Shown one piece after another: positions 1 through 64,000 of a stretch of 64,000 bases of DNA. Position numbers and translations under genes: made by a program. The stretch lies in contig NC_092677.1 in NCBI RefSeq assembly GCF_964355755.1, forward strand, positions 14,778,101 to 14,842,100, written 5' to 3'. Position 1 is the first letter of the stretch. Every line of letters begins with the position of its first letter. Source of the DNA: Antedon mediterranea. Its lineage: Eukaryota; Animalia; Echinodermata. Under the pieces are notes generated by a model that saw nothing but the letters and a program-made list of their open reading frames with translations, was not told the origin of the DNA and did no database searches.

Positions 1-39
1 TTATTATAATCTACACGATCCACTTTAATACAATAATTC

Positions 40-64
40 TTATATATATATATATATATATATA
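40..64. repeat. (TA)n microsatellite (others at ~6937-6957 and ~8129-8150)
   Basis: Direct reading. Confidence 0.9.
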
Positions 65-3000
65 GTTTTTTAATACAGGGTGATGTATGAGAATATAACA
101 TTGGCTCAATCAAACTCTGTAGTTTGCTTTGTTTTTTGTTTGTGTTAAAGTCAACAACCAGATTAATATTATAAAACTCAGGTCAAGAAAATCACATTCT
201 GATTTTAACAGATCTGTTTAATAAAATATGGTAAATTCTTTTATTATTTTCATTGGTTCAAAAACAAGATATCATCAATCAAATAATTATTAGATAGTTT
301 AATATGATATTATTGAACACACATCTGTGTGTCAATTTGGCAGGATCGCCCACACAATGTCACATTTGAAGGATGAGGCATGCATACATTAATGTCATAG
401 TGATACATTTTATTTTATAACTCTTTATATTGAAATGAGTGTGCAATGTAAAAGTTGATGAATTATTGAGGGCGCTGTCCAATATAGAATTTGCAACCAA
501 TTCTGTAAAACTAAATCAAATGAATTAAATTTTGAAAATTATAAATATTGATATCAAAAGTGATAGTAAGGTAATACATTAGAAAGATTAAGATAAATAC
601 TTAAAGAAAAGAGAGACTTAAGAAAGGAATACAAGAGTACTTGAGAATCTGATGAATAGTCAGATGTTTTTAATAAATAAAATTAGTATGTAGTAAGAGT
701 TTAGTTTACTTGCAGTAGAAATGGAAAGAATAAAAAAAAAATTGAGATATTTGATTATTTAAAAGAAAACACGAATGATAATGGAGCTGTTATAATAATA
801 ATAAGAGTTATATGTAGTGAGATTATTTTGACTTTGCTGTACTTTTTGTAGGAAAGAGAGGAGAGGAGAAAGAGACATTAATAGTTGTTTATTATAGCAA
901 GAAGAAGACTAAGGTGTTAGCAAATATTGAAATAAATAAGTATGTCTTAAGTTGTTGGTTTACTTTAAGAAATGAAATCGATTGAGTTAAGAAGATGTCA
1001 GTTTACTTATGGATTTAGTAGAAGTAGTACTTATCCTACTTTTGGCCATCATTATCATTATCCTTTTTATTGCAGCAACATATGGACTTGGATTGCTAAA
1101 TAATCAACTGCCTTTGTTTGTGAAACTCTCCCACCCATACATAATAACTAATTATATACCTTTATTAACCAATATTGTATTATTATGATTGTAAAATGAT
1201 GATGATAAAACGTAAGACTTATTTGAAATAGTATAAAAAGTGTTGTCTAAATTGTTTGAAATGTAAAATGCTACAATATGTGATTTACAATTTTATTAAA
1301 CTCTTTCCTCATACTATCTGTACATTAAACAATTATGTACTACCAATATGATAGTAAAACAAGTCTAGAAAGTGAACAGATAGTATATAAAGTACTTATT
1401 TTTATATCAACTGAAATCAACAACAGTTAGGCAGAGTAAAAAAGAGGCATGATAAGGTTCTTCATACGATATCATTGGGTTTTTTTTATAGAATAATTCA
1501 TTGTAAAACAACTTTTTTTTAAATTTTTATTTTATTTTGATTTTACTGACATTTTTTCTGAATTATAAAATCCTGAATCCAGCTATTAAAGTAATTAACC
1601 AAAATCAAGAACTTATTTATTGGACTTAATTTGGACTATTCCTTCTTTCTTTGTATATTGTACTACGAATATGTCTAACAAGTTTAAAATCACTGGGTGG
1701 ATATTTCATTAATAACATACACACATGGCATATCAATTTCCTGTAATTTTCACATTTGAAAATTAGCGACAATTATTCGTCAAAATTCTTGACATCTCAA
1801 TAAATAGACCTATTTTCAGGTTAGTGACCGATTTACTTGGACAAGTAGGCAAACCCTTGGGATATGGTATAAAACTCCAGGGAGGTATTTTTGCAATTTA
1901 TAGTACTTAGCTGTAATCTTGCATTTAGTGAAATTTCCTTTACTGTATTTCTGATGGTCAGTGCACAGTCATTGGTTTCAATTGTGGGCATAAAATGGTA
2001 TGGGGGTTAAACTTTACTTCTAGTTGCAAAAACAAGTCCAACATGTCAAATGTCATTCCAAAAATTATTAAGTAAAAACGTAGCAGTGTATAATTGCATT
2101 TAACAATATACATTCCAATTATATATCACTCTGTGCTTTATTTCATCGACCAGTTGTCCAGCATGCTCTTTGTGATTTTCCCTCCCACCATAATTTAAAT
2201 TTGAAATTATTGGCCATTTAATCTTAAAGACTCTTGAATTAGAAATAAAAATTGATTTTTCACATCCTAACAAAAGGAGAGTGTGGTTGCATAACCATTC
2301 ATTTCAAACTATCTAAGATGATGCATAACAGCCTAATTTGTACACTTTAACAACCCAATTTGTACATTGACAACCAGTAAATGCATTTGATTTTGGTCAG
2401 CTGTCATTGATATTGACCGTCAATCATTGGCTGACCAGACTTTAATAACTCAATAGCCATTATGATGACATCCTGAGTGACCGCCAGAGAGTCTTGTTGC
2501 TAAGACGATAATTGCTATGGACAATTTTTTGGTCTCTGGAAACAATGCCATAGAATAGTAGGCCTAGTTGTAGAATAATAATATTGTTTAATGTTATAAA
2601 TTACTAAGATCATAATTATTATACATTGCGTTAAATCAGATATCGTTTGATAACCAGTATATGGAAAATATTTAGTTTATTCATTTATAATTTTAATATG
2701 TAAATTTCTAAAATTGTTAAAGTCAATAGTATTGTTAATTTCACACAATAAGCCACAATTGAACTTGTTGTGTACTGTACACAAACATTTATTTTCTGTT
2801 GAGAAAATAACAGACTATTTTAGGTCTGTAAAGATGTTGTAATATATTAGTGTTAAATAACACTTAATGTCTTCACATTGCTGATTTTCTGTTTGTTGTT
2901 ATTGCTGTTACATCTTGTTAATCAATGTCCGCTAAAATGTAGTTCAGTAGGAAGTATTAAGTGTTAAAAGCGCTGTTTTCTGTTTCCTATTTCTAACTCA

Positions 3001-6000
3001 AGGTCTAGATCAAGCAACATTTGATTAAATGATTGACAGATTTAGCAGACTATAACACTCAGGTTTTTTTTCAAACACCAAGATGTGTGTGTGTTTGTGA
3101 AAATAGGTTCAGTTATTAGTGAATTGCTTCTTCTGTAGTTTGTAGTAACTGATGGAACACTTGACTATTTTACATAACGACATGGATTTAAACTCAAATA
3201 AGAACAACTCCCAGTCCACCTGTACCTAGTTGACAAAAATACTAGGGGAAATGTGGAAAGGAACTTACGACTCTATCGCTTAATGCCGGTACAATGAGCT
3301 TATTCCTCTATGTTGGAATGAATCTGGGGGCTTACCTTTACCTTTTAATTTCAGAAGATAGTTTTGCTAGCAGGTGTTGTTTTGGTTCCAACCTTGGAGT
3401 TTGATCCTCTGTTGACCAATTCTTAACTGGCCATGCAATAACATGTAACCCCAGTTGGTTGTTTCCCAGACTGAACATGTTATACTACAGATTGTTGATG
3501 TTTGTCATTACAAGCTGTATCACTGTTCATAATAAAAAGGTTGCAAAAGATATTTATTTGTTTACAAGTATTTACAAAAAAATTGATTACCAATAAACTC
3601 AACTCAATTAAGTTATTTTGTTTTGTGTCAAAAAGATTTCACATTTAACACAGTATTCAATTCTTGAAAGATAAGCCTTATACACTAATTAATCAACAAC
3701 AATCAATTCTTCTCAGCTAACTTGTTCCGATTGTCGCATTTTACCCATTTCTGGCTCGGAACTCATTCAAGCGTAAACAAACGTACATCTTCAAACCTAA
3801 ATTAGTATATTTAGATATAAGAGAATAAGCATTGATGTGATCCGTGAAATGTCCATGAAATTGACAACTTTGCTCATTGTCTCTTCACACCAGCTGTGCT
3901 GTGGTATTTGGCGCACGCCAATGTTCATAATAAAAAATAATTATTCAAAATAATTTTGATTTCAATGCACAATATATTATTTTATATTTACAGTTTCTAT
4001 GCATGGTTTTAAAATGTCATTTATTTGCCTAGCTTACATAGATAAATCAAGAATAGTCCATGCTCTCCATAGAGAGTGATATGACATGAAATGTTAAAAG
4101 TACCTTAAACACCCCTCTGCAGTAATGGACTAGTCTGTATTTGTTTGTTTTCTGCTATATTACTGTAGTACCTAACATTGCTTTATGTTATATTTGTAAA
4201 TAAAACTGTACAGCTGCAAAATTCTATAGTAGCATACGTATTTGTTTGTATCATATGCAAATTTTTATACTAAAACTATTTTTTCTTTTGGCTTGCATTA
4301 CAGTATGTGATTATTTATTATCATTTAAATGTTCCAATATTTCATTAGTAAAGATTTAACTTAATCATTTTCATCATACATAACTTTTTCAAATCTCCTC
4401 AACTTAAACAAAGAAATAATTAACAACTGCCTATCTCCTGTTGAGAATTATTTAATCCCATTGTGATTAATAACAACCAATCAAGTTGTCGCGTTGAGGA
4501 AGAATATAATGCTACTTTATTTGAAGATATAATATTGGTAAACTCTTAAATAGATGATTCTAAGAGAAATCTTGTGGAAGAGCCACTGTTCAAAAGTGGA
4601 TGAATTCTAAAAAATAAATGTCATTTATTGTGGTAACAGCTTTCGTCGGATGATAATTTATAGCTCTTCACTAAAGCTAGACTTAATGGGGAATTGACAC
4701 GCTTGATATGTGTAAATGTGTGGAAATGAATAAAATTTTGGTTGGTTTTTCCCCTAATATTTACGATGTAGACCGAATATTTTCGAAGTAGCTCTTCTAT
4801 ATTGCCTTGCATTTAATTCCAGAATCTTCTACTACTTTTCAAAATTCTGATTGCTTTCAATTTAAATTTACGTTGTTGTGATAAACACTTTTCTCCTTCC
4901 TATAAAATTAGTTACTGTTAGGACCAATTAAATCAAAATATCTCAAACTGTTTTGGAAAGATATTTGAATTTTGTTTAAAGTACAGTTGTTTTTGTGTTC
5001 AATGATACAATTATGTAATCGTATTGCTTTTTCGATCCTTAAATGTTATATTACCACCTACGATTTGTATTCCTTTCCAATGACCCTACCCATGGTTTCT
5101 AACCTACCTTGTATAACCTTTCAAAGTTTTGTTGTTTCAATTATCATACCGAATGATTATAACTTTTAATTCTAATTTCAAACACAATTTTTGTCAACAA
5201 CTACAATTTGTTATTTGACATAATTGCTATCAACGTTTTTTACATAGACATCTTTTAACACCTGCCGTCTGTCTGAATGTTACCTGGACGCGTCTGATGC
5301 TAAACTCATACATCATTCACGACTACTTTTAAGACTTCTTCGACAACTGGCTTTAAGCACCGTTACTTTATGTCTTTATGTCTGTTTTACTACATACATG
5401 TGCGTTTGTTAAATAACTTTCACCTGTTTGTTTTGGACATTTTATGTTCTAAATAGAGAAATACATCACTGTTTTATTGCAGTGTTTTTTGTTTTATTAA
5501 TTTTTAGTATTATTACCAATCTTTTGTTTGTGATAGTAATTTTTATTATTTACTATTGGATTTTATAACAGTAATAAAATCATGTCTTGTAATATTCATA
5601 TTACATTCAAAATACAAACATAAATACGTACAACGTATAGAGAAAATACAACAATTAAATTGTAATAAGATTATTATACTGTACCTATTTATTGAGTGAA
5701 AATGTTATAATATTCAATGTGAACTTTATTTTGGTTTCTTCTGAAAAAATGACAATTTAGCTTTTCAATTATTTACGATTTAATGGAATGTATTATCAAT
5801 TAAATAATAGTTGAATTCTATAGATGGACAAAAGTTTGTAGGTGAATTGCGTAAAGGTGACTTGACAAAGATGATTAACCAAACGCAACATAAATTGTTT
5901 TCAATTAGATTCAAGTGACTTAAGTCATGGTTTTAATCTCTTAGGATTAACGGTAAACTTTTCTATCGTATAATGTTAAACCGACTCCCATTACTTCATT

Positions 6001-7042
6001 AATTATCCGACAAAAATACACACATCCCAGTGGAACAGCACAGTTGTAATAAGCTCCATAAAATCAGCCAAAACATGACAACAAAAAAGCGTGCAACACA
6101 AAGACTTGCACCATAAAATGTTTGACCTGCTGTTTATGATCGCCTTTTGCGAGGTCAATCAGCAGATTTAAAGCGTGTCAACAGTGGTTTAGTCGGTAGA
6201 TGTAAAGCATGTCAAAGCGACCTTAAATAGAAATGGAGCGAAACATGTAGGATGGGAACACACTTAACTGGAATGCAAATAAAAATTTAATCCCTTATAT
6301 GTTACAGATGTAATTCATTTCTAAATGAACTGATAAGCTGAAGATTGTTGATGATAACTTTGAATTTCTCAAATCAAGTGTAACCTTGTTACAATGTTCT
6401 CAAAATTATTTTAAATCCAAGATTAGAATATTTTAAACATTCTTAAGAAGGACTTTACTATATAATATAGTTAGAATCTTAGTATCCTTCATGCTTTAAA
6501 TAAATACAGTGATAGCATCTATGATTCCTGAATAGCATTGAGTTATTCTTGGGAAAAACTTAAATGCTTAGTAAATAGGATTAGAAACCTATGGTAGCAT
6601 TTTATTGGCATCACAAGGGACTGGCATTGTTTCATGCTATGTAATTTACAGTGATAATATTTCTGTATCAGTAAGAGATATTAATGAGATGTGTAGGTTC
6701 ACGGCTATAAGGTGAAATTATTCCCATCTGTAACCGTAGTTAGTTCCATCATTGGAATGTTTTATAAAGCATATTATATTTTTCCTATTATTTACATTTG
6801 TTTAGGTATGATTTCTGTTATTTCAGTTTCTTGTTTATCATTAAGACATACAGTAGTAAATTAATATTATCTTTGACATTATAAGTATTTTTTATTTTAT
6901 TATTTACAATAGAATCTTGAAGATAATAATATAATAAATATATATATATATATATATTCCAAACCGCCCGGTGATATACTGAAATTTAATTAATTAATTT
7001 GAAACGATAAAGATGAGGAAATCTGTGAGAATGAGAAAAAGT

Positions 7043-7114
7043 CACCCCAACCGAGACTCGAACTCGGACCGCCTGCTTGATATGCAGATGTCCTAACCAT
7101 TAGACCACTGGGGC
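7043..7114 (-). tRNA. tRNA-Asp(ATC)-like gene or pseudogene in a robo intron
   Basis: Minus strand GCCCCAG TG GTCT AATGGTTA GGAC A TCTGC ATATCAA GCAGG CGGT CCGAG TTCGAGT CTCGG TTGGGGT G folds as a complete 72-nt cloverleaf. A/B boxes are present, discriminator is G73, and TTTTT lies 2 nt downstream. The ATC anticodon and A32 are atypical. Confidence 0.6.
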
Positions 7115-7422
7115 TTTCATGGTATTGTTCGAACTCGATTGGATAGCGACTCTTTAACATTCTCGGCGTGGTACGGCGGAACAGCACTATATTCTCCCAT
7201 TGTGTATTATGTGTAACATGTATTTCATATATAATACACATCCACAACAATGGTATTCCACAACTTTCAATCACAGTGTTTGGCAAAAAGCCTATACCTG
7301 CATTGTTTATCAGTTATACGTCAGTAGAGCCCTATTAGATTTTTTCTACAATAGAATATTATAATAAATATTATAAATGTAAATAATACTTAATTATTTT
7401 CTATATTTTATCTTTGCTGCAG

Positions 7423-10400
7423 ATTTAAAAAATGAGTTTAAGAAGAATCCACAGGATGTAGAAGCGATTGCTGGTGGAACCTATGTTCTGGAATGTACAC
7501 CACCACGGGCGTTTCCTGTACCAGATATCAAGTGGGAGAAAAACGGAGACTCCATTGTTAGTGATGAAAGGGTAGAGATAGTGCAGGATGGCAATCTTAT
7601 GATCAGACATGTAAAGAACATTTTCCTTTTCTTCTGTTTTCCATCAAACAACTTCTTTCCAAGCATATTTCTTACCTAGCTGCCATCTAAAGAAGCCTTT
7701 ACAATATTCAACTCTTCCTGTTAGTAGACTATGACTCTGATTCATTTGCTTGTTTTTCTTGGCTGACACTCATCCATATTCAACATACCTCGTGTTCCCT
7801 TTCTTCATGAAGTGTATATAAAGTTTATAATAATAAATTTATGTCTTTATTAAAGGTACGTGAAGAAGATGCTGGAAGCTATAGATGTATCGCTGAAAAC
7901 ATTGCGAATAGGAGAAAAAGTGACCCAGGTGTTCTGTCAGTGCTTAGTATGTATTTTCAAATTTAAATTGTTTTAATAAAATACTTAAAGAAAGTTTAAC
8001 TTTGATGGTTCTCTAAGGTAAGATTATCAAGAATCTCAAAAAAGTGGACTTATTTTTTTATTTTATTTTATTTTATTCATTTCGGCAATAAACATAAAAT
8101 AATAATTACAAAAAAAAACAACATAGAAATATATATATATATATATATATGAAATACAAGACACGAGGCCGAGGAAAGACAAAAGCATTAAACAAAACGC
8201 TGTCACCGGTAAGGTGTGTCTCTCCAACACATAAATAACAAATAACAAGAATATATACTAATATAGTAGACATATCATTTCATTTAAAAATGTATTACAT
8301 TTTCATCGTGGCTAAGATGCCAAAATGGAAGTGTATATTGTAGAAGAATAGGCTTCAGTATGCATAATGTATCAATTACAGATGACAAATAAAAAATCAA
8401 TGGTATTCTTATTCTTCTTATTTATTACAATTGAAAATAGTTAAACAATGTTTAGTAGCTACCTCTATCCTCTCCTATTCCTTTGATTAAACTTCATTTT
8501 GTGTTTGATTTTTTTTCAGGTCTTCCAGAACAAGGATCAACCTTTAGTTGTTCACCAGTCAGCAAGATGGCACATATCGGAGACACAGTCACATTTTGCT
8601 GCCAAGTGGATCCTATTCCCGGTGCCACACAGCCTTCAATTTACTGGCACAAAGCAAACCAAGCTGTAAGTGTCAAAAGAAATAAACAGATATCAGTAAT
8701 ATCGGTCATATCTTTCAGCTATATCAGCTTTCCTGCAAAGAGTTTTAAAAGTAAATTAGTAAGTACTAATTTTCATGATTTTTATATTATACTAGCCACT
8801 TTATCCTGGTGTTGAAAATGGAAGACGGAGCGTATTGGAGGATGGTAGTCTACAAATCCGAGATGTAACAAAAGGTGATGAAGGACTATATCTGTGCACT
8901 GTGGATGGTAGACAAGCCATTTCAGCACAGGCAAATCTACGAGTAGTTGGTAAGCTATTTTAAATTTTATTTTCAGTAGATTGTTTACTATAATTTATTA
9001 ATAGGGTTAATATAACTACACTTTGATAATTTATGTTGCTGCTGATAGATTATCCGCTATAAAACATCAAACTTTTGGACAAGTTTACTGAAACCTTTAG
9101 GAGGCCACAAGGCATGAACAGTATAGATAGATATAAAGTATGTAATACAGTGTGAACATTTATGATAAAACAGTTTTATGATATTATTAGTTTTGTGGAA
9201 TAAATAATAATTAATAGTATACCATTGATAGAAAGAATACAAAGTGGTATTTTAAAAGAACTACATTACATTTATGCTATTTCTGTTGAGAAGTTTTTAC
9301 TGAAATGATGTATGCTTCATTTATATCTTATCATTCTTTATTCATTGATTTCGCTTGATAATTTTTACATTATGTCATATTTATTGAACATGCAAAACCA
9401 CAAATCACTTTGTTCGTGTCAATACTGCTATCAAAGTGACATGCATCCATTAAATCGCAGATATATTAACACACCTATCTAGAAGAAGTTAAATGTTTAT
9501 TTTTTCCAATACAAGTTTTTCGCGCCCTCTTCCAATATCTAAATTTCAATTCAGATATTCCTCTTTTAGCTGATGTAGTTCAAACAAAATTCATGGTAGA
9601 ACTTCTAAAATAACTTTTTCTATTCCTTTAATTTCAAAAGCAACAGTAATGTAGAAATCAATACCTGAACTATTAGTTCACGAAAGTGGAAAAGTGGCGC
9701 ATTAGATCTGTGAACATTAAGGGCGTTTCAATCAAATTCTCGTTAACGAAGCACGTTACTAATGAACTGCCATTGGGTTGATAGTTTTACGAGGAACCAC
9801 AGGCGTTCGGAACCTACTTGCTCAAATGCAAAATCCATATTTTATTACATCACAACACTAGATCTTTGATTCATGGTTTATTGTATGTGTATATATATAA
9901 TATAATAATTAATATTATGGCATAGAGTTAGAGTAGAACTCCTCATTTGCGACAACCCAATTCAAGGCACACTTTGAAACAAAAAAGGAGCAATATATAT
10001 TTTAAAACCAATTTTGGTTAACTCCTATTAGTATTAAGGGGACACGTCTTTGCTGAGTTCCTTAATAATTACTGTATGTGAATTAATGCAGATTGGGATG
10101 TTCATGAATAATTGACCACTGTACGCCTAATTTCTTTACAGTAGGGGCTTTCAACCTCAACATTAAAAAAATCCATATTTAACAATTACATCATCACATT
10201 TGAGATGAAATGTTTACTTTTTTTACGATCAGTCTGTTCATATTACTTCAAATAAGTAGGCCTACACTACTACCGTACTAATAATCTATATCAATATGTT
10301 CTCCATCCATGCATGGCATTGTGTATAAAATCATTTAAAATTAAGATATATATATCAAGGTTGGTCAAAATTAATATTTTTTTTTAATGATACTGTATAT

Positions 10401-13400
10401 TTATTTATTTATTTTTTATTTTATTTTATGTCTTTAGGCAATGTGGCCAAGGATTACCAATAGTGAATTAATCACTGTCCTATTATCAGATAGGTGGTAA
10501 TCCCCCTGATACAGGGGCTATTGTGTGAACCAGTTCACCGGGGTAACCCCCTACTCTCTTTCGAATAATGAACTGGGTTTCTTTAAAGTACACACAGGTT
10601 ATAACTGTGTACACTGGACCTACGGTTTATAGTCCTTATCCGAGAAGACTTGTTCCACCACCAGAACTAGGAGCGAGTCGGCCTCGAACCCTTGCCGATG
10701 TTGTTGTTTGACTCTTTAGGTACGGTAAACGGCGCCCCTGCCTTAACCGCTCGGCCATATGACTCACTCATATGAATAGAATGTTTACTCATACTTACTG
10801 TCCGTCTATTGATGTTTGTATGACTGTGAGTTCCCTGAAATGGATTTCAGGGCATGATTGGAATTGTGTGACAATCAATAGGCATTGATTGTGTCATAAG
10901 ATCAAATATAAATTCAAGAATAACAGCTACTCATAAAATGAATTTAAATGAGTTTCAGTGTCATCTCATAATGTTCATTTGTTACTCAAAAGTTCTATAA
11001 TCTATTTTAAACAAGTGGACAAAATCACTGAGATTATTGAACAAGTTGTCATGAATGATATAAAAGCTACCAGTGTTGTGCACCTTCCCTTTAAGTCATC
11101 GCCACAAGGTCAAAACTTGGATTAAAAGGGCTGGCAATTTACAATACCAGTTCTATTGATCAGTAGTGTGAGGTGTAATTAATTACGGATTATTTCTGCT
11201 GCGTTCTTCTGTCATGCATGCCTGACATTAAAGAGTCTGTTCACATCAAAATGTAGTGTTAAGCTGATGAAGCCTGTATAGTCAGCCAGCATTCATACAT
11301 AGTGCTTACAAAGCATCTAAGCACTTCACATTATTTATGCAGTTGTGTTTTGAGTACCCAGTTGTTCACATGGGTGGAGAGAGGCAAATGTTACGTAAAG
11401 TGTCTTGCCTAAGGATACAAACGATATGTGGTGAGCGTTGGATTTGAACTCATGATCTCACTATCTGTAATCTAACACACTGTGCCACACGCAATAAAAA
11501 CTGTTGCATTTACTGTATATTCAAAGCAAGCTTTTTTATAATCAGGACCTTTCCATAATCATTTTATTATTTGCGTGCGCAAGTGAGATGCCCAATCGTG
11601 ACGCGATGGAGAACCCAAACGGTTGCTAGTGGATTGATCAACTCACATGTGTTGTGTCTACATTGTTGCATTGCGTCCAAGTGGCAACCACCAAGCTTAA
11701 CACTTTGTGCCGTAGAACCCAAAGTGAATAACAAACAAAAACAATGATAACATTCCATTGCGTGGAAGAAAGCATATGTAGAGAATGTTTTAGAGCATTC
11801 AATCTATAGATAAATAGGTTTGTCAATGATTAAGGAAATCCCCTTAAAACCAAAACCTGTCATTTTCCACATTCATAACACGATGATAATCTCGCTTATT
11901 TCTGAGGATTTTTAACTTTCGCATCCTGCTAAAATTTTAAGACACTCTGTTTTAAACTTAGTACGCCATAGCATGATTAAACATTATTATGTAAGGTCGT
12001 TAACTTTGCAAAATTATATCTTGAGTGATCCCGACGCGCAGCTTGATCCGCCATGCTCACATTATATAAATAATAGCAATACAATATTTGTTTTAATGAT
12101 TTACTGTGATAGTAAGGCCTTGAATAAAAACGTTTAATTTTATTTATATTTTTCTCTTATTTTTAAGACTCAGTTGAACTTCCACCTATCATCAAAGTAT
12201 GTCCATATAATCAAACATTGTTTGTCGATACAATCGCTTGGCTCAGATGTGAAGTGGAAGGCACTCCACAGCCAGAAGTTAGATGGTTAAAAGATGGAGA
12301 ACCAATCTCAAAAGTGATCAGGTATTTCTATAATTATATCATTTTTATTTTATTTAATAATATCATTATTTAAATTTTTAAACCGTGCAATATAAAGTAT
12401 TCTTTCATTTCATTTAATAAATGTCATCATTATCAACATTTTCATGTTTAATTATAATAATATTATTACACCTTCGATATTTTTAGGATAAACGCCCTTC
12501 CAGTGTCTTTGCAAATAACTGACTTACAATATGGTGATGCAGGCCGCTATACCTGTGTAGCCACCAGTGAACGTGGAGAGACTAGATGCTCTGCAGAGCT
12601 CTCTGTAACTGGTAAGTAAATCGAATATTTCTTTCTTTTAAATGTCCTAAATCCTGATCAAACATTCCACATTGAGATATCTGAAGTCTACCATCGTATG
12701 AGCCTTGAAAAAAAGACTTTACAGTAGTTCCATTAGACACTTCTAAGTACAGACACTACAGTAACATTTCATACTAAAGATTTGAACAGTTGTACAGATG
12801 ATGTTACTTTGTATAATTACTTTTTCCATTGTAGGTCGTGATGGTACCCAGCGCCGTAGGCCAGAAGATAGTGAGTTTCCTGCGATCCCAGGAATCCCTA
12901 CAGCACAGAATACTACAAATGGTAATGTTATCTTGTCGTGGTCTCCTCCTGAGTCAACATCAAGGTCAACTCTTTCATACAGAATAGAAGCCTACAATCA
13001 TGAAATTGATGCAAGTAAGTCGAAAATGTGTTTGTATTTTGCATTAACTCATTAACAATTAATTCAATTCAATTCAAATTTATTTTCTTTTCTTCTTTTT
13101 CTTCTAAATTTATAACAATAATGGTAAATGACATGAACATAGAAAGATCTAAAAAAAAAGTAAAATACTTATCATGTCCAGCCCCTATAACATAATATAC
13201 TACGATATTACTGTATTAATGTTGTAATAATAGGGCAACATTTGTTTTAAAAAAATAAAAAATTGAATGGTTGGGTTATACAGTCTTAAAAAGTATGTTT
13301 CTCATTTTACAGCTTGGGAGATTTTAGTCAATAACATCCGAGGAACCAGTTACATACTACAGAACCTCCGTTCAACAACCACCTATGTATTCTACGTTCG

Positions 13401-16400
13401 TGCCATTAACTCTGTCGGAGTTGGACAACCAAGCTTGGTTTCAAATTCATTCACAACTGGAGGTGAGAGGAGAAAATAATAGATTTGTCAATGATTAGGG
13501 AATTGCAGTTGATTGAAATCAAGACCAATTGTCATTATATCTTTTGAAAAAGAAATTAAATTTTATTTTTATTTTTTTTACAGACACTAATCCAATTCCT
13601 GGACTTGATAATTCTAACCGACGTGTCATTATTACTAGTGTGAAGGTTCTTAGTCCAACAGCTTTAAAAGTGGAGTGGGAGGTTAGTACTATATTTCCTA
13701 GACATGAAAATAAAGTGTGATTGTAATGGGGAAAATAAGTAGACATAAAATACTTTTTAAATGACTGCAAAAATGTAACTTTATTATTAAATTGTTTTGT
13801 TATGTTTTTAACAGCCCAACTGTCCTCAGCCTAGCTGTACGTACAATGTCAAATACAAAAAATCCAACGGCGAAGGTGACGTAATGCAAGAAACTGCTGA
13901 GAAACCTATCAAACTTGTGACAGGACTCGAACCAGGAACATCATACACTATTACTTTACAGCCTGTATACAACTCAGTTCATGGGTTAGAAAGTGATGAA
14001 GTTACCAAAAGTACATTGGAGCAAGGTAAGCTTGTGTTAAAACATTTTAAATAGAAATGTTATTCTTAAGGTATTGTGATTGAAAATCAACCTAAATTGT
14101 AAATCAATCAATTTATATTCTTTTTTCTTTTAAACAATAAAGTACCAAGTCTATGAATTTAGAAGGAGAATCGTGTCTTTTTTATCCTGCTTGACTTCAG
14201 TGTTATGGAACTTTTTCAATTCTATAAATGCCACTTAAGATGGTATAATTTCTTTACAATCTGAGCCTTTAAAAATCATTGTTACATAGTGTATGGATAT
14301 TTTTGCCAATGTTTCAAAGTTTAACCATTTTTTTCTCTTTCAGGTCAAGGTCTAGAAACTGAAAAAATATCGAGAAACAACATAAAAGACTTACTTGACG
14401 ATTGCAACATACAGATTAAAAGTTTGACACCAGCGAGCCCCACCACTGTCCAAGTTCAATGGAAGGTCGGTGTTATTGAATTTATTCAACAGAAATCAAC
14501 AAGATTTGCGTTCATAGCTGCTTTAATACATAATACATTATCTAAATCTATAGGCTAAAGATAACTTTGAACTTGTATACAGTTACTTGATCCATGTTCA
14601 TTCCAATGAAATCTCATAATCATCAATTCCAATCAAAACCATTTTTTACTACAATCCATCCACAATGAAGTCAATTTACTTACCAAAATAGTTTTTATAT
14701 AACTGCATGTGATTAATCAATAATATTCAATATATTAGCAGAGTAATCTGTGTTATCTTAATCTAAAAAAAGAGTGCATGATGTTGCAGTTTATTTTGTA
14801 ATTTACTTTACTGGCAATGGCAGATGTACACTAGTGACAAAATGTATCAACACTGACATTATTTTAAATAATTTTGATATTGAAAATGTGTGTAGTTGGT
14901 CGCTTCCTTGTCGATGCTTTTATTGTAGAACGTAATTTATTTATTTTTCTCTGTTCAGGGTTGACCAACTAGCATAGGTGTTTAGCACCTGTTTGGTCTT
15001 TCCGTGCCTCCTTTTATAATTGTTTTGTCTTCTTATGTTTATGGCTGAAATTGAATAAATCAAAAATAAAAAATAAATATTTAAAACAATTGTAAGTACA
15101 ATATTGCTAACAACAAAGTCTGCAGAAATTATCTGAAAAAAAAATTCTAAATTATCTATTGATATTACTATTCACACAGATTGGCAAAAACCTTCATTAC
15201 GTCGATGGTGCTCATATTCGTTATTATTCCACTGATGAAGAGGAAAAATACATGATAGAAACAGCAGCCAAATTACAGGAAAACATCACACTTAAAAATT
15301 TGAAACCTTACACAGAATACTCAATTTCTCTGATACCATTTCATGGTAACACACTGGGTGAGGAAAGCAATGAAGAACAAGTTAAAACTAAAGCTGGAGG
15401 TAAAGTTTTTATATACAAATTAAGAAACTACAATTGATAATTTGTAATGAAAGTAATTACTCTCACCTCTACTCAAATTGTGTTGAGTGTTACTCTTACC
15501 TCTATTCAAATTGTGTTGAGTGTTACTCTTACCTCTAGTCAAATTTTGTTGAGTGTTACTCTTACCTCTAGTCAAATTGTGTTGAGTGTTACTCTTACCT
15601 CTAGTCAAATTGTGTTGAGTGTTACTCTTACCTCTAGTCAAATTGTGTTAAGTGTTACTCTTACCTCTAGTCAAATTGTGTTAAGTGTTACTCTTACCTC
15701 TAGTCAAATTGTGTTGAGTGTTACTCTTACCTCTAGTCAAATTGTGTTGAGTGTTACTCTTACCTCTAGTCAAATTGTGTTGAGTGTTACTCTTACCTCT
15801 AGTCAAATTGTGTTGAGTGTTACTCTTACCTCTACTCAAATTGTGAGGAGGTTTACTCTAGTCTTACCTCTAGTCAAATTGTGTTGAGTGTTACTCTTAC
15901 CTCTACTCAAATTGTGTTGAGTGTTACTCTTACCTCTACTCAAATTGTGTTGAGTGTTACTCTTACATCTAGTCAAATTGTGAGGAGGTTTACTCTTACT
16001 GTACCTCTACATCAAGCAGATCCTCTCCAACATTACATGCTAAAATTTGTAAATTAAGTAGGCTTTACAATAATGTGTTGGTCTCTGTATTTAGTTCCAG
16101 CAATTGCTCCACAAGATGTGTACGCTATGCATCAGAACGCCACTACGATTTTAGTAGGCTGGCAACAGATCCAATCCTGGGATGTTCCTGGATTGATAAC
16201 TGAATACCTGGTGATGTGCATTGCTGAAAATCCCAAGTACAATAGGAACATAACTGTTGACGGTGAAGAAAACTCTGTATTGGTAACTGGTCTGCAACCA
16301 GGCGTCAAGTATCATGTTCAAGTGATGGCTTCCACAGAAACTGGTGCAGGACCAGTCAGTTCTTCTGTCGAAATTAATGGTAAAGTTCAGGTTTCTCTTT

Positions 16401-19400
16401 ATTGTCGTGTAGAAAGTTACATACAAAAGGTGTAAAAATACATAAAATCGGCTAGATTGTAGTAAAATTTGCAGAAGGAAGAAATTAGTTATTGTGAAGA
16501 AAACTTTTCTTTATTTCTTTAATAACATAATATTTGTTGGAATGTGGAGATACTGTCAATTACTGATTTGGGAAATCTTTAAAAAAAAAGGATATTTTGT
16601 GATCATTATATCTTAGATTTTATTAAGTTACATAAAACAATCATTACTATTATCTAGTTCTTACAAATTCATCTTTTTATTTCAGAAATACCAATTGAAG
16701 ATGATATTACCAATAATAATTTATCTCCTCTTGTTCTTGGCGTTATTGTTGGTGCATTCATCGTCATATTCTCCTGTTTTATCTTTTTCCTCTGTAAATG
16801 GAGACAGGCCAAGAAAAACAGTGATATTGAATACAAGGGTATGAATGTTTGACAATATATATTTCCTAGTTTCTAGTTCTTCAAATTGTAGAGATGTTGT
16901 TATATATTTTTATATAACACCTATATAAATTCCTGTCATTTGATTGGACGAATGTGGGTCACATGGCGTGCAATAGTACGCACTATTCAACGATCGTTAA
17001 ATAGTACTTTTTGAAACATTTTTGTTTGTTATTTAGATGTTATATAAAACAAATAATGAATGTTTTGTATTTGTGTAATGGTACAAATAATGGCACTTGG
17101 TGAATGATGAAAGGTTATATCAACTCGGCTTTGCCTCGTTGATATAACCTTTCATCATTCACCTCGTGCCATTATTTGTACCATTGCACTCATAAACATT
17201 CATTATTTGTATAATATTTTGTGGTGGTGTTATCAGTTTATTTTGGTATAATATCATATTTATATATCATTTACCTAAATTATTTAGAGCAAAAAATTAT
17301 TAATAAATAACATTTATTCTCACCAAATTTCTTATAATTTAATTATTGTGGAAAAGTGAAATGTTGCTACAAATTCATTTGCTTTTGTACTTTTAAAACT
17401 TTTTTTTTCTTTTGTTGTGTTTTTACATATAATTTATAAACATGTATTTTACTATTATTTAGATCACTCTCACCACTTTATTTTGTTTAGTAATCATTTG
17501 TAAAATATGTAGTCTACATTAGATAGAAACTGGATGACATGAAGAATTTTCCCTGTATTGGTCTTCGCAGAGAATTATATATAATATATATTTGTTGATG
17601 GTGTTATTTATGCTCTAACTTTGGTGTTGAGCATTTTTCCTAATTTCTTGATACTTTTAACTTGGACATAATTATATTAATGTATGTATATAGTAATTGT
17701 CAGACATTTTTAAAATGTACATTCAATTGTTTTGTTGATAGTGTAAAGCTGTTGTTAGATATTAGATTTATTTGCATGTGAGTGAAAAATTCAAAGTAGA
17801 ACATTTTCTTTGTCGCCAATTTTATTCCATCGCTTCTTCCCTTCTTGATTATAATTTTTGTTTTTCTTTATCGCTAAAGCTGTCGGAAGCCGTTATGTTT
17901 TAGGTACGTTGATAAAATCACAAAATTGAGTGATTTAGTCAGATTCATCTGGCGATTGGTTGATTAATAATTATGCGCATATGTAAATTTCCCTTATTAG
18001 GGATTGTTTTAACTTATCTGTTGAATGTGCTGTTGCAGAATGTACTTCAGTTTCATTTTTTTTTTTTATGTTGCGACATAATTTGTTGATAGTGTTTTGT
18101 GTTGTTATAGGGTGACGATTGAATTTTTGCTATTTAATGAGTAAACAGCATGCATAATTTAAGTGATATTATACTATTACCAAGGAACTAATAGAGCAAT
18201 ATGTGCTTTAAACTTTTCCCAGTAAAGTCCCAAGTAACCTGCTGCTACACTAATGTCATTTAAGCAAATACTTTTTGAACTGTACACCTAGAAATGTATT
18301 TACTATTTATTTAGTTATTCAATGTTGTTTTACAAGTGTAGCTCTAACAGCTGTACTACAGCAGTACAGCTGACTTGAAGAGGCCCTCTTGAAAACAATT
18401 CAAAAATCTACAAACAACATTAAAACATAAAGATACAAGAGGATTTATAAAGTTAAAATTCTTATCCTGTATAATATCATACATTGCTGACTTGGAACTG
18501 CAATGAGCAATATTAAACCACTAATGATGCCTTTTAATAAGATAGGAATTCTCCTTCCAATAGTGTGTTTCTTGGGGTGGAGATATTATTAATTAAGGAA
18601 ATGCTTGGGTATAACAATGTTATAGTACAAACAAATGTCATCAATGGCTTATGTTTCATGTTGTATTTTTTGTGTATTCTGTTTTGATGTAAATGCATGG
18701 AAAATATTATTTGCCTTTTTTCTCCATTTTACTTTGATTAAACCTCTTTCATTTATTAAGTTCTGTCTACACTATCAAACTAGTTTAACAAAAAAAGTGT
18801 GATGTGGCCAAATATGGTAGTGATATGCTTAAATACTGTAGTGATATGACATCCTCATGTCCATTTATGGGCACATCACATTTTTTAAACTATAAAGTTT
18901 GATAGTGTAGACAGAGCTTTATTTATTACAATTACTGCCATTTTGTTTTATACTGCATGAAGCAAACCAATCACCCATTAGTTCTGTGATTTTTTATAGT
19001 AATTATACTGACAGTAAGTTAGAATTATAGGTTGACATCATTGTTAGATAAGTTATTTTGCAGAACCTTGTCTAACCTTTTTTTTCTTGCATTTTAACAG
19101 TAATAGAACACATTGTAATTCATGTCATTACATTTACTTTACCAATAGATTATCAAACATTTGATTAATGCATAATAATTTTGTTCATGTAAAAGCTATA
19201 TGTAAATGTTGTTCTTTTTTTTTCTTCAGGCCCAGTTAGCCAGGATAATTCAGATATTGCAAGGTAGGTATGAATATTTATTTTAATAATTGACTGATTT
19301 CAACAATAATAACATTTATATTAGGAATGATATACACTTTCAAATTTTATGTGACAAATATGATTTGCCAAATATGGTAGTGATATGGCCAAGTATGGTA

Positions 19401-22400
19401 GTAATGACATGATCATGTCCATATATGGGCACATCACACTTTTTTTGTCAAATAAAGTTCAATAGTGTAGACAGAGCTTCAAAGGCAGTTTATTAAAATT
19501 TGTTAAATTATTTTCTCTTCAGACATGTACAACCTGCCTATGGACATCAACAGACAGCTACATGGCACAACCAACAGGAGGACTTTTACAGTCAAACACA
19601 TGGTAACCAACGAAGATGTTTACCTGCATGCTGTAGAATAGACCACTCCATTTATGATTTATCACAGAAACGCGAGTGTTTTAATGCAAACGGCTTAATG
19701 AGTCAGATTCGCTGGGTCAAGAACGATAACGGTGGGGTTAATTCCTTTTACATGTGACTTTCTGTTGCCGGTGTTGGATACTACCACGCTTGCGAAGACT
19801 GCAACTAATCCATGTTCAAATGGATAAACTTGCCAATTTGATCTAGTTTCGTTTCCAATTCAACCTAATTCTGATTCAAGTTAGCAGTAGTTCTGCTTAT
19901 TGGGCCTTATTCTTTATTGTCTTGTAAAGTTTTTTGTACGTTCATGTGTTGATTTAAATGCCATTCTGACTACCAACATTTAATAACCCACACTGTAGGA
20001 CTAAAAATGCTATTTCTTGGCAAAGTTTTTTCAGCTTGTTTAACTCTATAAACTTCTTTATAAGTAATGTTTATAAATCTTAATGTTAAACATATCTAAA
20101 AAAATTATAAAAGTCATTCCAATTCAGAATTTGAGTAATGATTGCCGAATTTTCACTTACCTCTGATTTAATATTCTTTTACTGTTTAATACATATCATT
20201 CTAATATATTTAAATGGATTGCATATATAACATGCTTGCATTAGTATAGTATTCTTATTAACATTACTTTAATTATTTATCTTTCTTTTTGTTTATTGAA
20301 TTTAAAAGCATGGACTTACCTCAAACGTCATGGTAATTCTAACATATGTTTAATTGACGTTTTTTTTTTAAAGCACTCATTTGCACGTGTATGTTTCTAA
20401 ATGTATGTAAAATGATTTAAATTTGATTGATAATTTTCATGTAATTTGATTGCAGGCTCAGATAGTCTTCATAGCAGCATGGAACAATATGCAGAGACTG
20501 GGATGGTAGTGATGCTACCAAATAGTAGCAACATGTTCTCAAACATAGACCCAACTGCAGGCACTATGACATGCAGGTAAGATTGAAGTCGTGTATGACA
20601 ATATGTCAATGAGAAAGGTCAAAGGTTTGGTCACTGTAACCAAAATAAAATGTTATTGTTATTTATTACTATTATTAACTGTTATTAAATATGGTTTCTG
20701 TTTTTAGTCGAATCACACCAGAATATGCTGTGGTTGAAAACGCTGGAAGTCCGCCATCCACACCACACTCGATGCAGACACTGCCATACCCACCACGTAA
20801 TCATAATTACGCAATTGAATATAACCGCACCACAAGTTTACCACCACACATGACCCAACCTTATGCATCAACTACCCTTGTTCTACCAGCAACCATGAGA
20901 GAATATCAGGAGAGGCAACAAAGTCGTGGTAACAGTAGTAATTCCGAACATTCTGGTTCAAGCCGAAGTGCTTTCAAGAAACCATGGAACGGAGAGCTAG
21001 ATAATGGTGGATTTAGTAGCAGTGGGGGATCTGTACCTCCCCCCTTACCCCCAGATAGACTAGGTAAGCTTCAGACTGTCTTAAAGACTTCTTTACTTTA
21101 CTCATAATCTGTGAAAGGTAATTTCCTGTTAGTGTAACGCAACCTCTCTTTTAATGTGGGCACAATTTATTACAATGCGTGCCTATATAAACTGAATAAT
21201 TGAAGATGTGTTTGGCATGTCTCTATAATAAATCGTCAACAGGTGTTATACTGTAGTTCTGATTGCATGTAAACCTGAGTACCTCTGTAGTATTATGTAA
21301 CACCTGGTTATTCAAATTGTTTATCTTGCCTATTCATTTTTTTCGAAATAAACTATGAAATATTTATACTCATCAGCACAATAAAAGTGAGACTTCTATA
21401 TAAAATACGACAAGACTATATTAAGCTCTCGTCTTTTGATAGTGTGAACATATTTTGTCGTTGTCCGTGAGAGTTGTTTATTTTTCTCCACATATTGTAT
21501 TGTATATTATGTGTTTATAATGACAGGTTCCCACAGCTGAACAAAATTAATCCTTATCACACACAACCAATCTTTACTTGATCAAATTATTTTGATAGTT
21601 AAATTGAATCGGCTTGTTTGTTGGAAAAAGTACCCATTTTTTATTAGTCTTGATGGTAGTAGGAACCTACCATTATTTGTATGGTCAACTGTTTCCCAAA
21701 ACAGACACTCCTGTATTTTTTTTCTAAAGCTCTGTCTACACTATTTAAAAAGTGTGATGACATTTTGTTATCGCATACAGTTTGATAGTGTAGACAGAAC
21801 GCTTTTAATAGTATCAGGGGAGTTGACCTTTGTTACTTTTTGCTTTCAATATTCCCTTTGTAATGTCTATTTTTCCATTTTCTTTTAACTGTTATTACCT
21901 GCATCTTTGACTATGGTTTGCCTATTGTGTACTTTGATTGATTGATGTTCTTATTTTGCTTGCATCTTAACCCCCTTCCAGGCACCCTAGGCTCTTGCAT
22001 GTCTGAATGTACGTGTACAACAAATGGTGTCCTCACAGACTCAGGTGGTAGTTCTGTTGGTAAGTGGCCAATGGGTATAGCTTCCTCTTAGACGCTTGCC
22101 TTCTATATATTTATTACATTTTATGATTACTATTCCTGACACTGACAGCAATAAAAATTAAAATTATTATTCGTAATGTTAAAAACTATGTTTGTAAGCT
22201 TTTTATCACTTACTATCACTAAACAATTTATCCAAATATTGACCACAAATATTAATAAATAGTTTTATGTCTGGTGGTTAATTTTACAGTAATATTTTGA
22301 GAATTTTTATTCACCTAATTTAGGTAAAGTCCAACACTGAGCTATAAGCCATTCCGAATAATAATCTATAAAAAAAGATCCTTCCTCTAATTATGTTTAT

Positions 22401-25075
22401 GCTTATATCCACATTAGATCAGTAGAAGCACTTACATTGGCACTTCTTATTGCAATTTAATTAATTAATAAATATATTGTTAGCACATAGCTTTATGTTT
22501 GTGAATTCATTATAGTTTAAGAGTAATAGTACACAGAACAAAATGGTTTTTTTTTGACAAATATTAACTGCAGGATCTACTAAATAGATTAGTACGTTGT
22601 ATAACCATATTGCAATTTTTTTTGTCTCTAGATGAAAGGGGAAATCGTCGAAGGCGAACATATCCACGTGGACATAAGCTCCCTGCTCCGAATATAACAG
22701 AATTACTACCGCCACCACCAGAACACCCACCTCCATCCGATATTGAATCTACCTTTGGTTCCCATCACACCCTGCCCACAAACCATCACCATGGTGCCAC
22801 CATTCCCATGTCTTCCAATCCTGTAACACAACCGCACATCACAACAAACCCCCTCTCACAGATGGACATGTCGTACAATAAAAATTATGGCCCCTTGCCT
22901 GTTATACAACAAATACAATACCCAGAATCGAATAGTGACAATAATGCAAGTCCAGTTACACGCATGCATCACGGCGGCAGCGATTGTACATCAGACTCTA
23001 ATAATCTACGAGACTCTGCAGTGTCGCCGACAACACAGAATATTTGTAACCTTCACATGCGACAGAGCCCTCACAATAACGTGATAACGAATCATCAAGT
23101 GTTTGAGGATCCAAGACACGCAGAACTTGGCCAAGAACTCTTACAGTTCAATGATGATGTGTCGCAGAGTGAAGCCATGTCTGATAATGAGGATCTGCGG
23201 CCTGTCATGCCAGCTACATGTAGATTAAAGCAAACGCCTTCAGGTAAAACTCCTTTATTCTTTGAGAACTTACAGTATGTGCCTTTAAAAAAAAGGTGGC
23301 CTAACTCTAAAATAAAGATTTTTATAATGTTGCTATTTATGTTGTACACAACCAAAAATCATCAAACGTGCCATCTTAGTTTCCATGTTCCTCTGTTAAG
23401 ATCCAGTCTTACAATTTAGAAACATTTGAGTTAACTTCTCATACATAATAGGTACAAACACGTTTTCATGTTGTGTTATAGTGACCCAATCATCAGGTGC
23501 ATAGCTCTGAAAGTCAATAGCTGAAAATGATACATATAGGGTGCGTCCGAGCTTTGTTATTAACCCGGGTAAAGTAATGAATAAAAAGTAAAGTTAATGA
23601 TAATTGGTCCAAGATAATCGATTATTATCTTACCCTTTTCTTTATAGTACTGTAAACTGTGTATCTTGTTGAATTATTTAGGTCCAGGCCTTTCATTAGG
23701 ATTTACTAATGGAGTAGGATATAGAGGGGGAGGAGGAACAGCACAGTCTTATCCCTACCTATCAGAGATGTCTGAAGTATCAGAATCAGAGATGTCTGCA
23801 AAAGATGATGAAACGGATTTAGAGAGTAATTGCACCGGTATGTATTCTTATCTAAAAATCATACATTCTTTTGAAGGTCGGAGTGCGCAAACCAACCAGA
23901 ACATGTACTCCATGACCTCGCCAGAGAGCTTTCGATTAACGACTTCGGAGAACTGGCATGTTTATTCATTATGGGAAATTGCAACATGCTTTTTCTTGAC
24001 ACAATTTTGGCGGATTTTAGGTTCAAACGACAAACAAAGACGTCTTTAAAACTGAATATCTTTATTCAAAATCCTGTTCATATAGATTCTATGATGGCAT
24101 CATGGGCTTCAATCAATGTCAGTGGGAGTGAAAGCAGTGCCCGGAACAGCCGTTTGTCAAGCTCCGATGGTTCCTTCTTCACAGATACCGACTTTGCCAG
24201 CGCCCTCACACAAGCTGCTGAAAATGTTGGAATACCAGTTGTGAGCTCCAATGGTGTGCAACACAAAAATGGTAAGTTGGTCAAATTAATAGAAATCTTT
24301 ACCATCTACAACAAATTTGGATTGCATTTTCAGTTTTGTCTTTATACTTCAATTTAATGAGATTGCTTTAACTTTCAGATAAAAACAAATCTGCTCTGAA
24401 GAATTTTCGGCAACGGTTCCCAAGCGACACTGACAGCTGTGCCAGTGGAGCAGAGGTTAAGAAAAAACGACCGACTGCTAGAAAGAAGAATATTCAAGAT
24501 CCTAGCCAGAGTAAGAATAAATCTTGTTTGATTCCAATGACAGTCAACTCTATCAAAAAGGCATTCTCAAAATTAGATATTCTCCCAAACTCAGAGATCC
24601 CAAATCCTGGTTAATTGCATTCTGAAAAACAGTACATTTCAGAAAACCAGATATTTAGAAATAGAAGGAAAAACTCATTAAAATTTCATTTTTATTGGAT
24701 GAATAAAATGTTTATTTTTGTATATATTGTATATTATAATGTTTTGTGTATGTTGTAGTGCATTAATTTCTGCTTATTTTTACAGAAGAGGTGCAATCAA
24801 ATCTAAGGAATGGTGGTTTAAAAGTAGATCAAATTGACGCCAATAAAGAAGCAGCATCACTGCAAAATGACACTGAATTGCCACCATATGATAAACCTGA
24901 ATTTCCGTCGTCATCTCCCAGCAATACCTTTTCCAGTAGGAGAAGTCGTAGGTCAGATGGCGACCTAGAGCCGAATGAACTAACAAACATGGTAGAATTA
25001 TATCGTGACATGAACGACCTCGGAATGACTTTAACTAATAATCCGTTAGCTTTAAGTGCAAATACTAGCGTTTGA
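7423..25075 (+). CDS. robo: Roundabout (Robo/SAX-3) family axon-guidance receptor, 5'-partial multi-exon CDS (Ig2, Ig4, Ig5, 4x FN3, TM, cytoplasmic CC0/CC1/CC2)
   Basis: Manually spliced GT-AG exons with compatible phases: 7423-7610, 7856-7946, 8520-8665, 8796-8949, 12168-12321, 12487-12611, 12835-13014, 13313-13462, 13584-13681, 13815-14025, 14344-14465, 15180-15399, 16095-16379, 16686-16838 (TM), [17880-17903], 19230-19263, 19523-19602, [20309-20332], 20456-20576, 20708-21063, 21982-22059, 22632-23243, 23682-23837, 24086-24271, 24379-24510, 24786-25075 (TGA). Diagnostic Robo motifs: Ig2 LKNEFKKNPQDV..LECTPPRAFPVP; Ig5 LPPIIKVCPYNQTL; CC1-like QPYASTTLV; CC2 [35 protein letters not shown] (ROBO1 has [22 protein letters not shown]). 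Confidence 0.95.
10399..10769 (-). mobile_element. tRNA-headed SINE with Deu/Nin-like central domain
   Basis: Minus strand: A box TGGCCGAGCGGTTAAGG, B box GGGTTCGAGGCC, central CTTCTCGGATAAGGACTATAAACCGTAGGTCC..TAAAGAAACCC..TATTCGAAAGAGAGTAGGGGGTTACCCCGGTG resembling the DeuSINE core, and an (AAAT/AAAAT)n tail. Confidence 0.75.
11350..11490 (-). mobile_element. Degenerate tRNA-derived CORE/V-type SINE fragment
   Basis: Minus strand GTGTGGCACAGTG..GAGTTCAAATCC..GTATCCTTAGGCAAGACACTTTAC..TGCCTCTCTCCACCCA..TGGGTAC is a typical SINE head plus conserved core. Confidence 0.6.
14880..15077 (+). mobile_element. Probable LINE (CR1/L2-type) 3'-end remnant; similar remnants ~8050-8250(-), ~13060-13190(-), ~62545-62780(-)
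   Basis: T-rich body, short GC-richer stem-loop segment, AATAAA and a simple-repeat tail; no coding evidence. Confidence 0.3.
15457..16009. repeat. 33-bp minisatellite (~16 copies) in a robo intron
   Basis: Unit TTACTCTTACCTCTAGTCAAATTGTGTTGAGTG with few variants; two units carry a GAGGAGGTT variant. Confidence 0.95.
16686..16838 (+). CDS. robo: Robo transmembrane exon
   Basis: Exon bounded by ttcag and gtatga encodes EIPIEDDITNNNLSPLVLGVIVGAFIVIFSCFIFFLCKWRQAKK: a hydrophobic helix followed by basic stop-transfer residues. Not in the ORF track. Confidence 0.9.
16911..17225 (+). mobile_element. Non-autonomous hairpin repeat, copy 1 (possibly Crypton-like)
   Basis: Near-identical to 31270-31583. 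Has TATATAACA..TGTTATATA inverted ends, then a ~160-bp hairpin centred on CAACTCGGCTTTGCCTCGTTG. Confidence 0.75.
18759..18918. mobile_element. PIF/Harbinger-like MITE (related copies ~19333-19478, ~21728-21803, ~31094-31203)
   Basis: TIRs AG(C/T)TCTGTCTACACTATCAAACT...AGTTTGATAGTGTAGACAGAGCT, flanked by TTA on both sides. Internal GTAGTGATATG repeats are shared among the longer copies. Confidence 0.75.
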
Positions 25076-28000
25076 AAACAAGACATTTTCCCAAAATGAA
25101 GATTTGATTGACAACCGGGAGTTTCAAAAACTGAATGCGATGCGATTTGCAGATGTCAATATCATCATGATTGTCTTATTATTATTAAACAATAAACAAT
25201 GCTGGGAGATGTTTAATTTGGATTGGATGCAATGAGCTTTACAACCTGCGTACAAATGACAATATATGGAATGCTTTAAGCTTACAATGAAAGTAACCGC
25301 CGTCAGATTGCAGTATTGAAATGGTAACTTAAGCTGCACTGTGTGATTCAAAGTATTTTACTATTATCATGAATTAATAAAAAATTGGATGTCAAGGCTT
25401 TTTTTCAGTCTATTTTATCAGTTTTATTTACTAACAGCTTTGTAAATGATGTTCAAATCTTGCCAATCAATATTAATCTTATTAATTCTATTCAAAACAA
25501 TGAAAATGTTGATTTTTACTATAGACTTTACCATGTAGAAATAGTGTATACAAATAATTTTAAACTATGTAGAGTTTCCCAACCTATCCTGAAAGTATAT
25601 TTATTAACACAGTAGTATCTGCAAGTTAGTATTATGTTTTTATCTCATTTGAAGGTAATCAATATTAAATGGAATAGATTGGGGGGAAAAAATAACTAAC
25701 AGTACAGTATATTGCAAATTGTTGCTGTTGTGCGTTTATGCTATACAACTTTTCATAATTGTGTTTGCCTCCAGAAAATCATACTATACATGTTCTATGA
25801 TATTTCAGGTTTGTGTATACTTATATGTCATGCAAATAAACACCTGATATGTCATAGTAATTGTGTATAGCACCTCAAAATCATAATTATGCCCATAATT
25901 ATATGATTTTAGAGGTGTATATACATGTTATATGAAAATAATGAACATCTGATATTTCATAATGTTTAATTTCACCTGTAAAATCATTTTATTCAAATGT
26001 ATATATTTTGTTATTCAAATTCCTTTGGACACCTGTTGTGTATTCAATTCATGATATCTGGTATATTTATACCTACAAAACAAGGAAAATCTTCACAGAT
26101 TTAGGTTTTTGACTGCGTAACACTCCCCCGAGCACTCGTAAATAGAGTATTGAAATGTGAAATGATCGTTATATGCATTGTACAAAGTTGATTAGTGTTA
26201 ATTGAAATATATAATTATTATTATTGTTGTCTGGACACATTATTTTTATTAAAAATTGATGCCTTTTAATTTTTATAATTAGATGTTCACTGTTCATTTA
26301 CATTATGGAGTTTCTAGAGTTGAAGTTGTATTTTTGTAAGACATTTGATCCTGTTAATTGCAATATTTTTGTCAGTAGAAGCCTTTCATAGTTTCAAATT
26401 CTTATTACAAATTTTAAAGGGATTTGATACGTTGTTGCTTTAATTATTTTTTTGGCACTTACTTTTTTTACATAGAGTATAATAAAGGTGATATGTAATG
26501 AATTTTTAAGTTTAAACATTTTTAATAATTTTTCTTTACTTTTAGTACATTGCTAAGGAAAAATGAAAACCTGATTGTAATGTTTTGAGCCCACCGATCG
26601 GCTAAACAAAAAAGAAATATATTAATTTGCCTTATTTTTATATTGTTCTTATATGCCTAGGAATAGATTTTTTAATTACAGATAGTTGCACATATTATAT
26701 GAGAAAATGAAAAGGCCTGTAGATGTTGAAAATGTTACTATGGTTTGCCTTCATTTATTTTATCAAGTTATTGAAGTGAAGAATAAATGAGAATAGAATT
26801 CTTTTTATATTTTAAGTTATTTTAAATTAAATGGTACAATATTAACACTTGTTGTTAAGTACTAATAAAACATTTATTTACATGAAAATGTGCTTTTTAA
26901 ATTGTGAGATGTTGCTTTATAAGATGTATATAAGTAAGAAGGTAAAATCCAAGAAAAATAATTTTAAATTTACAAATTATTTATTAAGAGTTAGGTTAGT
27001 TTGCAAATGCTGTACAGAGATAATATCCTACTCTAATCACATCGGTATCTGTTCAAATATTGGTATAGGTATCAGGTTGTTTACCAATGTACTGTATGAT
27101 ATTGATCTCTTTACCAGTATGTTGTTATGTTTACCAATGTACTGTATGGTATTGATCTCTTTACCAGTATGTTGTTATGTTTACCAATGTACTGTATGAT
27201 ATTGATCTCTTTACCAGTATGTTGTTATGTTTACCAATGTACTGTATGGTATTGATCTCTTTACCAGTATGTTGTTATGTTTACCAATGTACATTTTGGG
27301 ATTGATCGGTATGTTTGGTATCTGTACCAATGTACAGTTTGGTATTGATATCTTTACCAATATGTTTGGTATCTGTACCAATGTACAGTTTGGTATTGAT
27401 ATCTTTACCAATATGTTTGGTATCTGTACCAATGTATTGTATACCAGTACATTGGTATATGTACATTTATAACTTTACCAATGTATAGTGGTAATGTCTA
27501 CCATTATGTGAAACCTGTACCAACTCATCGGTTTAAACAGTGCGGTGGTATTTCTACCATTGATATACATATGTGTGTTTCTTTCAAAAGAAAAACTGTA
27601 TATCTAACAGTTTGAATAAATCCTGCACTTAGTATATATACCAATTTAAAAGCGTTGGTATCTAGTGTGTTGATAATGTAATTGTACCGGCACCTTGAAA
27701 AGAGGACATTTTGGTATATAGTATACAACATTGTGGTATAACATGTTGGTATAAGCATTGGTATTTGATTTGGTATGCACTGTTGAAGCATTTTGCTGTT
27801 ATTGTTATTTATGAGCTGAAGTTGAATAGTGTTATTGATATTTTTATATATTGCCAAACACCTTAGATTTTAGATCAGCGGTGTTTAAAATTATATATAA
27901 ATGTCATGGTTTATGACAAGTTAAACAAAAAATCGGTTGTACATATTTATGAAATTTATAATGAGAAATAATCGTGTATATGTTCTGCTTGATTGTATTA

Positions 28001-28120
28001 TATGAAAAAAAGTGTTGTTATTAAAATGATTGACAAATTATATTCATTTCAAATGCAATTATTATGAATTTGCTACTATCATTGTAACTGATCATAGTTG
28101 TAAAATAATACAATAATTAT
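25076..28120 (+). other. Probable long AU-rich 3' UTR of robo (end uncertain)
   Basis: Follows the stop codon, has no exon-like coding sequence, is very T/A-rich and contains several AATAAA hexamers. The true polyA site cannot be determined from sequence. Confidence 0.4.
27078..27440. repeat. Two adjacent related minisatellites (50-bp x ~4, then 51-bp x ~2.5)
   Basis: TTACCAATGT recurs at 27081, 27131, 27181, 27231 and 27281; ATGTTTGGTATCTGTACCAATGT recurs at 27311, 27362 and 27413. Confidence 0.9.
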
Positions 28121-29790
28121 TGTTTATTTTATGTATTTTTTCCACCGATGATATTGCAGTGCGCGACAGGCAGACAAGCGTACTAGTTTTAATGCTTATA
28201 AAAAAACTGTATTCTGGCTTTTGTATGGCGGGGCTATAAATGTTGCGTTCGGTTATATTGTATTTTATCAGTCAAATTAAATTTAATCTATAATAATATT
28301 ATTCTAACTTGTGTTATAATGTATCTAAAGCTATGTTTACACGCTCTGTTAAATACAGCGTTTCATTCGATTTGTCCCGCGTTCACATGTGTGTGGTATA
28401 AAGTTATATATACTGCATTTCTGAAAGAGTTATATTACAGGTAGGGCCCTACTTTGGAGGTATAATAAAGTTATCCGATCACACAAGCACATCGGATGTA
28501 ACTATGATTCGGATCAGCTTAAAACTCTCTATGCACGATTAAACTCTAGTGTGTGTGTGAACTCGGCTTATGCATATGTTCTTAGTGCATACAAATAGGG
28601 ATGTTCACCTTTGAGAACAAAAATCAAATTGACCGTAAAAATATACACAATTAGACTTTACAAGTAAATGTATTTAAAGTTCATTCAGTATACGATAAGT
28701 ATCACCATATTCTGTACTTATTTACGTTTAAGTCTGTTGTGTAAAGCCTAAATATTTGAAAGGGATAAGCTAGTTTCTTGTCAAAAAAGTACAGTAATGT
28801 AATCTAATAAGCTGTATTTACTTTTAATAAAATAATAATGGAATAGTATAACTCATTTTAAGGGGACATCTTCTGCACCCAACAAAGTTTGACCTTAATG
28901 TTTCACAGAAATTGTACCCGCAAAATAAGAGTCTCAATTAAATATTTGTGTCTACAATACTTGTAATAATAATGTCGTTAATAGTAGGAAGGAAATACTA
29001 CCGAACGAACATTTATCCTATCTAATTCAGTATGTACTGTATGTCACTCAAATCAAACGTTTAGGCCTATATACTAAGTTCTTCTTTCTAAAAAATAACC
29101 ACCAGTATCTGGATGAAGTTATATTGAAAAAGGCTGACTAATAGCATTACTTCACCAAAACACATTAAATTTCATATTCATTTTCTTCTAGATAACCTGT
29201 GCTAGTATACAAAATAAAGTATTACTATCTATATTTACTAGAAATTACAGATTGTACAATAGGCCTTAGGAATGTCGCTTCATTGGATACCAAAAGAGCA
29301 CCCACTGACTATGCATTGTGTAGTCTTCGCTTGCAATAATTGATTCAGAAGCTGTAAACTTTGCCTAGGTTCTCCTAGGCCAACGTTTTGTAGACAAACC
29401 ATGACCTTTCGGTTCTGAAAAGCAATGAATCTGTGTGGAGAATATACGTTGCAGAAATTAAATTAATAGGCTTAAATAACACAATTTAAGGCGTACTTGC
29501 CATACCCGGGGGTTTTGTGGATCGAAATCATTCACATAAGTTTGCAAAGTACCAATATTTGTTTTTATTATTCTAATATAATTCGATTATATTTTACCAA
29601 ATAATGTTTGATTTGAGTTACATGCAACAAAGTGAGGTTAGTATTTTGTCGTGTTCACAACACTAAGCCGCTGCCTGGTATATCTACATGTAAAGCACTG
29701 CTTTACACACAAAGTTTGAATATTAAATCTGTGTTAACAGTAGTAATTGATTGACTCGTTTTATATATTGTCTTCTGTCATTAATGCGTA

Positions 29791-29914
29791 AGCTTGGTTC
29801 CCTAGAACGCAACGCAGTCACAAACGATGAATTATCCGAACTGTCGCTTGCCATTGGTCAAATTGTTTGCGTTGCGCTTACGTCCTTGCGTTGGGTCCTA
29901 GTGGGAACTAAGCT
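29791..29914. mobile_element. Short MITE (PIF/Harbinger-like ends)
   Basis: Imperfect TIRs AGCTTGGTTCCCTAG / CTAGTGGGAACTAAGCT with internal ACGCAACGCA / TGCGTTGCG. A related end lies near 11660-11700. Confidence 0.55.
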
Positions 29915-30199
29915 TGAATTCTATATCGGGGATTGATGTTGTAGACTAACCCTGATTGAGAGGATACCTGGAAAAACACAGTGTCGATTGATTTAATAGA
30001 GGTTTCCCCTGAATAGGCATTGGTTTCGTAAAACATATATTAGGCTATCCCGTTCCTTCCTTGAAATATAGCTCTACCCTTTTAATAAGTAGGGCGTCCC
30101 ACTGGGCTGTACTGTACATTATATATTTACTTTTATATTCTGTCTTTCCCTTTACCTGTCCAGCGATCCACCATCCGTAATTAGTTAATTAGGATAAAA

Positions 30200-30521
30200 T
30201 CACATGACCACCAATAAGTCATGCATACGTCACGGATTCTTTGGATTTTAAACAATGAAGCCATTGTCAAAGGTATGCTGTCATACGTTTGTTGAAGATT
30301 GAAGATGGCGGAAAGTACATAACGCAGCTGACTTTAAAAAGATCAAATAAACAAAGAAATTAGCAAGTTTAAAGACTGAAAACTGAATCAAGGGAAAATG
30401 GATAGGATAATACTGTAATAATACGGGAATAAACACAAATTAACGGATTGTATACGAGCGTGTGGAAGACGGTGATGACGGTAGGACCAACAAGCCAGAT
30501 TCAAACAAAAAACGAGTAAGT
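30200..30521 (+). promoter_or_regulatory. Candidate promoter and first exon of an unidentified + strand transcript
   Basis: TCACATGA, CCAAT and TACGTCA motifs at ~30200-30232, a YY1-type AAGATGGCGG at 30302-30311, locally CpG-richer sequence, and a consensus donor GA|GTAAGT at 30516. Confidence 0.4.
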
Positions 30522-30872
30522 CTTAGATACTACATATTTTATAAATATTCCGTTAACAACATCGATATAATTGTTTTTAGCAGTAGTTTACACAGTAAGA
30601 TGTGGTCTGTTTCGAGTTTTAGGTTTACATTGTTTAAATAAAAGCGCGAATCCACATCGCCATCAACACTTGTTGACGATTGGTAGCGCAGGCCGAACGA
30701 CCGATAGACCGGTTATTTATATGAGGTAGACTATTTACAACTTTGATTTGTGTATTTTGATTGTTTAGGCCTACACAACCACATTGTTGGCAGGACAGTA
30801 ATAATGTGAGAGTCTCCGTTTGTATTGTAACATATTAGGGACAATTTCATGTGACAATATAAATATTTGTAT

Positions 30873-30976
30873 TTTTAGTTGCGTGCAAACTCGACTCTAG
30901 CTCACTATGTCGGTCCGTCGGTAAACACTAAATCAAATTTGAGCACACGGCTGCAGCTATGTATATGGCCTTGTTG
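30873..30976 (+). mobile_element. Degenerate Helentron/HINE(DINE)-like non-autonomous element (second copy ~35980-36123)
   Basis: Starts TTTTTAGTTGCGTGC..GACTCT..CACTATGTCGGTCCG and ends GGCCTTGTT. The 36-kb copy shares CACTATGTCGGTCCG and ends GCACGCGACTTATGGC..GGCCTTGTT. Confidence 0.5.
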
Positions 30977-31269
30977 TTTATCAACATGACATGAACATAT
31001 CACAACAAAAAATTAAATGATTTTCTCAGAATCTTAATCGATTACAGAAACCGTGTTTTTTAAATGTGATCGATACACTAGTAACTGGTCTTAAGCTCTG
31101 GTAGTGATATACCCAAATATGTTAGTGATATGACATCATCATGTCCATATATGGGAATATCACATTGTTTTGCCATATAAAGTTTGATAGTGTAGACAGA
31201 GCTTTACACCTTGTCACATTATAATGTATTTTCAATTTGAAGCTTGTATTAAAATGATTTAATTAATAT

Positions 31270-31583
31270 TATATAACACCTATATAAATTCCTGTCATTT
31301 GATTGGACGAATGTGGGTCACATGGCGTGCAATAGTACGCACTATTCAACGATCGTTAAATAGTACTTTTTTGTGTACGAAAAAAAAACGTCTAGATGTT
31401 ATATAAAACAAATAATGAATGTTTTGTATTCGTGTAATGGTACAAATAATGGCACTTGGTGAATGATGAAAGGTTATATCAACTCGGCTTTGCCTCGTTG
31501 ATATAACCTTTCATCATTCACCTCGTGCCATTATTTGTACCATTGCACTCATAAACATTCATTATTTGTATAATATTTGTGGT
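31270..31583 (+). mobile_element. Non-autonomous hairpin repeat, copy 2
   Basis: Near-identical to 16911-17225 apart from a short central segment. Confidence 0.75.
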
Positions 31584-31827
31584 CAAATAGACGAATACGG
31601 ATTCTTCTGCCCCCGCCACTATGACGTTAATAACAGATAAATGTATTGTAATTGTCAGCACTAAAATGTATTTTTGTTCTGTTCAGTAGATTTAATTAAA
31701 AAGTGGTGGTAAAGCCATATTAGTTTTACAATTTATCGCATGCTGCCAACTCATTTTATCTATAGCTAATAAATATCTACAGTAGACTATAGAAGAGTAT
31801 AGAATATATTCTATACTCTTGATAGGT

Positions 31828-34800
31828 TCAGTTTACGAATGCCTTAAGTTTTTCTAATGCTGCTGTTGTCGATTTTGTGTCCGGGTGATCTCCACCAAGG
31901 AAGAGTTGAAATATTCGCAATGCTTCGTTGAACTGGTAGCGAGCTCTTTCAAAGAGATTATTTGCAAATAGGAACGCTCCTAAGTTATATCTGAAAAAGA
32001 ATATACAGTAGAAATTATGAATGTTCTCATTAGACATTCTAGATGTTTGTTGTTGAATATGTTTATACCATTCAAATAGAATAGATAAATACATTACGTA
32101 TTAAAATAAATATAGAATAATTCTAGCAAATGAAGAAAATAAGCGAGTTCAAGACTGTTTTAAACCTATTGTTGTAAAGTCTCAACTATATAGTAGTTGT
32201 ACACCAGTCAAATAAATGCATATTACAAATCGGATATTAGAGGATAATGAAAGAGAAAACAAGTTGACATTCCAGTAAGTTAAAAGTGTTAAAACACTTC
32301 AAACGTACCTGACAACTGCAACGTCAACGTGGTTCTGTCCATAAGCCTGTACCATGATATTCAACACTCCTTTGAATAAATCTCCAGCTAGTTTGTCATT
32401 CTTGTCATCGTAAACCAAAGCGATGTTATTCAAGATGGCTCCCACACGTGGGTGACTCAACCCTACTTCATTTTGGGTTAGCTGCATATCCCAAAGATGG
32501 TGGATCAACCCGTCTTCAAGACGACCTTGTCCGTACGAAAGCTCTCCAATCTGAGAAATACAGATCGAAAGTATCAATTGTGTTTCTTTCTAAATTTATT
32601 TTCAAAAACAACATCATGACGTCCATTTATTGGTTGGTTTCTATTGGTTATTTTAACTATTAAAATTTTAAAAATGTTTAGTATTTTTTATTCCGTTAAC
32701 ATTCTTTACTGTCGAGCACTGATATGACGTGACCCACAAGGGAGAAGCATGTAGTTGAATTTACCTGTCCAACTATTGCGGCAACATAGTGGTGGTTCTT
32801 TCCTAGAATATCGGTTGCTATCTCCTGAGCTCGTTTTAAATATTTCTTTGCTTCTTCTGCTTTCTCTTGAAGTCGAAGTACAGATCTTTAACAATCATAA
32901 GAAAATCGTATATCAAACCTATTTATTTTGTGAATATTAATTAGATTGGTTTGGTACTAAATGTTGACGAAGTTTGTAACGCATGATAACGAAGATTCAG
33001 ATAATTTAAGAACATGAACTTTGATATATTATATTGTATTTACCCCATTCCAAGAAGAGCTTTCACAAATTGGAGTTTCTGCGCTGGTGTGCGAATCTTG
33101 TTCATACGACTAATGACGTCATGTAGGTTTTTCATAGAATCATCGAGTTCCCCGAGATTTCGACAAACCAAGCCTAGCTGTATTATTACCTGTCAACGAA
33201 TACATCATTATACACTGTAAATATTGTTCCTAATTATGAATATCTGGTAAAATTACATCAGAGTCCGCGTACACACAGAATCTACCACTTCGTAGTAGTT
33301 TACATAGGTTATTTTTACAATGGTTGGGAAACGAAATAAATGTTAGAAATATCAAACTTTGCAGTGCAGCAGCGCTTACCTCCAGCACCTCTGGATGTAC
33401 ACATTGTCGTTTGTATGTGTAATGTCTATGATGGTATACAATTGTTGAATAATCTTCCTTGTATTTTGTTTCCAAAGCCTCAAGCAGCCGCTCATACAGT
33501 GATCTTAGAAATAATGTACATAAATAGCTATGGTTATTTTAGTTATTTAATGAATTGGAATTTATTAATGGATTAACACAAACAAATTGTAGTTCAATGA
33601 AGACTACTACTAATGTTTAAAAAATAGTCACTCAATTCTATATTCTATATTAAATATTAACCTTGCCCCTTTTTGAAGACCCAACTGCATAAAGAATCCT
33701 GCCATCGATCTAATTAGACCAGCTTTATCTCTTGTACTTTCCCACGTTTCCACTTTTGCCAATGTATCGAGATACGCTTGTTCAACTTGTTCATAACCAC
33801 CGAGCTAAAATAATATACATAAATACACACTAACAACATTTTGTATTTTACTTAATAATTTCTAATGTTTTAGTATGTACTGAATGAGAGAGAGGCTAAT
33901 GCTGGTTTATCCAGGTAAGCTAGGCACGATATAGACTACATCATGTAATGTGGAGGTTGGCAAAAAAACAATGATATGATGGCCTAGTAGTCGTTACTTA
34001 CATAATTAAATACATATTATTCTTTTTACAATAATTATGTATACCTATGATAGTAAACTAAACATATTATAGTGACATTGAACCAGCTCATAAGATAACA
34101 TTAATTTATTCTTACTAGTTGCCAAGCTTTGATGAGTTCAAATTTGCCCTCTTCCGTTGCCATCATTCTTTGAAAGACTGCAATGTTTAGAATTGTGGCA
34201 CGTAGACGCCTCAGATCACCAGCTTGTGAGAATAAGAACGGAACTTCTTCTGTCTGAAACACGGAAGGAAATATGTCCAAATTAGTATAACGTACTGTAA
34301 ATTGACATTTTCCATACCATTGCATTCATTTTTTATAATTTTAACAATTGAAAATGGCCAAACAGTTAAACTTACATAGCGATTATCAATGTCCTTTTTA
34401 TTAAAGAAATCCGCCAAGTTAAGGTAACACTCTTTCTTAAGTTCGGGTGTGTTCAGGTACTTCCTCTCAACAGCTTGTCTAAGATGGTCGTGGAAGAAGT
34501 TAAGAACTCCATTTCGATTTATTACATTCTCTTCAAGAGATAGGTAAAATGGTGACCATACTCTTGATGTTACCTTAAATAATACATTAGAAATAAGATT
34601 AATTTAAAATTAAAGTTGCATAAAAGTTAACATTATCAGTAATCAGTATATTATATCAGTTCTGAAAATAACTGTTGAGAAACTCAACAGTTCTTTTCAG
34701 AACTAATACACGTGATGTATCCATGTAAACTTTCAAACAATACAATACTGTTTGTAAGCAAGGTACAACATAATTGCAATGAATTTGGTCTATTTATTAT

Positions 34801-37800
34801 GTGTAGACCTAGGCTATGTACAGTTGCTTCTTCACTTTTATTTAATTGTATATTTAAAGGCATTATATTTAGAAAACTTACTTGTAGATATTCTGTTAAC
34901 TCAGCCTCTGTCATTCCTTTGTTAGAACACCAAATTGCAGTTGTAGTGTCTCGTACAAGTCCAGGTCTGTACAGTAAATGGCACCAAGAAAATAGGACGA
35001 CATTGTTGTTAATGTTGAGAGCAATGTATTTATCACACAACAATGTAACATAGTGCTATGCTAATAGTGATACCACAGTACTAAGATACACTGACAGTAT
35101 GTAATAATTTAATTGCCAAAAATATACTGTACCTTTCAAATGAACCAACCTCGAAATCGTTTTCCAGACGTTCAAGGATTTTAACAAAGAGTTCGCCTGG
35201 ATTATCCGCGAGAAGATACGTTTTGATTGCACTTGTTAGTTGATAAAAACTTCCGTACATGCGAATCTAAAAAGCGGAAAATTGAAGTTATTGATCATTT
35301 ATATAGACAGTGGATACAACATTTAACAAGAGCGGATTAAAAGTATTAAACATTGTGTGTTCAATAGAGTTACTGTACACTCTTCGAAAAAGAGTAGAGA
35401 TCTTCGTATGCCGGTGTAGGCCTACTGGCCAATCCACCACCAAAAAACAAGTCTACCGAAATGCGATAGTTTACCTCATCCATGAGTGACTTTAAATATA
35501 ATGGGTTGCTGGTCTGGTCTGCATCTAGTATCATATTCATCTGTTCTTCACTGAGTGTCTTAGCGTATAAAGTCATATACTCGGTTATTATCTGCTTCTT
35601 CTCATTTGGTTGTAATGGAAAGATCTCAAATGTTGGCCAATTGTTTGCTGCAACCGCATCGTAGGCCTGAAACGAATTGTATTTTATTTAGTTTGATCAA
35701 TCAACTAGCTAAAATAATCGCATTAGCTCATTATGTCAGATGATCCGCAGTTATAACCTTCTAAAAACCAGATAAATAATATTAAACTTTGGTTGAAACA
35801 TACCTTTCCAGGAAGTGTTGACAGTACCATTTTGACACCGCTTGGAAGTGATTTTGGAAGCCATTTTAATTCTTGTTCGTCGCCTTAAAAACAAAAAAGT
35901 TACTACGTTAACGTGTTGTATGTTAGTACTACTGTTTTTTAGGTAAGAGTTTCACTAACAAGCAAACATGCCTATTATCCATTTTTAATAGTTCACTATG
36001 TCGGTCCGGTATCACTATGCGTTTTATCGCTTCTCTGTACTTTTTGAACTGTTTTGATGTACATTACTTTTTGAAAGTTCATTTTTTTGTGAGAGCACGC
36101 GACTTATGGCTGTTGGCCTTGTTACTATTGTAGCTTGCTCAATAATCGGTCGTTTTCACAAAACTTACCCGTAGTTCCAGCTCCCGTGTCTAGCTGATTC
36201 AAAGCATCAAGTACGATAGTAACTTTTCCGCTATTTCCCGCCTGTTTGAGCCATGATGGCAGATCTAGGACAAGGTTACGGTCAGACGAAGGAACAGCTT
36301 GCGGGAAGTTAAAGAACTGCTTCATTTCTTCATACAATCTGTTGTAAGCAAAAATCAGTTTACATTTTTACAAAAGTGCACAATGTTACTTTAAATTTTT
36401 TTATTATTTGTAAAGAGTAAAAATGTCCAATCCAAACCTTCGCAAAAGATTTAAGTGTGAAGCACTCTCAGCTGAGCTACCAATAAAATGCATGAAGACG
36501 AAATGACTAGGGTTCTTTTCCTCGTATCTTGTGCACCAGTTAGCAATCAATGCCGACTTGCCGGAACCAGACCTTCCTAGTACAACAAATGGAACATCCG
36601 TATCTTTAGCAACGTGATCGTCAATTGCCTTGAAGTAGTCTTCTCTGCCAATATAGATTCGACAGCGAACTTCAGCAAATGCTACGTGTGCTTCTTTCTC
36701 CCGTTGTAAGCCTGTCAGTTCAGTACCCGGTGGAAAATCCTCATCTACGCATTTTGTGAGATCCTTTAAGGAGATGAATACATTGATTGATGAACATCGT
36801 TTTTACAGATTGCAAGTGCAGTGGTTTGAAAAGCATGATTATTTGAATGCGAATTTATACAAAGTATATTTCAAATCCTTTTACTCATTTATAATTGCAA
36901 AGAGCCTAAAGCTACTTCTGATAGTTACTAATACTACTTGAATCGTACTGTACATTACCTCAAGGATCTTTGCGTGTGCTTCATCAGCTCCTTTATATTT
37001 TCTTACGTTCATTCCAGACTCTTCTACAACTTTTCTGAACTCTCTTTGTTGATTGTAATGCCACAAAGATTCTAGTGCCTTTTTCTTGCTATCGGATTCT
37101 TTAACATCTGTTTTAGAAGAAGCATTATTTTCTTTTTTGATATCTGGTTCTTCTTTCTTTTCTTCTTGTTTTTCTTTTTCTTGTTTTTCCATTTCCTCCT
37201 TTTCTTTTTCTTCTTTAGCTTTAGCTTCCATTTCGTCTTGCTATAAACAAATGCGATATATTCTTTATATGTATTAGTATTTCTTTGAAATTAAAATATA
37301 TTAATACATGTTGGCTGATGTTAATATTCATACTGTACTTACAATTTGTTTCATTACTTCCATATCTTCTTCGCCTAACTGTTGCTCTCTTATATAAAAG
37401 AAAGACCGATTTTTTGAAGATTCTTTATTTCGAAGAGCGCCATATAGTGCTTCCAACTAGGAGAGAAATTAGAACCATTATCTACGTTTTATTTTGTACA
37501 ATATATTGATCTAAATTCAAACTTTACAAATGAAAATGTCTAATTGAACAGAATAGGTTGTATTTAGTATTTTCAATATAAGTATATGGAGAAAATAACT
37601 TTTAAAAGGAATTAGTCATTTATACAGTAGTATATAATTTTGTACTTAAACTTACTCTCGTAACACTAGTATCAAACCTAAAGTTATCAATCCAGTCGAA
37701 ACGACTGTAACTTTCAATGGCGACATTGTAAGTTTTGTTAAGAAGTTTATCAGGTATTGCTTCTCTCTGGGACCAGCCGTACCTCTCACCAAGTAGGCAG

Positions 37801-40800
37801 ATAAAGTATGGACGGCACTTATCAATCTATAAAAAAAACAAGAAAATAAATGTTCTCATTTTCTTCTGAAGAATTTCTTGAATGAAATGAAATGATGCTC
37901 AGGGCAGTTCGAATTGATGCTCAGTCGGATAAACGACATATAAGGAGAAATGGTATGACATAAATGTTTGAAAGGACCGATGCCTAGGCCTATTAAAAAT
38001 AGAAAATCGTTAGTTAGTCTTATGTATATCCATAATTTAAAAAGTTAAATGAGAACGATCGTACATCCAATGGTTAACTTACTTCGCGTAAACAGATAGA
38101 AATGGTTTGACCATCTTTTGACTGTTCTTTTGTGATTCCCCATCTTAGATCTACGTACGTGAAACATATCCCTCTCTCTGTACATGTACGATTCAACTCT
38201 CGAAAAGCTTTCTTAATAAGAACTTCCCGTTCTTCCTGGAAATCCTTAAACGTACTTGACACAAACACGCGAACCTCGCGCCGTTTTTTCTTCGTTCTAC
38301 GTTCGATGGGCTTTATAACGGGAAGCGAGTCGTTGGCTCTGTTTGATATCGGTTTGTTAAAATCTACTGTGGCATCTTCCTCTAGATAAATAAGAATACC
38401 GGTTATTTGCAATAATAACTATATATGTACATTATTCATATATTTGACATATTGATCATGTATTACCTTGAAAAAAAAAGATTGAAAGTTAGGCTACACA
38501 ACACATTTGACAAATGCTGTGATTGTGTGGAAGCTACTTGAAATTTCAGAAACTCATGTCATGCCATACATCGATGATCATAATACTAATAATACAAGTA
38601 GTACATACCTTCATCCTGTTGAATTTCAATCAAAGATTCGCCATGTTCTTCTAGTAACCCTCTGACAACTTGGTCAATACTTTTGTCATTCTCTCCACCT
38701 ATGATATCTTCGTAAACGTCACCGGCAGCAGCCGTTGTCTCGCTTTTAACACGTAAACAAGCGGTTGATATCATAACACCAAAATGTCCCGCCCAATATT
38801 TATCATCTCTACCTATGATTTTAATATAAATCAATCAAAATAACTAAACAGTCTTAAATCTTCCACGGTGTCTTTCAGAGGCGAAATATTATTAAGTCAT
38901 ATAAGCAATTATAAATGCACATTTTTTTCTATGACAGTTAGGCCTAATGATTTTTACCGTTTTACTTGTTTTATGTGATTTTGATCAAATAAATGAATAA
39001 GATGGAAATGTACTGAACAAAACTAGCAGACGAAAACAGTAGGACTGAACTGAATGGCAATCGGGAGAAAAAGAGAGGCAGATCCAATGTGATTTTGGCA
39101 AGAGACCATGAGAGATGGAGAGAATATGTTATGGCCGTATGTTTCCGTTTTCAGTTTCAGTTAATTTTCTATATTTTGATAAACAATAACAAACAACAAA
39201 CATATGTAGATAATATGAAAGGATGAACAAAAAAGAGTCACGAAGAGAAGGTAGATGAGGTGTGAGATGAAAAACAAAAACAAACGTACGTAGAATTAAA
39301 ATGCAAAAACCTACCAGTAGTTTGAAAGGAGATAAGCCGAAGACCTTTTCCATAATCTTTGAACGCAAAAATCTCACGAATCCATTCTGAATGCGTTATG
39401 CTTCCCTGTTCACCTGTTGTTTTGCTCGCAATAGTATCACCATCAGCATTCATAAGCGTAATGGTTAGCGAATAGTAGCCTCCGCCACATGTTCCGGCAC
39501 GGAACGATTCTGAGGCCTATCGAAAAGTAAACAAATTAATAAAAAATAAAATAAAATAATAACATATAAATGGTACGAAAAGTGGAATGACAGTAGTAGT
39601 AATAATGGAAGCGAAGAAGGAACATTTTAGTTGTACTGTATGTTCAAATTGATGGCCTGCCTTCCTGTGAAATTCCTTAAATTGAGAAAAAAACAAGACA
39701 CCGTTAAGTGTACATTAGAAATGTTAACCAACATAGTTAGGCCTAACATACCTGAATTTCCGGACATGAGTCCAAATGTTCTGCTGAAAAATGAGACAGA
39801 AGATTGATTTCTTGATTTTTTACGCAATTCATATGCGAAGAAACGAACTCTACAAGATAACACGAAGAATTGATCAAGTTAAATTATGTATGTTAATTAA
39901 CAACTTTTTAAAACTGTACAATAATTAATATGAGATTGACCCATTGGTAAAAGAAAGTGCCTATCTCTAGGCAATTTAGTTTTGGGTAAATGTAGGCTAC
40001 AGTTAACTTGGTTCACACACATCCTGCTAGTCTATTGCATGTTGATGAATAATCAAGTTTTAGATTGTGGTAGTTTTATTTCGCACACTTGAGTACCAAA
40101 TTTCCTAGTACTAGTACTTACTGGTTTCGGTATTGTCTCCTCCACTATGAATGACCCAGTCGCCAGCATAATTCCAGCTAGACATATCGGCTGCCTGTCC
40201 AGGATAAACAGAAGAGGAACGTTTATTAAAGCATAGGAAACGGTGTATAAACATTATCATTAATACTACTAGTGTACAAACTTACCTCACCAGATGCATT
40301 TTCCAATAAATTTGATGACCACCCGGCAATTTTTATCTCTTTCTTTGACAGGGTGCGATTTAAAGGAACCAAATTATCTGCTAACTGAGAATAATCAAAA
40401 ATAATAGTTTGTAATAAGCATCAGTCATACAAAATGGAAAGAAATTAAGTTAAGACTTTAACAGTTTACCTATAATTCAACATTTATTAGTTTCTATCAA
40501 TGGTAAAGCAATATCAATAAAAAGAGTGGTAAGTATAATGAGACAATACAAAAAAATACAATTAATTTAATTGCGGCATAGATTATACTAATGATACTCT
40601 GGAAGAGGTTAATTTGCATAAATCAAATGTCATGGTATTTTGCGAGATGTCCATACCAGTCCATCATCATCATAATGCCTTACATGTTGAAAGTAGAGTT
40701 TTGTCAAGTCAGTATACCATTTGCTTATAGTTTTGAGTGACATAATTAAATGTGTAAAAACGCATTACCTCTAGTTTGCTCTTGACTTCTTCAGCTAACT

Positions 40801-43800
40801 CATCTTCTGAAGGTTTCGGTTCAACATACGTTTTATCTGTAACAACCAGTGCCGACAATCTTGCACCAGGTCCATTGTTAACTTGATAAAATTAAAAATG
40901 CATTAATAAAATCTTTGGAACTTACCAGTGTTCATTTTAACTTATTGAAGTATCAACTCAAACCATAAATTAATGAATATGCATTAATCCCTGTTCAGAC
41001 ATTCTTTTGATTTGTGAGGATTCTTTTTACTATGGACTAAAGTACAACTGTTTATTAAATGTATACTTTTCCTTGTTTTGGTAAACTATTGTTATATCTG
41101 CCTTACCCGCTCCAAACAACATTTTCAATTTCTTGTTGTCGACTTTTGTCTCAATATCTGTAAACTTTAGTGACAGTCCCGGTACCTTTTCACGTAATTT
41201 CTCCGTTGTCTCCGTTACCTGTACAATAGTTAATCAATGAAAAAATTTGTTTTCAATTGTTTCAACAGAGTGCATTTTTCAGTAGTTGGTACAGTTTTAA
41301 TTTGAATACTGTACATTATTGTGACATTATACGCACCTGAGCTGCTACGTTTTCTTTTTGAATAATCAACTCATCGATGAATGCTAAGTTTTTGCTGACG
41401 CCATACAACCTCACATTATATGTTCCATTTGGCACGTCAAACTATGGAGAAAAAAACCCTAAACATTTTAAAACACATAATCCAAAAAGTTAGTTAATAA
41501 ATATAGTTTGTTCTTTGATCAATTCATTTAGAACATTGTTTCATCAGGAGAACAGTCAGTGGATGTGACCTAGGTTTTGATAAAGCCGATGGACAAATTA
41601 TAAACAAGGAAAGTTGGTATGGGTGTGTTTGATATGAGATTTTAGTCATAATAAATTTTTTCGGTAACAACATGTAAAATAGTTTATGTAAAATTTAAAC
41701 ATATTTTAGGGGATATGTAGGAGTATTCCGTTTGCCCACTGCATCATTCATTCACTACTAACCTCAAATTCCATTTCATCAAGAAATGAAGGATGTGTGC
41801 CATTACTGGTACCTCCGATGAATCCATCGTGAGTGTTTCCAATGACAGCAGTTAGTCTGTGTTCTGGTACAATATCAACAAACTTTCTAACACCTTGTAG
41901 ACCTGACAGATAAGATCGAATAATAAACAAGAAATATTTCTTACAAAAAACGCTGCTCGCTTATTGAAAAATATTTTTAATTTTAAATGTTTTTGAATGT
42001 GTCAATTTATTGTCACATAGGCCTAATAGTTATTTTACATGAAAAAAAATGTAATTTAAAGCAACAAATACTTAAATTGTCTGTCAGACAATGGTTTTGG
42101 GGTTTCTTTTCTCTTTATTTATGTGAATAAATATAATTTTTTTGTTACAGAAATGAATACTCAATTTCTGTCACTTTAGTTAATTGTATTGCTAAGGTCA
42201 AGCCAGGGGTCACTTCTTCACCCTAGATATTTTAAGTGTGAAGTATCCTATTAAAAACACAAACTTTAATGGACTGTTTCGATAATATTTCAATGAATAT
42301 CTGACACTGAATTACAGTCAAAAGTCAGTATTACAGTCAAATGGGACTCATAAATACAAGAAATGCTTTGGGATTTGTAATTTTAGCATGACATGTCATA
42401 ATAGACTCTTTTCCCAGACTTTGTTGAGTCTAGCAGCTGGAAATCTATAAATTATAGTGTAGTTTCCATTTTCGCAAAACTGTCGTCCTTAGAACTATAA
42501 CTGCTGCTTGCTTTAGCTTCTGATTGAGTAGTCCTAATGGGATGTAGCGGGCTAGAGCAGCAGCGTAAAAAATATTATAGTATAGTATTCAATATTTAAT
42601 AGTGAATGTCTATATAGAATATTCTTGTGTAAATCACAAACATTGTATTTGGCGTCGTGATGGATAAAAGAAACACAGTAACAATGTGGAATAAGAATTC
42701 AATATCAACCAACCACCATATTAAATATGTAATGTAACATACTTACCATGTTTTTCGTGCATCTTGAATAGTGTTTGTGTGTCGGCAAATACGATTCCTG
42801 AGAGTGACTCATAAGCTGGTCCACCAAGATTTATTGCCACATGTACACCTCTTGGTTGTATGGTCATGGTATGGGGTGATCCTTGGATTTCCTTGAGTTT
42901 TTCAAGATCATCTAAATTTTTTTAACAAAAAATATATAATCAATGTTCTTCCAAAAACACCTCATACTTATAAATTATAAATTGCCACATATTTTCTATT
43001 AGAAATAGTTGAAGTTTTGTTCAAAACTTAACTTTAAAAAATCTGGTAAAAATGTATTTAAATAATATATATCACACATTTGTATGTTTATTTGTATAAA
43101 TGGGTACCCGGTTAGATCAAGACACAACTTTGCGCTAATTACTAGCTGCAATATGGAAGTATGTTTCCATACGTGTTTGAGCCAAAAAAATGACTGGGGT
43201 AATAATGTTCAGCGCTTAGAGGTTTCATTACATTAGGCGCTATATAAATCCAGGATATTATTATTATTGTTTGAGAACGAGCATCTTCATTAAGATTAAG
43301 AATAATACATGACATTATTAAGATTGTTTATCTTTACTTATATCTTTCACATATGCAAAAGCTTGTATAAACTTCAGTCCTGGTTTCTTATCTTCTTCTG
43401 ATAACACTCGACAAAATCCAAAACGTCCGTCTGGCTGTTTTAGAAGCTTTCTCATTGGTATAATTTCAAGAACTTTCCCATTCAGCAACAGCTTAATTTT
43501 ACAAGCTTTGGTAATCCAGCCCATTACCTTATCTCCATGAATTACTAAACCAGTTCGTATTGGTTGTGCCTCACCCGTCAGCAAACAATTTGCCAATTGG
43601 CTCTCGTCTACTTGAAAGGGTGAGGCGATGTTTGATAAGACTGTATAGCGACAGGGACCTGCTGGTCCAACAGCTACAAGTTTATCATTTTTAGTGTAGA
43701 TTGTCCATGCATTCCCAGATGACAAATGTCCACTCATACCCTGGACAAATGTACAATCGGTATTACTTTTATTTATGCTGACAATGTACAGAGCAGATGT

Positions 43801-46800
43801 GGTGTCATCATCCTTCCCAATACCATGTGAACATAGAACAAACATACTTCCATTTGGTAATTTCTTCAAATCACTTAGAAGAGATGTCTCTTCAGAACCG
43901 ACAAAGCTCTGTAAGTGATTTATTAACGGTTTCTGTCCTGTCACGTGTACTTTACTCTTTAAATCGTCTGGTGAATTAAAGAACAACAGTATCGAACTGT
44001 TTTGCGGACCATTAATTTTCAAGAAATCATTTTCATCTTTTGTAAATTTCCAAATATCGTTTTTATCAGGTAGAAACACAACAGATGAAAATGGATCTGA
44101 CTGTATTAGGTAAGCATTGCATGAGGTTTTTCCTTTAATTGGAGGGCCACTACAAAGCGCTAGAATTGAAAAAAAGTTCGGCAGATCACTGACTTTAATT
44201 TCGGTATTGAAGACTCCTTTCTTGCTACCTTGTAACAGAACTCCGCATTCACAATTTCCATACTGGGGAAGATTTGATAAAAGATTTGTATGTGACGTTC
44301 CATATATTGCCATTGGACATAGAGCACCAGCACTATTGGTATAGATGACATCATAGTGATAGACTGAGTGTTCTCCGGTTTTGAACAATGACTTCGTTTC
44401 GAAGTGGTTACCACTTGAACCACACCGTACTAGCTGAACTTGCGCCGATGTACCGTTTCCTGTAACTCTCGCAATTTGAAGAAGAGCTGCTCCTCCTCCT
44501 GGCCCTGCATTTACACTGAAGTTTAACTTGTTATATGACTGAACGGGATGAAATGAGTGTGCATGTCCTTCTATGGCAGCATTTTTACCTGAAAAAAATA
44601 TATTTATTGTTATGTTTAATATACAGCTATACGAATAGTAATAATTATTGTTTTCCTATTTAATAACTTTGTTACTCATTCCTGAGAGTTAGAGCAGTCA
44701 AACAAATACCACTATATATAGGTATATTACTAACTGATTGATTAATTATTCTCGTGGCACATTTATGTATTCAATTTATCAAGACAACCTACTGTATTCC
44801 GGTGTTTTAATTTAGAAACAAGATAACTTACCAATAATAGGTTTACGATCAGGCATAGGCGGAAAATTCAAATCATCTTCTTCGTAACTGATTGGTTGTT
44901 CTAAAAAGTCGGAAGAAAAATAACCGTACTAACTACTGTACTGTGATATATGAATATCGTATCCGGATATTCAACCCCTGGACATTTACCCCCCGGAAAA
45001 CTACCCCCCGGACAACCACCACCTGGACCACTACCCCCTTAGGACAACTATCCCTTTAGGACAACTACCCCCCGGACAAATACCCCACGGACAACTACCC
45101 CCTTAGGACAACAACCCCCTTAGGACAACTACCCCCCGGACAATTATCCCCCGGACAATTATCCCCCGGACAATTATCCCCCGGACAATTACCCCCCCCC
45201 CCGGGTAATTACCCCGCGGACAACTACCTCTGACACAATACTCCCCGTAGGACAACTACTTCCTGGACAATACTCCGAGGGCAAATAATCTTTTAGGACA
45301 ACTACCTCCGTAGGACAACTAACCCCTGGACAACTACCCTCCGGACAATTACCCCCTAGGAACAATTACCCCTGACAATTACCCCCGGAGAATTACCCCC
45401 CCCCCCCCGGGTAATTACCCCGCGGACAACTACCTCTAACACAATACTCCCCGTAGGACAACTACCTCCTACCTGGACAATACTCCGAGGGCAAATAATC
45501 TTTTAGGACAACTACCTCCGTAGGACAACTAACCCCTGGACAACTACCACCCAGAAAACTATCCCTTTAGAACAACTACCCCCCGGACGGACAACTACCA
45601 CCCAGACCATTCAACAACCTGACTCTGCAACAGTGTATAATAGCAATTAATAACTATATTTTAATTCGTTACTTTGACGAATTACTATTCATTATTGTAA
45701 ACAAAAGTAAAAGATTGAACATAAATATAGCCTGGTATAAACTGAAGATTGTCACACATGATCATAGGATAGTCGAACGTATTATATAGTACTTCCTGTA
45801 TTTACTGTAAAGAATGGGTTCGCTAATAATAATAATAATTTTTGCGTCAGGACAATGCTTCGACGATAACCACTGGTCTTAAAAGAATTAATTTTTGTCT
45901 CAAATTTGTCATATATGTATTTTTGTACACTTGAAGAATAATATCACTTTTGATATTTGACCTCAAAGTTCACTCACCGAATAAACGGCGATCTTTAAAT
46001 AAATTCCCCTCAACTAAACGGTGACCATGTCACTCCCATGAAACATCATATGGAATAATCGGGGGTCTATTTCCATTAGATTATACCCCCTCCCATTGAA
46101 TAAACAACTTTCTTCCAATAAATGTCCACCTAAAAACCACCTAAACAATAAACAGCCCAGGCCGTTTTTTTCAATAAATACGGTACTTTAAATCTAGCAC
46201 ATCTAGGGTCTAGCGTGCTGTTAAACAGAATAATCGGTTAAAAACGGGTGTTTCAAACTAGAGACCCGAGACCAGAGACCAGAGACCCGGGACCCAATAC
46301 GAAAAGGGAGACCCACGTACGAAAAGGGAGACCCCACTATACGACGAAAAGGGAGACCCTAATATACGAAAAGGGAGACCTAAATATACAAAAAGGGAGA
46401 CCTAAATATACAAAAAGGGAGACCCAATTATACGAAAAGGGAGACCCAAATATACAAAATGGGAGACCCAAATATACGAAAAGGGAGACCCACTATAAGA
46501 AAAGGGAGACCCCACTATAAGAAAAGGGAGACCCCACTATACGAAAAGGGAGACCCCACTATACGAAAAGGGAGACCACACTATACGAAAAGGGAGACCC
46601 TAATATACGAAAAGGGAGACCCAAATATAGGTCTCCCTTTTCGTATTGGGTCTCGTGTCAGGTCTCTGGTCTCGGGTCTCTAGTTTCGAAACACCCGTTA
46701 AAAACAGATGATTTCATTTTTACAGAAACTGGTCCTACATATTTGTCTACTTTTGGATTGGGGGGGGGGAGGGGGCGGTAGTTGACCGGGGGGTAGTTGA

Positions 46801-47372
46801 CCGGGGGGTAGTTGACCGGGGGGTAGTTGACCGGGGGTTAGTTGACCGGGGGGTAGTTGACCGGGGGGTAGTTGACCGGGGGTAGTTGACCGGGGGGGTA
46901 GTTGACCGGGGGGGGGGGTAGTTGACCGGGGGGTAGTTGACCGGGGGTAGTTATCCTAAGGGGGTAGTTGTCCTAAGGGGGTAGTTTTCCGGGGGGTAGT
47001 TGTCCTGGGGGTTGTTATCCTAAGGGGGTAGTTGTCCTAAGGGGGTAGTTGTCCGGTGGGTAGATGTCCGGTGGGTAGATGTCCTAAGGGGGTAGTTGTC
47101 CGGGAGGTAGATGTCCTAAGGGGGTAGTTGTCCGGGTGGTAAACATCCGGGGGGTAACTGTCTAGGGGGTAGGTGTCCTAGAACCATATGAATATATGTT
47201 CTTTACTGTTATCAATAGGAGCACGTCAGTAATTTTTACCATTGTCACGTTTTAATTTGTCTGCTAGGCGTTTGCTGTTTAGCGAAGCGCCAGCCGTTCT
47301 GAAGGCAGTCACTGCAGCTACTTTCCTCGTTGCGACTGGTCCCTCCTTCTTCTTTGTTAAAATAGTACCCAT
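31828..47372 (-). CDS. Paralogue A: ~1963-aa STAND NTPase with N-terminal unknown repeats, malectin-like, FBA lectin, DUF4062, NACHT/AAA, winged helix and TPR (TEP1/NPHP3/NWD/TTC41-like core)
   Basis: 31 GT-AG coding exons (minus strand): 47372-47240, 44900-44832, 44588-43338, 42911-42747, 41902-41763, 41441-41337, 41218-41107, 40881-40769, 40384-40286, 40194-40122, 39849-39752, 39516-39315, 38812-38609, 38381-38083, 37826-37656, 37456-37343, 37240-36959, 36763-36438, 36338-36169, 35883-35804, 35666-35475, 35266-35133, 34966-34882, 34573-34376, 34253-34116, 33804-33662, 33503-33380, 33189-33044, 32885-32765, 32550-32309, 31990-31828. They total 5892 nt (divisible by 3). Motifs: DUF4062 RVFVSSTFKDFQEERE..DLRWG..LLGERYGW; Walker A GRSGSGKS; Walker B VTIVLDALNQL; NPLYL; NFFHDHLRQAVERKYL; kinesin-light-chain-type TPRs (LSHPRVGAILNNIALVY, GDHPDT). 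Confidence 0.92.
38609..40384 (-). other. FBA (F-box-associated, Fbs1/FBXO2/6/44-type) sugar-binding domain exons of paralogue A (B equivalent 56371-57503)
   Basis: Spliced translation NLLENASGE..W..FVSSHMNCVKNQEINL..EHLDSCPEIQASE..CGGGYYSLTITL..W..FKDYGKGLRLISFQTTGRDDKYWAGHFG parallels FBXO2 NLLRNPCGE..FASSFEWCRKAQVIDL..FTDYGPGVRFVRFEHGGQDSVYWKGWFG. No F-box precedes it. Confidence 0.85.
40769..42911 (-). other. Malectin-like carbohydrate-binding domain exons of paralogue A (B equivalent 57584-58939)
   Basis: Spliced translation VAINLGGPAYESLSGIVFAD...VIGNTHDGF...FEFDVPNGTYNVRLY...TKVDNKKLKMLFG..GARLSALVV follows the malectin pattern (INAGGPAY.D..G..F.AD, IANT.D, Y.IPVPNGTYTVRL, V.DG.L.I.F, AKLSAIEV). 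Recognised by eye. Confidence 0.72.
43092..43268 (+). mobile_element. 3' half of a SINE with L2-type tail
   Basis: GTATAAATGGGTACC core end, then AGCGCTTAGAG..TAGGCGCTATATAAAT and a (TAT)n tail. Confidence 0.6.
44958..47185. mobile_element. MULE/foldback (Rehavkus-like) non-autonomous transposon in the first coding-region intron of paralogue A
   Basis: Long inverted arms of tandem GGACAACTACCCCC (~44975-45605) and GGGGGTAGTTG(T/A)CC (~46775-47180) units. A 10-bp direct repeat ATATGAATAT lies at 44948-44957 and 47186-47195. The homologous intron in B is only ~200 bp. Confidence 0.85.
46246..46696. mobile_element. Nested MULE-like MITE with internal 21-23-bp tandem repeats
   Basis: TIRs GGGTGTTTC(G)AAACTAGAGACCCGAGACCAGAGACC; exact 9-bp TSD GTTAAAAAC (46237-46245 and 46697-46705); internal TATACGAAAAGGGAGACCC array. 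Confidence 0.88.
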
Positions 47373-49316
47373 GTTTCGGTATTATCTGAAAAACCATAAA
47401 CGAAATATTACTCCACTGGTTTAATTGACATTAGATTTAATCTGCATTCATTCCTATTACGTCATAATACGTTCTATGATAAGAGAATCAATCTCATTGA
47501 TTATTATGTCAATCTGTTATTTATTACTACTCTTCACTACTCGTCACTCATTCTATAAATACAGTGTCATAGTCGCGTGTGACTATCTGTATGCATTGAG
47601 ATTTACTAAAATATCTCTATGCTGTATTATAGGCTACTGTAACTATTTTAAGGAGTTTCACTGTATGCCGTACGCTGTGTATACCATGGCCTAATGGATA
47701 GATCTAGGCATGTATGTAGGCCTACTTTATTTTACTCTCCTTTATAATAACACCTTATTGTTCAATTCAATGAATGACAATAAAAACCCTTATTTCAGTA
47801 AATGCAAAATTAATCAAACAAAATTTAAGGTCATTAAATAGTTGAAACTGTAATTTTCAGTAAGAAAAATATCATCTATTCTAATTGTATAGTTAAACCC
47901 TAGAGAAAAAATTGACGTAGGCCTACACGTGGTCAATAAATGAATAAATAACAGCCATGTATAAGTATAAATAAGAGCGATGTACTATTTATAGGCTTAT
48001 ATGAGATCATTGAAATTAACAGGATGTGCGTTTTGGAAGAATCTCTGTTAGACACTATCATACATAATGTTTAAAGTGAGACCTAAAATTACAAACTATT
48101 ATGCACATTATATGTGTATTCTTACTAGTATTCTTACCTTTTGGACGGAATATATTACTCGCTATACTGCTCCATTGCCTTCATCATATTACCGTACGTT
48201 GCTAAGCACTAGAAAGCTTCTTGTGTTGACACTTAGCTCGCGTTATTGTGTATAATGTATTATGAATCATTGAACCGTGACTGTATTGTCATAATACAGC
48301 AATGCCGTAATTAATAAAGTATTTCCATTGATGTCTTCATTCTTTTATATTACGATTCTACGGGGTAACTGAACTCATTAACATTTCCTACAAATAACTA
48401 ACCGATTTAGATATATTATGGTAGTTTTATTCAAATTGTAATTCTATTTTCTCCTTTCAAAGTTTGATATTGACAGACGATAGTAACAGTCAGTTTAAAC
48501 GGTTGAAGACTTTTGATTGCGAGCTAATTGTTACTCATTAATGTAAAGTGCTGCAGATTTTATTTTACTTGTTAATTTCCAAATCAAACTATAACATTTT
48601 CATGAATATTGAAGTAAAACCAGGGAAACCAGAACAGTTTATTTCTAATTATTTAATGCTGTTCATATCAATCAAGCAACTGTGATAATTGATAATAATT
48701 GTTTGCTTGATGTCATTTCTAGTTCCATTATTTCATATTTAATAGGATGTATTATCTCTATCTCATGTTTACTTCATACCTATAGGGCCTATTCATTGTT
48801 AGCTATGTTCTACGATTATCAAAGTATATTCAATTTATAAAACGTTGCCCACTGTGTTTGTCTAAATTTAACTCAAATATAATTGATAATATTACTGATT
48901 ACATATTTTTTTCTACAATACAACTAGTATATTTCCAATATATATTTTTATCTTCTTTTATGTATAATCTGTTACATACACAATTAAACATTAAAACGAG
49001 TAATCAATTGCTTGTTATTGCCTATAGGCCTACCTCTTCAATTGAATAGTACGATGTTGTTGGTTGGTATCCAGTTATTTTATATAAGCATTATTTTTCA
49101 ACGATATTTTGGTTTAAAATATATTGGTTGCCTTAAAGTTATCTTTGTCATATCAAATTTAAAAATGTATAAATCCAAGTAATATAATATTTGGTATGGT
49201 TTCTGTCGCATGAAAGTGTAATTATGATTTTAATAACTAAACAGTTATACATTTATAAAAGATTCGAAAGTTATCTAAGCAATGACATTGTTCGTGCTTG
49301 ACAATCTACGAGGATT

Positions 49317-52300
49317 TCACTTTGAAAAATTCTTCAGCTTCTCCAATGCCTCTGTAGTGGATTTTGTTTCCGGGTGATCATCACCAAGGAAGAGTTGAAA
49401 TATTCGCAATGCTTCGTCAAATTGATAGCGAGCTCTTTCATACAGATTGTTTGCAAATAGGAACGCTCCTAAGTTGAATCTGAAAATACAATGTAAAAAT
49501 TTGAATCTTAAAAGACGGCCTAGCAGTAGGCTATACACAGTCTGAACAATTAATTAGTCAAAGAACAGTTGACAATAACCAAACTGTTATACTATTGGAG
49601 GTGGTTTTATGACAGCACCACAACAACTATGACAATTAATAGCCGATCCAGCCGGCCTCACAAGTTTGGCCAGAGAATATCAGGACAGACATTTGGCATT
49701 ATGCCATTGACATTATGCCATTGACATACATACCTGACAATTGCGACATCAACATGGTTCTGTCCAAATGCCTGCACCAATATCTTCAAGACGCCTTTGA
49801 ATAAGTCTCCAGCTAGTTTGTCATTCCTGTCATCGTAAACCAGAGCGATGTTATTCAAGATGGCTCCTACACGTGGGTGACTCAACCCTACTTCATTTTG
49901 GGTTAGCTGCATATCCCAAAGATGATGGATCAATCCGTCTTCAAGACGACCTTGGCCGTAGGAAAGCTCTCCGATCTGTGGATTAAATAGTAAATGCCAT
50001 TAGATTACTTCACATATTTTCATCCTGTGACATCTTCTGAATATTTGTCTTTTATAAAGTTTCAACAAAACACTGTTGTACTGGTACTACTAATATTTAT
50101 ATCTAATTAAATATCTGTTGTATGTTGTTTTTGTATAGTAATTAGCGAAAATAATATTTACCTGTCCAACTATTGCGGCAACATAGTGGTGGTTCTTTCC
50201 TAAAATATCGGTTGCTATCTCTTGAGCTCGTTTTAAATATCCCTTGGCTTGCTCCGCTTTCTCTTGAAGTCGAAGTACAGACCTACAGTTATACAAGTAT
50301 ATATAATTAAAATGAAAACCGATATAGGCCAAGATCTACTTAAAAATGCTGCAGAATGACACTGATTATGATGATGTTTATATTGATAGTCGTTACTTAG
50401 ATCAATACTATAGTACAGTAATAATGTAGAATATTTACCCCAATCCAAGAAGAGCTTTTACTAACTGAAGTTTCTGCGCTGGTGTGCGAATCTTGTTCAT
50501 TCGACTGATGACGTCATACAAGTACTTCCTAGCGTCATCGAGTTCCCCGAGGCTTCGGCAAACCAAGCCTAGCTGTATTATAACCTGTAATTGAATGAAT
50601 CAAATGAAACTATGAATATGTGATAACATACGAAACTAATCAAATCAGTATAGCGACCAGGAGGCTTTTCTTATGTCGGTGTCTTTATGATTATTCATAA
50701 TTATCTTACCTCCAGCACCTCTAGATGTACACATTGTCGTTTGTACGTGTAATGTCTATGATGGTATACAATTGTCGAATACTCTTCCTTGTATTTGTTT
50801 TCCAAAGCCTCCAGTAGTCGCTCATACAATGATCTATTCAACAAATTTATCATATTAAAGAAATTATTAATATTAATGTCATTTATAGCTTTGGTTTGTA
50901 AATTCATTAGTTATAATTGTTATCAAATTGCTTTTACCTTGCACCCTTTTGAAGACCCAACTGCATAAAGAATCCTGCCATTGACCTAATTAGGCTGGCT
51001 TTGTCTTTTGTAGTTTCCCATGATTCAGCCTTCGCAAGAGTTTCCACATACGCTTCTTCAACTTGTTCGTAGCCTCCGAGCTAAAGATGAGAAATATAAA
51101 TTACTGCAGGCATCTGTTCAAAATCATCTTTATACAGTTTCAATTAAACATTGTTCAAATTAGATAAATTGTATTCTTACTAGTTGCCAAGCTTTGATGA
51201 GTTCAAATTTGCCCTCTTCCGTTGCCATCATTCGTTGAAAGACTACAATGTTTAGAATAGTGGCACGTAGACGCCTCAGATCACCAGCTTGTGAGAACAA
51301 GAACGGAACTTCTTCTGTCTAAAATGGAAGTGGCAGTTTTGATTACACATTAGGTGTTGGTATATGATTGTTACAATGAGTTGAAAGTAAACGGATAGTG
51401 CTACAAAAATACTATTTTCGTCTTAACCTATATTAACACTTGCATTAAAAAAAACCTCAACCAGGGTAGAAGGCCGTTTGGATCGACGTGACTTACATAG
51501 CGATCATCGATGTCCTTCCTATTAAAGAAATTCGCCAAGTCTATGTAGCATTGTCTCTTAAGTTCGGGTGTGTTCAGGTACTTCCTCTCAACAGCTTGTC
51601 TAAGATGGTCGTGAAAGAAGTTAAGAACTCCATTTCGATTAATTACATTCTCTTCGAGTGACAGATAAAATGGTGACCATATTCTTGATGTTACCTTAAA
51701 TAATACACAAGAAATAAGATTAATTTAAACTACCTTTTCGTCTTAATTATCTTAATGTTATGCGTGCAATTATATGGATGGCAGCCCTAGTTGATTATAA
51801 CAGGGAGTTGTTAATAAACAACTCCCTGATTATAATGTTATGAAGATATAAGATGTTACTGGTATTTTGATAAAAAATAAAATATTAGAATGTCTGAGAA
51901 AGCTCACTTGTAAATATTCTGTTAACTCAGCCTCTGTCATTCCCTTGTTGGAACACCATATTGCTGTTGTAGTGTCTCTAACAAGTCCAGGTCTGCAAAA
52001 GCCACCAACAACAATTATCACAATGAATATTATTATTATTATTATGTATATTATGTGTCTACTAAACTTGATGTTTGATTTGAGATTTCTTTCAATTCAT
52101 GCAATACCCTTACCTTTCAAACGACCCAGTCTCAAAATCATTTTCCAGACGCTCTAGAATTTTAACAAAGAGCTCTCCTGGACTATCTGCACTCAGGTAG
52201 GATTTAATTGCACTCGTCAATTGGAAGAACTCTCCGTACATGCGAATCTAAGGAGTAGACAATATGTTACATTACATTTTAAAGACAGTTATTATTACTA

Positions 52301-55300
52301 CTGGCTTGTTGCAGTTCAAAAACATTACTTGAAGTGTATTTTACCTCATCCATGAGTGACTTTAGGTACAATGGGTTGCTGGTCTGGTTTGCATTGAGTA
52401 TCATATTCATCTGTTCCTCACTGAGTGTCTTTGCGTATAAAGTCATATACTCTGTTATTATTTGCTTCTTCTCACTTGATTGTAATGGGAAAATCTCAAA
52501 TGTTGGCCATTCGTTTGCCACCACCGCATCATAGGCCTAGAATAAAAACAGTGTCATTGCAGTATTATATCTTTCACATCGAACAAGTAAACTATGGCTA
52601 ATCGTACGTTAATTGATATGGCAGTGTTAGAGTTTTAAAATAGTTTAGCAAATTGTTACTTCATTTAAACAATTTGGGAAATACATACCGTTCCGGGAAG
52701 TGTTGACAGCACCATCTTAACACCATTTGGAAGTGTTTTTGGAAGCCATTTTAGTTCCAGTTCATCACCTTGAAAAAAAATGAAAATTATAATAATGTAA
52801 ACGAGGTAACGGTTAATGGTTTCAATTCCTTCTCGGTGAATTTTATGATACATCTACTTTAACCACTTCATCCAAGTACATGAAGAACTTACCTGTAGCT
52901 CCGGCTCCGGTGTCTAACTGGTTCAATGCATCAAGTACAATCATAACATTGCCGCTATTTCCCGCTTGTTTGAGCCATGATGGAAGATCTAGAACTAGGT
53001 TACGGTCAGACGAAGGAACGGCTTGTGGAAAGTTAAAGAACTGCTTCATTTCTTCATACAATCTGTATGAAACAGTACCGGTATACGATAAGTTAAGCTA
53101 GTTAAATCAAACCTTAATATATGTATAGGTAGTAAACTCAGTAAGAAATAGCACAAGGTAATTATGTTCGTGTCATACTGTATATCTTGAAAGAATGTTT
53201 GTTTTCAATTATCTATTTGCTGTTAATACAACCAGACAAATTCAAGGGCATGTTATAATAATAGTTAGACTTTACCGAGAATTATTATAAAAACGTAGAA
53301 AAGCTTTGCCTTCCTTACCTTCTCAAAAGGTTCAGATGCGAAGCACTCTCCGCTGAGCTACCAATGAAATGCATAAAGACAAAATCATTTTGGTGCTTTT
53401 CTTCGTATCTTGTGCACCAGTTGGCAATCAATGCCGACTTGCCGGAACCAGACCTTCCTAGTACAACAAATGGAACATCCGTATCTTTAGCAACGTGATC
53501 GTCAATTGCCGTAAAGTAGTCTTCTCTGCCGATATAAATCCGACAGCGAACTTCAGCAAATGCTACGTGTGCCTCCTTTTCTCGCTGGAGGCCTGTGAGT
53601 TCTGTTCCAGGTGGAAAATCTTCGTCAACGCATCTTGTGAGATCCTTCGAAAAAAACACAAAGTGTACTATTATTTAAAAGGCATATGCATTTTATAGAC
53701 TTTACCTGAGTGATTGATTATCTATGTTATGTACTAGATGTCTGTGTGCAATAGTTGTATCATAATCGCTTTTACCTCAAGAATCTTGGCGTGTGCTTCA
53801 TCAGCCCCTCTATATCTTCTTACGTTCATACCAGAATCTTCTACTACCTTTCTAAATTCCTGTTGCTGATTGTAATGCCATAAAGATTCAAGAGCACCTT
53901 TCTTGCTATCGGGTATTGCTTTCTTAACTTCTGGCTTTTTCTTTTCTTCCGTTTGTTGTTCATCAGCTGACTTTGTCTCTTCCTTTTTACCACTCTTTTC
54001 TTGTTTTTCTGTTTCTACTTTTTCTTTAGCTGCCTTATCTTTCGCTTCCATTTCTTCTTGCTATTTTATTAAACAAAACATAAAATTTCGATAACGATTA
54101 AAATTCATTTTGTAACTGGAAAGATTTTGCCTTGTTTCATAATCAATAAAACTGTCTCCTTCTGGTCTTACTTACAATTTCCTTCATTATTGTCATATCC
54201 TCCTCGTCTAACTGTTGTTCTCTTATGTAGAAGAAAGATCGGTTCATTGCAGCCTCCTTACCTCTAAGAGCACCATATAATGCTTCCAGCTAAAAAGAAA
54301 TTCAGAAGTATGAATCTTCATTGTTATTTAAACGATTTCTACCATAGTTATTATGAACACTATTACTATTAAAGGAGCTACTGCTAGATTATTGATTACA
54401 ATAGTGAACTTACTCTCGTAACACTGGTATTAAATCTAAACTTATCAATCCAATCAAAGTGACTGTAATTATCTATGGCGACATCGTATGTTTTGTCAAG
54501 AAGTGTATCGGGCACGGTTTCTCTCTGACACCATCCGTACCGCTCACCAAGTAAACAGATAAAATATGGACGGCACTTGTCAATCTGAAAAATATAATAT
54601 AGTATAATATCATAGTAGTAGTAAAATGTTTGTGTATATCCATACATTCTTATATGTGGTAACAAACTATTTGAAAGTACTTGATATTGATATGTTTTAT
54701 TTAATTTCAAGCACGACAAAAAATAGAGTAAATTTGTAACACTGTAAAACCGAGAAAAAATGAATGAATGAATGACAACCACAACACAAGCAAAAAAAAT
54801 AGTGGTGCCCTAAAAAAATATAAAAAAATATATATAAATAAAAAATACTAGGTGAATATAAATTTCCGACGGAGTTTGGGTACATTATCAGTATGATCAG
54901 GGAAGAGTTAAATTGTAATTTAACTCTTCCCTGGTATGATTAAACCAGGAGTCCACATAAAAACATACTTTGTATGAATACATTAAATACAGATTAGCTC
55001 ATAATTTACCTCACGTAAACATATCGAAATGGTTTGGCCATCTTTTGACTGTTCTTGCGTGATTCCCCATCTGAGATCTACGTACGTGAAACAGATTCCT
55101 CGCTCTGTACACATACGGTTCAATTCTCGGAAAGCCTTCTTAATGAGAACTTCGCGTTCTTCCTGAAAATCTCTAAACGTGCTTGACACAAACACACGGA
55201 CTTCGCGACGTTTTTTCTTCGTTCTTCGTGCGACAGGCTTTGATACGGGAAGCGAGTCATTGGCTCTATTCAGAAGAGGTTTATTGAAATCCACAACAGA

Positions 55301-58300
55301 TTCTTCCTCTAGATAAATCATGAAACAAATATTTCTTTGTTAGCAAAACAGCGTTTGATGATATCAATATACTAGCGCCAATTACTCTACGAACAAATGT
55401 GCAATTGACAACTATGTTGTCAATGATAATTATAATAATATTAAAAGTTAGAGATAGATAAGATGCTAAGAATACATCACAAAATAACATTGAAAACGCT
55501 GTATTAGAAAGGAAAAACAGGAAACGTGAGAGCGTTAGAAGTTCTGATATTGTACCATAACACGGTTAAACGGTTTAGATATTAAATAATGGTACTTTCT
55601 GATACAAAACAGTGTGGGGGTCAGCTAAATAAAATAGTTAGTAGTTAGTTGGTAATATTTAGTTAGTTATTGATTGAAAATATATACAACAGGGATAACT
55701 ACTAGATAATAACTATTGTGCAATTGATGAAACTAAATAAAACAATGCTAAAAATACACATACAGATGATTTTATTTTTATTTTATTTTATTTAATCGAA
55801 ACCAACAGCGATAATTACTGCCACTAACAGGTTTGATACAAACAAAGCCAGGACTGTTTAAAGCACCTTGATCGGTCCTAACATTGATCAAGGGCTTCTC
55901 TCGTCCAGTGCCCACCTTGACCAGAAAAAAGACATAAGCCAATACTTTTTAGGCAGATACTAGATGCAGGGGCTGCCATAAGAGTCAGCAGTGCTGATTT
56001 CAAATGCCTAACGGGACCTCAGCTCCATATACAGCACCTGATATTCCCAGATGGTCTCCCATCGAAAAATACACAGTAACAAAAAATTGTACCACAAGAG
56101 GAAAAACAACACACACGATGAGTGTTTAGAAAGAGGAGATTTACCTGGCTTAGTTCGAAAGTTGTCTTTTTTAGTTTCAAATACAAAGAAAACGTAAAAT
56201 CAAAGATGTCAAAGAACTCTACAACACTATACTTTGGATTAACTGTTTTAAGATTTTTCGACATTTTTTGGTGAGTTTTGTGAAGTTTATCCCGCAACAT
56301 GTAAGCTGAGTTTTACACGATAGAAATGTCTATAAATAAGTAAACAATGTTTTAAAAGTCTTTAAAATACCTTCATCTTGTTGAAGCTCAGTGAGAGTTT
56401 CATTATTCTCCTCTAGTAACCCTCTGACAATTTGATCAATACTTTTGTCACTCTCTTCTTCTATGACATCTTTGTACACGTCACCAGCAGCAGCAGTAGT
56501 TTCACTTTTGACACGCAAACAGGCAGTAGATACCAGGACGCCGAAATGCCCCGCCCAACCTTTATCGTCTCTACCTTTAAGTTTAAATAGAATTTTAATG
56601 ACACAAACATTACATTGCGCTACAGTATTTGTGATGTATATCTTATTTCACATTATTTCTACTGTATTTCATAAATACATAGCGTGAACAAAAAAATGAC
56701 AAATAGACTAACCTGTAGTTTGGAATGATATGAGGCGAAGACCTTTTCCATAATCCTTAAATGTAAAACATTCACGAATCCATTCTAAATGCTCTATACT
56801 TCCCTGTTCATCTGTTGTTTTTTTCGCAATTGTATCACCATCAGCGTTCATTAGGGTAACGGTTAATGAATAGAAGCCTCCACCACATGTTCCGGCACGG
56901 AACGATTCTGATGCCTGAAGGAAAACAGTGAATACATATAAGTGAACATTCTATTTCTGATATTATTCTAATCATTTACGAACCATAACATTTACAGTGG
57001 ATCCAAATTTCTATATCCTTACATTTAATGGAATACCAATATCTTAAACTTACCTGAATCTCTGGACAAGAGTCTAAATGTTCAGCCGAAAAATGAGATA
57101 GGAGATTGATTTCTTGGTTTTTTTCGCAAGTCATATGGGAAGCAACAAACTCTGAAAACATAATAGAGAAATCAAGTTCTAGTTTTTGAGCTTTGAGTTT
57201 TAATAACAAAATAATAATATTATCGTCAGACCTACTTACTTGTTTCTGTATTGTCTCCTCCACTATGAATGACCCAGTCACCAGCATAATTCCAGCCAGT
57301 CATATCAGCTGTCTGACAAGGAAAGAAAAAGAAGCATGTGTTAAAGGTGTGCCGTTTGAAAGAAGTCTACAGTAGTGTACGTTATCACCATTGAATCCAC
57401 TTACCTCACCAGATGCATTCTCTAACAGATTTGAGGACCATCCGGCTATTTTGATCTCTTTCTTGGACATTGCCCGATCAAGAGGTACGAGATTATTCGC
57501 CAACTGAAACAAATGAACAAGAACATTTATAAATCCTGTGTGACATCATTTCTATTCAAATCAGCCATAGTACCTATATTTACCTCTACTTTACTCTTAG
57601 CTTCTTCTGCTAGTTCCATTTCTGTAAGTTTTGGTTCAACGTATGTTTTATCTGTAACAACCAGTGCTGACGGCCTAGCACCAGGACCATTGCTAACTTT
57701 AATCCAAAAATTGAAAGAAGACATATATTAGCGAACTCTGAAATACACTCTTGTGCCATCAACATACAAGAACTTTGTGAATAGTATCAAACTTTCAAAT
57801 TTACCTGTTCCAAAAAATAGCTTTAACTTGTTGTTTTCGACTTTAGTTTCAATATCGGTAAACTTCAAAGACAGACCAGGTACCTTTTCCTGTATCTTTT
57901 CGGTCGCTTCAGTAACCTATAGCAGAGAAAAATAAATTTGTAATGAATAGATATCAAAATGTTGGAAAATATACGTAAAGCTAATAATGTTGATAATATT
58001 ACCTTATCAGCAACGTTTTCATCCTGAATCAGCAGATCATCAATGAATGCTATGTTCTTGCTGACGCCATACAACCTCACGTTATATGAACCATTTGGTA
58101 TATCAAACTATGAAAATATAAAAGGTAGAGCGTGTTTTAGTAATTTTTATAGTGTACTAAAACAGTAACAAATTTTCTTTAGACCAGTTTCAGCACAGTG
58201 CATAAGACGGTGCTCTTGATAAGCCACCAAGTATAGCAAATGCCAATGTGGAGTGATAATTCTTTTAAATTAAAAAAAAGCTTTGGAAAATTGCAATTGT

Positions 58301-61300
58301 TTTTGATTTCGTGTGAAAAGGTTGGTCAACTCACCTCAAACTTCATTTCATCAAGATACTCTGGATGTGTGCTATTGCTTGTTCCTCCAATGAATCCATC
58401 ATGAGTGTTTCCAATGATGGCAGTCAGGCCATCTTCTTGTACAATGTCAACGAACTTTCTGACACCTTGTAAGCCTGCACAAGAAAGTATAATTTACTAG
58501 CAAAATTTCAATTGTTAAAGTTACAAAATATCTTTAGTATTTATATTGTGTACACAAGGTATACATTTAAATGTATGACGATATAGTTAAATAACGATTG
58601 ATTTTCATTAGGGTTCAACTCAAAGACGTACATACAACGCAGGTAACTTTACCAATAACAAGCGAAGGAATATCTGAACTGTTGCTTGTGGTTGGTCGTA
58701 TAAATAGGAAGCACAAATAAAGATGACAATGCTGATGCTGAGTGCAACTGTGTGGAATATTCCGATTGTCTTACCGTATTCGTCATGCATCTTAAATAGT
58801 GTTTGTGTGTCGGCAAATACGATTCCTGAAAGTGACTCATAAGCTGGTCCACCAAGATTTATCGCCACATGTACACCTTTTGGTTGTATAGTCAAGGTAT
58901 GCGGTGATCCTTCGAACTGCATCAATTTGTCAACACCATCTAATGTAAAAACAATGTATGAAGAAGTCCTTTAGTATTACTGTACATAGAATAAAATATG
59001 CCATTTAAAAAATAGTACTTGAAAATACCATAAAAATGTCAGGAAAGAGTAAAATTAATCAATGCTATCCACTTTAATATAAAAATATATGTGCCAAGTA
59101 TATGTATTATGTATAATATATTAACTTACTTATATCTTTCACAAATGCAAAAGCTTGTATAAACTTCAATCCTGGTTTCTTATCTTCTTCTGATAACACT
59201 CGACAAAATCCAAAACGTCCGTCTGGTTGTTTTAGAAGCTTTTTAATTGGTATAATTTCAAGAACTTTTCCATTCAGCAACAGCTTAATTTTACAAGCTT
59301 TAGTAATCCAACCCATTATTTTATCTCCATCAACTATAAAACCAGTTCTGATTGGTCGAGCTTCACCAGTCAGCAGACATGTTGCCAATCGACTTTCGTC
59401 AATCTTAATAGATGAGGCAATGTTTGATATTATGCTATATCGACAGGGGCCGGCTGGACCAACAGCAACGAGGCTATCATCTTTGCTATAAATCTTCCAA
59501 GCATCCCCGGATGTAAATGATCCACTCATCCCGTGAATAAATGTACAATCTATATTACTTTTATTTATACCGACAAGATAAAGTGCAGATGTAGTTTTAT
59601 CGTCTTCCTCTCCATCTCCATGAGAACAAAGAACGAACATGCCTCCATTTGGCAATGTCTTCAATTCACTCAGAAGAGATGTCTCTTCAGAACCTACGAA
59701 GCTTTGCATGTGATTGACTAATGCCTTTTCTCCTGTCACCTCCACTTTACTCTTTAAATCTACTGATGAATTAAAGAATAGAAGTACCGAACTATTTTGT
59801 GGACCTGTGATTTTTAGAAAACCATCATCGTCTTTTGTAAACTTCCAAAGGTCATTTTTGTCTGGTAGAAACGCAGCAGATGAAAATGGCTCCGATTGAA
59901 TTAAATAAGCATTTGATGGTGTTTTTCCTTCAATTGGTGGTCCACTACATAGAGCTAGCAACGAAAAAAAGTCCAATACTTCACTAACTTCAATTTTCGT
60001 TTTAAATACCCCTTCCTTGCTTCCCTGTAAGAGAACTCCGCATTCGCAATTTCCATATTGTGGAAGATTTGACAACAGACCTGTATTAGAAGCACCATAT
60101 ATTGCCATTGGACAGAGGTCACCAGCACTATTGGTATATATGACATCATAGTTGTAAACAGTGTGCGCTCCTGTTTTGGCCAATGACACCGTTTCGAAGT
60201 TGTTCCCACTCGAACCACAACGCACTAGTTGAATATGGGCCGATGTATATTCATTTCTAAACCTGGTGATTAAAAGTAGAGCTGCGCCTCCTCCTGGTCC
60301 TGCATTTACGCTGAAGTTTAACTTGTTGTATGACTGAACAGGATAAAATGAATGTGCCCGAGCTTCTATGGCGGAATTCTCAGCTGAAATATGATTTGAA
60401 AGAATTGTTATGAAAAAACCGCATACAATAAAGATGATATGACAATTCTCTGTATAATGAAGTAAGCTTACCTATTATGGCCTTACTATCAGGCATAGGC
60501 GGAAAATCCAAATCCTCTTCTTCGTTTTCGGTTGGTTGTTCTGAAAATTAGACAATTTTAAATAAAGATTAAATTAATTTAATAAATGTGCAGTGTACAA
60601 AAACAGCCACAAGCCTTTTGCCTAATAACGTATATCTGACTGATATTATCTGGTTTCTAGGCCCATCGTAATGATAAAAGCAACCTCCAATTTACTTCGT
60701 GTCTTTTTTTTTATTAGAAGACTGGCAAAACAGTTAGTTCTTACTGTTGTTGCCTTTCAACTTTTCTGCTAGTTTGCTGTTAAAGGTAACACCAGCCGTT
60801 CTGAAGGCACTCACTGCGGCTACCTTTCTTGATGCGGCTGGACCATGGTTAATTTTTTCTCCAGATTCTATATTCTGAAAAAAAAAAAATTAAATGTAGG
60901 TACCTCCTGATTATACTAAATTTGTTTTTCCTTAATAGTAATTGTTAGTAACAAAATATAAACAGTTCTGCTATTAGAACTTCATATTATATTAAGATGA
61001 AAGTACACAAAAGTGTGAAATAATAAATATTCCATATTTGAAATACATGCATGTATATCTAAGACGACTAAGGCAGTACTGTACATGTATATATATTTTA
61101 AGAGGCGATACGATTCAGTAAATCGCACTTGACCTTTAAACTTTTAACATTAATGCATTAACATTATTACTCATCAAATTTAACATTCGGAACTATCCGT
61201 TTAGACCTTAGTCAAATACAATAACTCAATGAAGGTTGAGTTTGTCGTAAACAGACTAAAGTGTGTTATACAGTCCGATATTCAAGTTAAAACGTAATTA

Positions 61301-63756
61301 AACGTTGCTCTCTAAAATACGAGATACATCGATCTGTTTTTTTTTTCATGCGTTTGATTTAAATTGTTTTTATGCAAATAATTACAATGACTGATAGTGT
61401 TCATAACAGTGGCGGTAATAAAGGTAAAAAAGATCGGAGGTAATAATGAGGTTAAAAAATTAAAAATTTCAAGTAGGAGCAATCGCATATACATTAACTT
61501 AAAACGTTTAACAAAATTGATAACGTTGTTTAATTGTACATAGTCTTATAGTATTACATTACATAACATGACGACGTGAATTAATAATATGGATGGCATT
61601 TGCAACACAGCATATTTTATACAATCGATTGCTTTCTTCTTATTTTGCCGTATCAGCATTAAAGCATCAAAATATTATATTTTATTATAATATAGTCTTA
61701 TTTCTTCCTTTTTTTTTAAATGATACGATTTTTCCGGGTCTGCCTTTGTACGCATGTCCAAACAATAGGAAATTACTATTTGTAGTTGTTTGTTGTTTAA
61801 CATTATTTAATCATCTCCAAGAAAGAACAATTGTCGGCTCTATTTCATTATTAAATTAAAGAACTGGAGGAAGGAAGTGATTCCGCATGTGTCGCAAACA
61901 AAAATCTGCAAATCACGTTCGGTACCGGTATGTACCACGTACAGGTATCGCAGAAGGTAATACAGTAGGCCTACTACTCCAATTAGGAAACCGTAGTCCT
62001 ACCTAGGTATAGACCAGTAGAATTTCAACTAAAGCTATACAAAATATTTGAGGAATGCTTTTAAAAACGTAGACCTTAACTGTGACGTATATTGAAACAC
62101 AGACATGGAATGCATTTCAACTTGGAATTTTATGCGTCGACGGTTCAGTAGTTTACCTTCAGTACCTTCGTTTTTTTACACTAAAATCGTAAATTTAGTC
62201 GTATGCTTCTGTTTTAATGATTAAATTTCATACAATACGTACAGATTATTGTGTTATACTTAGGTTTTAATAATTTTCAGTTTTTGTTTATTTGGAAAAA
62301 GTTAGGTGACCTAGCCTTGCGTGATACAGACCACGCGAACCTAATTTGGCAATTTCACTTAATTTGGCGTTACACCTGCTGAGGTTTTATACACTCTTAT
62401 ACAAAAGAAAATTGGTTAGTAAAATTATTATGCAAATTAAGCTCCCTACTAAACTATTTTATTTCTACAGTGTGTCACATTGGTACTATGGACAGACTTC
62501 AAACAGGACGACCCAAATACATTATTCATAGGCCAACAATATTTCCTTTATTTATTTATTCTGTTTTTTTTAAAAAAGACATTGCAGTACAAAACTGAAT
62601 TGCGTCCAATAACATCAATAGAAAAATAGTAATATACAACCATGAAAATAATTATAAAAAAACGATACATACATAGAATCCAGCAAAACTGGACACAAAC
62701 ATCAACTATTAAAAATATAAAACTCATTAAAAAAAAATAAAGCATAACATTTACAAGGAAAATCAGGCCTTTTTCCATAGTAGATTTGGTCCCCAGTAGC
62801 ACCGGGAATAACAGTTACCGTATGCCTATGCCTATTAGCTAATACAACTGATTATAATGCAATTATATATTGGATTATAGAATATTGGCCTTTGATTTAT
62901 TTAAAAAAATACAACGTACGTGCGAGTATTTGTTTTTACGTGTATACTAGCCGAGCCTACTATACGCCTACAGGTACAGCAGACTTATAATACAAATTTA
63001 TAGATTATGTTTGACAAAAGTAAGGGTTGGTGATTCCTTGCTATCTATAAAAGTCATATCCATTAATGGAAATGACATTGAGTCCTCCTGTAATTTGAAC
63101 ATAAAATTCACGGAGCTTGGGTAATTCCACTTTTCTTGTAGTAGGCCTATTTGGTTCCTCTACTGTAATCGCATATAATCAGTTTATTGAAGGAATGTAC
63201 AATAATGTTTTATTAATCACCCAGCTGATTGAAATGATATTGAAATCAATCAAGTGTGCAGTATCATACGTCACTTGCTTACTGAGGTATATCAAATAAT
63301 GGGAGCGAAAAGGGACTTTTATCCCTTCCCATTTACGCGTGTTAAAATGTCTTAAAATCATGATTTTAAGATCTACATGAGATTTTAAAAAATGGGTATG
63401 ACCTTGAAAATAACAAAAAATAAAATGTGAACGTGGAGAAGGATGGTACAAATATAGATAGTCCGGTAGACCTACTAAACATGAATGAGGATTTGATAAT
63501 TATTGCACTATAGATACAATCAAGTGCGGTCACGCATATTGTTTCAAACACATTTTGGAAAGTAATTCTTCATACGTCGCCACATGCCTACCGACATCTT
63601 ATATATGTACAGTGATACCGGGTGTCTATAGCATGTCTTAAGTAGGATATTTCCATCACAGTAATTAATGAGATGTACTTTTACATTATGATAATTGTAA
63701 CACTGTAAACTTACCTCAGCCTTCTGCTTTTCTGAACCGGGTGGTGTCTCCGACAT
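49317..63756 (-). CDS. Paralogue B: tandem duplicate of the lectin-DUF4062-NACHT-TPR STAND gene
   Basis: Same exon series as A, e.g. 60874-60745, 60540-60472, large exon 60383-59130, malectin-like exons 58939-57584, FBA exons 57503-56371, DUF4062 ~55308-54175, Walker A exon ~53645-53319, TPR exons to TGA at 49317. A probable first coding exon 63756-63715 (MSETPPGSEKQKAE, then gtaagt, phase 0) joins in frame to 60874. No frameshift or stop noticed in the exons read. Confidence 0.9.
51801..51828. mobile_element. 28-bp hairpin insertion CAGGG...CCCTG with 7-bp TSD
   Basis: CAGGGAGTTGTT AATA AACAACTCCCTG flanked by ATTATAA on both sides. Confidence 0.65.
54898..54933. mobile_element. 36-bp hairpin insertion CAGGG...CCCTG with 7-bp TSD
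   Basis: CAGGGAAGAGTTAAATT GT AATTTAACTCTTCCCTG flanked by GTATGAT on both sides. Confidence 0.7.
55770..56072 (-). mobile_element. 5'-truncated 5S rRNA-derived SINE (SINE3-like)
   Basis: Minus strand GATGGGAGACCATCTGGGAATATCAGGTGCTGTA matches the 3' part of 5S rRNA (GATGGGAGACCGCCTGGGAATACCGGGTGCTGTA), followed by ~230 nt of unrelated body and an (AAAAT)n tail. Confidence 0.65.
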
Positions 63757-64000
63757 CTTCCTAGTTACCTGAAATACTACCAAACCTGTCTGAATAGATG
63801 GGCGTGTGCACTAGGCATACAATCTCTGCTAGACTTTCCCTATTATAATTTATTTAGTATAGATTGTGCATAGAGCGCTCGTATTAGACACGGTTGAGCT
63901 TGACTCGCTGAGCTAACTGTCAAAACAACCGGCTTGCTGTGCAGTTTTACTGTGTTCACCAGGTCTCCCACAAGGTCATTTCCTAATTGAATATCTTCAT

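Follow-up and report, generated by a model that had tools for sequence, protein, structure and literature searches.

The stretch of DNA analysed here (the window; 64,000 nucleotides of Antedon mediterranea contig NC_092677.1, positions 14,778,101 to 14,842,100) contains two neighbouring multidomain genes, A and B (Table 1). All introns have GT-AG borders (30/30 in gene A and 31/31 in gene B), and joining the exons gives open frames of 1963 and 1978 aa, identical to the database models P0001 and P0002; the gene A ATG is preceded by an in-frame stop. A preliminary description, made from the sequence alone, had claimed two intact paralogues, which these frames and borders bear out, and its coordinates are exact (gene B start 63756, gene A end 31828). 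It had also named exon joining by RNA as a check, and spliced RNA contigs do join lectin-type exons to the DUF4062 and NACHT exons in one chain, which runs from the exon with the repeats through to that with NACHT, and not in separate transcripts, while repeats dominated the splice-joint table of gene A. The spliced contigs and intact open frames rule out a pseudogene or mis-joined genes. Transcripts were found in a single RNA-type run.

Table 1. Features of the two paralogues, in window coordinates
Feature	Position	Strand	Remarks
Gene A (P0001)	31828..47372	-	31 coding exons, 1963 aa
Gene A, first coding exon	47240..47372	-	predicted N-myristoylation motif
Gene A, three phage-tailspike-tip-like tandem repeats	43615..44588	-	aa ~68-392; within single 1251-nt exon
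Gene A, Ig-like domain	42865..43593	-	aa ~400-500; AlphaFold-model fold match
Gene A, malectin-fold domain	40811..42858	-	aa ~503-682; glucose-binding residues apparently absent
Gene A, FBA domain	38739..40339	-	aa ~712-878; Pfam
Gene A, DUF4062/NIR/TeTIR domain	37376..38289	-	aa ~953-1105; Pfam
Gene A, NACHT NTPase	35255..36676	-	aa ~1240-1470; Pfam; Walker A at 36554-36577
Gene A, helical/winged-helix region and TPR repeats	31828..35254	-	Pfam for TPR; winged-helix label presumed
Gene B (P0002)	49317..63756	-	32 coding exons, 1978 aa
Gene B, large exon: three tip-like repeats and most of Ig-like domain	59130..60383	-	
Gene B, malectin-fold domain	57626..58886	-	
Gene B, FBA domain	56501..57458	-	Pfam
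Gene B, DUF4062/NIR domain	54209..55216	-	Pfam; catalytic set intact
Gene B, NACHT NTPase	52236..53557	-	Pfam
Gene B, helical region and TPR repeats	49317..52235	-	Pfam for TPR

The domain order first proposed (repeats, Ig-like, malectin-like, FBA, DUF4062, NACHT, TPR) is upheld by Pfam together with fold matches of the AlphaFold model. Pfam recognizes FBA (68 bits in gene A and 67 in gene B, cut-off 32.4), DUF4062 (57 bits in both paralogues, cut-off 24.7), NACHT (27 and 32 bits, cut-off 26.7) and TPR_12 (71 and 69 bits), with kinesin light chain TPR matching too. In both proteins, DUF4062 lies directly upstream of NACHT, the TPR repeats are C-terminal, and both Walker motifs show the expected residues (A, GRSGSGKS; B, VLDALNQL). 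Hydropathy over 19 residues peaks at only 1.08 and 1.47, so no transmembrane segment or signal peptide is evident, as had been claimed. Pfam at E up to 1 gives no TROVE/VWA and no WD40 in either gene; it also gives no LRR family after NACHT, unlike canonical NLRs, no F-box or ubiquitin-system domain, and no match for the repeat, Ig or malectin exons searched one by one. PADLOC and NCBIfam models yield nothing near cut-off, and Foldseek with a 629-residue model returns non-specific matches except for beta-glucuronidases and ANX2.

The tandem pair is nothing special in itself: it goes back to local duplication of a gene that is widespread in Bilateria, and one orthologous family extends across echinoderms, hemichordates, amphioxus, molluscs, a nemertean and an annelid. 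Homologues in other invertebrate phyla rule out a crinoid-only invention. Oysters, mussels, scallops and sea urchins have family members. The family tree follows the species tree and copy number is low, in contrast to expanded immune receptors, and paralogues have arisen by repeated lineage-specific duplication, some of them losing the FBA loop or the myristoyl motif. Conservation is highest in the NIR (DUF4062) domain (0.74), followed by NACHT (0.70) and FBA (0.62), and lowest in the N-terminal modules (0.42-0.50); the FBA pocket loop is conserved above the TPRs in most members, and the entire N-terminal cassette is retained in protostomes and deuterostomes. Outside animals, the next relatives of the family core are prokaryotic and amoebozoan NIR-NACHT-TPR proteins, 35-42% identical and annotated as 'TPR repeat-containing protein DDB_G0287407'-type, which share the effector-STAND-TPR order of genes A and B, as does bacterial NIR-Avs2. 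All 68 of these non-family relatives have the core without the N-terminal modules, and none (0/68) has the myristoylation motif. Among the 120 of 635 core matches listed, no protein is named TTC41, and the tree holds no TTC41 sequences.

DUF4062 (NIR/TeTIR) is a demonstrated NADase family according to three 2026 preprints (bioRxiv 10.64898/2026.05.01.722283, 2026.09.04.749371 and 2026.09.21.753143), in which TEP1 activity is stated to require each of F902, R914, R942, C959, R976 and E1008. All six residues are kept in 50/52 family members, genes A and B included (numbering checked on the 11gz alignment against R908/R954/R976), and gene A E1080 aligns with the catalytic E1008. The NIR/TeTIR active-site signature of both genes is intact and the proteins are predicted NADases, so the earlier suggestion of a TIR-like nucleotide-processing effector has gained a demonstrated enzyme family behind it. 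Conserved catalytic residues are no guarantee of activity, because TTC41 keeps the glutamate yet is called inactive in the same preprints; these also describe NWD2 as weak, several NIR domains as inactive in vitro and, in one screen, one of five eukaryotic domains as active. For animal members of DUF4062, they say, there is as yet no known activating signal.

As in genes A and B, DUF4062 directly precedes NACHT and C-terminal repeats in TEP1, NWD1, NWD2, TTC41 and NPHP3, and the RWG loop and full TEP1 catalytic set are common to the two genes and the NIR/TeTIR NACHT proteins. TEP1, however, has TROVE/VWA and WD40, all of which genes A and B lack by Pfam, ruling out TEP1 orthology. The N-terminal cassette of 900 residues (phage-tip repeats, Ig, malectin fold and FBA) sets genes A and B apart and has no mention in the searched parts of the three preprints. 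The earlier remark that no characterised protein with such a fusion was known holds for the literature searched: neither it nor part and term searches of the preprints gave a description, although the proteins may figure in Table S5 of 2026.09.04.749371.

The first part of that cassette had been described as three unknown beta-rich repeats; the count stands, while the repeats are no longer without relatives. Each is about 105 aa long and they match one another. Searched against 1.84 billion proteins, their profile matches phage tailspike tips down to E 6e-12, and the reverse profile finds three repeats in 33/52 members and none in reversed controls. The profile makes them sequence homologues of the tip domain that ends phage tailspike and tail-fibre proteins at the C-terminus, here in three copies on a single chain. 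This link rests on the sequence profile: in structure searches, the repeats alone reach a best Z of only 5.0 among 48,161 chains, below the tool's caution level, and viral structure matches span about one repeat. The three-repeat single-chain model is compact (pTM 0.92). In Atlas searches, the repeats score 0.85 or less and the P0179 tip domain finds clusters without names at 0.92-0.94, most of those with a recorded origin being viral; named phage genomes match P0186 and P0243 outside the tip only, and P0186 finds 16 viral loci, none with the tip, whereas the P0179 tip finds one, which has it. Phage tip domains (Kp9 gp42, Acinetobacter tailspikes and metagenomic P0179-type) show a sequence likeness and a weaker fold likeness to each animal repeat, but phage chains carry a single C-terminal copy (74/74) and the animal protein three N-terminal ones. 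Placed in one tree (64 rows, 105 columns), the repeats and tips do not fix the direction of transfer. The repeats may be structural, because the terminal lectin-like domain of KP32 gp38 serves trimerisation, a separate module binding the capsule (PMC13082707).

A trimerising tip would suit a reading, which we consider unlikely, in which the protein is an Avs-like NADase whose TPR region is the true sensor of a foreign or damage-marking protein and whose lectin and phage-tip modules are only a positioning, trimerising or autoinhibitory cap. Bacterial NIR-STAND-TPR proteins are antiphage NADases; one of them, Avs2, recognises phage terminase with its C-terminal domain, and in known STANDs sensing falls to the C-terminal repeat rather than to an N-terminal module. 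The low conservation of the N-terminal modules and their absence from all 68 non-family relatives point the same way, but the FBA pocket loop outranks the TPRs in most members and the whole cassette has been kept in both protostomes and deuterostomes.

Two N-glycan lectin folds had been proposed, each to be checked by structural match, and both folds are found. The malectin-like part of the AlphaFold model best matches Xenopus malectin (2k46, Z 9.6, rmsd 4.1, 147 aligned) and also matches FERONIA (Z 8.9); the Ig-like part has matches up to Z 8.8, and the Ig and malectin pair matches a Bacteroides beta-glucuronidase (Z 9.3). Pfam Malectin is not detected in either Antedon protein and exceeds its cut-off in 2/6 homologues scanned, and overall in two hemichordate homologues and one annelid homologue. 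The fold is shared with malectin, CBM57 and plant malectin-like ectodomains, but, unlike malectin, the Antedon domain has a presumably cytosolic setting and equivalents of S80, E102, Y104 and Y131 are not conserved. At the human malectin glucose site, the 52 members keep E102 in 0/52, Y104 in 0/52, Y131 in 3/52 and S80 in 3/52 (weak alignment, E 1.2, with K138 and D201 unmapped). The glucose-binding site appears to have been lost, and only one N-glycan-type pocket, that of FBA, is therefore credible.

The FBA domain matches Fbs1 chains (E 9e-14), and its aromatic pocket is, by alignment, largely kept. Gene A H759/Y859/W860 sit at the positions of Fbs1 F177/Y279/W280, with the Tyr-Trp loop found in Fbs1/FBXO2, Fbs2/FBXO6 and Fbs3/FBXO27, and gene B has H/G/W, with Gly at the Y279 position. 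Across 52 members, the W280 equivalent is Trp in 45/52, the Y279 position Y/F/H in 37/52 and the F177 position H/Y/F in 44/52; five sea-urchin-type paralogues have the FBA loop deleted and the NIR residues retained. Pocket residues alone are insufficient for sugar binding, because FBXO44 keeps the three aromatics and binds no sugar (PMC4603797). Fbs1 and Fbs2 bind high-mannose glycans in the cytosol during ERAD (PMC6389600), and the Antedon proteins could likewise be housekeeping monitors of glycoprotein quality, binding retrotranslocated glycoproteins or free oligosaccharides and tuning NAD+ or stress signalling, with no antimicrobial role. Steady conservation and the presence of transcripts in the RNA-type run are in keeping with such a monitor, which we nevertheless regard as distinctly improbable: Pfam finds no F-box or ubiquitin-system domain, and the phage-tip repeats and an effector used elsewhere in defence are left unaccounted for.

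The preliminary parts list had its domains right and missed both the phage-tip relatives of the repeats and a predicted N-myristoylation motif in gene A. This N-terminus reads Met-Gly, Thr at 6, then basic residues, and is called by a motif rule that we take to apply here. The motif is missing from gene B and present in 20/35 full-length members, 10 with Met-Gly-Cys. NPHP3 is a myristoylated UNC119 cargo (PMC8246649), and gene A compares with it through its predicted motif. An NPHP3-like ciliary or developmental scaffold, carried to cilia by UNC119 through the myristoyl group, with the STAND core and NIR structural or a slow local NAD+ regulator, is rather unlikely in our estimation. It would agree with the shared NIR-NACHT-TPR core, vertical low-copy inheritance in ciliated marine animals and the reported in vitro inactivity of several NIR domains. 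Against it, NPHP3 lacks the catalytic glutamate, according to the preprints, whereas the family of genes A and B keeps the whole catalytic set; its repeated lineage-specific duplications, and the paralogues that have lost the FBA loop or the myristoyl motif, also count against a scaffold. None of the four NPHP3 Pfam models comes anywhere near its cut-off (bits/cut-off: NPHP3 15/33, NPHP3_N 18/24.8, TPR_NPHP3 60-67/100), which, with the glutamate present, rules out NPHP3 orthology.

Another myristoylated protein, Fbs3, detects ruptured lysosomes through its FBA domain (PMC6389600); gene A would have the same pairing, and by this analogy its predicted motif fits the sensing of damaged endomembranes. 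Fbs proteins have an F-box and act by ubiquitination, while genes A and B lack one and are predicted to act by cleaving NAD+ under the control of a STAND switch. Tentatively, and with slightly less than even confidence, we favour an NLR-like NADase that is tethered to membranes and switched on by glycans laid bare when endomembranes rupture or become infected. In favour of this reading are the six conserved catalytic residues and the high conservation of NIR, the largely kept FBA pocket, the frequency of the myristoylation motif within the family, the Fbs3 precedent, the antiphage NADases among bacterial NIR-STAND-TPR proteins and the homology of the repeats to tips of phage receptor-binding proteins. 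Against it count the cases of FBXO44 and TTC41, the apparent loss of the malectin glucose site, the C-terminal sensors of known STANDs, low copy number in step with the species tree, the paralogues with a deleted FBA loop and the trimerising role of the KP32 gp38 domain. The protein would probably sit at the cytosolic face of endomembranes through its predicted myristoyl anchor, and contact with glycans normally held inside compartments would probably lead to NAD+ cleavage, comparable to Fbs3 but with an NADase as output; gene B would then encode a soluble form whose FBA pocket has changed.

A more elaborate version, speculative and of low probability, adds a domesticated phage tailspike tip that pre-dates the protostome/deuterostome split, its three copies forming a single-chain trimer, joined, along with a lectin for N-glycans and a lipid anchor, to a bacterial-type NIR-STAND NADase; the whole would be an intracellular receptor for bacteria escaping ruptured phagosomes, answering with NAD+ destruction. 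The likeness of the repeats to phage tail tips in itself points to a phage receptor-binding fold retained by animal genomes for >500 million years, an age inferred from the taxa. For the favoured glycan-triggered NADase, the family-wide combination of candidate sensor modules and an intact active-site signature in one chain makes the trigger directly testable. If that reading is true, these genes would encode an NLR-like receptor of animals that carries its own enzymatic effector, as plant TNLs and bacterial Avs do.

Mapped back on the window and with their exons joined, models P0001 (gene A) and P0002 (gene B) comprise 31 and 32 exons with GT-AG at 61/61 introns, and translate exactly into 1963 and 1978 amino acids; the limits of the preliminary description, 31828 and 63756, coincide with gene A's stop and gene B's start. 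The window is of animal origin: a single long exon holds all repeats, 100% identical in gene A to the Antedon mediterranea model P0001, and the remainder of the gene is finely split. The two proteins are 84% identical; by domain, four-fold sites differ at 17-52% beside an amino-acid identity of 72-92%, a pattern that purifying selection with patchy conversion between the genes could explain. DNA identity between the paralogues is ~90% at the large-exon end and ~78% in the repeats, and four-fold site divergence is also lower in the NACHT-TPR exons, which suggests gene conversion. The deeply covered repeats of gene A intron 1 (coverage in a genomic run), a 22-base tandem array between two opposite-facing arrays of a 15-16-base unit, are likely non-autonomous transposon insertions. 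Of the neighbouring features, the plus-strand gene presumably encodes a Roundabout-type receptor, and the terminal open frame, without a Pfam match, could be the final exon of a gene lying upstream.

Features of the window and their coordinates
Feature	Position	Strand	Remark
Multi-exon gene	1-25075	+	Ig and fibronectin-III exons, proline-rich tail
Gene A	31828-47372	-	
Large exon, gene A	43338-44588		
Large-exon end, gene A	43338-43600		
Large-exon end, gene B	59130-59400		
Nested repeats, gene A intron 1	44975-47178		~2.2 kb
Gene B	49317-63756	-	
Open frame	63843-63998	-	Continues past window end

The RNA evidence consists of assembled contigs of one study, from one run guessed to be RNA among five runs listed. 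For gene B, the 15 joints listed of 18 are all CT..AC on the plus strand and account for each intron between the repeat exon and the first NACHT exon. A single contig of 1575 nt spans the FBA exons to the first NACHT exon, and two more carry the joined series on as far as the repeat exon, where the contig differs from gene B at four sites and could combine sequence from different paralogues or alleles; in gene A, a 1572-nt contig links two FBA exons with the DUF4062 exon. The lectin and NACHT exons of gene B are thus joined in one chain and not divided between separate transcripts. These contigs show exon joining, not expression level or tissue.

By every sequence test, the family is a member of the NIR/TeTIR (DUF4062) STAND proteins; the same kind of test ruled out TEP1, NPHP3 and a canonical NLR as its identity. 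With residues 400-930 as query, 10 of 7,985 scored proteins were matched, and with the core (residues 950-1700) 635 of 7,987; the best 120 of these 635 were classed into 52 members and 68 outsiders. The members come from echinoderms, hemichordates, amphioxus, bivalves, a cephalopod and a nemertean, with Capitella and Octopus members found as well, under database names such as 'uncharacterized', 'FBA domain-containing' and 'TPR repeat-containing protein DDB_G0287407-like'. All nine module profiles are matched by 39/52 members (one through a cross-match), and the N-terminal module profiles by none of the 68 outsiders. A quick core tree of 39/52 members and 18/68 others places the animal proteins on a single branch (support 100) that tracks broad taxonomy and on which several lineages have duplicated the gene independently; the pairs of Antedon and of Anneissia each group by species. 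Among the core matches listed, the outsiders closest to the family come from prokaryotes and amoebozoans. Two metagenomic relatives, P0050 and P0051, carry two tandem NIR domains ahead of NACHT.

The surmise that DUF4062 is a TIR-like nucleotide-processing effector has gained substance: the domain is a TIR-like NADase in the available text of three preprints (10.64898/2026.05.01.722283, 10.64898/2026.09.04.749371, 10.64898/2026.09.21.753143). In the alignment of P0001 with the TEP1 crystal structure (chain 11gz, E 4e-15), E1080 corresponds to TEP1 E1008 (offset set by three arginines named for TEP1), and the six residues at which a mutation leaves TEP1 inactive, in the part of the third preprint available, are all kept in gene A, gene B and 50/52 members, while positions R908 and R954 (TEP1 numbering) vary in the family. 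Against the predicted NADase output, the same text calls TTC41 inactive although its glutamate is present, NWD2 weak and some prokaryotic DUF4062 domains inactive in isolation. The Walker A lysine is kept in 50/52 members and the Walker B aspartate in 52/52. That the protein is an Avs-like switch sensing through its TPR, with a structural N-terminus, seems unlikely and ranks second among the rivals.

Of the two N-glycan lectin folds proposed, both stood as folds, and the glucose-binding residues of one apparently did not. The FBA domain matches Fbs1 (E 9e-14), which, in the accessible portion of PMC4603797, requires F177, Y279 and W280; these positions read H, Y, W in gene A and H, G, W in gene B, and the third is Trp in 45 of the 52 members, Arg in 2 and lost with an absent loop in 5. 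The same source describes FBXO44 as keeping Fbs1-type residues with no sugar bound. A glycoprotein quality monitor, the least probable rival, is improbable. The malectin fold was confirmed by structure comparison on a predicted model (mean pLDDT 68; model residues 468-520 poorly resolved), and S80, E102, Y104 and Y131 of human malectin (as named in the available part of PMC13335976) have no conserved counterparts at the columns mapped to them, so that this domain is probably not a glucose binder, though the mapping is weak. Five sea-urchin paralogues (P0018, P0019, P0020, P0022, P0026) have a deleted FBA Tyr-Trp loop and divergent repeats, with the six NIR residues all intact: a naturally occurring variant whose sensor has changed.

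Modelled with 41 sequences, the three repeats form one compact unit (pLDDT 90.8, pTM 0.92), whose five best structural matches, all weak (Z 5.0-3.6) and each covering one repeat, come from the C-terminal portion of a phage tail fibre or tailspike. Over 1.84 billion proteins, the repeat profile gave 182 matches at E up to 0.001, and 74 of the 145 new matches listed scored on a profile of the phage tip, the C-terminal domain, above any animal repeat. All 74 carry a single copy at the C-terminal end, a regularity that is partly circular, the tip profile being made from the C-terminal ends of 32 of these matches. Among 27 longer matches scanned, PHROG tail families occur in 17 and a pectate-lyase-like domain in 11, both outside the tip, and 8 lack a PHROG match; one tip protein lies in an IMG/VR contig, flanked by tail-fibre, portal and scaffolding genes. 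The tip profile, built without animal sequences, matches all three repeats in 33 of the 52 members and at least one in 45, and no reversed sequence; in Antedon it matches repeat 1 (E 1e-12) and repeat 3 (E 8e-4), not repeat 2. In a tree that does not fix the direction of transfer, supported groups spanning phyla unite the copies of repeat 1 and, separately, those of repeat 3; the triplication is therefore old. Tailspikes are homotrimers, and the animal repeats may mimic one. The ~100-aa phage domain (P0179, P0186, P0200, P0243 and ~70 more; L017:4494-5876) is a family without a name, for which Pfam and PHROG scans returned no model of its own. Literature searches returned no description of the architecture or the phage-tip link, although preprint supplements might list the proteins.

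The gene A protein starts with Met-Gly, in a motif that fits the N-myristoylation consensus; this motif occurs in 20/35 full-length members, followed by Cys in 10, and in neither gene B nor any of the 68 outsiders. Myristoylated NPHP3 goes to cilia (available part of PMC8246649), which favours the main rival, a ciliary scaffold, a doubtful reading nonetheless. Fbs3, likewise N-myristoylated, gathers on ruptured lysosomes and endosomes in an FBA-dependent manner (accessible part of the review PMC6389600). The best-supported reading, tentatively held, is a membrane-tethered NLR-like NADase: the protein would be tethered to a membrane, damaged or infected endomembranes would expose glycans, and these may switch on the NADase.
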